A stretch of 64,000 nt of DNA from Dictyostelium discoideum. Its lineage: Eukaryota. Both the position numbers and the translations under genes were made by a program. The stretch is taken from positions 480,001 through 544,000 of the forward strand of contig CM000151.3 in assembly GCA_000004695.1 (NCBI GenBank). Direction: 5' to 3'. Positions 1 through 64,000 of the stretch are shown here, piece by piece. The notes under the pieces were generated by a model, which was not told where the DNA came from, searched no databases, and was given only the letters and a program-made list of their open reading frames with translations. Within the stretch, counting starts at the first letter, position 1. Every line of letters starts with the position of its first letter.

Positions 1-276
1 TAAACTACCCTAATTTTATTGAATATGGTAATAATTTTTTTTTTTTTTTTATTCATTGGATAAATTAGGGGAAAGGGTAAAGATTTATCCAAGAAAATAA
101 TTTAAAAATTTTCTTGGAAATTATTTATTTATATTATTTTATTTTTTTTTTTTTTTTCAATTTTCACTTTTTTTTTTTTATTTTTTTTTTTTATTTTTTT
201 ATTTTTCAATTTTCACGCAAACATACAAACACAAACACACAGATAAAAAAAAAAAAAAAAAAAATCACGAAATGAA

Positions 277-797
277 ATGAATAATTACAATGAAGATAAT
301 AACACAAAACAACAATCCAGAGTTTATTTTAGTGTTAGAATAGTTGATATCGATTATTATCAAACTAGACCAGTGCAAGGTTTGGATGTAATGGTATCTC
401 CCTTATCATCTTCAAATAACAATAAAACCATCGAAGAGGTACCAATTGTTAGAATATTCGGATCAACACCAGCCGGTCAAAAGTGTTGTTTACACCTTCA
501 TCAACTATTTCCATACTTTTTCATTGAATATACTGAAAATTCATTATCAACTGAATATGTCTCAACATATATTAGAAAATTAGTTTCAACTTTAAATTTA
601 GCTTTAAATCATTCAAATAATAATAATAACAATAATAATAATAATAACAACAATAATAATAATAGTAATAATAATATTAATAGTAATAATAATAATAATG
701 TTTTTTTAAAACAATATATATTTAATGCTAAATTAGTAAGAGGTAGACCATTTTATGGGTATCATTCAACTGATAAAATATTCATTAAAATCTATTT
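277..797 (+). CDS. rev3: DNA polymerase zeta catalytic subunit (Rev3-like), exon 1
   Basis: ATG at 277. The conserved family-B N-terminal segment (FSVRIVDIDYY...PIVRIFGSTPAGQKCCLHLHQLFPYFFIEY) matches the Rev3/pol delta N-terminal domain. The ORF ends KIYL then hits GTATGT at 798-803. Splicing 797|888 gives the continuous ...FIKIYLYNPDDINRVANLLRSGM. Confidence 0.75.
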
Positions 798-847
798 GTA
801 TGTATTATAAATTATCAATAAATTATATATATATATATAATACTTAC

Positions 848-887
<40 letters not shown>
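798..887 (+). other. intron (90 bp, GTATGT...A-rich...AG), phase 2
   Basis: 5' GTATGT at 798 and an A32 run before the AG at 886-887. The exon 1 frame (277 mod 3) and the exon 2 frame (937 mod 3) are joined in frame by this splice, producing tt|a = Leu. Confidence 0.6.
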
Positions 888-8472
<7,585 letters not shown>

Positions 8473-8533
8473 ATAATAACAATAATAAAACAAAACACTT
8501 TTTTATTTTATAAATAATAATTTAATTTAAATT

Positions 8534-13615
<5,082 letters not shown>

Positions 13616-13727
13616 TCTAACTTATATATATATATAAGTTAATAAAAAGTTTTATTTTATAACTGTTAAAAATAAAAAAAAAAATAAAATAAAAATAAAA
13701 TTTTTTTTTTTTTTTTTTTTATTTTTT

Positions 13728-13759
<32 letters not shown>

Positions 13760-13868
13760 CGAAAACCTGGTTAATTAATTTTATTTTTATTTTTATTTTT
13801 ATTTTTTATTTTTACTTTTATTTTTTAAGTTTATACAGATCAAGATTGTGTTGAATTTTCTGAATTAT

Positions 13869-13910
13869 TAAAAAAAAAAAAACATAATCATAAATTTATT
13901 TATGATTATG

Positions 13911-13936
<26 letters not shown>
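13869..13936. promoter_or_regulatory. A14 - perfect 13-bp palindrome (CATAATCATAAAT tt ATTTATGATTATG) - T26 hairpin
   Basis: The inverted repeat is read directly from the sequence. It lies in the 745-bp spacer downstream of the PAP2 gene and upstream of the myotubularin gene. It may be a terminator-like or bidirectional structural element. Confidence 0.4.
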
Positions 13937-13941
<5 letters not shown>

Positions 13942-14159
13942 AATTTTATTTTTTTTTTTTGAATTTTTGGTATCTGTTTGGTGGAACTTTTCCTTTGACA
14001 ATTTTCAAAAGGGGTCTGAAAATTTAAAAATAAAATGAAAAAAAAAAATCCTAATAAGCTCGTAATTAAAAATCTTAAGATTTTTTTTTTTTTTTTAAAA
14101 AATTAAACACTATTTGTTATTAAAAAGGGTAAAAAAAAAAAATTAATTATTATAATTAC

Positions 14160-14207
<48 letters not shown>

Positions 14208-14315
14208 CAAAAACAATGACTTAATTTTATTTTTAAAATGGATTTAGTATTTAAAAATAGAATACTCGAAAAATATACAGGTGATATAGAATGTAAAAAA
14301 AAAAAATGAATGCCA

Positions 14316-14359
<44 letters not shown>

Positions 14360-14366
<7 letters not shown>

Positions 14367-14452
14367 TGAAGTTCATTTAATGGTATACCATTCGGTGATT
14401 GATAACTTTCAAAATTGTTTTGAGTTTTAGTTGAGTTATTATTAATATTATC

Positions 14453-14532
<80 letters not shown>

Positions 14533-15460
14533 TACTATTATTATTATTATTATGATAATCCCAATAAGTTAACCAATGAGAATGAATTGAAATATGATTA
14601 TCACGACCAAATAATGAAGAGAAATTTAAACGATAACATGATAAACTAATTAATAAACCGATTGACCAACCAGCTAAAACATTTAAAAAAGTGTGACGAT
14701 AATCGGCAACTCTTGAAATACCAATTAACCCAGCAGTAATTAAACAACCAATAATAAGTAAATAAATAATAATATGACCTCTATTATCAAAACACTTTAA
14801 TCTAGCCAATAAATACAATGCCAAGAAACCAAAACAGCTCGCAGCAATACTTGAATGACCAGATGGGTAAGCTGATAAACCGTCATTTACAATAAACTCA
14901 CTCTCTGTGCAAATTGATCTATCATAATAGATTGCACCATACCCAACAGGTGGGTTGCCTGCTACGATTGATTCTTTAGTAGGTTTGCAAAATTCTAAAA
15001 ACGAAGGTCTCAATCCTCCAATGAACACTTTAAATGATCCAGTTAATAGTATTGTAACTGAAATTGATTGAAGAAATCCTAATAGTGAATGATGGAAATC
15101 GTTTATATCCCTTTTAAATATAATTGAAATTAGTAGTATCATTGCAAATGGTACGGCAGTTACAAGAGGTATTAATAAGCCAAGGGGTATGATTTCCTCT
15201 AGTTTCGGATACGATATTGATTCATCGTTTAATCTAAACAATCTTCCTCTTACTGGTACTTTTAAAAGTAATATAGAACCAATAACTAATAAAACAACTA
15301 CACAAAACCAATCTAATAAATAAATTAATTTTTTATTATTTTTCCTTAAATCAATATCATAAAATAATGGTTTATCATATTGATTTTCATAAATTATTTT
15401 TTTGATTTTTTTATTTATAATTGTTTCATCATTATTAAATAGTAATCCACTATTTTCCAT
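14360..15460 (-). CDS. PAP2-family lipid phosphate phosphatase (phosphatidic acid phosphatase type 2), 366 aa
   Basis: ATG at 15460 on the minus strand. PAP2 motif C1 is KVFIGGLRPSF (KxxxxxxRP) and C2 is PSGHSS. C3 reads SRVADYRHTFLNV, which is SRxxxxxHxxx with Asn in place of the usual terminal Asp. There are multiple hydrophobic TM segments and a C-terminal polyAsn tail. Confidence 0.8.
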
Positions 15461-15789
15461 TTTTTTTTTTTTATTTTTTTATTTTTTTAATGTGTTTAGG
15501 TTATATTTAATTAATTTATTTTTTATTAATATCTAAAAATATAAAATAAAAAAAAAAAAAAAAAAAAACAAAACTCAACGTTTTTGGGGTTACATGGGTG
15601 TTATTATTTTTTTTTTTATATTTTTTTTTTTTATTTTTTTTTTTTTTTATTTTTTTTTTTTTATTTTTTCTGAATTTTTAGGTGAAAATAATTATTTTTT
15701 TATTTCCCAAACCTTTTTAGAAAGATAGACAATAAACAATGTTTTTGTAATAATAATAATAATAATAGTAATAATCAAATTATTGAAGA

Positions 15790-16200
15790 AAAATAGTATC
15801 AGTTGATCATTATAAAATACTTTATGATTGAAAAGCTTTCAAAGAATTTTTATATGATGGATCTTTTGATAGGTTCACTCCAGAATTGAAATTGCAAATC
15901 TTTGATGCTGGCATTGATTGCTTTTCAGTTTTATTAAATTTAAACGACCAAAATTGGCCAAAAATTTCATTTTTATCAGTACCAAAAAGATGTCTTTTGA
16001 AGAATAGATATAATCCATAATAAAGCCATCAAAAAAGAGTATCCTTCAAATCTCCTTTTGATATCTATGATCAAAAAAACTATAATCAATTCATTAATGA
16101 TATAGTTTATGATGAAAAAAATATAAAAGACTTGGTCGATCTTTAATCCCATCTTGTGACGATGATTGGTGTGAATTATTGATACATTTACAAAAAATCC
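15790..16200 (+). pseudogene. possible decayed coding remnant (unknown family)
   Basis: Codon-like composition. Short protein-like frames are interrupted by stops and frame changes, for example FDRFTPELKLQIFDAGIDCFSVLLNLNDQNWPKISFLSVPKRCLLKNRYNP. There is no ATG-initiated long ORF. Confidence 0.2.
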
Positions 16201-16282
16201 TTAAACCTGTAATCTATTTTAATTTAATCAATCAATTAAAATTGATATATGAATAATAACAAAACAAAACAAAACAAAACAA

Positions 16283-16553
<271 letters not shown>

Positions 16554-16999
16554 ATAATCCATGTGGATATGTAAATTGAGAATTGTAATAATAATACACC
16601 AAAACCAATACAAGCAAACATAAAAATTAGAAGTAATAAAGTAGGGTCTATTTCTAAAAATGTTAACGTTTCTTTCTGGGAATAATAAAATTTCAAATAA
16701 AAACATCGATAATAAACCCAGGAATATCCTTTAATAAAATAGTTAAAAATTTAAAATTAAAATTACACACACACATATATATATTTAATAGATTAATAAA
16801 TTGTTACTATAATAAAATTTTTAAAAACATATACAATTTTCCTTTTAAAAATAAAGTCTTTTTTTATGAAAGTAACATTCAGACATTATTATTATTTATT
16901 TTTTTTATTTATTTATTTGTTTATTTCAATTAAATTAAATTTTTAATATTTATAAATAGTTCTTCGTCTCCAATTTCATTTGGTATTTGGAAATTTGGT

Positions 17000-18110
17000 T
17001 CTTTTAAATAATTTATTAAAATTGTTCTAATCTTGGAACTACACGGGAAAAAACACAATAAAATCCATTTTTATCTTTAAAACCGCGGTCACCAGAATTA
17101 TAATACCCTTTGGATTTTATGAATAATTGTTTATTTTTCATTATTTTTATAAAATGAAATTGCAAAACTTGATGGTATTGGTAATTTAAATGAAAATCCA
17201 CCAATTTCATTCTCATTTACCAACTCTGGTGAAAGTATTGATGGTTTAATGAAAATTGAAGGTACACCACCTACTTCATTATGAATGGGATCATTTTATA
17301 TTTTGTTCATTACCAAAATGCTTGATATTCCAATTTCACTCTGACCATACCCTCTTGAACGTTTTACTTTAATTTTAATTTCAAAGAAATCTGAAATTGA
17401 TTCATCAATAATTTCGTGACCAGTACCAATAAACTTGATAAATTATAGGTTGAATGTAAATTCACGGGTATTTGGAAAGTGTGTGGACCAGTGAATGCGA
17501 CGGATACTTTATGTTTTTCAATTGTTTTCCAAAATAAATCTTCAAGTTTTTGAATTGTTAAAGAGCCCATACCAGTATAGCAAAAGAATGTTAAAATTAA
17601 CTTGTTTGATAAAAGTGTACTACTGTGGTATTTCAAACAAACCAAATATGAAACATTACCTCTAACAATTGGTTGAATCTCTTGTAAAAACTATATATAA
17701 TGGATGACTTGAATTAACTGAAACATATTCATAAAATGGTTTTGTTGATTTTCTTTGATTCTATTTATTTCTAAATCCAAATTTAAAGAATTTGGTATTG
17801 GTTTTGTACTTTTAAAATTATAAAACAGATTCCAATTAAATAGCCATTATCATCATTTCTATAATGGGTAATTGCTAGAATTGGTTTAAAATTTTATATG
17901 TCAATTGCTTTGTTTAATTTTGATGTTATATAAATTTATTAATGAATAATCAATGCTACTTGATCCCTTTTTATTGGATTATTTATATGAACTATTTAAT
18001 TTACCACCTTGAAACCAATCAGGATAAATTTCATCACTACTATAAATTTTATCCAAAAATAATAAAAAACAATTATTAGAACAAAATAAATAATTTAATT
18101 AATTGTTTAT
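17000..18110 (-). pseudogene. AMP-binding enzyme (acyl-CoA ligase / 4-coumarate-CoA-ligase-like) pseudogene
   Basis: Minus-strand frames carry AMP-binding signatures. RSRGYGQSEIGISS matches the GYGxTE motif, and KGYYNSGDRGFKDKNGFYCVFSRV matches the TGD-x-G-x-x-D-x-DG...R motif near the C-terminus. These signatures sit in different frames separated by stops, so the gene is frameshifted or disrupted. No single long ORF is present. Confidence 0.5.
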
Positions 18111-19180
18111 AACTTACCAATAAATATATTTCTTTGCAACCTCATCCCAAGATTCATTTGGTTTAGTATTTATTATAATTTTCAAAATTAAATGGATCAC
18201 TTAATTTGTGCATCTCCTTTTTTTTTTTTAAATTTAATTCAAAAACACACCACAAATAAATTAAAAGGTGTTCAGAGGAAAAAAAAAAAAAAAAAAAAAA
18301 AAAATTAAAAGAGAAATTGTCAAAAAAAAAAAAAAAAAAAAAAAAAGTGTGATTGTGTTTAAAAATTTTTATAAAAAAAAAAAAAAAGTTTTGTTTAGCG
18401 GTTATTTGTAAATAACACACTCAGACGTTTTCTAACATGTGGGTGTTGTGGGGTTAGAAAAATAATAAACACTTGAAAAAACAAAAATAAACCTAGAAAA
18501 TAAAAAAAATAAAAACTAAGGGAAAAACACAGATAAACCAGAAAAAAAAAAAAAAAAAAAAAACTTTTTTTTATATAAGTGAGTGTGTGAAGTACTTGTT
18601 AACAGTTGAATGGATATCTCAATTAACTATATTAGATTGGTAAAAATTAATTTGCTAATAAATATTTTCAATTTATATCTGGTGTATCACCTGTAACTGC
18701 AAGAAATGTTTAATAAATTTTTTTTTTTTTAACACTATGGCCAACAATTAGGGTGTTAAAATTTAAACTACACGTACGTTTCCTCATTTATACAAAATAA
18801 TAATAATAAATATAATATTAATTTTTTAATTTTATTCATAAACATTAGGTAATCAAAATCTATTTATAAAAAAACGCTGTTTTTAATATAAAAATAATAG
18901 TAATCAAAGTTACATTAAACTCAAATTATACAAGAACAATAGAAAAAAAATAACACTTTATTTTTTTTTTTTTAAATTATTATTTTTAATTATTTTTTTG
19001 TATTTATTTTGGAATGTATAAAAATAAATAAATTTGAATTTATCTATTTATTTAATTATAAAAAAAAAAAAAAAATATTAAAATATTTATTAAAAATAAT
19101 AAAATCAATATTCAACCTAATAAATACAAACAACAATAAAAAAAATAAAATAACAATTTATATATATATATTAACAAAAA

Positions 19181-19835
19181 ATGGATATGAAATTAAATGA
19201 TATTGAAAATGAAAATTTTATAAATCAAATGAAAGGTGTTGCAATTGTTGGTATTGGATTTAGAATCCCTTCTGGTAATAGTGAAAATTCAATTAGTTCA
19301 CCAGATGATTTATTTAATAATTTAAAGAATGGTTTTGATGGTGTTAGTAGTACATCAGAAAGATGGAGTGACAATTACCACAAGTTGGGTGAAATTAGTA
19401 GTCCAAATGCAGGTTTATTACCATTAAATGAATGGAAATCATTCGATCCATTATTTTTTGGTATTAATCCATCCGATGCTCATCATATTGATCCTCAACA
19501 AAGATTATTATTAAAATGTACATGGGAAGCATTAGAAGATGCATCTATCGATCCAATTTCAATTCGTGGTACAAATACTTCAGTTTTCATTGGCTCATCA
19601 ACTATTGATTATTTACATGCAAATAAACATCCAGATCTTATTTTAAAGAATGCTATTGGTTTTTCACCAAGTACTTTATCAAATAGAATTTCATACTGCT
19701 TCGATATCCATGGTCCTTCATTATCAATTGATACAGCTTGCTCATCATCAATGAATGCTGTTACTCAAGGTTATCACTCAATATTAAATGGTACTTCCAA
19801 TATGTCTATTGTTGGTGGTGTAAATTTTGTAATAG
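19181..19835 (+). CDS. type I iterative polyketide synthase paralog A, exon 1 (KS N-terminal part including the active-site Cys)
   Basis: ATG at 19181. The KS beta-ketoacyl synthase N-terminus is [14 protein letters not shown] ... DTACSSSMNAV. The exon ends ...VNFVI then G|GTAAGA. Confidence 0.85.
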
Positions 19836-19920
19836 GTAAGAATTCTTATATTCTTGTGATTAATTATAATTATAATTTATTTTTAAATTATTAACTATTT
19901 TATTTATTTATTCATACTAG

Positions 19921-22900
19921 ATGTTGAAACAATAAAAGGTTTTTCATATTTAAATATGTTAAGTAAAACACATGGTAAATGTAAAGCATTTGATGAAAGT
20001 GGTGATGGTTTTACACGTGGTGAATGTGCTGGTGTTGTAGTTTTAAAGAAACTTGATGATGCTATTAGAGATGGTAATAGAATTTATTGTATAATTAATG
20101 GTATAAGTTCAAATATTGATGGTAATGGAATTGCTGATAAGGCCAACTTTTATTCACCATCAAAGCAATCACAATTTAATAATATTAATTTAGCATTTAA
20201 ATCAACCAATGGTAAAATTTCAGTAAATGACATTCAATATATCGAAGCACATGGTACCGGTACTAAAACAGGTGATCCAATTGAAACTGAAGCAATTTCA
20301 ATGGCTTTTAAAAATAGAGATAAATCAACACCAATTCTAATTGGTTCAATTAAAAGTAATATTGGTCATTGTGAAGCTGGTTCAGGTGTTGTATCATTAA
20401 TCAAATGTTGTTTAATGTTTAAATATCAATGCTTTTTACCAAATATTCATTTCAAAAATCCAAATCCATTAATTAAATTCAATGAATGGAATTTAAAAGT
20501 TGTAACATCACCAATTCCATTCAACAGAAATAATGAAAAATCAGTTTCAATGATGATTAATAACTTTGGTGTTACTGGTTCAAATTGTTGTTTACTTATT
20601 TCAGAGTTTAAAAAACAAGATTATGAATCATATGAAAACAACATCGGCAGTATTAATAAAAATATATTAGTGCCATTCTCAGCAAATTCTCCAAAGTCAT
20701 TGGACCAATACCAATCAAAAATCAAAAATATAATTAATAATCAATTCAATTTTATTGATTTTGCAAATAACCAAATTTATTCAAAATCAAATTATCTTTA
20801 TCAAAGATCAGTTGTAATAGCAAATAATTCAAATGATCTTGTTAATAAAATTTTAAATAAAAAACATATTCAAACTAAAAATCCAATCATTTCAAATATG
20901 TCATTCAAAGGAAAGAATCCAATTACAATTTTTGTTTTTTCAGGTCAAGGATCACAATATCCTAAAATGGCTTTAGAATTATATAATAATGAAGTAATCT
21001 TTAAAAAATCAATTGATTTAATCGATTCAAAATTATCAAAATACTATGGTTATTCAGTTTTAGAAAAATTAAGATCGATTGGAGATGATGATACTACTTC
21101 CATTCATGATCCAACTATTGCACAACCAGCAATGTGTATGTTTTCAGTATCATTATTTGAATTATATAAACATTGGGGAGTAAATCCTTCATTTATTCTT
21201 GGTCATAGTCTTGGTGAAATCCCAACCTCATATTGTTCTGGAATGATTGATTTAGATACATTCTGTTATACAGTTTATCAAAGATCAATAGCACAAACTA
21301 AAACACATGGTAATGGTAGAATGTTATCAATCAATATTAGTGATGAAGAATTTAAATCAATGTATTCTCAAAAGTATCCACAAATTGAAATTGCGTGTTA
21401 TAATTCACCTCAATCAATTGTTGTGGCAGGTAATGAATCAATATTAAATGAAATTTCAAAAGAATTAAAAGAAAAAGAAATTTTCACTGCAATGTTAGGT
21501 TCATTATCATCATTCCATACAAGTAGTCAACAATGTACAAAAGATAGTATATTACAACTAAACATTGAAAGTAAAAAATCAAAAGTACCAACATTTTCAA
21601 CAGTTACAACAAATTTATTCAACGAATCAGATCCATTTAATTCACAGTATGTTTATGATAATATTATTAATCCAGTTAAATTCACACAAACAATTTCAAA
21701 TATTTATAAACATATCGAATCAAATCAATTAGATAATGATATTGTATTCATTGAAATTGCACCACATCCAACATTATCATTTTATATTAAACAAATGGTA
21801 CCATCAAGTTTAAATGAATCAGTTTCAGTTTATTCAGCACTTCACAAGAAAAAGAATGATGTCGAAGAGTTTCAACAAACCATTTCAAATTTATATTGTC
21901 AAAATGGATATAATATTAATTTTAAATGTCAATTTAATAATAAAAAATCAAATCAAAAAATTAATTTACCACTTTATCAATGGGATGACGAATTATATTT
22001 CGCTCAAACTCAAGTACTCGAACAACATAGAAAAGAAGGACCACCAATTGACCATCTTGGTCTATCAAACTCTTATTATTCACCATTTAAAAATTCATAT
22101 AGGACATTTATTGATATAAAGAATAAACCATTTCAATATCTAAAAGGTCATATGGTTAAAGGTAAATACTACTTCCCAGGTTGTGGTTATATTGATAATA
22201 TTATTCAGCTTTATAAAAATCAAGATATTTTTATTAGTTTTATTGAATTTAAAACACCATTAATTTTAATTGAGGGTATCAATCAATGTTTACAGACAAA
22301 CATTCAACAAACTGGTAAAAGTGAATATCGTGCACAATTTCATTTCAAAGATCAAAAATCAAATGAATGGATTCAATCATCAAATGCAAATTTCCAATTA
22401 TTAGATCACACTATTGAAATGCCACCAAAGTATAATATTGAAGAAATTATTAAAAACAAATGTACGTTGGCAAGATTAACAAAGAATGAAATTTATACTC
22501 ACATAAAATCAAAAACTGGTTTAAATTATACTGCAATGTTTCAAGGTGCTACTGAATGTTATATAGGTGTAGATTGTACATTATCAGTTGTATCAATTGA
22601 ATCTCAAACAAATTCATTTTTAAATATACCAATTTTAGATTCAGTTTTCCATGGTAACATTTCTTTAATAAATGATCAATGTCAAATTGTATTTGATAAA
22701 GTTCATGGGTTAAAGTACTATTCATCAAATATTCCAAATGATTATAAAGATAAATCAGTTTATGTATATGCAAAATTAAAATCAAAGACAAGTGATTCAT
22801 ATTCAGCTTCATTTACTGTACTATTATCGGATGGTACAGTTGTATATGAAATTGATGAAGCATTCAGTAAATCTTTAATTCCAATTAAAGAATTACTTAA

Positions 22901-25900
22901 AATTGAATATCCAAATGATGAATTATTTTCAATTAATTTACAACCAAAAGATTCTCCAATTCCAGCTCCTTCAACTTTCAAATCCCTAATTTATGAAAAT
23001 GATCGTTTCAATGCTGAACCACCAATGGTAGAGAATCTCTTTCAATACATTTCAACAATATTTTATAAAAATATTATAAATAGATGTCCAGAAATTAATA
23101 TTGATATAATTAAATCTTTAAGTATTGATGAAATTATTTCAAATTTCAGTAAAATTTCAAAACATGAAAGATTATTTAAATATGTTTTTGAAACTATAAA
23201 AGAGAATGGTATTCTTAATAGTTTGGAAGAAAAAGATGATACTTACTTTGTATTTAATGAAGTACTTATCAAATCATCAAGAGTTATTTCAAAATTATTA
23301 TTCCCATTAGAAAATGATAATGATAATGAAGATACACCTCAATTATTATTTCAAAATGGTTTAATGGATAAAGTTTATAAATGCAGATATTTAAAAAATA
23401 AGAATCAAATGATTGCCCATATTATTAAACATTCAATTAAAGAGATTATTAATAATAATATTATAATTAGAATTTTAGAATTTGGAGGAGGTACTGCATC
23501 ATTATCAGTTGAAGTTATTGAAGAAATCGTTACATTACTTCAAGAGAATCCAAATTATCAAGTTGAAATCGAATATACATGGAGTGATATTTCGCCTGCA
23601 TTCATAGTAGATACAAAGAATAAAATCAATAAAATCATTAAAGGTGCTGGTATAACAAATGGATTAAATGTTATTTATCATCCATTAACAATTGATGAAT
23701 CATTGGTAGAACTTCAATCAATCAAACCATCATATTATGATTTTGTTATAATGTCAAATGTTCTTCATGTTGTTAAAGATATTAAACAAGCTGTAGAACA
23801 AATGTATCAATTGTTAATACCAAATGGTCAATTACTTTTTGTTGAACCCCCTTATAAATCAATAATATGTGATAGTTTATTTGGTTCATTTGAACAATGG
23901 TGGGCATTCACTGATACTGATATTAGAAAAGATCATTGTTGTCTTTCTCAAGATGGTTGGTATAAATTATTGAAATGGTCAAACTTTGAAAGTATTGAAA
24001 TGTCAACTGAAAGTAAATTCATGGGATCAGTTATCCAAGCACAAAAACCATCATTTACATCATTAATAAATCAACAACCAAAGTATGATAATATTATTAT
24101 TTTTGGTAACAATTGTCCAAACTTTATTGATAATATTAAACCATTTTCAAATTTCAATGAGTTCATTCAAATTGAAACTATTCAAGAATTTGATCAACTA
24201 ATTAACAAATCAACAATTACAAATGATTCAATCATTTATTTCATAAAATCAATTAATCAGTTATCTTTGGATAATTATAAACAAGCAACTCTTGAATATA
24301 TTGAAATCAATCAAAAACTATTACAAATTAATAGTTTATGTAAACATGTATTAATTGTTAATGATTCAAGAAAAACCAACTATTTAGCATCATCAATTGT
24401 TGGTGCTGCAAGATACTTTGATGAATTCCAACAATTGAAATTACATACATTAGATTTTGATTATGATTCAACCCAAAATTATTTAATTTCAAAAAATAAC
24501 AAAATGGTTCAATTCATTAATAACTTGATAGACTCCAAAACAAATGTTCATAAAGAAATGATTATAATTAATAACAAAGTATATTATGAAATAGTTCAAA
24601 AAGAGAAAAATCTAAAATTAAAATACAATTCAGAATCTTTCGAACAACAAGATAATTTAATGTGTTCATTATCACCAAATTTAGAATATCAATTACAATC
24701 AAAACAAATTAAATTAAGAGATAATCAAGTTGAAGTTAAAACAATTGCAACTGGTATCAATAATAAAGATTACTTAGTTTATAGTGGTTTAGAAGGTAGT
24801 GTTAATTCAAATACACCACAATTTGGATATGAATTTTCAGGTATAATAACAAGAGTTGGTAATAATGTAAAAGATTATAAAGTTGGTGATAATGTATTTG
24901 GTTTATCAAATTCTTGTACATCATCCAATATTATTGTGAATCATGAAAGAATTCAAATAAAACCTTCAAACATAAGTCATATTGAAGCAGCATCAATTCC
25001 AATTGATTATTTAACATCATTTATGAGTTTATTCAATGTTGGTTGTTTAAATATTGAAGATAATGAATCAATTTTAATTCATTTAGGTAGTGATAGTTTT
25101 GGGTTATCAACATTTGAAATATTAAAATGGAAAGGTTTTAAATCAAATTTATTCGTTACAGTTAATTCGGATGAAATTAAACAATATCTTTTAAATAATT
25201 ATGGTGATTTAATAACTGCAATTTATTCAAACACAGATAAAGGTTATGTAAGTCAAATTAAAAATAAACTTATTGAACAAGGCTCAAATGATAATGGAGT
25301 AGATTTAATATTAAATACATTACCAAGTGATTTTATGGATTCAAATTTCCAATTGTTAGCAATTAATGGTAGAATTATAGATTTATCAAATGATCATTTA
25401 AACCAAAGTGAATATATGAAAAATGTAAACTTTACTCTTAATCGTGGTTATCATAATTTTGATTTAATGTCACAAAGAAATTCAAGAATCAATAGAAGTT
25501 TATTAACCATTTCAAAAGCAATTGAAAATGGTGAATTAAAATTAATTCCAATTAAAGAATTTTCAAACTCTGATATTAATGATGCAATTGAATTTATTAT
25601 TGAAGAGAATAGAATTGATAAAATTGTAGTTAGTCATGATCATGAAGTTTATCAAGAACTCTATGCTAAATTTTCAAATGAAAATGATTTTTCAATATTA
25701 AAATCAAATTATCAAATTAATTCAAATAATTTAGGTAAAAATATATTAATTACCGGTCAATCAGGTATTATTTTAGAAATATTAAAATGGATCATTAAAT
25801 ATTCAAATATTAACACAATAGAAAATGTTATTATTCTTTCAAGATCATCATTAAAATGGGAATTAGAATTATTAATTAATCAAACCAAACTATCAAATAA

Positions 25901-26804
25901 TAATATTAAATTCCATTTCAAGAGTGTTGATGTTGGTGATAGTGAACAAGTTGATAATGCAATCAATGAAATATTAAATGAAAATCAAGAAATTATAAAT
26001 ATTCATTCAATATTCCATTTTGCATTTACCCAAATTGCATGTAAAGTTCAAGAAATCAATATGAAACATTTAGATATTTCACACGGAGCAAAAACAATGG
26101 GAGCAATTAATTTACATAATCAATCAATTAAACGTAATTGGAAATTAATTAATTTTGTGATTTCGTCATCAATTGCCTCTCTTGTTGGTTCAACAGATCA
26201 GTGTTCATATGTTTGTGCAAATGCATTATTAGATTCATTTTCAAAATATAGAGTATCTCTTGGACTACCATCAACATCTATTAATCTTGGTGCAATTGAA
26301 TCAACTGGTTTCGTTTCAAAGAATGAATCGATTTCAGTATTTTTAGATGGCAGTGGTATTATTCCAACACCAATCAATCAAGTTTTAGGCCTTTTAGATT
26401 TACAAATTCAAAACCCTGGTAAATTTACAAATTCAATGGTTGCTAAATTTAATCCATTAAACTTTTCAAATAATGAACAAATTAATCTTTTATTAAAAAT
26501 GGATTACATTTTCAATTTACATTCTAATGGATATACTAAAGTAAAGGAGAGTGCTGGAAGTAAAAATGTTGATGAATTGTTTATTAAAAAAATATCAGAT
26601 TTATTCTCAATTGATGAATCTAAAATAAATAAGGATATTAGATTAATCGATTATGGCGCAGACTCATTAGTTATCGTTCAATTAAAGAATTGGGTTGACC
26701 AAGAAATTGGATTTAATTTAATTACAATTCAACAACTTCAAAATAATACAATTAATGTTTCAATTAAAATAATTTTAAATTTTTTGAAAAAGATAAATAA
26801 ATAA
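19921..26804 (+). CDS. PKS paralog A, exon 2 (rest of KS, then AT-DH-cMT-ER-KR-ACP); stop at 26802-26804
   Basis: An 84-bp intron (19836-19920, GTAAGA...ACTAG) in phase 1 restores ..[41 protein letters not shown]. The KS His motifs are EAHGTGT and [10 protein letters not shown]. The AT motif is GHSLGE, the DH motif HMVKGKYYFPGCG and the cMT SAM motif ILEFGGGTAS. There are an ER-like MDR segment, a KR Rossmann segment ILITGQSGI and an ACP motif IDYGADSLV. No domain follows the ACP. Confidence 0.85.
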
Positions 26805-27336
26805 GAATAAAAAAGATAAACAAATAAAAATAAAAAAAATTAAAAAAATGGTGGTCAAAAAAAAAAAAAAAAAAAAAAAAAAATTTAATCAAATAATAAA
26901 AAATAATAAAAAAAAAAAATTTAAAAAAAAAAAATAAATTTAAAAAAATTTAATCAAATAATAATAAAAAAATTTTTTATTGTCACTATTTTAAATTTAT
27001 TTTTTTTTTTTTTTATTAAAAAAATTTATTTTTTGAAAACCAATTTTTTTTTTTTTTTTTTTTTTTTAAAAATAATGTGTACACCACACAACATAATAAC
27101 TGTGCATTTTTTTAAACCTTTTTTTTTAAAAAAAAAAAATAAACAAATTTGTATTAATTTTTTTTTTATTTTTTTATTTTAACAAAATACCACAATTTAG
27201 AAACCAAAAAAAAAAAGCAAAGTGGTTGAAAATTTTTTGTAACGAAAAATGTACACAAAATCAAATAAAAATAACAGTTTGATGTTTTTTTATCCCCCAA
27301 ATTTTACCCCCACCAATAAGTGTTTTATTGTAATAA

Positions 27337-27390
27337 AATAGATACATTAAAAAAAAAAAAAAAATTGCAATTTAATTAATGTATCTATTT
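27337..27390. promoter_or_regulatory. 14-bp inverted repeat (AATAGATACATTAA ... TTAATGTATCTATT) about 70 bp upstream of the PKS B start codon
   Basis: The palindrome arms are separated by an A-run. Its position suggests a promoter or leader element, or a terminator for the upstream PKS A. Confidence 0.3.
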
Positions 27391-27456
27391 TTTTAATTAA
27401 AAAAAAAAATAACATTTAATTTTAATAATATTAATAAGTAAAATAACTAAATCCTT

Positions 27457-28093
27457 ATGAATAATTTAAAAAATATAGATTTAATAGAGAAAGGTGTTGC
27501 AATTGTTGGTATTGGATTTAGAATTCCTTCTGGTAATAATGAAAATTCAATTTGTTCACCAGATGATTTATTTAATAATTTAAAGAATGGTTTTGATGGT
27601 GTTAGTAGTACATCAGAAAGATGGAGTGACAATTACCACAAGTTGGGTGAGATTAGTAGTCCAAATGCAGGTTTATTACCATTAAATGAATGGAAATCAT
27701 TCGATCCATTATTTTTTGGTATTAATCCATCTGAAGCATCTTTAATCGATCCACAACAAAGATTATTATTAAAATGTACATGGGAAGCATTAGAAGATGC
27801 GTCAATTGATCCAATTTCAATTCGTGGTACAAATACTTCAGTTTTCATTGGTGCTTCAAATATAGATTATCAACATACAAATAAACACCAAGACTCAGTT
27901 TTAAAAAATGCAATAGCACAATCCACCTGTGCAATTTCAAATAGAATATCATATTGTTTCGATTTTAATGGTCCATCATTATCAATTGATACTGCATGTT
28001 CATCATCATTAAATGCAGTTTCTCAAGGTTATCATTCAATATTAAATGGTACTTCTGATATCTCAATTGTTGGTGGTGTAAATTTAATATTAG
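27457..28093 (+). CDS. PKS paralog B, exon 1 (KS N-terminus)
   Basis: ATG at 27457. The protein is near-identical to the PKS A exon 1 product. The exon ends ...VNLIL then G|GTAAGG. Confidence 0.85.
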
Positions 28094-28175
28094 GTAAGGA
28101 TTATATTTTAATTGTATATATTTTAAATTAAAAATACACTCATTAATTAATTTTTTATTTAATTTATTTTATCAG

Positions 28176-31100
28176 ATGTTGAAATGACAAAGGCATATTC
28201 GTATTTAAGCATGTTAAGTAAAACACATGGTAAATGTAAAGCATTTGATGAAAGTGGTGATGGTTTTACACGTGGTGAATGTGTCGGTGTTGTAGTTTTA
28301 AAAAATTTACAAGATGCAATTAAAGATGGTAATAGAATTTATTGTGTAATTAATGGTTCAAGTTCAAATGTTGATGGTAATGGTAATATGGATAAAGTTA
28401 ACTTTTATTCACCATCAAAACAATCACAATTTAATAATATTAATTCAGCATTTAAATCAACAAATGACAAGCTCTCAATTAATGATATTCAATATATCGA
28501 AGCACATGGTACTGGTACTAAAACAGGTGATCCAATTGAAACTGAAGCAATTTCAATGGCTTTTAAAAATAGAGATAAATCAGCACCAATTCTAATTGGT
28601 TCAATTAAAAGTAATATTGGTCATTGTGAAGCTGGTTCAGGTGTTGCATCATTAATCAAATGTTGTTTAATGTTTAAATATCAATGCTTTTTACCAAATA
28701 TTCATTTCAAAAATCCAAATCCATTAATTAAATTCAATGAATGGAATTTAAAAGTTGTAACATCACCAATTCCATTCAACAAAAGAAATAATGAAAAACC
28801 AGTTTCAATGATGATTAATAACTTTGGTGTAACAGGTTCAAATTGTTGTTTACTTATTTCAGAATTTAAAAATAACAATAACTTTAAAGAGAATATTAAT
28901 TTAGAATCTCAAAGTGTTAATGATAGAGTGTTAATACCATTCTCAGCAAATTCATCAAATTCATTAAATCAATACCAATCAAAATTTAAAAATATAATTA
29001 ATAATCAATTCAATTTTATTGATTTTACCGCAATTCAAATTTATTCAAAATCAAATTATCTTTATCAAAGATCAGTTGTAATTGCAAGTAATTCAAATGA
29101 ACTTTTTGAAAATATCTCAAATAAAAAACAAATTCAAACTAAAAATTCAATTATCTCAAATATGTCATTCAAAGGAAAGAACCCAATTACAATTTTTGTT
29201 TTTTCAGGTCAAGGATCACAATATCCTAAAATGGCTTTAGAATTATATAATAATGAAGTAATCTTTAAAAAGTCAATTGATTTAATCGATTCAAAATTAT
29301 CAAAGTACTACGGTTTTTCAGTATGGGAGAAGGTAAAAACAATCAAAGATGATGACTTAACCTCAATACATGATCCAATTTTTGCCCAACCAGCACTATG
29401 TATGATTTCAGTATCACTATTTGAATTATATTACCATTGGGGAGTAAATCCATCATTTATTCTTGGTCATAGTCTTGGTGAAATTTCAGCATCATATTGT
29501 TCTGGAATGATTGATTTAGATACATTCTGTTATACAGTTTATCAAAGATCAATAGCACAATCTAAAACAAATGGTTGTGGTAGAATGTTATCAATTAATA
29601 TCAGTGATGAAGAATTTAAATCAATGTATTCTCAAAAGTATCCACAAATTGAAATTGCGTGTTATAATTCACCTCAATCAATTGTTGTGGCAGGTAATGA
29701 ATCAATATTAAATGAAATTTCAAAAGAATTAAAAGAAAAAGAAATTTTCACTGCAATGTTAGGTTCATTATCATCATTCCATACAAGTAGTCAACAATCT
29801 ACAAAAGATAGCATATTACAACTAAACATTGAAAGCAATCAACCAAAAGTACCAATATTTTCAACAGTTACAACAAATTTATTTAATGAATCAAATCGAT
29901 TTAATTCACAATATGTTTATGATAATATTATCAAACCAGTTAAATTCACACAAACAATTTCAAATATTTATAAACATATCGAATCAAATCAATTAGATAA
30001 TGATATTGTATTCATTGAAATTGCACCACATCCAACATTATCATTTTATATTAAACAAATGGTACCATCAAGTTTAAATGAATCAGTTTCAGTTTATTCA
30101 GCACTTCACAAGAAAAAGAATGATGTCGAAGAGTTTCAACAAACCATTTCAAATTTATATTGTCAAAATGGATATAATATTAATTTTAAATGTCAATTTA
30201 ATAATAAAAAATCAAATCTAAATATTGAATTACCTCTTTACCAATGGAGTGACGAATTATACTTCGCTCAAAATCAAGTACTTGAACAACATAGAAAAGG
30301 AGGACCACCAATTGACCATCTTGGTCTATCAAACTCTTATTATTCACCATTTAAAAATTCATATAAAACACTTATTGATATAAATTATAAACCATTTCAA
30401 TATCTTAAAGGTCATATGGTTAAAGGTAAATACTACTTCCCAGGTTGTGGTTATATTGATAATATTATTCAACTTTATAAAAATCAAGATATTTTTATTA
30501 GTTTTATTGAATTTAAAACACCATTAATTTTAATTGAAGGTATCAATCAATATTTACAAACAAACATTCAACAAACTGGTAAAAGTGAATATCGTGCACA
30601 ATTTCATTTCAAAGATCATAAATCAAATGAATGGATTCAATCATCAAATTCAAATTTCCAATTATTAGATCATGGTAATGATATACCATCAAATTATAAT
30701 ATTAAAGAAATTATTAAAAACAAATGTAATTTGAGCAAATTAACAAAGAATGAACTTTATAAAAATATTAAATCAAAAACTGGTTTAAATTATACTGGAG
30801 TTTTTCAAGGTGTTACTGAATGCTATATAGGTGATAATTGTACCTTATCAGTTGTATCTTTAGAATCTCAAACAAACTCATTTTTAAATATACCAATTTT
30901 AGATACATGCTTACACGGAATGTTAATATTAATAAATGATCAATGTCAAATTGTATTTGACAAAGCCATTGGATTTAAATATTATTCATCAAACATACCA
31001 GCAGATTTTAAAGAAAACAAAGATAGTTTTTATGTTTATTCCAATCTTAGACCAAGAGTAGGTGGTGATTCATACCATGGAACAATTATAGTAATGTTAT

Positions 31101-34100
31101 CAGATGGTTCAGTTTTATATGAAATTGAAGAAGTTGTTTGTAAATCATTAATTCCAATCAAAGATTCACTTAAAATTGAATATCCAAATGATGAATTATA
31201 CAAAGTTCATTTACAATCAAAAGATTCTCCAATTCCAACACCATCATCATTCAAATCAATTATTTATGAAAATGATTTCTTTCAATCTTCACTTAATATT
31301 CCAGAAGATTTATTCAAATATATTTCAACATTATTTTATAAAGATATTATAAAAAGATGTCCAGAAATTAATATCAATAAAATTAATTCTCATAGTGTTA
31401 ATGAAATTATTTCAAGTTTCAGTAAAATTTCAAAACATGAAAGATTATTTAGATTTGTATTTGAAACAATAAAAGAGAATGGTATTCTTAATAGCTTCGA
31501 AGAAAAAGATGACACTTACTTCGAATTTAATAAAGTAATTATCAAATCATCAAGAATTATTTCAAAATTATTATTTCCATTAGAAAATGATAATGATAAT
31601 GAAGATTTACCTCAATCATTATTTCAAAATGGTTTAATGGATAAAATTTATAAATGCAGTTATTTAAGAAAGAAGAATCAAGTGATTTCACATGTCATTA
31701 AACATTCAATTAAAGAGATTATTAATAATAATATTATAATTAGAATTTTAGAATTTGGAGGAGGTACTGCATCATTATCAGTTGAAGTTATTGAAGAAAT
31801 CGTTACATTACTTCAAGAGAATCCAAATTATCAAGTTGAAATCGAATATACATGGAGTGATATTTCACCTGCATTCATAGCAGATGCAAAGAATAAAATC
31901 AATAAAATCATTAATGATGCTGCTATAACAAATGGATTAAATGTTATTTATCATCCATTAACAATTGGTGAATCATTGATAGAAACTCAATCAATTAAAC
32001 CATCATATTATGATTTCGTTATAATGTCAAATGTTCTTCATGTTGTTAAAGATATCAAACAAGCTGTAGAACAAATGTATCAATTGTTAACGACAAATGG
32101 TCAATTAGTGTTTTTAGAACCACCTTATAAATCAGTTCTAAACGATTCAATCGTTGGTTCATTTGAACAATGGTGGTCATTCACTGATACTGATATTAGA
32201 AAAGATAGATGTGGTATGCCTCAACAAAGTTGGTATCAATTATTAAATTCGTGTAATTTTAAAGACATTGTAATGTCTAAAGAATGCATTTTCTTTGGAT
32301 CAGTAATACAGGCACAAAAACCACCAATTTCTTTATTGAATTCTCAACCAAAGTATGATAATATAATTATATATGGTGGCAGTATTAATTCAAGTTTTGT
32401 AGAAAACATCAAATTAGATTCAAATTCAAAAAGTTTATTTCAAATTGAAACTATTCAAGAATTTAATAAATTAATAAGTAAATCAACAATTACAAACGAT
32501 TCAATAGTTTATTTCATAAAAACATTAGAAACATTATCATTGGATAATTTTAAACAAATAACTCTTGAATATATTGAAATCAATCAAAAACTATTACAAA
32601 TTAATAGTTTATGTAAACATGTATTAATTGTTAGTGATTCAAGAAAAACAAACTATTTAGCATCATCAGCTATTGGTGCAGCAAGATACTTTGATGAATT
32701 CCCACTATTGAAATTACACACATTAGATTTTGATTATGATTCAACTCAAAATTATATAAATTCAAAAAATAACAAAATGGTTCAATTCATTAATATCTTG
32801 ACAGATTCCAAAACAAATGTTCATAAAGAAATGATTATAATTAATAACAAAGTATATTATGAAATAGTTCAAAAAGAGAAAAATCTAAAATTAAAATACA
32901 ATTCAGAATCTTTTGAAAATCAAAATAATTTAATGTGTTCGTTATCACCAAATTTAGAATATCAATTACAATCAAAACAAATTAAATTAAGAGATAATCA
33001 AGTTGAAGTTAAAACAATTGCAACTGGTATCAATTATAAAGATTATTTAAATTTTAGTGGTTCAAATAGCAACGGTGATGACAATACAGGTTTACCACAA
33101 TTTGGATATGAATTTTCAGGTATTATAACAAGAGTTGGTAATAATGTAAAAGATTATAAAGTTGGTGATAATGTATTTGGTTTATCAAATTCTTGTACAT
33201 CATCTCACATTGTTACAAATTTTAAAAAAATTCAAATAAAACCTTCAAAAATAAGTCATATTGAAGCATCATCAATTCCAATTGATTATTTAACATCATT
33301 TATGAGTTTATTTAATGTTGGAAGTTTAAATATTGAAGATAATGAATCGATTTTAATTCATTTAGGTAGAGATGGTTTTGGGTTATCAACATTTGAAATA
33401 TTAAAATGGAAAGGTTTTAAATCAAATTTATTCGTTACAGTTAATTCAGATAAAACTAAACAATATCTTTTAAAAAAATATGGTGATTTAATTACTGGAA
33501 TTTATTCAAACACAGATAAAAGTTATGTGGCAGAAATAAAAAACAAATTAATTAAATTAGGTTCAAAAAAGAAAGGAGTAGATTTAATATTAAATACATT
33601 ACCAAGTGATTTTATGGATTCAAATTTCAAACTATTAACAAAGTATGGTAGAATAATTGATTTAAATTCAAATCATTTAAATCAAAGTGAATTTTTAAAA
33701 AATATCAATTTTAAATATAATCATGGTTACCATAACTTTGAGTTATCATTATTTCAAAAAAATAAAATTCTCAAATGTTTAAATGAAATTTCAAATGCTA
33801 TTGAAAATGGAGAATTAAAAACTATTCCAATTAAAGAATTTACAAATTTAAATATTAAAGATGCCATCAAATACATTACCAACGGTAACATTGAAAAAAT
33901 TACAGTTAGTCATGATCATGAAATTTATAGTGATATTATTTATAGATATTTAGATGAAAAAGAGTTTTCAATATTAAAATCAAATTATCAAATTAATTCA
34001 AATAATTTAGGTAAAAATATATTAATTACAGGTCAATCAGGTATTATTTTAGAAATATTAAAATGGATCATTAAATATTCAAATATTAACACAATTGAAA

Positions 34101-36313
34101 ATGTTATTATTCTTTCAAGATCATCATTAAAATGGGAATTAGAATTATTAATTAATCAAACTAAACTATCAAATAATAATATTAAATTCCATTTCAAGAG
34201 TGTTGATGTTGGTGATAGTGAACAAGTTGATAATGCAATCAATGATATACTAAATGAAAACCAACAAATTAGAAATATTGATTCAATATTCCATTTTGCA
34301 TTTCAACAAATTGCATGTAAAGTTCAAGAAATCAATATGAAGCATTTAAATATTTCACATGGAGCAAAATCAATGGGTGCAATTAATTTACATAATCAAT
34401 CAATTAAACGTAATTGGAAATTAATTAATTTTGTTATGGCTTCTTCTGCACTTTCATTTATAGATTCAACAGATCAATGTACATATGCTTGTGCAAATAC
34501 TCTATTAGATTCATTTTCAAAATACAGAGTATCACTTGGATTACCATCAACTTGTATTAACCTTGGTTTAATTGAATCAACTGGTTTCGTTTCAAAGAAT
34601 GAATCGATTTCAGTATTTTTAGATGGCAATGGTATTATCCCAACACCAATCAATCGAGTTTTAGGTCTTTTAGATTTACAAATTCAAAATGCTAGTAAAT
34701 TCACAAATTCAATGATTTCAAATTTCAAACCCTCAAAATTTAAAAATAATCAACAAATATCATTATTTTTAAAATTTGACTACTTGATGAATTTAAAAAA
34801 CAATAGTGAACAAACTAAAAAAGAGAATACTGGAAATAAAAACATTGATGAATTATTCATTGAGAAAGTTTCAGAATTATTTTCAATGGATGAATCAAAA
34901 ATAAATAAAAATCTTAGATTAATCGATTATGGTGCAGATTCATTAATAATAGTTCAATTAAAGAATTGGATAGATAAAGAAATTGGTATAAATTTAATAA
35001 CAATTCAACAACTTCAAAATAATACAATTAATATTTCAATTAAAATGATATTAAATTCATTAATGAAAAACAATCAAAATAAATACCTACCTTCAAATAG
35101 AATTGATTATTGGAAGAATGAAATGAAATTTGAAGAATCTATTAAACCAATACCAAATGAAATTCGATCAAGAAATAATAACTCAGGAAAAATTATTTTA
35201 TTAACTGGTACAACTGGTTTTTTAGGTGGTTTCTTGCTATTCAATATGTTAAGATTAGATTCATGTAAATTAATTTATTGTTTGATTAGGAATAAAAGTA
35301 AATCAAGTTATCCATTAGATGAAATTATAAATAATTTAAAATATCATCAACTTTATGAAAAATTAAATAAATCACAAATTTCAAAGATTATACCGATTAT
35401 TGGTGATTTATCAATGAATAAACTTGGTCTTTCAAATGATGATTATGAAACAATTTCAAAAAATGTAAATTTAATTATCAATCCAGGTGCAGATATTAAT
35501 CAAAAATCAAGTTATCAAGATTGTAAATTAGTAAATGTTAATGGAGTAAAAGAAATTATTAAATTATCATTATCATCTTTAAAACAAAGGATACCAATTG
35601 TAAACTTTTCATCATTTTCAGTATTTTTCAATCAATCACTTGATAAGAATTTCGATGAATCAGTTTTACCATCAATTGATAATATTGATAATTTACCAAC
35701 AGAATATATGAAGAGTAAAGTTGTGGGAGAATACATTTTATTGGAAGCTTCAAAAAATTATAATATACCATCAATTTTAATTAGACCACCAAGTATATTT
35801 TTAAATCCAGAAACAGGTATTGGTCATAGTAGTGATCTCACTTTATTAATGATCCAATCATGTTATGAATTAGGTTATTGCCCAAATCAAATTTTAAATG
35901 GTTTTATTTTAATTAATACAATTACATGGTTATCAAATAATATTACAAATATTATAATGAATGATAATTGTTGGACAAATTCAAAAATGAATATTTATAA
36001 TGTACATGGTAAACAAATTCAATCAAGTTTAATAATTAAACCACTTGAAAAACATTTCAATTGTAAACAAATCAACAATAATGATTGGATTGATATGGTT
36101 AATAATTCAAATAAAAAATCATGTATTAAATTAAAATCATTCCATTCTTTAGAGAATATTTTTAAAAGTGAAAACAAAGGATATAAATCCAATGAAAGTC
36201 AAAGCATTTCATTATCAACCAAATCATTACTAGAATCAATGGGTTCATACAATACTGATCTTAAAATCACTGATAAAATGATTATTTCTCATATTAAACA
36301 TATTTTTAAATAA
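28176..36313 (+). CDS. PKS paralog B, exon 2: KS-AT-DH-cMT-ER-KR-ACP plus a C-terminal NAD(P)-binding thioester reductase (R) domain
   Basis: Intron 28094-28175 in phase 1. It carries the same domain signatures as A. About 410 extra residues follow the ACP. They begin GKIILLTGTTGFLGGFLL (the TGxTGFLG Rossmann motif of R/NRPS-type reductase domains) and run to the stop at 36313. Confidence 0.85.
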
Positions 36314-37044
36314 GCAATGTCTTTTTAATGTTTATAAAAGGAAAATAAATAAATTAACTAAATATATTAAATATTAAATATAATTAAAATATTAATATAA
36401 TTCTAAATTTGTGAGTAACTTTTATTTTTTTATTTTTATTTTACATTTTAATTATATTTGCCCCATGCCAAAAATAATTTTATTTTAAAAAGTGAGATAT
36501 TATTTATTAATATTTTAAATTTGTTAAAAATTTTATTAAATTATAACATCTCTTTTTAAAAAGTGAGAAATTGTGTGTGGTAAAATTTTTCCAAAAATAA
36601 CCAATTTTCGAGATTCTGAAAACAATTTAAAAACAATTCGTCAAGTTCCACCAAAATCGAGCAGGTCTGCAGAGTAAAAATTAAAATACTAAAAATAATA
36701 ATAATAAAATAATTAAAATAAAAAAATTAATAATAATGTGTGGAGATAAAATAAATAATTAATTTAATTTATTTTTAATGAAAAAAATTCTTAAAATACT
36801 ATTAAAAAATGAGAGATTGCTGGTTTTATAAAATTTATTAACTTCTTTTTTCCAGTGTTTATATAAAAAGGATTCTATTTTTTTTATATTTTAAAATTAA
36901 AAAATAATTATATTAAAAAGGTAAAAAATAAATTTTTCTGAAAAACTTTAAAATATATATATTATATATTAATAGTTTTTTAAAAAAAAGAAAAAAAATA
37001 AAAAATAAAAATTAAAAAGAAAAAAATAAAAAATAAAAAAAATC

Positions 37045-37265
37045 ATGTTAAAAATTTTTATAGCTATTTTATTTTAGTGATATTCTCATTACTTTCAAAT
37101 TTGAATGCAGTAAATGGAGTTAGTGTTGGCTGTATGACCTATTGTCAAAATTATTTTAAATTTTGCACCTTAGGATCCAGTCAATCAGACAAATTAAATT
37201 GCAAAAAGATAAATGAAAAATGTCCAGAGGGATGTCTAAATATTCTACCAACTAGGTTGGGATGA
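37045..37265 (+). CDS. questionable small Cys-rich ORF (6 Cys in about 60 aa)
   Basis: The track ORF 37077-37265 starts at GTG, not ATG. An ATG at 37045 (MLKIFIAILF, signal-peptide-like) is in another frame and stops at 37075. A one-base frame difference or an unrecognised intron would be needed to join them. Speculative. Confidence 0.15.
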
Positions 37266-37499
37266 ATAATTCGAAATGGATTGAATTGGAACAAATTGAA
37301 ACAATTTTTTAATGTTTATAAAAATAAACTAAATTTAAAAATAATAAAATTTTTTAAAATTTGAACAGTCACTTTCATTTATTTTGAAATAAATTTTTTT
37401 TTTTTTTTTTTTCTGTAACAGAAGTGGTATGGTTTAGAAAGATTTGAAATATATCTCCCCATTTTAGAGTTTCTTCATTCTATTGATGTTGAATACATT

Positions 37500-38170
37500 A
37501 TGAGAATTGATAATATTTGGAAATTATAATTTAAACGGTTTCTTTGATCTCTTGCTTAATAGACCAACCCAAGAATAACACTTTTCCTTGATACCATATT
37601 TTCTTATGTTTTGTCATTAATTTCATATTCGCATAATTTATCATTCCAAATGAATTTAACACCTTTTCTATATATTGATATATTGGATGAGAATATTGAT
37701 TTTGACGATGTATTCTCCTGACAGTCTTTTTCACTAATAACCATTTGATTTTGTTTCTCTAACTTTTCTTGGTTTTCTAATAATTTATTATTGATCTCAT
37801 TTTGAGATTCTTTTAAATTGCATACCATTGAATTTGCTAAAGTTCCAACCTCTACTTCCATTTGCTGACAACTACCAGTTTTAAAGTTGTGAATAATCTA
37901 CCTCCAATTGCATTGATTGAACCACGAGATGGACTATTATCATTATTGCTGTCATTAAAGGTGTCATCACCATTTAAATCTACATCTTCTTCATCTCTGA
38001 TATTATTAATTTTATTATTGTTATAACTATTATCTTTATTATTATTATTATTATTAATCCACCAATTTGCTTTTGTGTGGCCTAATCTACAACAATTTAA
38101 GCATTTTAATCTATTATTAAATTTATCATTGTTATTAGAATTAATATTATTGTTGCTGTTTTGATTATAA

Positions 38171-38229
<59 letters not shown>

Positions 38230-38600
38230 ATTGCTACTATTTTAATTATTGTTATTAAAATTATAATTTCTATTTGAATCAAAATTATTATTTGATATTG
38301 AATTGTAATCATTTCTCAAACTTCTATTATTATAATAAGAATTATCATCATTTCTTTGTCTCATTGAATTAATGGATTGAGAAGAAGAAGAAGATGATGA
38401 TGATGGACTTGATTATAAATAATATGAACTTGGGAGTCCATTGATGAATTTGATTGATTTTTAGGAGATGAATAAGGTGATTCATAATTATCAATATTAT
38501 CCCATTTGATTTTGTAATTATTATTATTAATATTACTATTGTTATTATTATTAAATTTTATATTATAATTTGAAAAGTTTGGGTGTACACTTTGGCCATT
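37500..38600 (-). pseudogene. degenerate minus-strand coding-like region between PKS B and C (unknown family)
   Basis: Two overlapping minus ORFs in different frames (37531-37734 and 37604-37861). Further stop-interrupted codon-like sequence continues up to about 38600 and includes an (AAT)n tract at 38170-38230. No recognisable domain. Confidence 0.2.
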
Positions 38601-39477
38601 AAATAATGATTTACCTTATTGCAATATTAAAAAAAAAAAAAAAAAAGTAGAAATTTAAAAATAAGGAGTATTATTATTATTTCTTTATTTCATAAAATTC
38701 GATTTTGAAAAAAAAAAAAATTAGATTTACCATATTAAATTTTCATTTTTTCCACAAATCGCCACACAAAAATTTTTTTTTTTTTTTTTTTAAAAAAAGG
38801 AGGGTTTTTTTCATGCAAAAGGGTGTTAAAATAAAAATAAAAATAAAAATAAAAAAATAAAAAAAAAAAAAAAAAATTAATTAGACCAGGCCATAAAATT
38901 TCATTTAATGAGATACGAATAAACAGGGGAATTTTTTTTCTTTTATTTTTTTTCCCACAACTAATTAGTTATTTTGCAATTAATAAATTATTGATATTTT
39001 TAATTTTATTACTATTAATAATTCTTAATTTCATAAATATTATACACAGTAACAAATTAAAAAACTTTAAGTTTTTATTTGGGAAAAAATTAATTATTTT
39101 CAAAGTTAATTTTTAAATTATTTACAAATAATTAATTATAATAATTCTTATAAAACAAATATTTTAAAAAAATTAAACCACTTTATTGATCCCATATGGT
39201 GGGTTTTGTAATTGGAAATATTGCAAACTTGTCTGGATTCTAAAATATCTCCTAATTTAAAAAGTTTTTTAAATTTTACCATAAAATGTATAAAAAAAGT
39301 GGTATTTAATAATTCTAATTAATATTCATTCTTTATATTCACTCACCTATTTTCTTAAATAAGGTTAGTTTTTATTTTTTTAAAAAAAAAATATATTTAA
39401 AAAACAAATATTAATTCGAATAAATTATTCTATATTATTCTATAGAGATATTCCTCAACTAAAATTACTAAATACCT

Positions 39478-40114
39478 ATGAATAATTTTAAGAATATAAA
39501 TTTAATAGAGAAAGGAGTTGCAATTGTTGGTATTGGATTTAGAATTCCTTCTGGTAATAATGAAAATTCAATCAGTTCACCAGATGATTTATTTAATAAT
39601 TTAAAGAATGGTTTTGATGGTGTTAGTAGTACATCAGAAAGATGGAGTGACAATTTTCATAAATTAGGTGAAATTAGTAGTCCAAATGCAGGTTTATTAC
39701 CATTTAATGAATGCAAATCATTCGATCCATTATTTTTTGGTATTAATCCATCCGAAGCACCATTGATTGATCCTCAACAAAGATTATTATTAAAATGTAC
39801 ATGGGAAGCATTAGAAGATGCATCTATTGATCCAATTTCAATTCGTGGTACAAATACTTCAGTTTTCATTGGTTCTTCAAATATTGATTATTTACATACA
39901 AATAAACATCAAGACTCAGTTTTAAAAAATGTAATAGCACAATCCACCTGTGCAATTTCAAATAGAATATCATATTGTTTCGATTTTAATGGTCCATCAT
40001 TATCAATTGATACTGCATGTTCATCATCATTAAATGCAATTTCTCAAGGTTATCATTCAATATTAAATGGTACTTCTGATATCTCAATTGTTGGTGGTGT
40101 AAATTTAATATTAG
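39478..40114 (+). CDS. PKS paralog C, exon 1 (KS N-terminus)
   Basis: ATG at 39478. The exon ends ...VNLIL then G|GTAAGG. Confidence 0.85.
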
Positions 40115-40186
40115 GTAAGGATTAAATATATATATTTTAAAAATACACTCATTAATTAAATTTAATTTATTTAAATATTTTACTAG

Positions 40187-43100
40187 ATGTTGAAACGACA
40201 AAAGCATATTCGTATTTAAGCATGTTAAGTAAAACACATGGTAAATGTAAAGCATTTGATGAAAGTGGTGATGGTTTTACACGTGGTGAATGTGCTGGTG
40301 TTGTAGTTTTAAAGAATTTACAAGATGCAGTAAAAGATGGTAATAGAATTTATTGTGTAATTAATGGTTCAAGTTCAAATGTTGATGGTAATGGTAATAT
40401 GGATAAAGTTAACTTTTATTCGCCATCAAAGCAATCACAATTTAATAATATTAATTCAGCATTTAAATCAACCAATGAAAAACTTTCAGTAAATGAAATT
40501 CAATATATCGAAGCACATGGTACTGGTACTAAAACAGGCGATCCAATTGAAACTGAAGCAATTTCAATGGCTTTTAAAAATAGAGATAAATCAACACCAA
40601 TTCTAATTGGTTCAATTAAAAGTAATATTGGTCATTGTGAAGCTGGTTCAGGTGTTGCATCATTAATCAAATGTTGTTTAATGTTTAAATATCAATGCTT
40701 TTTACCAAACATTCATTTCAAAAATCCAAATCCATTAATTAAATTCAATGAATGGAATTTAAAAGTTGTAACATCACCAATTCCATTCAACAGGAAAAAT
40801 GAAAAACCAGTTTCAATGATGATTAATAACTTTGGTGTAACAGGTTCAAATTGTTGTTTACTTATTTCAGAGTTTAAAAAACAAGATTATGAGCCATATG
40901 AAAACAACTACAAAAGTAATAATAAAAATATATTAATACCATTCTCAGCAAATTCATCAAATTCATTAAATCAATACCAATCAAAATTTAAAAATATAAT
41001 TAATAATCAATTCAATTTTATTGATTTTACCGCAAATCAAATTTATTCAAAATCAAATTATCTTTGTCAAAGATCAGTTATAGCTGCAAGTAATTCAAAT
41101 GAACTTTTTGAAAAAATTTTAAATAAAAAACAAATTCAAACTAAAAATTCAATCATTTCGAATATGTCATTCAAAGGAAAGAACCCAATTACAATTTTTG
41201 TTTTTTCAGGTCAAGGATCACAATATCCTAAAATGGCTTTAGAATTATATAATAATGAAGTAATCTTTAAGAAGTCAATTGATTTAATCAATTCAAAATT
41301 ATCAAAATACTATGGTTATTCAGTTTTAGAAAAATTAAGGTCGATAGGAGATGATGATACCACTTCCATTCATGATCCAAATATTTCACAACCAGCAGTG
41401 TGTATGATTTCAGTATCACTATTTGAATTGTATTGCCATTGGGGAGTAAATCCATCATTTATTCTTGGTCATAGTCTTGGTGAAATTTCAGCATCATATT
41501 GTTCTGGAATGATAGACTTAGATACATTCTGTTATACAGTTTATCACAGATCAATAGCGCAAACTAAAACACACGGTAATGGTAGAATGTTATCAATCAA
41601 TATCAGTGATGAAGAATTTAAATCAATGTATTCTCAAAAGTATCCACAAATTGAAATAGCATGTTATAATTCACCTCAATCAATTGTTGTGGCAGGTAAT
41701 GAATCAATATTAAATGAAATTTCAAAAGAATTAAAAGAAAAAGAAATTTTCACTGCAATGTTAGGTTCATTATCATCATTCCATACAAGTAGTCAGCAAT
41801 GTACAAAAGATAGTGTATTAAAACTAAATATTCAAAGCAATCAACCAAAAGTACCAATATTTTCAACAGTTACAACAAATTTATTTAATGAATCAAATCG
41901 ATTTAATTCACAATATGTTTACGATAATATTATTAATCCAGTTAGATTCACACAAACAATTTCAAATATTTATAAACATATCGAATCAAATCAATTAAAT
42001 AATGATATTGTATTCATTGAAATTGCACCACATCCAACATTATCATTTTATATTAAACAAATGGTACCATCAAGTTTAAATGAATCAGTTTCAGTTTATT
42101 CAGCACTTCACAAGAAAAAGAATGATGTCGAAGAGTTTCAACAAACCATTTCAAATTTATATTGTCAAAATGGATATAATATTAATTTTAAATGTCAATT
42201 TAATAATAAAAAATCAAATAAAAAAATTGATTTACCTCTTTACCAATGGAGTGACGAAACATACTTCGCTCAAACTCAAACACTTGAACAACATAGAGAA
42301 GAAGGACCACCAATTGACCATCTTGGTATATCAAACTCTTTTATTTCACCATTTAATAATTCATATAAAACATTAATCGATATAAACAATAAACCATTCC
42401 AATATCTTAAAGGTCATATGGTTAAAGGTAAATACTACTTCCCAGGTTGTGGTTATATCGATAATATTATTCAACTTTATAAAAATCAAGATATTTTTAT
42501 TAGTTTTATAGAATTTAAAACACCATTAATTTTAATTGAAGGTATCAATCAATGTTTACAAACAAACATTCAACAAACTGGTAAAAGTGAATATCGTGCA
42601 CAATTTCATTTCAAAGATCAAAAATCAAATCAATGGACTCAATCGTCAAATTCAAATTTCCAATTATTAGATCATGGTAATGATATACCATCAAATTATA
42701 ATATTGAAGAAATTATTAAAAACAAATGTAATTTAAGCAAATTAACAAAGAATGAACTTTATACACATATAAAATCAAAAACTGGTTTAAATTATACTGG
42801 AGTTTTTAAAGGTGTTACTGAATGTTATATAGGTGATAACTGTTCATTATCAGTTGTATCTTTAGAATCTCAAACAAACTCATTTTTAAATATACCAATA
42901 TTAGATACATGTTTACATGGAATGTTAGTATTAATAAATGATCAATGTCAAATTGTATTTGATAAAACCATTGGATTTAAATATTATTCATCAAACATAC
43001 CAGCATATTTCAAAGAAAATAAAGATTGTTTTTATGTTTATTCCCATTTAAAATCAAAGAGTGCTGATTCATACCATGGATCTATAATTGTAATGTTATC

Positions 43101-46100
43101 AGATGGTTCAGTTTTATATGAAATTCAAGAAGTTGTTTGTAAATCATTAATTCCAATCAAAGATTCACTTAAAATTGAATATCCAAATGATGAATTATAC
43201 AAAGTTCATTTACAATCAAAAGATTCTCAAATTCCAACACCATCATATTTCAAATCAATTATTTATGAAAATGATTCTTTCCATTCTATTGTAAATATTC
43301 CAGAAGATTTATTCAAATATATTTCAACATTGTTTTATAAAGATATTATAAAAAGATGTCCAGAAATTAATATCAATAAAATTAATTCTCATAGTGTTAA
43401 TGAAATTATTTCAAGTTTCAGTAAAATTTCAAAACACGAAAGATTATTTAGATTTGTATTTGAAACAATAAAAGAGAATGGTATTCTTAATAGTTTGGAA
43501 GAAAATGATGATGCTTATTTCGAATTTAATGAATTAGTTATAAAATCATCAAGAATTATTTCAAAATTATTATTTCCATTAGAAAATGATAATGATAATG
43601 AAGATTTACCTCAATCATTATTTCAAAATGGTTTAATGGATAAATTTTATAAATGCAACAATTTTAAAAAGAAAAATCAAATTATTTCACATGTTATAAA
43701 ACATTCAATTAAAGAGATTATTAATAATAATATTATAATTAGAATTTTAGAATTTGGAGGAGGTACTGCATCATTATCAGTTGAAGTTATTGGAGAAATC
43801 GTTACATTACTCCAAGAGAATCCAAATTATCAAGTTGAAATCGAATATACATGGAGTGATATTTCACCTGCATTCATAGCAGATGCAAAGAATAAAATCA
43901 ATAAAATCATTAATGATGCTGCTATAACAAATGGATTAAATGTTATTTATCTTCCATTAACAATTGGTGAATCATTGATAGAAACTCAATCAATTAAACC
44001 ATCATATTATGATTTCGTTATAATGTCAAATGTTCTTCATGTTGTTAAAGATATCAAACAAGTGGTAGAACAAATGTATCAATTGTTAACACCAAATGGT
44101 CAATTGGTGTTTGTTGAACCACCTTATAAATCAATTCTAATTGATTCAATAGTTGGTTCATTTGATCAATGGTGGTCATTCACTGATACTGATATTAGAA
44201 AAGATAGATGTGGTATGTCTCAACAAAGTTGGTATCAATTATTAAAGACATGTAATTTTAAAGACATTGTAATGTCTAAAGAATGCATTTTCGGATCAGT
44301 AATACAGGCACAAAAACCACCAATTTCTTTATTGAATTCTCAACCAAAACATGATAATATAATTATATATGGTGGTGGTAATAATTCACGTTTTTTTGAA
44401 AACATCAAATTATATTCAAATTCGAAAAGTTTAATTCAAATTGAAACTATTCAAGAATTTAATCAATTTATAAATAAATCTACAATTACAAACGATTCAA
44501 TCATTTATTTTATAAAAACATTAGAAACATTATCATTGGATAATTTTGCACAAATAACTCTTGAATATATTGAAATCAATAAAAAACTATTACAAATTAA
44601 TAGTTTATGTAAACATGTATTAATTGTTAGTGATTCAAGAAAAACTAACTATTTAGCATCATCAGTTGTTGGTGCTGCAAGATACTTTGATGAATTCCAA
44701 CAATTGAAATTACATACGTTAGATTTTGATTATGATTCAACTCAAAATTATATAAATTCAAAAAATAACAAAATGGTTCAATTCATTAATATATTAACAG
44801 ATTCAAAAACAAATGTTCATAAAGAAATGATTATAATTAATAATAAAGTATATTATGAAATAGTTCAAAAAGAGAAAAATCTAAAATTAAAATACAATTC
44901 AGAATCTTTTGAAAATCAAAATAATTTAATGTGTTCATTATCACCAAATTTAGAATATCAATTACAATCAAAACAAATTAAATTAAGAGATAATCAAGTT
45001 GAAGTTAAAACAATTGCAACTGGTATCAATTATAAAGATTATTTAAATTTTAGTGGTTCAAATAGCAACGGTGATGACAATACAGGTTTACCACAATTTG
45101 GATATGAATTTTCAGGTATTATAACAAGAGTTGGTAATAATGTAAAAGATTATAAAGTTGGTGATAATGTATTTGGTTTATCAAATTCTTGTACATCATC
45201 TCACATTGTTACAAATTTTAAAAATATTCAATTAAAACCTTCAAAAATAAGTCATATTGAAGCATCATCAATTCCAATTGATTATTTAGCATCATTTATT
45301 AGTTTATTTAATGTTGGTAGTTTAAATATTGAAGATAATGAATCAATTTTAATTCATTTAGGTAGTGATGGTTTTGGATTATCAACATTTGAAATATTAA
45401 AATGGAAAGGTTTTAAATCAAATTTATTCGTTACAGTAAATTCAGATGAAACTAAACAATATCTTCTAGATAGATATGGTGATTTTATTAGTGGAATTTA
45501 TTCAAACACAGATAAAAGTTATGTTACAGAAATAAAAAACGAATTAATTAAATTAGGTTCAAAAAAGAAAGGAGTAGATTTAATATTAAATACATTACCA
45601 AGTGATTTTATGGATTCAAATTTCGAGTTATTAACAAAGAATGCAAGAATAATTGATTTAACTTCAAATCATTTAAATCAAAGTGAATTTTTAAAAAATA
45701 TCAATTTTAAATATAATCATAGTTACCACAACTTTCAGTTATCATTATTTCAAAAAAATAAAATACAAAAATGTTTAAATGAAATTTCAAATGCTATTGA
45801 AAATGGAGAATTAAAAACTATTCCAATTAAAGAATTTACAAATTTAAATATTAAAGATGCCATCAAATACATTACCAACGGTAACATTGAAAAAATTACA
45901 GTTAGCCATGACCATGAAATTTATAGTGATATTATTTATAGATATTTAGATGAAAAAGAGTTTTCAATATTAAAATCAAATTATCAAATTAATTCAAATA
46001 ATTTAGGTAAAAATATATTAATTACAGGTCAATCAGGTATTATTTTAGAAATATTAAAATGGATCATTAAATATTCAAATATTAATACAATAGAAAATGT

Positions 46101-47091
46101 TATTATTCTTTCAAGATCATCATTAAAATGGGAATTAGAGTTATTAATTAATCAAACTAAACTATCAAATAATAATATTAAATTTCATTTCAAGAGTATT
46201 GATGTTGGTGATAGTGAACAAGTTGATAATGCAATCAATGAAATATTAAATGAAAATCAACAAATTACAAATATTGATTCAATATACCATTTTGCATTTC
46301 AACAAATTACATGTAAAGTTCAAGAAATCAATATGAAACATTTAGATATTTCACATGGAGCAAAATCAATGGGAGCAATTAATTTACATAATCAATCAAT
46401 TAAACGTAATTGGAAATTAATTAATTTTGTTATGGCTTCTTCTGCAATTTCATTAATAGGTTCAACAGATTTATGTACATATGCTTGTGCAAATACTCTA
46501 CTAGATTCATTTTCAAAATACAGAGTATCACTTGGATTACCATCTGCATGTATTAACTTTGGATCAATTGAATCTACTGGTTTCGTTTCAAAGAATGAAT
46601 CAGTTTCAGTATTTTTAGACGGTGGTGGTTTCCATCCAACACCAATCAATCAAGTTTTAGGCCTTTTAGATTTACAAATTCAAAATTCTGGTAAATTCAC
46701 AAATTCAATGCTTTCAAATTTCAAACCCTCAAAATTTAAAAATAATCAACAAATATCATTATTTCTAAAATTTGATTACTTGATGAATTTAAAAAACAAT
46801 AGTGAACAAACTAAAAAAGAGAATATTGGAAATAAAAACATTGATGAATTATTCATTGAGAAAGTTTCAGAATTATTTTCAACCGATGAATCAAAAATAA
46901 ATAAAAATCTTAGATTAATCGATTATGGTGCAGATTCATTAATAATAGTTCAATTAAAGAATTGGATAGATAAAGAAATTGGTATTAATTTAATAACAAT
47001 TCAACAACTTCAAAATAATACAATTAATATTTCAATCAAAATGATATTAAATTCATTAATGAAAAATAATCAATGTGGAAGGGAAATTTAA
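40187..47091 (+). CDS. PKS paralog C, exon 2 (KS-AT-DH-cMT-ER-KR-ACP); ends ...MKNNQCGREI* directly after the ACP
   Basis: Intron 40115-40186 in phase 1. It is more than 90% identical to paralog B through the ACP. No R domain is present. Confidence 0.85.
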
Positions 47092-47449
47092 CTTTTTTTT
47101 TTTCAGGGAAAAAAAGCGCTATTTTACCTACACTGCTTTGTGAAATTTAAATAAAAAACCAATATCTAATAATAATAATAATTAATTTATATTTTTAATA
47201 TGAATGTTTTAATATAATTTATTTAAATAATTAAATTCTAAAAATAAAACTTTTGATTTAAAAAATAAAAAATAAAATAAAAAATTCAAAAAACAGCTCT
47301 ACAAATGTCAAAAGAAAAATTTCTAAAGATATTTCACGGTTTTTTACGAGCTCGAAAATATCTTAGGCGCCTACACAAAAAAATTTTATTTTAATAATAT
47401 GACAACATCACAAAATAAATTTACAGAAAAAAAAAAAAATAAAAAAATA

Positions 47450-47477
47450 AATTAGAGATGCCGGAAATGAAAAAAAA

Positions 47478-47516
<39 letters not shown>

Positions 47517-48348
47517 GCAAAAAAAAAAAAAAAAAAAAAAAAATTTGGTTTTTTTTTTTTTTAATTTTTTTTTTTTAATTTTTTTTTTTATTTTTTTTTT
47601 AAATTAATTTATATTTATTTTAGGAGTCAATCCATTCATCTAAATCTATTTTCTCAACTGCTTTTGGAGTAACTGTTATTGAAAAAATTATATTTATTTG
47701 AGACTGTTGAGAATGTTTTTTTGTTTTATTTTTTTATAAAATATTTAATATACCATCTGGATGAATATTTTTTTATAAAATTTAATTAATTAAATTCTCT
47801 CTTTTTTTATTTATAAACAAAACTATAGAACCAACTGACAACATCTTCATACTCCATTGGAATTCTTCGGCACTCAGAGATTAAAATTAAATGATCCCAT
47901 CATTTTACCATTAGAAGATGGATCGTTTAAACTTGTTTTTGGTTATCCACCTTTTGATATTGAAATAATTGAGGTTAAATATTTGGGTGATGGTAGAATT
48001 GGAATAAGATACCATGTCTTATTACCATCAAGAGAAGATCTAGAAACAATAGTTGGTTATGATTATTCATCCAGATGGTATATTAAATATGATTGTCTAC
48101 CACTCAAAACCACAAGCTTTCACTTTCTTCATCACTCTGCCTCTACAAAAGAACAAGAAAAATATCAAAGTTGTAAAATCGATATTGAAAAAGATATAAA
48201 ATATTTTTCAATAACAGTTACTCCAAAAGCAGTTGAGAAAATAGATTTAGATGAATGGATTGACTCCTAAAATAAATATAAATTAATTTAAAAAAAAAAT
48301 AAAAAAAATAAAAAAAATAAAAAAAAACAATTTTTTTTTTTTTTTTGC

Positions 48349-48390
<42 letters not shown>

Positions 48391-48412
48391 CATTTCCAGC
48401 GTCTCTATTAAA
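47450..48412. mobile_element. foldback / TIR element of about 960 bp with about 250-bp terminal inverted repeats
   Basis: The left arm is about 47450-47700 and the right arm about 48180-48412. The inner 64 bp (47622-47687 GGAGTCAATCCATTCATCTAAATCTATTTTCTCAACTGCTTTTGGAGTAACTGTTATTGAAAAA) is the exact reverse complement of 48204-48267. The outer ends TAGAGATGCCGGAAATGA and TCATTTCCAGCGTCTCTA match with two mismatches. AAATTTGGCAAAA and TTTTGCCAAATTT are mirrored. Confidence 0.6.
47857..48270 (+). other. 137-codon open frame inside the foldback element (no in-frame ATG)
   Basis: The track ORF starts at TTG. The frame opens after the TGA at 47836 and contains no ATG codon. Its last 22 codons are encoded by the right inverted-repeat arm. 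It may be an internal exon, or a frame left open by the repeat; it is not supportable as a protein gene. Confidence 0.15.
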
Positions 48413-48834
48413 AAAAACAAAATAAAAAAAAAAAAAAAATTAAAAAAATAAAAAAAAAATTAAAAAAATAAAACAAAAAAACATTTTCAAATAAAAGAAA
48501 AAAGAAAAATATTGTGGATCGAAGAGAATCGATTTTTTTTTTTTTTTTTTATTAATCGTTAGAATTTGCAATTAAATTGCGATTTTTTAATTTTTTTGAT
48601 CTGAAATGAATTTTAAAAATCATAATATTAATAATAGTAATAAAAAAATTAATGATAAATAATTTATTTATTTAATTTTATATATTTTGGAGTTTTCTTT
48701 CGAAACTTTTCAGTCGAAAAATAAAAAATTAAGAAAAATGAAAAAAAAAAGTTTTGGTTCACGCTTTACAATATTCTTATAATATAAATTGTGTTGTTCC
48801 TTTATTTATTATGATCATTTTTTTTTTTTGGTAT

Positions 48835-50170
48835 AAATAAACTATTGTAGTATACAATTAGTATGTTATTTTTATTTATTTATTTTAGGTTTTTTAGTTT
48901 TTGTGAATTTAAAATGGTATGTTATTTTAGATGTGGTAATTAATAATTAATTGGTAGTGTAATTGTTGGAATTGGTTCATTTGTGTTTATGCTCCATTCT
49001 TTTTTAAATTTTTTGATGGTTTCGGACCATTGGGTTTCTTTTTGAGTTTTTGTGAGGTTGTTTTTAATTGAGTATTGGTTAAAGTTTGATAATGTTCTTG
49101 AATATTCCAATCTTATTAGCTTGTGCCATTTTGATTTTAATATATCATAATCTAGTGTTGTGTTGTTTATTTGGTTGTTCCAATTGTCAATTGATTGAGT
49201 TATATTGATGTCAAATAATGATTTGCATAACCATATTTGGTGAATAACTAATGAGATTATGTTCCAATATGCATGTGTTCTGACTAGATCAAGATTTGTT
49301 TATATAATTCCAGTTGAATCTGTATTTTTTATATTGTGCGTTTTCTGCTAAATGAAAATTAATATTGATAGTTGGATCTGGTTTAAATGCTTTGTTGTTT
49401 GTTTGTGGTTTATAAATGAGTGTGTATAATTTTGTTGTTTGGTTTTTTGTTAGTGACCAGTTTTTGTTTCCATTGCAATTTTTATATATAAAATATTTTA
49501 ATTTGTCGTGGTTTATGAAGTTGATTGTGTGCTGACAATTGAAAAACAAATGACCATAGGGATCATTATTCATTTCATTGTTGCAAATGGGGCAAACTTT
49601 GTTGTGTAGATGATTAATTGGAAGACATCTAGCATGGAATCTTTGCATTGTATCACGGCCTTTTGGATCTTTTAATTTTTGAATTTTGACAAATAGTTGG
49701 TCGTATGTGTATTTCCATAATAGTTGTATTGATTGTTGGTGCGAAGTAAGAAGTATATCTGAATATTTCTTGCCAACATAGTCTTTTGATTTACATTGGT
49801 GATTGTTGAGTATTGTCGAGTAGATTTCTTTGAGTGTTGGTGGTAGTGAAATATTATTTGTGGTTAATGTTTGAGAGGTTTGGTTTTTTGTTAATATTGG
49901 TTGTAGGGTTTGAACTTTATCTTTTAGATGTCCAATTTGAGTTGCATAGTTTTCCCATTCTTTTTTGATTTTTATAAGGTATGGAGAAGAGATTGATTTG
50001 TTGATGATTTGATCCATCCAACTTATCATGTATATTGAATTGTTTGCAGATTTATGCTTTTGTAAAAATCTGTTGTATATCCAAATCTTTTGAGCAACTT
50101 GTCGTAATTGTATATTCCACATACCCCAACCACCTTCTTTTAATGGTGTTTCAACAAATTGAAACAAATT
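48835..50170 (-). mobile_element. 5'-truncated non-LTR (LINE/TRE-like) retrotransposon 3' fragment: ORF2 post-RT region plus a C-terminal CCHC zinc-knuckle
   Basis: The minus ORF 49289-50167 contains PLKEGGWGMWNI, the conserved post-RT E-GG-LG motif of L1-type ORF2. It also contains CPICNNEMNNDPYGHLFFNC (CX2CX11HX4C, the ORF2 C-terminal zinc-knuckle). The segment is richer in G+T than the flanks. A T13 run at 48821-48833 is consistent with a poly(A) tail on the minus strand. Confidence 0.55.
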
Positions 50171-50980
50171 GAAACAAGTTTTTTTAATGTTTAAAAAAGG
50201 AATCTCTAAAAATAACCTATATTTAAAAATAATAAAATTTTTTAAAATTCCAACTTTTTAAAAATGGTTTTTTTATTTTTTAATTGAAAAAAAAAAAAAA
50301 ATTAAACCCAATTAAACAAAATTTTTTTTCTAATTAATCAAACATGATATTATTTTCTCCAAATTTAAAATATTTTTAAATTATTCCACATCATAAAATG
50401 TATACATATGTGTATTTTATTGTGAAAAATCCCCTTGTTAATGAAGGGAAATTTTTTTTGAAATTTCACTACAAAAAGATTTGGTATGAAAATTTGAAAA
50501 AGACAAAAAAAAAAAAAAAATTAAAATTAAAAAAAATATCTTCACGTGGGAATTTATTTTCAGAAAAACCTTTTTTTTTTTTCATTTTTTATTTTTTTTT
50601 ATTTTTTAAATTCTTAATAATAAATAAAATGACAGTAAAATAAACATAAAAACAAAAACCAAATTTACAGACTTTATTTTTAAAATCCCCAACATGATAC
50701 CGATTATCTCCAAATTTAAAATGTTCCACACTATATAAAAAAAAGTGGTACTTGATAATTTTAATTAATATTCATTTTTTTTTATTGGTTCACCTATTTT
50801 TAACTGCTTCTTACTATAAAAAATAATAGTAAAAAAAAAAGTAAATAATGCAAGTTTCTAAAAAAAAAAAAAAATATAAATTAAAAAAAAAAAAAACAAA
50901 ATTTAATTTTAAAATTAATTTAGAATTATTTCTGGTAATAACTAATAGAGATATTCCTCAACTAAAATAACTAAGCACCA

Positions 50981-51617
50981 ATGAATAATTTAGAAATTAT
51001 AAATTTAATAGATAAAGGTGTTGCAATTGTTGGGGTGGGGTTTAGAATTCCTTCTGGTAATAATGAAAATTCAATTTGTTCACCAGATGATTTATTTAAT
51101 AATTTAAAGAATGGTTTTGATGGTGTTAGTAGTACATCAGAAAGATGGAGTGACAATTTTCATAAATTAGGTGAAATTAGTAGTCCAAATGCAGGTTTAT
51201 TACCATTTAATGAATGCAAATCATTCGATCCATTATTTTTTGGTATTAATCCATCCGATGCTCATCAGATTGATCCTCAACAAAGATTATTATTAAAATG
51301 TACATGGGAAGCATTAGAAGATGCATCTATCGATCCAATTTCAATTCGTGGTACAAATACTTCAGTTTTCATTGGTTCTTCAAATATTGATTATCAACAT
51401 ATAAATAAACACCAAGACTCAGTTTTAAAAAATGTAATAGCACAATCTGCCTATGCTGTTTCAAATAGAATTTCATACTGTTTCGATTTTAATGGTCCAT
51501 CATTATCAATCGATACTGCATGTTCATCATCATTAAATGCAGTTTCTCAAGGTTATCATTCAATATTAAATGGTACTTCCAATATGTCAATTGTTGGTGG
51601 TGTAAATTTAATATTAG
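50981..51617 (+). CDS. PKS paralog D, exon 1 (KS N-terminus)
   Basis: ATG at 50981. The exon ends ...VNLIL then G|GTAAGA. Confidence 0.85.
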
Positions 51618-51691
51618 GTAAGAATTACATTTAAATATATTATATATAAAATACACTCATTAATTAATTTTTTATTTAAATATTTTACTAG

Positions 51692-54600
51692 ATGTTGGAA
51701 TGATAAAAGCATATTCGTATTTAAGCATGTTAAGTAAAACACATGGTAAATGTAAAGCATTTGATGAAAGTGGCGATGGTTTTACACGTGGTGAATGTGC
51801 TACTATTGTAGTTTTAAAAAATTTACAAGATGCAGTTAAAGATGGTAATAGAATTTATTGTGTAATTAATGGCTCAAGTTCAAACGTTGATGGCGGCGGT
51901 CATATGGATAAAGTTAACCTTTATTCACCATCAAAGCAATCACAATTTAATAATATTAATTCAGCATTTAAATCAACCAATGGTAAACTTTCAATTAATG
52001 ATATTCAATATATCGAAGCACATGGTACTGGTACTAAAACAGGCGATCCAATTGAAACTGAAGCAATTTCAATGGCTTTTAAAAATAGAGATAAATCAAC
52101 ACCAATTCTAATTGGTTCAATTAAAAGTAATATTGGTCATTGTGAAGCTGGTTCAGGTGTTGCATCATTAATCAAATGTTGTTTAATGTTTAAATATCAA
52201 TGCTTTTTACCAAATATTCATTTCAAAAATCCAAATCCATTAATTAAATTCAATGAATGGAATTTAAAAGTTGTAACATCACCAATTCCATTCAACAAAA
52301 GAATTAATGAAAAACCAGTTTCAATGATGATTAATAACTTTGGTGTAACAGGTTCAAATTGTTGTTTACTTATTTCAGAATTTAAAAAACAAGATTATGA
52401 ATCATATGAAAACAACAACAACAACAAAAGTAATCATAAAAATATATTAATACCATTCTCAGCAAATTCATCAAATTCATTAAATCAATACCAATCAAAA
52501 TTTAAAAATATAATTAATAATCAATTCAATTTTATTGATTTTACCGCAAATCAAATTTATTCAAAATCAAATTATCTTTATCAAAGATCAGTTGTAATTG
52601 CAAGTAATTCAAATGAACTTTTTGAAAAAATTTTAAATAAAAAACAAATTCAAACTAAAAATTCAATCATTTCGAATATGTCATTCAAAGGAAAGAACCC
52701 AATTACAATTTTTGTTTTTTCAGGTCAAGGATCACAATATCCTAAAATGGCTTTAGAATTATATAATAATGATGAAATTTTTAAGAAGTCAATTGATTTA
52801 ATCGATTCAAAATTATCAAAGTACTATGGTTATTCAGTATGGGGGAAGTTAACAACGATCAAAGATGATGACTTGACCTCAATACATGATCCAATTTTCG
52901 CACAACCAGCACTGTGTATGCTTTCAGTATCACTATTTGAAATATATTGCCATTGGGGAGTAAATCCATCATTTATTCTTGGTCATAGTCTTGGTGAAAT
53001 TTCAGCAGCATATTGTTCTGGAATGATCGATTTAGATACATTCTGTTATACAGTTTATTACAGATCAATCGCCCAATCTAAAACAAATGGTTGTGGTAGA
53101 ATGTTATCAATTAATATCAGTGATGAAGAATTTAAATCAATGTATTCTCAAAAGTATCCACAAATTGAAATTGCGTGTTATAATTCACCTCAATCAATTG
53201 TTGTGGCAGGTAATGAATCAATATTAAATGAAATTTCGAAAGAATTAAAAGAAAAAGAAATTTTCACTGCAATGTTAGGTTCATTATCATCATTCCATAC
53301 AAGTAGTCAGCAATGTACAAAAGATAGTATATTACAACTAAACATTGAAAGTAATCAACCAAAAGTACCAATATTTTCAACAGTTACAACAAATTTATTT
53401 AATGAATCAAATCGATTTAATTCACAATATGTTTATGATAATATTATCAAACCAGTTAAATTCACACAAACAATTTCAAATATTTATAAACATATCGAAT
53501 CAAATCAATTAAATAATGATATTGTATTCATTGAAATTGCACCACATCCAACAATATCATTTTATATTAAGCAAATGGTACCATCAAGTTTAAATGAATC
53601 AGTTTCAGTTTATTCAGCACTTCACAAGAAAAAGAATGATGTCGAAGAGTTTCAACAAACCATTTCAAATTTATATTGTCAAAATGGATATAGTATTAAT
53701 TTTAAATGTCAATTGGAAAATAAAAAATCAAATCAATCAATAAATTTACCACTTTACCAATGGGATGATGAATTATACTTCGCTCAAACTCAAACACTTG
53801 AACAATATACAAAAGAAGGACCACCAATCGATCATCTTGGTCTATCAAACTCTTATTATTCACCATTTAAAAATTCATATAGAACATTTATTGATATAAA
53901 TAATAAACCATTCCAATATCTTAAAGGTCATATGGTTAAAGGTAAATACTACTTCCCAGGTTGTGGTTATATCGATATTATTATTCAACTTTATAAAAAT
54001 CAAGATATTTTTATTAGTTTTATTGAATTTAAAACACCATTAATTTTAATTGAAGGTATCAATCAATATTTACAAACAAACATTCAACAAACTGGTAAAA
54101 GTGAATATCGTGCACAATTTCATTTCAAAGATCAAAAATCAAATGAATGGATTCAATCATCAAATGCAAATTTCCAATTATTAGATCATGGTAATGATAT
54201 ACCATCAAATTATAATATTGAAGAAATTATTAAAAACAAATGTAATTTGAGCAAATTAACAAAGAATGAACTTTATACACAAATAAAATCAAAAACTGGT
54301 TTGAATTATACTGGTGTTTTTCAAGGTGCTACTGAATGTTATTTAGGTAATGATTGTTCATTATCAGTTTTATCTTTAAAATCTCAAACAAATTCATTTT
54401 TAAATATACCAATTTTAGATACATGTTTACATGGAATGTTAGTATTAATAAATGATCAAAGTCAAATTGTATTTGATAAAGCCATTGGATTTAAATATTA
54501 TTCATCAAACATACCATCGGATCTTAAAGAATATAAAGATAGTATTTATGTTTATTCCAATTTAAAACCAAAAAATGCTGATTCATACCATGGATCTATT

Positions 54601-57600
54601 ATAGTAATGTTATCAGATGGTTCAGTTTTATATGAAATTCAAGAAGTTATTTTTAAATCATTAATTCCAATCAAACATTCACTTAAAATTGAGTATCCAA
54701 ATGATGAATTATACAAAGTTCATTTACAATCAAAAGATTCTCAAATTCCAACGCCATCATCATTCAAATCAATTATTTATGAAAATGATTTCTTCCATTC
54801 TGCACTTAATATTCCAGAAGATTTATTCAAATATATTTCAACATTATTTTATAAAGATATTATAAAAAGATGTCCAGAAATTAATATCAATAAAATTAAT
54901 TCTCATAGTGTTAATGAAATTATTTCAAGTTTCAGTAAAATTTCAAAAAATCAAAGATTATTTAGATTTGTATTTGAAACAATAAAAGAGAATGGTATTC
55001 TTAATAGTTTGGAAGAAAATGATGATGCTTATTTCGAATTTAATGAATTAGTTATTAAATCATCAAAAATTATTTCAAAATTATTATTCCCACTAGAAAG
55101 TGATAATGATAATGAAGATTTACCTCAATCATTATTTCAAAATGGTTTAATGGATAAAATTTATAAATGCAGTTATTTAAGAAAGAAGTATCAAATGATT
55201 TCACATGTCATTATACATTCAATTAAAGAGATTATTAATAATAATATTATAATTAGAATTTTAGAATTTGGAGGAGGCACTGCGTCATTATCAGTTGAAG
55301 TTATTGGAGAAATCGTTGCATTACTTCAAGAGAATCCAAATTATCAAGTTGAAATCGAATATACATGGAGTGATATTTCACCTGCATTCATAGCAGATGC
55401 AAAGAATAAAATCAATAAAATCATTAATGATGCTGCTATAACAAATGGATTAAATGTTATTTATCGTTCATTAACAATCGATGAATCATTGCTTGAAAAT
55501 CAAGCAATTAAACCATCATATTATGATTTCGTTATAATGTCAAATGTTCTTCATGTTGTTAAAAATATTAAACAAGCTGTAGAACAAATGTATCAATTGT
55601 TAACACCGAATGGTCAATTGCTATTTATAGAACCACCTTATAAATCAGTTCTAATCGATTCAATCATTGGTTCATTTGAACAATGGTGGTCATTCACTGA
55701 TACTGATATTAGAAAAGATAGATGTGGTATGTCTCAACAAAGTTGGTATCAATTATTAAAGACATGTAATTTTAAAGACATTTTAATGTCAAAAGAATGC
55801 ATCTTTGTTGGGTCAGTAATACATGCACAAAAACCACCAATTTCTTTATTGAATTCTCAACCAAAACATGATAATATAATTATATATGGTGGTGGTGGTA
55901 ATTTAAGTTTTGTAGAAAACATCAAATTAGATTCAAATTCAAAAAGTTTAATTCAAATTGAAACTATTCAAGAATTTAATCAATTATTAAGTCAATCAAC
56001 AATTACAAATGATTCAATAATTTATTTCATAAAAACATTAGAAACATTATCATTGGATAATTATAAACAAATAACTCTTGAATATATTGAAATCAATCAA
56101 AGACTATTACAAATCAATAGTTTATGTAAACATGTATTAATTGTTAGTGATTCAAGAAAAACTAACTATTTAGCATCATCAGTTGTTGGTGCTGCAAGAT
56201 ACTTTGATGAATTCCAACAATTGAAATTACACACATTAGATTTTGATTATGATTCAACTCAAAATTATATAAATTCAAAAAATAACAAAATGGTTCAATT
56301 CATTAATATCTTGGTGGACTCCAAAACAAATGTTCATAAAGAAATGATTATAATTAATAACAAAGTATATTATGAAATAGTTCAAAAAGAGAAAAATCTA
56401 AAACTAAAATACAATTCAGAATCTTTTGAAAATCAAAATAATTTAATGTGTTCATTATCACCAAATTTAGAATATCAATTACAATCAAAACAAATTAAAT
56501 TAAGAGATAATCAAGTTGAAGTTAAAACAATTGCAACTGGTATCAATTATAAAGATTATTTAAATTTTAGCGGTTCAAATAATAATAATGGTGATGACAA
56601 TACAGGTTTACCACAATTTGGATATGAATTTTCAGGTATTATAACAAGAGTTGGTAATAATGTAAAAGATTATAAAGTTGGTGATAATGTATTTGGTTTA
56701 TCAAATTCTTGTACATCATCCCACATTGTTACAAATTTTAAAAATATTCAATTAAAACCTTCAAACATAAGTCATAACGAAGCATCATCAATTCCAATTG
56801 ATTATTTAACATCATTTATGAGTTTATTTAATGTTGGTAGTTTAAATATTGAAGATAATGAATCAATTCTAATTCATTTAGGTAGTGATAGTTTTGGATT
56901 ATCAACATTTGAAATATTAAAATGGAAAGGTTTTAAATCAAATTTATTCGTTACAGTTGATTTGGACGAAACTAAACAATATCTTCTAGATAGATATGGT
57001 GATTTTATTACTGGAATTTATTCAAACACAGATAAAAGTTATGTTACAGAAATAAAAAACGAATTAATTAAATTAGGTTCAAAAAAGAAAGGAGTAGATT
57101 TAATATTAAATACATTACCAAGTGATTTTATGGATTCAAATTTCGAGTTATTAACAAAGAGTGGTAGAATAATTGATTTAACTTCAAATCATTTAAATCA
57201 AAGTGAATTTTTAAAAAATATCAATTTTAAATATAACCATGGTTACCACAACTTTCAGTTATCATTAATTCAAAAAAATAAAATACAAAAATGTTTATAT
57301 GAAATTTCACATGCTATTGAAAATGGAGAATTAAAAACTATTCCAATTAAAGAATTTACAAATTTAAATATTAAAGATGCCATCAAATACATTACCAACG
57401 GTAACATTGAAAAAATTACAGTTAGTCATGATCATGAAATTTATAGTGATATTATTTATAGATCTTTAGATGAAAAAGAGTTTTCAATATTAAAATCAAA
57501 TTATCAAATTAATTCAAATAATTTAGGTAAAAACATATTAATTACAGGTCAATCAGGTATTATTTTAGAAATATTAAAATGGATCATTAAATATTCAAAT

Positions 57601-58599
57601 ATTAACACAATTGAAAATGTTATTATTCTTTCAAGATCATCATTAAAATGGGAATTAGAATTATTAATTAATCAAACTAAACTATCAAATAATAATATTA
57701 AATTTCATTTCAAGAGTGTTGATGTCGGTGATAGTGAACAAGTTGATAATGCAATCAATGAAATATTAAATGAAAATCAACAAATTACAAATATTGATTC
57801 AATATACCATTTTGCATTTCAACAAATTACATGTAAAGTTCAAGAAATCAATATGAAACATTTAGATATTTCACATGGAGCAAAATCAATGGGTGCAGTT
57901 AATTTACATAATCAATCAATTAAACGTAATTGGAAATTAATTAATTTTGTTATGGCTTCTTCTGCACTTTCATTAATAGGTTCAACAGATCAATGTACAT
58001 ATGCCTGTGCAAACCTATTATTAGATTCATTTTCAAAATACAGAGAATCACTTGGATTACCATCTGCTTGTATTAACCTTGGGTCAATTGAATCAACTGG
58101 TTTCGTTTCAAAGAATGAATCAATTTCAGAATTTACAGATGGCATTGGTTACGTTCCAACACCTATCAATCTAGTTTTAGGTCTTTTAGATTTACAAATT
58201 CAAAATGCAGGTAAATTTACGAATTCAATGCTTTCAAATTTAATATCATCAAAATTTAAAAATATTCAACAAACATCATTATTTCTAAAATTTGATTACT
58301 TGATGAATTTAAATGACAACAGTGAACAAACTAAAAAAGAGAATATTGGAAATAAAAACATTGATGAATTATTCATTGAGAAAGTTTCAGAATTATTTTC
58401 AACGGATCAATCAAGAATAAATAAAAATCTTAGATTAATTGATTATGGCGCAGATTCATTAATAATAGTTCAATTAAAGAATTGGATAGATAAAGAAATT
58501 GGTATAAATTTAATAACAATTAAACAACTTCAAAACAATACAATTAATATTTCAATCAAAATGATATTAAATTCATTAATGAAAAATAATCAAATATAG
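51692..58599 (+). CDS. PKS paralog D, exon 2 (KS-AT-DH-cMT-ER-KR-ACP); ends ...MKNNQI* directly after the ACP
   Basis: Intron 51618-51691 in phase 1. The domain signatures are as in B and C. After the stop, 58640-58690 still matches the extreme 3' end of the B R-domain coding sequence (CATTACTAGAAT(T/C)ATCAAC...GATCTT), which marks an internal deletion. Confidence 0.85.
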
Positions 58600-58971
58600 A
58601 TGACAATAATAATACATACAATAGATATTAACCCAATGAAAATCAAAACATTACTAGAATTATCAACAGATAATGGGTGATCTTGAAATTTTTTATTTAA
58701 ATAAGATTCAAATTTTACTTTGCGTTTTTTTTATTTAATATTTTTAGATTTGGGTAGTTTTGGACATTATAAAATAAAAAATCTAAATCTAAATAAAATA
58801 AAAAATACAAATCTAAATTATTCTTTTTTATAAAAAAAAAAAAAAAAAAAAAAGTCAAATCAACATAAAAACATCTTCAGACATTATTTTTAAAATTGAA
58901 TTTATAAAAAAAATTTTATTTATAAAAATAAAATTTTTTCTCAATTAATATAGATATTTCAAAACTAAATT

Positions 58972-60470
58972 ATGAATAATTTTAAAAAATATAAATTTAA
59001 TAGATAAAGGTGTTGCAATTGTTGGGGTGGGGTTCAGAATTCCTTCTGGTAATTATGAAAATTCAATTAGTTCACCAGATTATTAAATTTAATAATTTAA
59101 AGAATGGTTTTGATGGTGTTAGTAGTACATCAGAAAGATGGAGTGACAATTTTCATAAATTAGGTGAAATTAGTAGTCCAAATGCAGGTTTATTACCATT
59201 TAATGAATGCAAATCATTCGATCCATTATTTTTTGGTATTAATCCATCCGATGCTCATCAGATTGATCCTCAACAAAGATTATTATTAAAATGTACATGG
59301 GAAGTATTAGAAGATGCATCTATTGATCCAATTTCAATTCGTGGTACAAATACTTCAGTTTTCATTGGTTCTTCAACTATCGATTATCAACTGTTTCGAT
59401 TTTAATGGTCCATCATTTTCAATGCATGTTCATCATCATTAAATGTTGTTTAATGTTTAAATATCAATGCTTTTTACCAAATATTCATTTCAAAAATCCA
59501 AATCCATTAATTAAATTCAATGAATGGAATTTAAAAGTTGTAACATCACCAATTCCATTCAACAAAAGAAATAATGAATTACCAGTTTCAATGATGATTA
59601 ATAACTTTGGTTTAACAGGTTCAAATTGTTGTTTACTTTTAACAGAATATAAAAAACAAGATTATGAATCATATGAAACTATCTACAAAAATGATAATAG
59701 TAAAAATATATTAATACCATTTTCAGCAAATTCAACAAATTCATTAAATCAATACCAATCAAAATTTAAAAATATAAATAATAATCAATTCAATTTTATT
59801 GATTTTACCGCAAATCAAATTTATTCAAAATCAAATTATCTTTATCAAAGATCGGTTGTAATCGCAAGTAATTCAAATGAACTTTTTGAAAAAATTTTAA
59901 ATAAAAAACAAATTCGAAATAAAAATTCAATCATCTCAAATATGTCATTCAAAGGAAAGAATCCAATTACAATTTTTGTTTTTTCAGGTCAAGGATCACA
60001 ATATCCTAAAATGGCTTTAGAATTATATAATAATGAAGTAATCTTTAAAAAATCAATTGATTTAATCGATTCAAAATTATCAAAGTACTATGGTTATTCA
60101 GTATGGGAGAAGGTAAAAAAAATCAAAGATTATGATACTACTTCCATTCATGATCCAACTATTGTACAACCAGCAGTGTGTATGTTTTCAGTATCATTAT
60201 TTGAATTGTATTGCCATTGGGGAGTAAATCCATCATTTATTCTTGGTCATAGTATTGGTGAAATTTCAACATTATATTGTTCTGGAATAATCGATTTAGA
60301 TACATTTTATCACAGATCAATAGCACAAACTAAAACACACTGTAATGGTGGGCATCCACTGATATTGATATTAGGAAAAATAGATGTAGTATGTCTCAAC
60401 AAAGTTGGTATCAATTATTAAATAACAGTAATTATAAAGACATTGCAATGTGCATGCTAAAATTAAAAAG
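58972..60470 (+). pseudogene. PKS relic (paralog E): KS-N fragment, KS-C/AT fragment and cMT fragment fused by internal deletions, with frameshifts
   Basis: ATG at 58972 followed by an immediate frameshift ([11 protein letters not shown]). The recognisable [32 protein letters not shown]...IDYQ jumps to [24 protein letters not shown]... (KS C-terminus) and runs through the AT domain GHSIGE. It then jumps to a DIRKDRCGMSQQSWYQLL-like fragment of the cMT region. Multiple stops are present. Confidence 0.8.
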
Positions 60471-61098
60471 ATTCCTTTATTGTATCCAAAAAATAAAAGT
60501 GAAAAAAAAAAAAAAAAGAATGGTTTAAAAAAAAAAAAAAAAGGGTTAAAAATATAATAAATTAATTTTTAATAAATGTTGAGAGAAAGTATTTAAATTT
60601 TTTTTTTATTTTATTTTTTATTTTTTTTTTTTTTCCTATTCTCTGGGATTATAATCTGAAAAAGGGTTTTTTTTTTTTAAACAAATATGGGCTTACTAAT
60701 AATTTAAATTGGTAAAAAAAAACAGAAAGGATGATATATACAAAAAAAAAAATATTTTTTGTCCTTGAATATAATTTTTTCAAATATTATATCATTGTTG
60801 TTTTATAATTAATTTGAATTTGTATAATTTTATGAATTTTATCTGGTGTGAATCTGCAAAAAATTTTATATTTTTTTTTATTTTTTTATCTGGTGGAAAT
60901 CTACAAAAAAAACAACAATAAATCTATAGATTTAAAAAATTAAAAAATCGTCATTATTTTTTTTTTTGGTATGGCTTTCTCTAAACGAATCCCCACGAAA
61001 AAAAATTATAAACTTCTAATTTTCTAAGGCCACAGTGCTGCACAAAATTACTTTTCACTTTATAGTGCTGAAATTTTTACATCCAACCCCCAAAATTT

Positions 61099-61135
<37 letters not shown>

Positions 61136-61446
61136 CATATGTACAAAAAAATAAATAAAAATAAATAATTTAACAACAAAATGAACACAAAAACAAAATA
61201 CATTTCTTCAAGTATTATTTTTAAAATAAATCAAATGTGCTGTTAGTTAATCTCCTGAATAAAAATTTTTTATAAATTTTACCACATAAAGCCTTTAAAA
61301 AAAGTTTGTGTTTAATAATTTTAATTAATAAAATCATGTAAATAATGAAAGTTTTTTAAAAAAAATATAAATTTAAAACAACAATATTTAATTTTAATAA
61401 AAAATTTTCTTCACTAATTTTGATATTTCAAAACTACTAAATACCT

Positions 61447-62083
61447 ATGGGTAATTTAAAAAATATAAATTTAAAAGAGAAAGGAGTTGCAATTGTTGGT
61501 ATTGGATTTAGAATTCCTTCTGGTAATAATGAAAATTCAATTAGTTCACCAGATGATTTATTTAATAATTTAAAGAATGGTTTTGATGGTGTTAGTAGTA
61601 CATCAGAAAGATGGAGTGACAATTTTCATAAATTAGGTGAAATTAGTAGTCCAAATGCAGGTTTATTACCATTTAAAGAATGGAAATCATTCGACCCATT
61701 ATTTTTTGGTATTAATCCATCTGAAGCTCCATTAATCGATCCTCAACAAAGATTATTATTAAAATGTACATGGGAAGCATTAGAAGATGCATCTATTGAT
61801 CCAATTTCAATTCGTGGTACAAATACTTCAGTTTTCATTGGTTCTTCAACTATTGATTATTTACATACAAATAAACATCAAGACTCAGTTTTAAAGAATG
61901 CAATAGCACAATCAACCAGTGCGATTTCAAATAGAATTTCATACTGTTTCGATTTTAATGGTCCATCACTATCAATTGATACTGCATGTTCATCATCATT
62001 AAATGCAGTTTCTCAAGGTTATCATTCAATATTAAATGGTACTTCCAATATGTCAATTGTTGGTGGTGTAAATTTAATATTAG
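61447..62083 (+). CDS. PKS paralog F, exon 1 (KS N-terminus)
   Basis: ATG at 61447. The exon ends ...VNLIL then G|GTAAGG. Confidence 0.8.
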
Positions 62084-62149
62084 GTAAGGATTATTATTTT
62101 TTTTTTAAAATTAAAAATACACTTATTAATTAAAATTTATTTTTATTAG

Positions 62150-64000
62150 ATGTTGATATTATAAAAGCATATTCGATTTTAAGCATGTTAAGTAAAACAC
62201 ATGGTAAATGTAAAACATTTGATGAAAGTGGCGATGGTTTTACACGTGGTGAATGTGTCGGTGTTGTAGTTTTAAAGAATTTACAAGATGCAGTAAAAGA
62301 TGGTAATAGAATTTATTGTGTAATTAATGGTTCAAGTTCAAATGTTGATGGTAATGGTAATATGGATAAAGTTAACTTTTATTCACCATCAAAACAATCA
62401 CAATTTAATAATATTAATTCAGCATTTAAGTCAACAAATGACAAACTCTCGATTAATGATATTCAATATATCGAAGCACATGGTACCGGTACTAAAACAG
62501 GCGATCCAATTGAAACTGAAGCAATTTCAATGGCTTTTAAAAATAGAGATAAATCAACACCAATTCTAATTGGTTCAATTAAAAGTAATATTGGTCATTG
62601 TGAAGCTGGTTCAGGTGTTGCATCATTAATCAAATGTTGTTTAATGTTTAAATATCAATGCTTTTTACCAAATATTCATTTCAAAAATCCAAATCCATTA
62701 ATTAAATTCAATGAATGGAATTTAAAAGTTGTAACCTCACCAATTCCATTCAACAAAAGAAATAATGAAAAACCAGTTTCAATGATGATTAATAACTTTG
62801 GTGTAACAGGTTCAAATTGTTGTTTACTTATTTCAGAATTTAAAAATAACAATAACTTTAAAGAGAATATTAATTTAGAATCTCAAAGTGTTAATGATAG
62901 AGTGTTAATACCATTCTCAGCAAATTCATCAAATTCATTAAATCAATACCAATCAAAATTTAAAAATATAATTAATAATCAATTCAATTTTATTGATTTT
63001 ACCGCAAATCAAATTTATTCAAAATCAAATTTTCTTTATCAAAGATCAGTTGTAATTGCAAGTAATTCAAATGAACTTTTTGAAAATATCTCAAATAAAA
63101 AACAAATTCAAACTAAAAATTCAATCATCTCAAATATGTCATTCAAAGGAAAGAACCCAATTACAATTTTTGTTTTTTCAGGTCAAGGATCACAATATCC
63201 TAAAATGGCTTTAGAATTATATAATAATGAAGTAATCTTTAAAAAGTCAATTGATTTAATCGATTCAAAATTATCAAAGTACTATGGTTTTTCAGTATGG
63301 GAGAAGGTAAAAACAATCAAAGATGATGACTTAACCTCAATACATGATCCAATTTTTGCCCAACCAGCACTATGTATGATTTCAGTATCACTATTTGAAT
63401 TATATTACCATTGGGGAGTAAATCCATCATTTATTCTTGGTCATAGTCTTGGTGAAATTTCAGCATCATATTGTTCTGGAATGATTGATTTAGATACATT
63501 CTGTTATACAGTTTATCAAAGATCAATAGCACAATCTAAAACAAATGGTTGTGGTAGAATGTTATCAATTAATATCAGTGATGAAGAATTTAAATCAATG
63601 TATTCTCAAAAGTATCCACAAATTGAAATCGCATGTTATAATTCACCTCAATCAATTGTTGTGGCAGGTAATGAATCAATATTAAATGAAATTTCAAAAG
63701 AATTAAAAGAAAAAGAAATTTTCACCACAATGTTAGGTTCATTATCATCATTCCATACAAGTAGCCAACAATGTACAAAAGATAGTATATTACAACTAAA
63801 CATTGAAAGTAATCAACCAAAAGTACCAATATTTTCAACAGTTACAACAAATTTATTTAATGAATCAAATCGATTTAATTCACAATATGTTTATGATAAT
63901 ATTATCAAACCAGTTAAATTCACACAAACAATTTCAAATATTTATAAACATATCGAATCAAATCAATTAAATAATGAAATTGTATTCATTGAAATTGCAC
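62150..64000 (+). CDS. PKS paralog F, exon 2 (KS C-terminus and AT), partial; continues beyond the window end
   Basis: Intron 62084-62149 in phase 1. The frame is open and almost identical to the paralog B exon 2 start, including [24 protein letters not shown], through [11 protein letters not shown] and on to the window end. The track does not list it only because it has no stop in the window. Confidence 0.75.

Follow-up and report, generated by a model that had tools for sequence, protein, structure and literature searches.

How many polyketide synthase (PKS) genes make up the array at positions 19181-64000 of the analysed window (the whole 64,000-nucleotide stretch of Dictyostelium discoideum AX4 chromosome 2), and how did its copies come to resemble and differ from one another? 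The ORF list, Pfam and tblastn of unit B against the window located head-to-tail PKS units on the plus strand from 19181 to the window end, in line with the tandem co-oriented array proposed in the initial annotation, and matches to UniProt and NCBI proteins identified the window as pks5-pks6-pks7-pks8-(relic)-pks9. In protein comparison, the spliced models of units A, B, C and D were residue-for-residue Pks5, Pks6, Pks7 and Pks8/35, and the 829 residues readable from unit F coincided with the start of Pks9/36. These exact matches to D. discoideum AX4 "Probable polyketide synthase" 5, 6, 7, 8/35 and the start of 9/36 confirm the organism and gene class given initially, and identity to the annotated products places the units in the pks family as pks5-pks9. 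The six units first proposed are reduced to five genes (A, B, C, D and F), the fifth unit along the array being a relic. The paralogs which the initial annotation left unnamed are pks5, pks6, pks7, pks8/35, the relic and pks9/36. We are highly confident that the region is the annotated pks5-9 tandem array, a judgement that takes in the readings of mechanism, ER, R domain, duplication and conversion given below.

The gene models, all on the plus strand and supported by exact or prefix matches and, for A-D, by Pfam, are as follows. Unit A is pks5 (DDB_G0271520, Q86JI5; 19181..26804, 2512 aa, motifs also found), with exon 1 at 19181-19835, the intron at 19836-19920 and exon 2 at 19921-26804; unit B is pks6 (DDB_G0271524, B0G0Z9; 27457..36313, 2924 aa), with exon 1 at 27457-28093, the intron at 28094-28175 and exon 2 at 28176-36313; unit C is pks7 (DDB_G0271614, B0G100; 39478..47091, 2513 aa), with exon 1 at 39478-40114, the intron at 40115-40186 and exon 2 at 40187-47091; and unit D is pks8/35 (DDB_G0271618 / DDB_G0295667; 50981..58599, 2514 aa), with exon 1 at 50981-51617, the intron at 51618-51691 and exon 2 at 51692-58599. 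Unit F is the 5' part of pks9/36 (DDB_G0271530 / DDB_G0295659; 61447..64000), with exon 1 at 61447-62083, the intron at 62084-62149 and exon 2 from 62150 onwards; the full protein has 2931 aa including an R domain, and is interrupted by the window end at residue 829, within AT or immediately behind it, so that only KS-AT is visible within the window. On the basis of reading-frame logic and database gene models, a single GTAAG...AG intron of 85, 82, 72, 74 and 66 nt was found in A, B, C, D and F, respectively. In all five it divides the same Asp codon (G|AT) within GGVN(L/F)(I/V)(L/I)D|VE, and since exon 1 has 655 or 637 nt it is in phase 1. The site is flanked upstream by the KS Cys (DTACSSS, B residue 181) and downstream by the His motifs (EAHGTGT 321-327, NIGHCE 359-364), so the intron claimed initially holds for these five units and fails for unit E, from which the intron region is deleted.

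Unit E (58791..60453, plus strand; Pfam and tblastn) is a decayed PKS relic in three pieces, which lie in different frames with frameshifts and stops. These are the upstream region and KS N-terminus to just beyond the Cys motif (58791-59391), the KS-AT linker and AT N-terminus with GHSIG (59427-60349), and the cMT tail (60346-60453), and by tblastn only the equivalents of unit B residues about 4-190, 372-681 and 1545-1580 are kept. Besides the intron region, both KS His motifs, DH, most of cMT, ER, KR and ACP are deleted or absent; in the AX2-like assembly the unit is annotated as two small ORFs. The pks7-pks8 spacer holds a 5'-truncated ORF2 fragment of a multi-copy non-LTR retrotransposon (48943..50146, minus strand; tblastn extent), which is not part of the PKS system. 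The fragment corresponds to the region following the reverse transcriptase towards the C-terminus, includes a Cys/His knuckle and is 94-97% identical to proteins from several D. discoideum chromosomes, two of them with PF00078; it accounts for the GC-skew spike at 48-50 kb.

The Pfam domain order in A-D (PF00109/PF02801, PF00698, weak PS-DH/PKS_DH_N, PF08242, PF08240/PF13602, PF08659, PF23297) supports the proposed class of KS-AT-DH-cMT-ER-KR-ACP highly reducing (HR) type I PKS; each of these units, and not unit E, has the single-module architecture of an iterative enzyme. A motif scan found DTACSSS, EAHGTGT, NIGHCE, GHSLGE, HMVKGKYYFP and GADSL in A-D and in full-length Pks9, and the cMT SAM motif ILEFGGG was intact in every complete copy. 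The ER NADPH loop of AX4 Pks5-9 reads IHLG(S/R)D(S/G)FGLS, with GG(V/I)G changed to D(S/G)FG, so that no GGVG-type glycine-rich loop, as expected of a functional ER, occurs in Pks5-9. In outgroup PKSs the loop is GG(V/I)G and in the D. firmibasis copies it is SGVG or GGVG, and related degenerate forms were seen in the other D. discoideum-group isolates examined. Judging from this one motif, none of the five copies is likely to have a catalytically active ER (ER0 domain); the pN/pS of 0.32-0.53 in the ER domain indicates that it is conserved for some role, which counts against its inactivity.

The shared core in A-D is what remains of the uniform architecture claimed at first, as two genes carry a terminal reductase (R) domain and one unit is a dead fragment. 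In pks6, a C-terminal segment (35086..36313, plus strand) consisting of a linker and a thioester reductase is added that is not in pks5, pks7 or pks8, and NAD_binding_4 (PF07993) matches within it at about 35201-35902 (plus strand, Pfam E=4e-52); in nucleotide alignment the homology of the other units to unit B ends at 35077-35085, and pks6 has 2924 aa against about 2513 aa in the R-less copies. The domain carries TGTTGFLG (NAD(P)H loop) at 2556 and YMKSK (catalytic Tyr/Lys) at 2723, and among solved structures its closest match is the MxaA reductase (4u7w, E=1e-25). The Pks9/36 database protein ends in an R domain with the same two motifs; in both proteins an SDR Rossmann fold with TGxxGxxG and YxxxK directly follows the carrier protein, as is characteristic of R/TR domains. 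The Pfam and motif scans found neither domain nor motifs in pks5, pks7 and pks8, and no release domain of any kind was present in these three. The initial reading had been made to depend on uniform domain order and intron position, and departures from it were found in the two R-bearing units and in the fragment without the intron region.

Directly past the pks8 stop codon lies a frameshifted remnant of the ACP-R linker (58597..58700, plus strand), which reads NIDDNNN... in another frame; its Pks9 counterpart is NIDDNNKDLPSNRIDYW, and in the wild isolate FIW the pks8 orthologue has the C-terminus ...NIDGNNKNLPSNRID. This remnant suggests that pks8 once had an R domain that has since been lost. 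The common ancestor of pks6-9 would then already have carried the R domain, with truncation removing it at least from pks8; for the clade as a whole, the patchy occurrence of R on the tree may reflect a recombinational gain in that ancestor.

The initial annotation had stated that B, C, D and F are more than 90% identical and A more diverged, and nucleotide alignment agreed, giving 91.0-95.6% (B-C 94.6%, B-D 94.3%, C-D 94.3%, B-F 95.6%, C-F 91.0%, D-F 92.1%) against 87.4-89.6% for A (pks5) with the other units. Its description of the locus as young and actively duplicating was upheld in the first part by dS of about 0.12 within pks6-8 and of about 0.26 between these and pks5, and by an NJ tree in which the pks6-9 clade is limited to D. 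discoideum and close relatives. Active duplication was not supported: the AX4 order of pks5, pks6(R), pks7 and pks8 recurs in a divergent wild isolate, in which 3-8% of aligned bases differ in the flanking single-copy genes and a pks9-type protein bears the next locus tag, indicating no visible change in copy number. The sequence comparisons instead show exchange between copies by gene conversion, apparently ongoing.

Gene conversion is indicated by mosaic similarity together with a spatially clustered phylogenetic signal. Across 80-codon windows the identity of pks5 to the others ranges from 70% to 99%, and catalytic cores are among the windows of highest similarity (KS His motifs, DH N-terminus, KR NADPH site), while the most divergent are mostly linkers. 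This distribution of conserved cores and free linkers is also what uneven purifying selection without any conversion would produce, and uneven constraint could lie behind part of the mosaic. As the whole explanation we consider it improbable, because synonymous four-fold sites are heterogeneous too (0/36 differences in codons 721-840 vs 9/39 and 10/41 elsewhere; p=0.0018), copy groupings change along the gene ({A,C} vs {B,D,F} in codons 561-700; {B,F} at 100% vs {C,D} at 97% in codons 401-480), and quartet-informative sites are split almost equally (62/57/49) yet clustered, with 20 AC|BD sites bunched in codons 601-700 and a compatibility of neighbouring informative sites exceeding all 5000 permutations. 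In addition, comparison of the two genomes gave the pattern of concerted evolution in a tandem array, with identities of 94.3-94.8% for within-genome paralogs, 93.4-94.0% for cross-genome non-orthologues and 95.0-95.2% for positional orthologues, and an AX4 paralog closer than the orthologue in 13-16 of 25 windows. It is somewhat less probable still that pks6-pks9 are redundant copies of pks5 on the way to becoming pseudogenes like unit E. That one unit has already decayed, the degenerate ER motif, an overall dN/dS of 0.3-0.4 that is fairly relaxed, and the absence of a published phenotype or product for pks6, 8 and 9 would fit such decay; against it, AX4 and the wild isolate both retain intact ORFs (2513-2931 codons), all catalytic motifs except the ER loop are preserved, and every domain for which pN/pS could be computed gives a value below 1 (one 55-codon linker pair has no synonymous differences), with an overall dN/dS of 0.18-0.40. 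Specific metabolite features are also lost when pks7 is knocked out (few and distinct, by untargeted metabolomics), and pks6 transcript levels respond in a PPTase mutant (PMC12625978).

That the units are fatty acid synthases (FAS) instead of polyketide synthases is very unlikely, although animal FAS chains match at E about 1e-109 to 1e-112 and the top solved-structure match is D. discoideum Pks16 (9nju), which we take to be a FAS-like family member and one of the pair Dd1/Dd2. These two very similar D. discoideum PKS-family genes were proposed as fatty acid synthases by Sucgang et al. 2011 (PMC3188802). The animal matches fall in KS-AT, a region common to the whole superfamily, every source names the proteins polyketide synthase 5-9, and the features of an animal-type FAS are missing: no thioesterase match was obtained with Pfam in A-D, the SAM motif of the cMT is intact and the NADPH loop of the ER has degenerated. 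For pks5 the FAS reading is contradicted by experiment, as its product is a methylated polyene (PMC9618038) and not a saturated fatty acid. Least probable of all is an assembly artefact in which near-identical units were wrongly expanded or chimerised in the reference; 7.6 kb repeats at 94-96% identity are difficult for short Sanger reads, and a large duplication is known in the AX4 chromosome 2 reference (PMC2643946), but an independent assembly from long reads, probably that of AX2 (PMC12745789), reproduced 23 kb (40944-64000), comprising the 3' part of pks7, the spacer with the retroelement, pks8, the relic and the start of pks9, with no mismatch and just 11 small indels, and the order from pks5 to pks8 recurs in the wild isolate.

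Under the preferred reading of a tandem PKS array shaped by conversion, each intact gene would encode one KS-AT-DH-cMT-ER-KR-ACP module reused iteratively to add malonyl units to an acyl chain, which KR would reduce, DH dehydrate and cMT occasionally C-methylate; iterative use was shown experimentally for Pks5 alone (PMC9618038). Pks5 produces dictyodenes, yellow polyene acids (C18) that are synthesised in cup cells and keep spores dormant (PMC9618038). The degenerate ER loop agrees with this polyene, and polyene-type chains are predicted for pks6-9. In pks6 and pks9 the terminal thioester reductase, of the SDR type, would release the chain reductively as an aldehyde or alcohol. Tandem duplication within the D. 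discoideum lineage would have built the array, with an early split of pks5 (dS about 0.26) followed by that of pks6-9 (dS about 0.12), the copies being partly homogenised via gene conversion, each domain kept under purifying selection and one copy decaying into the relic E.

The pks5-9 array is already known, and lineage-specific PKS expansion in social amoebae, of which this locus is a textbook example, was previously reported (Sucgang et al. 2011, PMC3188802). The locus opens no new question; the re-examination corrects the gene count and architectures of the array and offers predictions of polyene products and of reductive release for Pks6 and Pks9, and the 88-96% identity with conversion tracts complicates guide-RNA design, read mapping and orthology calls. 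Among the publications covered, none was found to describe the conversion tracts, the scar of R loss or the degeneration of the ER loop across the clade; Zucko et al. 2007, which lay outside them, may hold part. A tentative further idea, which we rate as possible and rather doubtful, is that the array serves as a natural combinatorial set, with domain-sized conversion among five near-identical HR-PKS chassis and unequal recombination turning R on (pks6, pks9) or off (pks7 and pks8, the latter with its linker scar). If true, a single polyene scaffold would yield acids, aldehydes or alcohols on release, and these would serve different biological roles.

Among known systems, the closest is Pks5 itself (dictyodene synthase; Günther et al. 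2022, PMC9618038), the sole Dictyostelium HR-PKS with a known product and role: it is unit A, and B, C, D and F share its core architecture and intron at 87-90% nucleotide identity (88% was given for pks5 vs pks7 in the same paper), with the terminal reductase added in pks6 and pks9. D. firmibasis has an orthologous locus type, a tandem triple on consecutive locus tags (RB653_009874-009876) with proteins of 2513-2514 aa about 74% identical; the triple is monophyletic and so an independent expansion, its ER loop is largely intact (SGVG/GGVG), and it contains no R-bearing copy. The C-termini of pks6 and pks9 share the PF07993 fold, the TGxTGFLG loop and YxxSK with the terminal reductases of MxaA (4u7w), CAR and AusA; in contrast to these, the Dictyostelium domain is fused to a eukaryotic iterative HR-PKS, where it may carry out a 2- or a 4-electron reduction. 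The fungal HR-PKS LovB (PDB 7cpx; E=4e-108 over KS-AT-DH) is likewise an iterative single KS-AT-DH-cMT-ER-KR-ACP module and retains a non-functional ER-like domain, but it belongs to a separate lineage, ends in a condensation-type domain and works with the trans-ER LovC, whereas no trans-ER or tailoring genes were seen beside the Dictyostelium pks genes. D. discoideum Pks16 (cryo-EM 9nju; PMC12828403) is the best solved-structure relative (1474 bits) and has the same megasynthase fold, but it is a distant paralog of the array proteins, and its best stretch spans only residues 3-1254.

The G+C content of the window is 20-29%, and from 19.2 kb onward the ORF list shows a run of very long plus-strand ORFs, each preceded by an ORF of 215-237 codons. 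According to Pfam, the short ORFs each encode a ketosynthase (KS) N-terminal domain, while the long ORFs encode the remaining KS, followed by AT, (DH), C-methyltransferase (cMT), ER, KR and an SdgA-type ACP. Splicing of each short and long ORF via a GTAAG...AG intron gave uninterrupted proteins. Four of these plus-strand models were residue-for-residue identical to D. discoideum AX4 proteins, namely pks5 (Probable polyketide synthase 5, DDB_G0271520, from 19181), pks6 (DDB_G0271524, from 27457), pks7 (DDB_G0271614, from 39478) and pks8/35 (DDB_G0271618/DDB_G0295667, from 50981). The last unit, pks9/36 (DDB_G0271530/DDB_G0295659, plus strand, from 61447), is cut by the window end, and its residues 1-829 equal the start of the database protein. 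The Pks5-Pks9 database proteins are all encoded on chromosome 2, and these exact matches confirm the initial annotation in recognising a Dictyostelium PKS array.

Upstream of the array, three single-copy genes were identified by Pfam, encoding a REV3-type DNA polymerase zeta (277-8472, plus strand; REV3_N, POL3_N, DNA_pol_B and zf-C4pol, with a single intron near 811-936), a myotubularin-related phosphatase of 1693 aa (8534-13615, minus strand) and a PAP2 lipid phosphatase (14360-15460, minus strand).

One intron per unit was found in pks5, pks6, pks7, pks8 and pks9 (85, 82, 72, 74 and 66 nt, respectively), and it is in phase 1, since exon 1 is 655 nt in pks5 and 637 nt in pks6-9. In all five units, it splits the Asp codon of GGVNLILD|VE as G|AT at the same site, between the KS Cys motif DTACSSS and both His motifs (EAHGTGT and NIGHCE), as had been proposed. 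The proposed divergence pattern also holds, in which pks5 is the outlier and the other intact copies share more than 90% of their nucleotides. Pairwise nucleotide identity was 94.3-94.6% among pks6, pks7 and pks8, and 95.6%, 91.0% and 92.1% between the visible part of pks9 and pks6, pks7 and pks8, respectively, but 87.4-89.6% between pks5 and every other copy; about 88% was reported for pks5 and pks7 by Günther et al. (PMC9618038).

The claim of six equivalent units of one architecture was not sustained, as the window contains four complete genes, one relic and one truncated view. The fifth unit (58791-60453) is a relic in which tblastn and three-frame translation recognised three pieces: a KS N-terminus that is interrupted by frameshifts and stops and reaches just beyond the Cys motif; the KS-AT linker plus the initial third of AT; and 36 residues of the cMT tail. 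The intron and the stretch with both His motifs are deleted, and DH, most of cMT, ER, KR and ACP are also gone.

The four complete genes themselves have two architectures. Pks6 (2924 aa, against about 2513 aa) carries after the ACP a PF07993 thioester reductase (R) domain (E=4e-52) with the motifs TGTTGFLG and YMKSK; among solved structures, the MxaA terminal reductase is closest to it (4u7w, E=1e-25). For pks9, the architecture assigned to it is seen in the window only to residue 829; in the database, the full-length protein of 2931 aa has a C-terminal reductase as well. Homology between the units stops exactly at the ACP end (...MKNNQ). Downstream of the pks8 stop codon, another frame (NIDDNNN...) matches the NIDDNNKDLPSNRIDYW linker of Pks9, and the pks8 orthologue of FIW, a divergent wild isolate (GCA_054859355.1), ends in ...NIDGNNKNLPSNRID; therefore, pks8 derives from a reductase-bearing ancestor and lost the domain via truncation. 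Remains of the R domain were sought 3' of pks5 and pks7 and none was found, so that the linker scar is seen at pks8 only. R presence is patchy among more distant relatives, so the domain may have been either gained or lost deeper in the tree.

Proteins with a single KS-AT-DH-cMT-ER-KR-ACP module belong to the iterative type I highly reducing PKSs. In Pks9 and the products of the four complete genes, every catalytic motif is preserved except the ER NADPH loop, which reads IHLG(S/R)D(S/G)FGLS in Pks5-9. Related degenerate forms occur in other D. discoideum-group isolates, while outgroup PKSs have IHS(A/G)SGG(V/I)GLS and the D. firmibasis copies SGVG or GGVG. Because of this degenerate loop, the ER of Pks5-9 is predicted from sequence to be inactive, which would fit full conjugation of the product. 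Constraint on the domain nevertheless persists (pN/pS 0.32-0.53), presumably owing to a structural role. Pks6 and Pks9 would release their chains reductively; Pks5, Pks7 and Pks8 have neither a thioesterase nor a reductase domain for release. Pks5 has been shown to produce dictyodenes A and B (PMC9618038); these C18 polyene acids are yellow, bear a single C-methyl group and a 17-hydroxyl, originate in cup cells and keep spores from germinating prematurely. Knock-out of pks7 removed a few distinct metabolite features (PMC12625978).

An assembly artefact or a peculiarity of laboratory strains could also produce an array of near-identical copies, and both were weighed against other genomes. The long-read assembly GCA_054883475.1, probably the AX2 genome of PMC12745789, matched the window from 40944 to 64000 with 0 mismatches and 11 small indels. 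In FIW, the PAP2 and myotubularin genes are likewise followed downstream by pks5, pks6 (2902 aa, with reductase), pks7 and pks8, arranged as in AX4, and a pks9-type protein (FIW_011182) has the next locus tag after pks8. Both explanations are therefore rejected. Although labelled D. discoideum, FIW shows differences from AX4 at 3-8% of the aligned bases when the flanking single-copy genes are compared. An additional gene of the pks6-9 type (FIW_000318, 2525 aa, with an R-linker stub at its end) lies on another of its contigs, and no exact AX4 counterpart of this gene was seen.

Since AX4 and FIW, as far as read, do not differ in copy number or order, the description of the locus as actively duplicating is unsupported; that the copies are actively exchanging sequence is supported. 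Comparisons of pks5 with the other copies gave a dS of about 0.26, and those within pks6-8 a dS of about 0.12. dN/dS between copies was 0.18-0.40, pN/pS was below 1 in each domain for which it was computable, and the search across the genes for domains with pN/pS above 1, a sign of diversifying selection, found none. In the NJ tree, the pks5 clade, which includes a D. citrinum orthologue, is sister to a pks6-9 clade of D. discoideum and D. cf. discoideum sequences with one D. citrinum sequence as sister. The three D. firmibasis genes, which are consecutive, group together in a separate clade, indicating independent expansion or homogenisation. Sucgang et al. 2011 (PMC3188802) described a lineage-specific expansion of PKS genes, with which this picture is consistent.

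Along the gene, identity of pks5 to the others ranged from 70% to 99% (80-codon windows). At codons 401-480, pks6 and pks9 are 100% and pks7 and pks8 97% identical, with 84-86% between the pairs, whereas at codons 601-700, 20 sites pair pks5 with pks7 and pks6 with pks8. Quartet-informative sites were nearly equally divided over the three topologies (62/57/49) and spatially clustered, the neighbour-incompatibility statistic was below all 5000 permutations, and four-fold-degenerate sites were heterogeneous (p=0.0018). Between AX4 and FIW, positional orthologues were 95.0-95.2% (pks6-8) and 96.1% (pks5) identical, within-genome paralogs 94.3-94.8% and cross-genome non-orthologues 93.4-94.0%, and an AX4 paralog was closer than the orthologue in 13-16 of the 25 windows, each of 300 nt. 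These patterns point to tandem duplication shortly before the isolates split, with patchy gene conversion thereafter.

The pks6-pks7 and pks7-pks8 spacers (36313-39478 and 47091-50981) are about 1.5 kb shorter in FIW (8325-10001 and 17671-20047 of its locus L002), suggesting that the excess represents insertions specific to the AX4/NC4 lineage. Among them would be a 5'-truncated, multi-copy non-LTR retrotransposon ORF2 fragment in the pks7-pks8 spacer (48943-50146, minus strand), which may be absent from the FIW spacer. Proteins encoded on several chromosomes share 94-97% identity with this fragment, two of them with reverse-transcriptase domains, and the fragment explains the GC-skew spike in the window. 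The tRNA scan of the window found none, so the fragment is not beside a tRNA gene here, and Rfam gave no window matches at the gathering threshold. Spacer ORFs 47857-48270, 37604-37861 and 37077-37265 had no Pfam match, and no tailoring-enzyme genes were found between the PKS genes by Pfam on spacer ORFs. The AX2-like long-read assembly calls a 129-aa gene at ORF 47857-48270 (137 codons). In a 247-nt, 85% identical inverted repeat (47453-47699 and 48190-48407), the left arm reproduces, in inverted orientation, the 3' end of this ORF together with its poly(A/T)-rich tail.

The genes pks8 and pks9 carry double names and pks7 a single one; hence, judged from the names alone, the left boundary of the ~750-kb inverted AX3/AX4 chromosome 2 duplication probably lies in the spacer 47092-50980. 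Approximate positions of this duplication are about 2.25-3 Mb (Bloomfield 2008). Among contigs encoding Pks8/35, the AX2-like assembly alone matched, and the window looks native, being identical to it from 40944 onward.

The tandem repeats found were AAT/ATA/TGT triplet arrays only (36-88 copies), all upstream of the PKS array (1889-1995, 2599-2728, 3803-3922, 6622-6777, 8544-8781, 14436-14553 and 16283-16545). Several lie within coding regions as homopolymer Asn/Tyr-type tracts, and they cross-match each other and region 38001-38352. Just upstream of pks5 (~16930-17645, minus strand), acyl/acetyl-CoA-synthetase-like strings (FWKTIEKHKVSVAFTGP; SGDRGFKDKNGFY) occur in broken ORFs; with a Pfam AMP-binding match of only E=0.26, these ORFs may represent a decayed AMP-ligase pseudogene. 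The equivalent place in FIW is annotated with a gene of 107 aa, which matches ACAS_N weakly.

The observations on the ER loop, the reductase-loss scar and gene conversion may overlap in part with Zucko et al. 2007. The array is a real locus, already annotated and partly characterised, and ER-loop degeneration, the reductase-loss scar and the conversion tracts are modest refinements on it.

Follow-up and report, generated by a model that had tools for sequence, protein, structure and literature searches.

Chain release sets the form in which a polyketide is obtained: acid, amide, aldehyde or alcohol. In the coelimycin PKS CpkC the thioester reductase (TR) releases an aldehyde, which is then transaminated. 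In 21 of the 40 PKSs of Dictyostelium discoideum the ACP is followed by an offloading domain, which in 19 cases is a thioester reductase (PMC12828403). Pks5, which has no release domain, gives free C18 polyunsaturated (polyene) fatty acids, the dictyodenes, and an isoleucine amide (PMC9618038). Since chain release sets the form of the product, synthases that are 91–93% identical and differ in the presence of a reductase are a handy natural experiment, and this serves work on Dictyostelium natural products. The contrast in domains described here is real but already known, as it is contained in the gene annotations, and the literature already distinguishes TR-bearing from TR-less members of the family. 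Our data add three points: remnants at Pks8 give the direction of the change, another lineage conserves the pattern, and the genes that lack the reductase (R) domain remain under selection.

The synthase array and its C-termini

The analysed stretch of DNA (the window, 64,000 nt) derives from chromosome 2 of D. discoideum AX4. Its synthases PKS A, B, C and D, as they were designated in the original prediction, are Pks5, Pks6, Pks7 and Pks8/35 (Table 1). These identities were set by exact look-up of the spliced translations among database proteins, not by homology search, and all four proteins are annotated as "Probable polyketide synthase". Pfam recognised the order KS-AT-DH-MT-ER-KR-ACP in one polypeptide in 4/4 proteins, by which they are assigned to the iterative highly reducing type I PKSs of Dictyostelium (DdPKS). 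The array contains a set of synthases that are 91–93% identical, with the presence or absence of the reductase as the main difference. Identity is 92% between the bodies of Pks6 and Pks7 and 82% over the body between Pks5 and Pks6. Gene conversion was seen among the array paralogs and blurs the paralog tree. Other ORFs of the window that were scanned with Pfam encode a DNA polymerase zeta, a myotubularin-like phosphatase, a PAP2 phosphatase and PKS fragments.

Table 1. Features of the array, in positions of the window. Lengths of Pks5 to Pks8/35 are those of the exactly matching database proteins.
Feature	Position	Strand	Remarks
Pks5 (DDB_G0271520, Q86JI5, 2512 aa)	19181..26804	+	ends at ACP, …NFLKKINK, then stop 26802-26804
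Pks6 gene (DDB_G0271524, UniProt B0G0Z9, 2924 aa)	27457..36313	+	exact database match when spliced
Pks6 ACP	34817..35083	+	Pfam ACP_SdgA_C, PP-binding
Pks6 tail, 411 aa in frame with ACP	35078..36313	+	linker 35078-35200, then R domain
NAD(P)H-binding Rossmann motif TGTTGFLGG	35204..35230	+	read from sequence; aligns with MxaA
Catalytic triad region Ser/Tyr/Lys of Pks6 R (putative)	35603..35731	+	aligned to MxaA
Pks7 (DDB_G0271614, B0G100, 2513 aa)	39478..47091	+	KNNQ-CGREI-stop
Pks8/35 (DDB_G0271618, 2514 aa)	50981..58599	+	KNNQ-I-stop (58594-58599)
Pks8 ACP-R linker stub, 19 nt (ATATAGATGACAATAATAA; corresponds to N-I-D-D-N-N of Pks9)	58594..58612	+	blastn against R-bearing genes of other strains
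Decayed remnant of the R 3′ coding end, downstream of Pks8 stop	58618..58667	+	blastn, colinear alignment
PKS pseudogene fragment between Pks8 and Pks9	58791..60451	+	copy of promoter and exon 1, AT piece, ER piece
Pks9/36, 5′ part (DDB_G0271530, P0036, 2931 aa)	61447..64000	+	C-terminus beyond the window

A fifth paralog starts close to the end of the window, and its 829 residues encoded there match the N-terminus of Pks9/36 without a difference. Pks9, the next full-length member of the array, keeps R; in the database protein this domain is 92% identical to the Pks6 tail. The view that only one paralog (B) has an R domain is therefore incorrect and results from the edge of the window. Within the window, tblastn with the Pks6 tail did not detect a second copy of the R domain and matched only the shared ACP outside of Pks6. 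The PKS pseudogene fragment contains no R sequence.

The last residues that Pks6 has in common with its paralogs are NSLMKNNQ (35054-35077), and its DNA homology stops at 35077 in comparison to Pks7, at 35078 in comparison to Pks8, and at 35085 in comparison to Pks5. As predicted, Pks5 and Pks8 stop right after the ACP. Homology of Pks7 to the R-bearing paralogs breaks exactly past the Q codon (47073), and 47074-47091 encode CGREI and the stop, so that five codons follow KNNQ instead of the ten counted originally. All three C-termini agree with the database gene models, and Pks5 orthologues in three other assemblies finish at the identical residue. An additional release exon downstream of these genes, which was named as a reason to reject the original prediction, was not found: tblastn of the whole window with the Pks6 tail revealed no R exon behind Pks5, Pks7 or Pks8, which rules out hidden R exons, and Pfam recognised no thioesterase, hydrolase, acyltransferase or other release-type domain in the selected sizeable ORFs of the window. 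Stand-alone thioester reductases were also considered as partners acting in trans and were dropped, since no PKS is linked to the one that was examined and the Pks5 products are acids.

Pks7 and Pks8 have intact ORFs (2513 and 2514 aa) in which all catalytic domains are recognised. Their dN/dS values (0.24 for Pks7 and 0.26 for Pks8, over about 2300 codons) resemble the value for the proven Pks5 (0.20). The divergent strain ACTFIW has the same five-gene order and R pattern as AX4, including the Pks7 junction CAA-TGT[G/C]GAAGGGA, with the break following CAA. Genes similar to Pks7 and Pks8 appear to be missing from strain ACTFIR; the assemblies of both strains contain some split gene models, which may be assembly errors. 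Judged by the ACTFIR data, Pks7 and Pks8 seemed to be confined to the AX4 lineage, a view that the gene order and R pattern of ACTFIW rule out. The genes lacking R are thus intact, functional and under purifying selection. One could also regard Pks7 and Pks8 as pseudogenes that are dying after truncation, in which case the contrast to Pks6 would reflect decay and not an alternative release chemistry. A clear PKS pseudogene fragment is indeed present in the array, the ACTFIR assembly would fit such decay, and the metabolite features linked to pks7 are few (PMC12625978). The loss of pks7 does, however, remove metabolite features, which are annotated with amino-acid moieties (PMC12625978), and together with the intact reading frames, the dN/dS values similar to Pks5 and the conservation of the R-less state in ACTFIW this makes decay an unlikely explanation.

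The C-terminal domain of Pks6

The Pks6 gene consists of exon 1 (27457-28093), an intron (28094-28175) and exon 2 (28176-36313), and Pfam recognised the domain order KS-AT-DH-MT-ER-KR-ACP-R. The ACP harbours the phosphopantetheine-site motif DYGADSL at 34925-34945. A single ORF (28184-36313) extends 411 codons beyond the ACP, from 35078 to 36310, followed by the stop at 36311-36313, in good agreement with the extension of about 410 aa with a TGxTGFLG reductase that was described for PKS B. Between the end of the ACP (35083) and the start of the R domain (35201) the ORF is continuous, with neither intron nor stop. The R domain comprises NAD_binding_4 (35201-35902) and a C-terminal subdomain that reaches to 36310.

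The search of the Pks6 tail against NAD_binding_4 that had been proposed as a check gave a clear match (PF07993, E = 4.2e-52, 177.3 bits at a cut-off of 20.1). The tail also matched the thioester-reductase model TIGR01746 (E = 3.3e-43), with a score of 148 bits that is below the curated NCBI cut-off of 213. A phmmer search against the PDB revealed the R domain of MxaA (4u7w, E = 1e-25) and the TR of a Streptomyces coelicolor PKS (8v1x) as best solved relatives. Used as a query for homologues, the tail failed to recover the PKSs of D. discoideum and identified stand-alone Dictyostelium thioester reductases of 436–441 aa that are about 41% identical to it.

The columns of the TGxTGFLG motif are nearly invariant (at least 90% conserved in alignment A1, 25 homologues), and a conserved Arg is located in CLIRNKS (35279-35299), 3′ of the motif in Pks6. 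The putative catalytic Ser of NFSSFSV (35603-35623) lies opposite VSTVSV of MxaA, and the putative Tyr and Lys of EYMKSKVVGE (35702-35731) lie opposite GYAQSKWVAE. The YxxxK motif and the Ser/Thr position likewise align with 8v1x. Y210 and K214 of the tail are invariant in the alignment of 25 sequences. The His of the usual IxHxGA is replaced in Pks6, where Asn-Pro is found (IINPGA). An AF2 model of the tail (pLDDT 85.9, pTM 0.89) is predicted to adopt the two-subdomain R fold, with a Rossmann subdomain and a C-terminal substrate subdomain. Foldseek placed terminal R domains at the top, with 4u7w (E = 1e-24, TM 0.79/0.83) followed by 8v1x, CAR and an R domain of an Mtb NRPS, and the top 32 PDB matches are all R or CAR reductase domains or the fatty-acyl reductase DPW (TM up to 0.83). 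The tail has a dN/dS of 0.13–0.21 (0.13 in comparison to the Pks6-like gene of ACTFIW), which demonstrates that it is under purifying selection.

Sequence models, catalytic motifs and the predicted fold together classify the Pks6 tail as a bona fide terminal thioester reductase, as stated in the original prediction. It seems improbable that the tail is of the R type without being a reductase, that is, either a decayed appendage or a redox-inactive R* domain whose product would leave by Dieckmann or Claisen cyclisation. Such a role would be in line with the TIGR01746 score below the curated cut-off and with the replaced His, but the tail has the Tyr, Lys and Ser predicted to be catalytic as well as the full TGxTGFLG NADPH motif, the best fits to the confident model are MxaA and CpkC, which are true reductases, and the low dN/dS speaks against decay. 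To our knowledge, the R* domains that are not redox-active lack the catalytic Tyr.

Direction of change

Downstream of the Pks8 ACP we observed two pieces of an R-bearing gene. In the linker stub one A is missing from an A-run, which shifts the frame and thereby generates the stop codon. The decayed 3′ remnant shows 84% identity over 50 nt in blastn (E = 3e-9). Its local alignment score of 60 is about 10 sd above that of 1000 intergenic controls (mean 23.8, sd 3.5, maximum 36). The stretch between stub and remnant lacks about 1.09 kb of R that a Pks9-like gene has. The presence of both pieces indicates an internal deletion of about 1.09 kb, by which Pks8 lost R with both edges kept. The statement that Pks6 "retains" the domain thus gives the right direction, as Pks8 holds remnants of a deleted R. 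The Pks8-like gene of ACTFIW ends with …KNNQNIDGNNKNLPSNRID and the stop, with 15 linker residues kept in frame.

No remnant of R was detected 3′ of Pks7 or Pks5, where scores did not exceed those of shuffled sequences (z about 0.6–0.7 for Pks7) and loosely parameterised blastn gave only AT-rich noise. From the 92% identity of Pks7 to R-bearing paralogs and the shared break point we infer that Pks7 probably lost R through a clean break behind the ACP. Pks5 is a member of an older lineage that lacks R. The domain may have been gained in the common ancestor of Pks6 to Pks9 after the split from Pks5, which leaves the loss in Pks7 and Pks8 unaffected.

A recent gain of R by Pks6 and Pks9, for instance through fusion to the gene of a stand-alone reductase, with Pks5, Pks7 and Pks8 in the ancestral state, would account for the fact that all three genes stop within 0–5 codons of one position, for the existence of stand-alone thioester reductases (436–441 aa) in Dictyostelium and for the lack of R in the outgroup Pks5 in every assembly examined, but it is very improbable in view of the stub and remnant at Pks8, the 15 in-frame linker residues in ACTFIW, the identity of just about 41% to the stand-alone enzymes (one of which was examined and does not adjoin a PKS), the 92% identity between the R tails of Pks6 and Pks9, and the 19 of 40 D. 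discoideum PKSs with R, which make the fusion an old one (PMC12828403).

Loss of R thus remains the favoured direction, and it shows three break patterns: a clean break in Pks7, the internal deletion in Pks8 of AX4 and a different point in the Pks8-like gene of ACTFIW. In both D. discoideum lineages, which are divergent, purifying selection has preserved the truncated synthases. One may speculate that repeated independent deletions of R, with the truncated synthases kept, represent an adaptive switch of the offloading chemistry. This idea is tentative, and we rather doubt it at present. If true, loss of R would swap the reductive release of an aldehyde or alcohol for release of an acid by hydrolysis or of an amino-acid amide by aminolysis and would diversify the products of near-identical synthases.

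Release chemistry and comparison with known systems

Taken together, we consider it quite probable (about 85%) that the Pks6 tail is an NAD(P)H-dependent R/TR domain and that its R-less neighbours derive from R-bearing ancestors, are functional and offload their products non-reductively. The finished chain, bound as a thioester to the phosphopantetheine arm of the Pks6 ACP, would enter the active site of R, where a hydride from NADPH and a Ser/Tyr/Lys triad as in short-chain dehydrogenases would cleave the thioester to give an aldehyde. A second reduction by the Pks6 R domain may yield the alcohol. Pks7 and Pks8 would offload by hydrolysis or aminolysis. Release by Pks5, Pks7 and Pks8 had been described as unknown; this no longer applies to Pks5, since its products, free acids and an isoleucine amide, show that release is non-reductive (PMC9618038).

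The apicomplexan megasynthases CpFAS1/CpPKS1 and TgPKS2 are described as type I synthases of eukaryotic protists that, like Pks6, end in a product-release reductase, but they are multi-modular giants, and Pks6 is an iterative single-module enzyme. The best match in sequence and fold is the R domain of MxaA (myxalamid PKS-NRPS, PDB 4U7W/4W4T; E = 1e-25). It shares with the Pks6 R domain the TGxTGFLG, GDL…LGL and YxxSK motifs and the position directly after a carrier domain, but it is bacterial, stands behind an NRPS PCP and is only about 22% identical. MxaA is known to perform a four-electron reduction to the alcohol. The TR of CpkC (coelimycin PKS, Streptomyces coelicolor, PDB 8V1X) is the second-best match in sequence and fold and is attached to a PKS like that of Pks6; CpkC differs in being a modular bacterial PKS, with about 18% identity to the Pks6 tail. 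Pks5 (dictyodene synthase, PMC9618038) is a neighbour in the array with the same architecture from KS to ACP, but has no R domain and releases free C18 polyene acids and the Ile amide non-reductively (PMC9618038). The other TR-bearing PKSs of D. discoideum (19/40, PMC12828403), above all Pks9/36, have the same architecture as Pks6; Pks9/36 differs by a linker that is 5 residues longer (NIDDNNKDLPSNR in Pks9/36 versus NKYLPSNR in Pks6).

Gene identities and C-termini of the PKS array

The plus strand of the window (G+C 21-29%) carries large ORF pairs arrayed head-to-tail, each pair representing one PKS gene that is split by a GT…AG intron of 72-85 nt within the KS domain. Upstream of the array, domains of DNA polymerase family B, of a myotubularin-like phosphatase and of a PAP2 phosphatase are encoded. 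The spliced products of the four complete genes match D. discoideum AX4 proteins exactly and over their full length in the database comparison, and a fifth gene, Pks9/36, runs off the window.

Features of the window; A-D are the letters of the original prediction, R is the terminal thioester reductase domain
Feature	Position	Gene	Letter	Product	Remark
Pks5		DDB_G0271520	A	2512 aa	exact database match
Pks6		DDB_G0271524	B	2924 aa	exact database match
Pks7		DDB_G0271614	C	2513 aa	exact database match
Pks8/35		DDB_G0271618	D	2514 aa	exact database match
Pks9/36	start 61447	DDB_G0271530		2931 aa	continues beyond window edge; 829 window-encoded residues are its N-terminal start
Pks6 exon 2	28184-36313				single uninterrupted ORF
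Pks6 …NSLMKNNQ	35054-35077				last residues common to the paralogs
Pks6 tail	35078-36310			411 codons	
NAD_binding_4	35201-35902				Pfam, E = 4.2e-52
Pks8 linker stub	58594-58612				ATATAGATGACAATAATAA
R 3′-end remnant	58618-58667				84% identity over 50 nt
PKS pseudogene	58791-60451				between Pks8 and Pks9
Pseudogene piece	58791-59391				promoter and exon 1 copy
Pseudogene piece	59427-60349				AT region
Pseudogene piece	60344-60451				ER region, short
Simple repeat	38000-38350				long, trinucleotide-type
Coding-region repeats	1890-2000, 2600-2740, 6600-6830, 16280-16560				examples matched by the simple repeat
Inverted duplication	47453-47699 / 48190-48407				85% identical
ORF	47857-48270			137 aa	no Pfam match
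ORF	49292-50167 (- strand)			292 aa	no Pfam match
Skewed segment	48000-50000				GC skew +0.30

The original prediction that PKS B continues past the ACP, while A, C and D end there, was borne out for all four complete genes by reading frames, homology limits and tblastn. In Pks5 the stop codon immediately follows the ACP, Pks8 adds one Ile, and Pks7 adds CGREI, 5 codons where 10 had been counted before. Nucleotide homology of Pks6 ends at 35077 versus Pks7, at 35078 versus Pks8 and at 35085 versus Pks5. No second R-like sequence was found by tblastn of the Pks6 tail in any frame of the whole window, which argues against missed downstream release exons of A, C and D. The view that only one paralog has an R domain arises from where the window ends: the R domain of Pks9 is 92% identical to the Pks6 tail.

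Some other features were seen in the window. The simple repeat gave many blastn matches to coding-region repeats elsewhere. The inverted duplication lies on either side of the 137-aa ORF, the 3′ end of which falls inside one arm. The 292-aa ORF, located in a segment of unusually strong GC skew, contains a Cys/His-rich stretch (…HNKVCPICNNEMNNDPYGHLFFNC…) and looks like a possible retroelement ORF fragment.

The R domain of Pks6

The HMM search proposed for the tail of B detected NAD_binding_4 directly C-terminal to the Pks6 ACP. This domain was absent from Pks5, Pks7 and Pks8 in the Pfam scan, and all remaining Pks6 domains were present there. The NCBIfam thioester-reductase model TIGR01746 also matched the tail (E = 3.3e-43), with 148 bits being below the strict NCBI cut-off of 213. 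By sequence, the solved structure closest to the tail is that of the MxaA terminal R domain from the myxalamid synthetase (E = 1e-25), followed by a Streptomyces coelicolor PKS TR. The cofactor motif TGTTGFLGG is intact, EYMKSK aligns with the catalytic GYxxSK motif and FSSFSV with the catalytic Ser/Thr position of solved R domains, and the catalytic Tyr and Lys are invariant in an alignment of 25 homologues. From this alignment a confident AlphaFold2 model was obtained (pLDDT 85.9, pTM 0.89). Its best Foldseek PDB matches were without exception carrier-linked reductase domains (MxaA, TM 0.79/0.83; CpkC-type TR; carboxylic acid reductase R; mycobacterial and archaeal NRPS R), as expected for a reductase-family fold. 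Profile search, motifs and predicted fold agree, and the assignment of the tail as a TGxTGFLG reductase domain stands. A non-redox role, as in redox-inactive R* domains, is unlikely, given that the tail has both its cofactor motif and the Tyr/Lys pair.

Thioester-reductase-like proteins that stand alone (418-441 aa; database proteins P0001-P0003 and P0005) also occur in Dictyostelium species and share 38-41% identity with the Pks6 tail. The one examined (D. cf. discoideum assembly ACTFIZ, locus L001, 10001-11326) adjoins genes for a ThrE-family protein, an uncharacterised 1464-aa protein and a thiolase, and no PKS.

R-less paralogs and variation of the array

From KS to ACP, protein identity is 91-93% among Pks6, Pks7, Pks8 and Pks9, and 82% between Pks5 and these. 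Alignment columns 450-750 of Pks6 are 99% identical to Pks9 and 84-90% to Pks7, while the last 124 columns (ACP region) are 98% identical to Pks7. At the sequence level, this mosaic identity of Pks6-Pks9 indicates gene conversion between tandem paralogs.

Directly after its Q codon, Pks8 has a stub of the ACP-R linker start of Pks9-type genes (N-I-D-D-N-N), in which one A is missing from an A-run, so that the frame shifts into a stop. Five bases further on, a sequence matches the R coding 3′ end (around …ENNRY(K/E)PNENQSISLST). Its alignment score was 60, compared to a mean of 23.8 (sd 3.5, maximum 36) for 1000 intergenic window segments of equal length. Compared with a Pks9-like gene, Pks8 lacks about 1.09 kb of R coding sequence between stub and remnant. 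Pks8 is thus an R-bearing gene that underwent an internal deletion, and the downstream remnants are the decisive evidence for loss of R, not gain. In a second, divergent D. discoideum strain, ACTFIW, the Pks8-like protein ends …KNNQNIDGNNKNLPSNRID* with 15 linker residues in frame, and the break point differs from AX4.

No R remnant was detected downstream of Pks7. Its junction CAA|TGT[G/C]GAAGGGA is common to AX4 and the ACTFIW Pks7-like gene, and the loss of R should therefore be older than the split of these lineages. At Pks5 no R remnant was detected either, and the C-terminal residue is the same in all orthologues seen, that of D. cf. discoideum among them. Both points fit an older R-less state.

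ACTFIW (loci L005-L007) has five genes in AX4 order, Pks5 and 6-, 7-, 8- and 9-like genes, with R −,+,−,−,+. The strain ACTFIR (L003/L004) has only Pks5, one R-bearing PKS, a methyltransferase fragment and an R-bearing Pks9-like gene, and in D. cf. discoideum ACTFIY (L002) non-PKS genes follow the Pks5 orthologue. This differing gene content shows the array to be dynamic. In both ACTFIR and ACTFIW, the models of the Pks6-like gene are split or shortened, possibly because of frameshifts or assembly errors. Part of the AX4 pseudogene is modelled in the database as a 116-aa protein (P0042).

Chain release and known PKSs

The Pks7 and Pks8 ORFs are intact, with every domain other than R recognised. 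Between AX4 and ACTFIW, dN/dS was 0.24 for Pks7, 0.26 for Pks8, 0.20 for Pks5 and 0.13 for the R tail of Pks6. Pks5, described as KS-AT-DH-MT-ER-KR-ACP, is experimentally functional; its products are dictyodenes A and B, free C18 polyunsaturated hydroxy fatty acids, and the isoleucine amide of dictyodene A (PMC9618038). To call the release of A unknown was thus overstated. A few metabolite features are lost in a pks7 knockout, and these were annotated with amino-acid moieties (PMC12625978). Together, these products suggest that R-less members release non-reductively, as acid or amide. No thioesterase, hydrolase or acyltransferase is encoded among the window ORFs scanned.

Pks6 has an intact R-type domain under selection adjoining its ACP, and it is transcribed, as moderate down-regulation of the pks6 transcript during aggregation was reported in the mutant of PMC12625978. 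By analogy to MxaA, CpkC (coelimycin PKS), CAR and Lys2-type reductases, its release would be reductive: hydride from NADPH would be transferred to the acyl-S-phosphopantetheine thioester, freeing an aldehyde that may then be reduced further to the alcohol. Pks9 would be expected to act like Pks6.

The contrast between R-bearing and R-less synthases is real and the R domain was correctly recognised, with "only B" and "unknown" release for A slightly overstated. It is also already known. Pks5-Pks9 are annotated in AX4, and an offloading enzyme follows the ACP in 21 of 40 D. discoideum PKSs according to PMC12828403, 19 of these enzymes being thioester reductases; by its legend, Figure 4A there marks TR-bearing synthases and chromosomally adjacent homologues, and Pks6 and Pks9 are named in neither the main text nor the supplements. 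A TR difference within a paralog pair is thus an expected, documented feature of the family, to which the Pks8 deletion remnants, the Pks7 junction in a second lineage and the continued selection on R-less genes are small additions.

Follow-up and report, generated by a model that had tools for sequence, protein, structure and literature searches.

A probable rearranged copy of a PIF/Harbinger-type transposon, with an inverted right end, in the spacer between two Dictyostelium PKS genes

What is the inverted repeat of about 960 bp that lies between two PKS genes of Dictyostelium discoideum, and how did it acquire its long arms? The earlier note on this DNA, a stretch of 64,000 nucleotides that we call the window, saw in it either a non-autonomous DNA transposon of the MITE or foldback type or a local palindromic duplication. 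The analysis reported here indicates that the segment 47454–48406 is probably one dead, rearranged and non-autonomous copy of a small Dictyostelium PIF/Harbinger-type TIR transposon, the left half of which is an inverted right end.

The spacer that houses the element had been correctly described as 3.9 kb long, since one PKS gene stops at 47091 and the following PKS gene has its ATG at 50981, and as containing a retroelement fragment: the 292-aa ORF 49292–50167(−) shares 93–98% identity with several proteins of D. discoideum AX4, and in two of these the reverse-transcriptase domain PF00078 is present. The element is separated by 362 bp from the PKS gene upstream of it and by 2.6 kb from the one downstream; neither gene is interrupted by it, and the upstream PKS gene lies on the same strand. 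No Rfam family was detected across 46500–51500 and no tRNA gene across 36000–64000. When the C-terminal 399 aa of the upstream PKS served as query, the hits were all short proteins with 51–53% identity, and no orthologous locus was obtained.

Anatomy of the inverted repeat and of its core

Gapped alignment of the left side of the region with the reverse complement of its right side delimits an element of 953 bp, whose parts are listed in Table 1. The local alignment, which pairs 47453–47686 with 48407–48204, confirms the presence of the inverted repeat and consists of blocks of 20/22, 55/55, 12/13, 9/9 and 105/105 matching positions, separated by gaps that fall solely in A/T homopolymer runs. 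Two earlier measurements have to be revised: the arms are 233 and 203 nt long instead of about 250 bp, and their longest exact stretch is 105 bp instead of 64 bp. The two mismatches reported at the termini are real, the outermost 18 nt of the arms (TAGAGATGCCGGAAATGA vs TAGAGACGCTGGAAATGA) differing at two positions; apart from these two terminal substitutions, one more mismatch and the A/T-run indels, the arms are identical. An additional exact inverted match of 27 bp, between 47741–47767 and 48064–48090, is found inside the core.

The repeat stands out clearly from its surroundings. The 64-kb window contains two exact occurrences of an arm 39-mer, one on either strand, compared to 0 expected (100 shuffles), and no second copy of the element is present within the window. 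When the element plus one flanking base per side (47453–48407, 955 nt) is folded as single-stranded DNA, the predicted energy is −246.5 kcal/mol, vs −98.4 ± 5.9 kcal/mol for shuffled sequences (z = −25). Tandem repeat analysis of the arms with TRF detected only homopolymer-like A/T low complexity and one 31-nt two-copy repeat. The arms comprise (i) the terminal 66 coding nucleotides of an accessory gene (ending in ITVTPKAVEKIDLDEWIDS followed by the stop), (ii) about 120 nt of A/T-rich 3′ flank and (iii) a terminal motif.

Table 1. Parts of the window copy and of its immediate surroundings (window positions)
Feature	Position	Strand	Remarks
Left target-site duplication, ATT	47451..47453	.	Direct repeat of 48407–48409
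Left arm, inverted copy of the right end	47454..47686	−	Gapped alignment with rc(48204–48407); terminal motif AGAGATGCCGGAAAT = family TIR
Filler, 54 bp instead of the expected 113 bp (48091–48203)	47687..47740	.	Holds inverted flank DNA
Inner remnant of the inverted copy	47741..47767	−	27/27 to 48064–48090 in coding sequence
Intron remnant (3′ part) of the accessory gene; start of the forward 5′-truncated copy	47768..47828	+	
Pseudogene: last exon of the accessory (non-transposase) gene	47829..48270	+	442 bp
Right arm = native right end	48204..48406	+	Coding 3′ end, A/T-rich 3′ flank, motif CATTTCCAGCGTCTCT
Right target-site duplication, ATT	48407..48409	.	
Flank segment outside the element = filler template	48461..48495	.	
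Neighbouring retroelement fragment, outside the element	49289..50167	−	93–98% identity to several multi-copy AX4 proteins

The 517 nt between the arms had been described as about 480 bp of GC-richer, unique sequence. They are indeed GC-richer (0.29–0.30 vs 0.10–0.14 in the arms), but they are not unique, because, judged by its sequence, the core is a 5′-truncated, decaying pseudogene copy of a multi-copy gene. More specifically, the open frame 47839–48270(+) is, along 100% of its length, 94% identical to the hypothetical protein P0001 (246 aa) of Dictyostelium cf. discoideum. Only eight relatives of the core protein were found, all in Dictyostelium; a profile search of 1.84 billion cluster representatives returned only six clusters, one of which is a divergent 288-aa full-length form, and a scan of metagenome contigs yielded no relatives. 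Given that only Dictyostelium relatives and these six clusters were found, the accessory-protein family appears to be confined to the Dictyostelium lineage.

For comparison we used the eight related loci, L001–L008, which come from other Dictyostelium genomes. Homology to the full-length paralogues starts at window position 47766 (10400 in L001, 6422 in L002), that is, inside an intron whose GT...ATAG boundaries are apparent in the alignment with both loci. The window copy retains the 442-bp exon with an open frame of 137–143 aa; it has no upstream exons and no ATG, and the alignment reveals a 2-bp insertion near 47838–47840 that shifts the frame. Compared to L001, the exon differs at 7 of 411 nt, which corresponds to six nonsynonymous codons and one synonymous codon. 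The largest ORF in the element encodes 137 aa and lacks an ATG, so that the element contains no transposase-sized ORF, as the earlier note had observed.

The nature of the accessory protein was probed in several ways. Neither the core ORF nor the family proteins matched any Pfam family; searches in Pfam, in PDB sequences and with Foldseek gave no significant Myb/SANT match, and the PDB sequence search with the family profile returned nothing below E 0.8. The AlphaFold2 model of the protein, built from 11 sequences, is weak (pLDDT 56.6), with a predicted three-helix unit at the N-terminus (residues 7–57, pLDDT 74–80). A resemblance to HSP20/CS-like β-sandwiches, seen as weak Foldseek hits against the PDB (E ≥ 0.015), was not trusted.

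Termini, duplications and transposase remnants in related copies

The right end of the element is shared by the whole comparison set. The terminal motif ...CATTTCCAGCATCTCT closes the right end in 8/8 related copies: in a multiple alignment of the 3′ regions, T(n)CA(A/T)TTCCAGCATCTCT lies about 130–150 nt past the stop codon in every relative, and the flanks of the relatives diverge directly beyond it. An apparent homology that continues past the terminus, to about 48512, in L005–L007 was dismissed after inspection of the multiple alignment as A-rich low-complexity matching. At their left ends, L001 (5634) and L006 (7588) carry the inverted terminal motif with an A-run behind it; L005 (7291) has a degenerate form. 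The two ends of L001, and likewise those of L006, share the motif TAGAGATGCTGGAAAT and an adjoining A-run, of which L005 shows a degenerate version, and the TIRs of the related loci consist of about 17–20 nt of complex sequence plus an A-run.

When the boundaries of the elements are taken as AGAG...CTCT, 3-bp direct repeats flank the three two-ended copies with clear termini, all three of them: ATT/ATT in the window, where a target-site duplication had been proposed as a check, ATT/ATT in L001 and AAT/AAT in L006. Given the local composition, the chance of a 3-bp match is 0.052 per element and about 1.4e-4 jointly. Note that the duplications read AWT and that the invariant T and A beside AGAG...CTCT could belong to the TIR instead. 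The presence of the motif in 8/8 relatives, its inverted form at the left ends and the 3-bp duplications together show that the outer ends of the window element are genuine transposon termini, and they bear out the earlier view that it is transposon-derived and non-autonomous.

The copies differ widely in their state of preservation. Compact two-ended copies, L006 (7589–9185, 1.6 kb) and L005 (about 1.8 kb), lie between unrelated host genes of one genome; in L001 a nested DIRS-like retroelement separates the left end from the gene; L002 has suffered an internal deletion; and L003, L004, L007 and L008 are without left ends. Among copies sampled from one genome, identity is 74–92% overall for L004/L005/L006 and 89% for L007/L008. 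A long inverted duplication of the 3′ end of the gene was found in 0/8 related loci, where the TIRs are the short ones described above, and this speaks against the assignment of the element to a MITE or foldback family.

Remnants of a transposase are present in three of these copies. L006 contains, at 7698–7985(−), a DDE_Tnp_4 fragment of 96 aa that covers profile positions 73–153 of 158 (E 1.4e-7; 31.7 bits, vs a Pfam gathering score of 24.8); L005 contains a fragment that is 84% identical to it and is interrupted by stop codons; and L002 contains, at 5417–5760(−), a segment matching DDE_Tnp_4 positions 1–79 of 158 (E 6.4e-13, 49.1 bits). These remnants have the left end on one side and the accessory gene on the other, and they occupy the strand opposite to that of the accessory gene. 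The corresponding region has been lost from the window copy. DDE_Tnp_4 genes also neighbour the accessory gene in L001 and L004; the one in L004 was rejected as its partner: it is only 28% identical to the family fragment and belongs to a second, related unit.

From three deleted copies we pieced together a two-gene architecture, in which short TIRs (AGAGATGCTGGAAAT plus an A-run), flanked by a 3-bp duplication, would enclose two divergent genes, a DDE_Tnp_4 transposase by the left TIR and an accessory protein of 246–288 aa by the right TIR. No intact autonomous copy of this exact family, with a full transposase and both TIRs, was seen among the related loci. A two-gene, TIR-bounded unit with 3-bp duplications and DDE_Tnp_4 remnants is what leads us to regard the family as PIF/Harbinger-like; the accessory protein stands in the position of the Harbinger Myb-like ORF.

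Origin of the left half

The left half of the window element is a mosaic of inverted segments that derive from its right half and from the flank. Within the filler, 47707–47736 matches rc(48461–48490) at 29/30 positions, vs at most 26/30 for the best of 200 shuffles, and the match extends, with a 9-bp insertion, to 47693–47736 vs 48461–48495 (about 35 nt). The template of this filler lies 55–89 bp outside the right terminus, beyond the target-site duplication, and its position there implies that at least the filler step happened at the present locus. The inner remnant 47741–47767 is collinear with the left arm, which suggests that an inverted copy once spanned rc(48064–48406). The simplest history would therefore be a single inverted duplication of rc(48064–48406), followed by the replacement of 113 bp by the 54-bp filler. 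The junction at 47767/47768, between the inverted and the forward parts, is without homology.

The left terminus itself reads GGAAATGA, as family right ends do, with the same A9-T interruption as the right end of L002, unlike the single D. discoideum-type left end available (L001), which reads GGAAATTGA. Since it has this right-end signature, the whole left arm, including its terminus, may derive from a right end. For the first step of the rearrangement, a right-end-type left terminus fits equally well with the formation of the unit elsewhere followed by its transposition, which is possible for that step.

We infer from this anatomy that the foldback arose at its present site through aberrant repair, in the following order. 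The element would have inserted here and produced the ATT duplication, the empty site before insertion being expected to read ...AAATAAATT/AAAAAAAAC... with only one ATT. Excision (with gap repair from the sister copy) or replication breakage would then have left a double-strand break in or at the element, and this break would have been processed by abortive, synthesis-dependent gap repair or template switching, during which the left side would have copied the right end in inverted orientation, aided by the near-identical TIRs and the long A/T runs. The inverted copy would originally have measured about 343 bp, rc(48064–48406), and the two nascent ends would have been joined without homology inside the intron. 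Finally, a later break in the hairpin-prone arm would have been patched with the filler. Everything to the left of the intron is missing from the window copy: neither the transposase nor the promoter region nor the 5′ exons of the accessory gene have survived.

How do other explanations compare? A mobile, multi-copy family of foldback or MITE-like units, of which this one would have formed elsewhere as a double-right-end unit, been mobilised in trans and inserted here whole, would account for both ends bearing the family motif within a 3-bp ATT repeat and for the right-end signature of the left terminus (GGAAATGA and A9-T, as at the L002 right end); moreover, PIF/Harbinger families do spawn Tourist-type MITEs. 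We nevertheless consider it unlikely: the long arms are found in 0/8 related loci, no second copy is present in the window, a length of 953 bp together with a leftover exon is unusual in a MITE, and the roughly 35 nt of the left half that come from outside the right terminus indicate that part of the structure was made in place. It is very unlikely that two separate copies, inserted head-to-head or nested, were reduced by a later deletion to two outward-facing right ends. Nested family loci do exist (L001 with its DIRS-like insert, L004 with a second Harbinger-like unit), but here the 3-bp repeats on the two outer sides agree, which is what one insertion would produce, identity in the complex parts of the arms reaches 100% (105/105 and 55/55) compared to 74–92% and 89% among the sampled copies, and the flank-derived filler is left unexplained.

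The arms hold coding sequence and 3′ flank, and the protein matches no known transposon protein family, as would be expected if the 3′ end of an ordinary host gene had undergone a local palindromic duplication with no transposition at all. The conserved termini and the duplications largely refute this explanation, whose probability we regard as very slight: the ends are sharp and conserved, the motif recurs inverted, 3-bp duplications flank the copies, DDE_Tnp_4 remnants accompany them, and the copies sit at unrelated loci. What stands of the earlier suggestion of a local palindromic duplication is the origin of the long arms, to which the flank-templated filler testifies; the transposon copy itself pre-existed. 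An artefact of assembly or cloning, in the form of a chimeric foldback read or clone, is very improbable. Inverted duplications are a known class of artefact and long homopolymers are error-prone, but the palindrome is imperfect, with a 517-bp asymmetric centre, a complex filler and substitutions private to each terminus, and it lies in the middle of a 64-kb contig between intact flanks with a target-site duplication. A rearranged copy of a PIF/Harbinger-type element thus accounts best for the data.

The rearranged copy most likely has no present function, since it lacks a transposase, carries a frameshift in its exon and is located between PKS genes; at most, an active transposase, should there be one, could mobilise it in trans. 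By analogy with Mu killer of maize, the inverted duplication could act as a hairpin-RNA locus that silences the remaining family copies in trans, a role that we consider quite unlikely. In that case, read-through from the upstream PKS gene or transcription from a promoter of its own would yield a stem of about 200 bp, including 66 nt of accessory-gene coding sequence, which the Dictyostelium RNAi machinery would process into small RNAs. If small RNAs did map to the arms, the locus would be an amoebozoan example of transposon self-silencing by an inverted derivative. Note that the TIR shares an 8-nt similarity with ddi-mir-7097-3p (TAGAGACG), which was judged coincidental.

Comparison with known elements

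Canonical PIF/Harbinger elements have a 3-bp TAA/TTA duplication, and their second ORF encodes a Myb/SANT-like DNA-binding protein. The Dictyostelium family resembles them in having a DDE_Tnp_4-type transposase (in the relatives, the window copy being without it), a second, non-transposase ORF in the unit, short TIRs, 3-bp duplications and many internally deleted, non-autonomous copies. It departs from them in its duplication, which is AWT and not TAA/TTA, and in its accessory protein, which has no detectable Myb/SANT match. The window copy is also unlike Tourist MITEs. Its arms of 203–233 nt come from one end of the element, in contrast to short TIRs; with 953 bp and a residual exon it departs from Tourist-like MITEs, which measure roughly < 600–800 bp and are non-coding; and its structure appears to occur only once in the set of loci compared.

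The Caenorhabditis elegans element Tc7, which is non-autonomous, measures 921 bp and has inverted repeats of 345 bp that match Tc1 at their outer ends, is close to the window copy in size and layout, with long arms around a core and only the outermost bases shared with the parental TIRs, as well as in its presumed dependence on a transposase supplied in trans. Tc7, however, is a multi-copy, mobile member of the Tc1/mariner group with TA duplications, whereas the window family is Harbinger-like, the arms were copied from the element's own right end, and the mobility of the window copy is presumed at most. Closer parallels for the proposed mechanism are derivatives produced by abortive gap repair or template switching, such as maize Ds, double-Ds and P-element deletion derivatives, and maize Mu killer, in which a portion of MuDR is present as an inverted duplication and which makes small RNAs. 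With these the window copy has in common an internal deletion, an inverted duplication of one end, a junction filler templated from sequence close by, and the retention of its termini and its target-site duplication, the likeness in mechanism being one that we read from the anatomy only. In layout, it is Tc7 and Mu killer that the copy resembles. The Drosophila Foldback (FB) element has long terminal inverted repeats with hairpin-forming potential as well, but FB arms are made of tandem subrepeats, whereas the window arms carry coding sequence and, according to TRF, no such subrepeats.

Taken alone, a decayed and rearranged transposon copy in an intergenic spacer is of little weight. It does illustrate that an apparent foldback may owe its "unique core" to the remains of a gene, in which case the arms are to be read as a rearrangement and not as the TIRs of a family. 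The comparison also served to define a Dictyostelium TIR family, which is recognised by termini, a 3-bp duplication and DDE_Tnp_4 remnants together with an orphan accessory protein, and this definition helps to annotate several "hypothetical proteins" of new Dictyostelium assemblies as transposon genes. In addition, the anatomy of the junctions offers a clean natural example of a repair-generated inverted duplication with templated filler.

The family may represent an undescribed PIF/Harbinger lineage in Dictyostelium. According to a review, the transposases of Dictyostelium DNA transposons resemble no known transposases (PMC5633606), and our literature search found no paper connecting Harbinger with Dictyostelium. 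The D. discoideum DNA transposons catalogued by Glockner et al. 2001, as cited in PMC5633606, include Tdd-4/5, thug-S/T and DDT-A/B/S; like the present family, these are low-copy TIR elements of the same host. Of the assignments suggested earlier, those to Tdd-4/5 and thug-S are not supported, and identity with DDT-A/B/S or thug-T is possible. Tdd-4/5 (Ginger2/Tdd), which have integrase-like transposases, 5-bp duplications and TIRs of 260–297 bp (PMC2836005), were excluded on the basis of the DDE_Tnp_4 remnants, 3-bp duplications and approximately 20-nt TIRs of the family. In thug-S, as in the present family, the ORF has introns, one of which in thug-S carries a multi-copy miRNA hairpin, miRNA_can_D3 (PMC4894637). 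Identity with thug-S is not supported: a search for the two arms of this hairpin, based on the published miRNA sequences (PMC4894637) and allowing ≤4 mismatches or indels, detected them neither in the element nor in any of the family copies. The only 4-edit matches in the window are two, at 4458 and 52997, both inside PKS genes, and the hairpin itself is present only at L002 601–753, about 5 kb from the family copy of that locus.

PKS genes beside copies of the family

A PKS gene lies within 0.4–3.6 kb of three of the nine copies of the Harbinger-like family examined, namely the window element and the copies at loci L004 and L008 from other Dictyostelium genomes (see the table). The PKS genes of the latter two loci are 82–88% identical to each other, with an orientation relative to the element that differs between them, and L008 carries a 3007-aa PKS that is 66% identical to the PKS of the window at the nucleotide level. 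This proximity may be a coincidence, may reflect shared ancestry of the locus, or may result from a preference of the element for the spacers of PKS clusters. A word-indexed protein search with the PKS C-terminus (window 45892–47088), in a database that includes AX4 proteins, returned only four short matches (51–53% identity). Very long proteins seem to be beyond the reach of this search, and the missing PKS orthologues are therefore uninformative.

Family copies near PKS genes and genes of the second Harbinger-like unit
Feature	Location	Strand	Remark
Family copy near PKS	window 47454–48406		
Region noted for PKS near family copy	L004 184–5618		D. cf. discoideum
Region noted for PKS near family copy	L008 1–4408		D. 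dimigraforme
DDE_Tnp_4 gene, seemingly fuller	L004 7108–8371	minus	part of second Harbinger-like unit
313-aa gene with long GSGN repeat	L004 8858–9819	plus	part of second Harbinger-like unit

The left arm and the neighboring retroelement fragment

In the left arm of the window element, a 31-nt unit (A25-TTTGGC) is perfectly duplicated in tandem (2.0 copies, 47488–47548); the right arm has no such duplication. This repeat and the remaining differences in homopolymer length explain why the two arms differ by 30 nt. In the same spacer, the ORF of a retroelement fragment (49289–50167, minus strand, reaching to about 48900) encodes the Cys/His motif CPICNNEMNNDPYGHLFFNCQH, and many AX4 proteins are 93–98% identical to the ORF, a level of identity that points to D. 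discoideum or a very near relative as the source of the window. The fragment coincides with a strong strand asymmetry, the plus-strand GC skew rising up to +0.6 between 48800 and 50000.

Other mobile elements at the loci of related copies

The family copy at L001 is interrupted between its left TIR and its accessory gene by a DIRS-like retroelement (5743–9654), whose RT/RNase H ORFs include a YLDD motif. A 75-bp direct repeat (5668–5743 versus 9581–9654, 79%) marks its borders. At L004, a second, related Harbinger-like unit (7100–10298), with the right-end motif AATTACAGCATCTCT, abuts a truncated family copy; the transposase of this second unit shares only 28% identity with the transposase fragment belonging to the family itself. 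Finally, L002, a locus from a D. discoideum isolate, carries the published intronic miRNA hairpin of thug-S in copies that are tandem or inverted (601–753) and match miRNA_can_D3 5p/3p with one mismatch; the family copy lies about 5 kb downstream of them. The adjoining 190-bp sequence is repeated at L002 5141–5318 and 8834–9077, and this locus is thus a cluster of thug-S-like pieces.

Follow-up and report, generated by a model that had tools for sequence, protein, structure and literature searches.

The fungal highly-reducing polyketide synthase (HR-PKS) LovB retains a condensation domain as the vestige of an NRPS module that was lost. Most of the C-terminal release/extension machinery of this iterative enzyme has been truncated, and the leftover betrays the ancestral architecture. 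Gene relics and partial pseudogenes of duplicated families are comparable, since in these a short, collinear and frame-broken remnant lies beside an intact paralogue and is visible only against the undeleted copy. In Dictyostelium discoideum, a C-terminal thioester reductase (TR, here also called the R domain) is present in 19 of the 40 PKSs (DdPKSs), and it is already on record that adjacent, highly homologous DdPKS genes form groups and that neighbours within them differ in the presence of TR (PMC12828403). One synthase devoid of this domain, Pks5, with the architecture KS-AT-DH-MT-ER-KR-ACP, makes dictyodenes and is a working enzyme (PMC9618038). Neither a TR relic downstream of pks8 nor an account of how a TR-less member originated was found in the searchable literature.

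The PKS gene described here as D, probably pks8, is followed by a remnant that can be set beside both of these systems. Like LovB, D is an iterative HR-PKS in which the C-terminal machinery is mostly truncated and what is left reveals the ancestral architecture, but the LovB leftover is translated and functional whereas that of D is untranslated, decayed DNA past the stop codon. With the gene relics and partial pseudogenes it shares the short, collinear and frame-broken form and the intact paralogue nearby; unlike in those, the deletion in D spared the gene, as the terminal catalytic domain was lost while the upstream multidomain open reading frame (ORF) is complete, and the outcome is a change of architecture. 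The relic is an ordinary molecular fossil of a well-known kind and discloses no new mechanism or function.

The window analysed is a stretch of 64,000 nucleotides of the D. discoideum genome (GenBank assembly GCA_000004695.1, contig CM000151.3, positions 480,001 to 544,000 of the forward strand), to which all coordinates refer and which has a base composition of 76% A+T. To the right of the PAP2 gene, it contains a head-to-tail series of near-identical, highly-reducing type I PKS genes, for which the letters A to F of the preliminary description were retained. The genes are as follows.

937-8472: family-B DNA polymerase gene
8534-13615, minus strand: myotubularin-like gene
14360-15460, minus strand: PAP2 gene
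19181-26804: PKS A, from the ORF listing and Pfam domains
27457-36313, plus strand: PKS B, with exon 1 at 27457-28093 and exon 2 at 28176-36313, from ORFs and Pfam domains
39478-47091: PKS C
50981-58599, plus strand: PKS D, with exon 1 at 50981-51617, an intron at 51618-51691 and exon 2 at 51692-58599
about 58790-60451: E', a gutted PKS pseudogene downstream of D
from about 61330: PKS F, where upstream homology begins, with its ATG near 61450 and the gene extending past the edge of the window

A single short intron interrupts the KS region of each PKS gene. After splicing, the products of A, B, C and D are 2512, 2924, 2513 and 2514 aa long, which we take to be the lengths of the products of D. 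discoideum pks5, pks6, pks7 and pks8, respectively. The array from A to D and onward probably corresponds to pks5-pks8 and onward; by the same reckoning B is probably pks6 and D probably pks8, names that we infer. A and C share 87.6-87.9% nucleotide identity, the published value for pks5 and pks7 being approximately 88%, and A displays the same KS-AT-DH-MT-ER-KR-ACP architecture as Pks5 (PMC9618038). A decayed PKS locus in D. cf. discoideum (L001) is unrelated to this array.

Pfam profiles identified KS, AT, DH, MT, ER, KR and ACP domains in each of A, B, C and D. When these four are compared, an R domain follows the ACP in B only, while A, C and D end right past the ACP. The R domain of B matches NAD_binding_4 (PF07993) with 177 bits (E = 4.2e-52, cut-off 20.1) over residues 2340-2573 of the exon-2 ORF and carries the glycine-rich motif LLTGTTGFLGG. 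Its catalytic Y-x-x-x-K is formed by Y218 and K222 (YMKSK), both invariant with respect to three other dictyostelid R domains, as seen in an alignment of B with one sequence from D. purpureum and two from D. cf. discoideum (43-62% identity). A search of D with the PF07993 profile gave no match, and tblastn with the B R region found nothing downstream of D, C or A. The D exons join at TAG/GTAAG...TAG/ATGTTG, and the spliced ORF, in which the N-terminal half of KS is encoded by exon 1, is free of internal stops from KS through AT, DH, MT, ER and KR to ACP. D is an intact R-less gene, its product probably being a functional synthase.

At the nucleotide level, the alignment of the B and D gene bodies (94.3% identity over 7.65 kb) ends at B 35078 and D 58594, and resumes at B 36174 and D 58618. 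The following features were recognised around this interruption.

35078-36173, plus strand: stretch of B without a counterpart in D, comprising the ACP-R linker and most of R; its left end falls within 35078-35101 and its right end within 36148-36182
58594-58617, plus strand: junction zone or filler of 24 nt, ATATAGATGACAATAATAATACAT, which is assigned to neither side of the deletion with confidence
58597-58599, plus strand: TAG stop of D, inside the filler and one codon past the last B-homologous codon (..MKNNQ-I-stop)
58618-58690, plus strand: relic, collinear with B 36174-36268 on the plus strand, in the same orientation and order
58691-58706, plus strand: possible extension of the relic, with TTTTTATTTAAATAAG facing ATATTTTTAAATAAG of B, the latter holding the B stop codon; this segment alone is not significant

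In the relic, 59 of the 68 aligned bases are identical to B and there are four indels. It starts 19 nt past the TAG stop of D, and its counterpart lies 46-140 nt before the B stop codon. The strings quoted in the preliminary description were located at D 58641-58689 and at B about 36205-36270. That description had taken the counterpart to be the last 60 bp or so of B, which is correct in that 3' coding sequence of the B R domain is involved; however, the matched segment is longer than this and lies further upstream of the stop codon. Nor does the match begin immediately after the D stop, as 18 nt of unassignable sequence intervene.

As the match is short, with 68 aligned bases in DNA of 76% A+T, its evaluation depends on the scoring adopted. 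In a naive local alignment (+2/-3) it was equalled by 29 of 300 dinucleotide shuffles and was not significant, and in low-stringency blastn (blastn-short) it was lost among comparable AT-rich noise. Both procedures are unsuited to DNA of this composition, and therefore a log-odds matrix built on the composition of the window was used instead. With this matrix the relic scored 39.4 bits and was the best non-self match of the 121-nt D flank over 1110 tiles on both strands, the next unrelated match reaching 25.9 bits; it is thus about 13 bits above all else in 128 kb, and it sits exactly at the collinear position. A score of 39.4 bits was attained by none of 2000 dinucleotide shuffles (Gumbel p ~4e-7) and, against the same B target, by none of 2068 real control segments of 121 nt (Gumbel p ~5e-6). 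The significance was stable over five gap-penalty settings, and blastn with dust, run spacer against spacer, gave E = 4.8e-7. A dot-plot of the D 3' flank against the B 3' coding end had been proposed as the check on the deletion, and the collinear match is there, at 39.4 bits and p ~1e-6. Words containing G or C, namely CCAATGAAA, ATTATCAAC, AATGGG and TGATCTT, are shared by the D relic and B in the same order. In a display alignment of D 58560-58712 with B from which the gap was removed, 119 of 145 columns are identical. An alignment in which extending a gap cost almost nothing strung 5-10-mers together across the R domain in a meaningless way and was discarded.

Beyond the relic the similarity fades. 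A convincing counterpart of the last 45 nt of the B coding sequence was not found in D, and D 58685-58800 gave background scores only (15-17 bits) against B 36260-36700 and 36314-37000. As there is no significant homology past the relic into the B 3' flank, retention of the ancestral stop and UTR in D is not demonstrable. The relic has a core of 73 nt and possibly measures about 90 nt with the continuation.

The nature of the relic follows from what its counterpart encodes. B 36174-36268 specifies KGYKSNESQSISLSTKSLLESMGSYNTDLKI, which includes the C-terminal motif of the R domain, S..STK.L..S.G; S386, T389, K390, S395 and G397 of this stretch do not vary among four dictyostelid R domains. Since the matched segment encodes an invariant reductase motif, the relic is reductase coding DNA and not a pre-existing UTR shared by the two genes. 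Being a piece of the reductase fold, it excludes that R was never acquired by D, and the change is a loss. In this respect the proposal that D ancestrally possessed an R domain is borne out by a significant, collinear relic of the conserved R C-terminal motif.

The relic is far decayed as a coding sequence. All three frames contain stops. NE.Q.I, K.LLE, MG and DL.I can still be recognised, distributed among the three frames and in the order that they have in B. Compared with B, about 13% of the positions are substituted (9/68), and the indels measure 4, 12, 2 and 12 nt. The G+C content is 26%, which is coding-like, versus 12% in the rest of the D flank; this lends weak support, as 23% of intergenic 73-nt windows equal or exceed the relic. 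The relic is now non-coding and presumably part of the D 3' UTR. Its mismatches (9/68) exceed those at B-D four-fold sites (38/601; Fisher p = 0.044) and do not differ from those in the intron (7/74; p = 0.6), the local divergence at the 3' ends of the genes being 8-9%. These comparisons point both ways as to the age of the deletion relative to the coalescence of the gene bodies.

The junction was located with a split-alignment scan. Placements over D 58594-58625 fell within about 4 bits of each other, and the B sequence missing from D amounted to 1067-1085 bp, in agreement with the loss of about 1.1 kb first estimated. The same scan does not sustain the view that the domain was precisely excised: the junction is ambiguous over this interval and contains the 24-nt filler, and the leftover shows four more indels and is interrupted by stops whichever frame is read. 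In B the lost segment is bracketed by two imperfect copies of a direct repeat of 22-24 nt, TGAAAA(A)CAA..ATAAAT(A)CC, at 35064-35087 (plus strand) and 36169-36190; the two copies have shared k-mers about 1104-1105 nt apart and match by eye at about 17 of 22 positions. This repeat could have served as the microhomology guiding the deletion. The D junction, with its 24 nt of extra sequence, is no clean hybrid of the two B repeat copies.

Taken together, it is very probable that the D ancestor carried an R domain and that a deletion removed the ACP-R linker and most of R, leaving the relic. Large losses are seen elsewhere in the array as well, in E' (detailed below). The deletion would have been non-homologous or microhomology-assisted and would have put filler DNA at the junction. 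As the original 3' end of the gene would have been kept, D would still have had a 3' UTR and a polyadenylation region that work, and the result would be an intact R-less synthase whose product release is no longer reductive. The leftover R sequence then decayed neutrally as non-coding DNA, while gene conversion would hold the gene bodies at about 94% identity up to the end of homology; conversion proceeding up to the first heterology would explain the sharp boundary. B is the single R-bearing paralogue in the window, and the match fits a relic of D's own R domain and one of a neighbour's R domain alike.

The flanks of A and C bear on whether this loss was private to D. The homologies B-C, B-D and C-D end at B 35077/8, C 47073 and D 58593/4, that is, at the same position within 1 nt, and that of A and B ends at B 35085, such that the ends of A, C and D fall within about 10 nt. 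The three proteins all stop at position 87-88 of the 95 positions of the ACP profile. Unrelated events would not be expected to give A, C and D so common an end of their homology to B, which hints that more may have happened than one private deletion in D. Two features of the region behind C are relevant.

47074-47103, plus strand: sequence following the end of the C homology to B and D (after AATCAA), made of 19 nt with the C stop codon and then a T11 run
48943-50146, minus strand: part of the ORF2 of a multi-copy non-LTR retrotransposon, lying in the C-D spacer, without the reverse-transcriptase part and with one frameshift

The ORF2 fragment is 93-98% identical to at least eight AX4 proteins encoded on several chromosomes, two of them with PF00078. 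The T11 run, which is poly-A on the minus strand, begins 19 nt past the C break, yet it is 1.8 kb away from the ORF2 fragment, and no target-site duplication was identified for the element in the C-D spacer. No R remnant was detected downstream of A or C or in the B-C and E'-F spacers at either the protein or the DNA level, scores being at the level of shuffled sequence. The A and C flanks have no similarity to the D filler, the relic or the B R region, and the 19-nt C tail scored at the shuffle mean against the D filler. Thus, the statement that C has no such remnant stands, both by tblastn and at the DNA level. The further statement that its break is different is upheld by the missing remnant and by the retrotransposon-bearing flank; it is weakened by the homologies ending at the same nucleotide, so that a shared first event is possible.

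Identity along A-D is mosaic. B is the outlier over alignment columns 1200-1600, where C, D and A are alike; over columns 1800-2200 B and D are alike and C differs from them; and over columns 400-800 the closest pair is B and C. Such a pattern is best read as a mark of gene conversion between members of the array. Given the common end point of A, C and D and these mosaic gene bodies, independent losses are not proven. The shared sharp boundary is possibly an effect of gene conversion on the gene bodies; independent breaks may possibly have been focused at the linker by selection against a truncated ACP or half an R domain; and a single old deletion followed by remodelling of the flanks is possible as well.

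In its full form, the last of these would have R lost once, in the ancestor of A, C and D, with D keeping the scar, the A flank decayed, the C flank replaced in association with the retrotransposon and the gene bodies converted with B. The coincident ends of homology (B 35077/8 for three pairs and 35085 for A-B), the common stop of the R-less proteins within the ACP profile, the mosaic identity, which attests to exchange among members, and the retrotransposon fragment in the C-D spacer all agree with such a history. Against it, the A and C flanks are at shuffle level when compared with the D filler, the relic and the B R region, and the divergence of C from D sets in precisely at the junction, which demands that a second event struck that same nucleotide; moreover, selection against a damaged ACP or half an R domain could have focused independent breaks at the linker. 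A single ancestral loss is regarded as unlikely.

An inter-paralogue deletion was also considered, running from the end of the D ACP into R-domain 3' sequence of a member further downstream; 1.1 kb plus at least one gene unit would have been lost, and D need not have had an R domain. The scar records the junction and not the length lost, and the private sequence between D and E' is only about 200 nt (58594-58790) before the upstream homology of E' begins, compared with 0.65-3.9 kb in other spacers, so this deletion is not to be dismissed outright. Kilobase deletions are indeed common in the PKS array, as indicated by E', which, relative to D, misses two segments of about 0.76 and about 2.6 kb and all of the 3' 2.8 kb; such multi-kilobase losses, the recombination and gene conversion evident in the array, and the excess of relic mismatches over four-fold sites (p = 0.044) are all in line with it. 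On the other hand, it is less parsimonious than an intragenic loss of 1.1 kb, the relic divergence is no different from that of the intron (p = 0.6) or from the local 8-9%, and no feature of the window calls for a lost unit. Describing the deletion as internal to the gene is thus the parsimonious reading, with the qualification that a deletion reaching the R domain of a paralogue further downstream gives the same junction; the latter is considered quite improbable. Finally, chance resemblance in AT-rich, low-complexity DNA, with a D lineage that never had R and a gain of R by B at the ACP boundary, would find room in the naive scoring (29/300 shuffles) and in the many comparable matches of low-stringency blastn, and would give a one-step reason for the shared break of A, C and D, but it is so improbable as to be set aside in view of a composition-aware score 13 bits above all else in 128 kb at the collinear position, p ~1e-6 against shuffled and real controls, the ordered words CCAATGAAA, ATTATCAAC, AATGGG and TGATCTT, and the conserved R-domain motif encoded by the segment.

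The preferred reading, loss of the R domain from the D ancestor by a deletion of about 1.1 kb, fixes the direction of one architecture change among the DdPKSs, as TR was lost and not gained. The array members are evidently under remodelling, through deletions in the kilobase range, the insertion of a transposon and gene conversion. It is conceivable, though doubtful, that the ACP-TR linker is a recurrent, perhaps selected, breakpoint that switches off reductive release, or else that one ancient TR deletion spread through the array, its boundary being held sharp in A, C and D by continuing gene conversion with TR-bearing neighbours; if either were true, the D relic would be the sole surviving witness of the loss of TR in about half of the 40 DdPKSs. 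B and D constitute a natural matched pair, 94% identical over 7.6 kb and differing essentially in TR, which could serve to examine the role of TR in chain release and in the identity of the products.

The four tandem type I PKS genes of the array (A to D, of which only B carries a C-terminal thioester-reductase (R) domain) were compared over 19135-26803 (A), 27395-35085 (B), 39457-47073 (C) and 50960-58596 (D). Identity among them was found to be mosaic along the gene length, with the closest pair differing by segment. Over alignment columns 1200-1600 (~52056-52451 in D), A is 96% identical to C and D, and elsewhere its identity is ~75-78%. As judged from the aligned sequences, the pattern indicates probable gene conversion or recombination within the PKS array.

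Measured against B, the stops of the R-less genes A, C and D all fall within ~10 nt of one position, where the ACP profile ends, and a TAC (Tyr) codon of B is aligned with the TAA of A.

Ends of the R-less genes and the segment of B compared with them
26802-26804, end of A
47074-47091, end of C
58594-58599, end of D
35077-35086, segment of B

This common stop position may be due to a shared event, to selection, or to boundaries set by gene conversion.

Codon positions 1+2 diverge by 3.8-4.5% in the pairs B-D, B-C and C-D, close to the 5.6-6.5% at four-fold degenerate sites (B-D was measured over 28178-35077 in B and 51694-58593 in D), and the paralogues would thus be weakly constrained or subject to diversifying selection, or else gene conversion would blur the pattern. 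Between B and C or D, homology starts just ~21 nt 5' of the start codon (27436, 39457 and 50960 in B, C and D, respectively); thus the promoters are much more diverged than the gene bodies, which are 94% identical. This contrast fits concerted evolution restricted to the coding regions.

Directly 3' of D lies E', a gutted PKS pseudogene with an in-frame stop in its exon-1 region.

Retained parts of E'
58790-60451, whole pseudogene
58790-59387, upstream region and exon 1
59427-60349, KS-C/AT piece, matching 52158-53085 in D
60344-60451, 108-nt piece, matching 55682-55789 in D

Because the retained pieces map to separated segments of D, E' has two internal deletions, of ~0.76 kb and ~2.6 kb, and has also lost the final 2.8 kb.

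The spacers contain a repeated motif, GTCTTTTTAATGTTTATAAAAGGAA, which occurs 6 nt past the stop of B and again 984 nt downstream, where 36322-36337 and 37306-37321 are identical over 16 nt; a third site is in the C-D spacer.

Features of the spacers
36319-36345, 37306-37330 and 50178-50202, sites of the motif
47857-48270, 137-aa ORF in the C-D spacer
48943-50146, minus strand, partial ORF2 of a multi-copy non-LTR retrotransposon in the C-D spacer, sharing 93-98% identity with several AX4 proteins

The recurrence of the motif may represent a target-site duplication flanking a ~1 kb insertion in the 3' flank of B. Homology is clear between segments 37284-37408 and 50157-50281 (67 bits), which shows the spacers to be of common ancestry. 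The 137-aa ORF had no Pfam match, and its 3' end is copied as a 250-nt inverted repeat of 85% identity (47453-47699 and 48190-48407).

A long (GTT)n run at ~8545-8720, directly 3' of the DNA polymerase gene, lies within the 3' part of a myotubularin-like ORF on the minus strand and would be translated there into a poly-Asn tract; such repeat runs are typical for Dictyostelium.

A decayed PKS was found at a separate locus of Dictyostelium cf. discoideum (GCA_054859205.1, JBTAPH010000036.1; locus positions 7206-10994), where a gene model of 791 aa contains no more than pieces of KS, ER, KR and ACP, and a 271-aa R-domain fragment comes after it as a separate unit. Deletion-riddled PKS genes therefore occur elsewhere in the genus as well.
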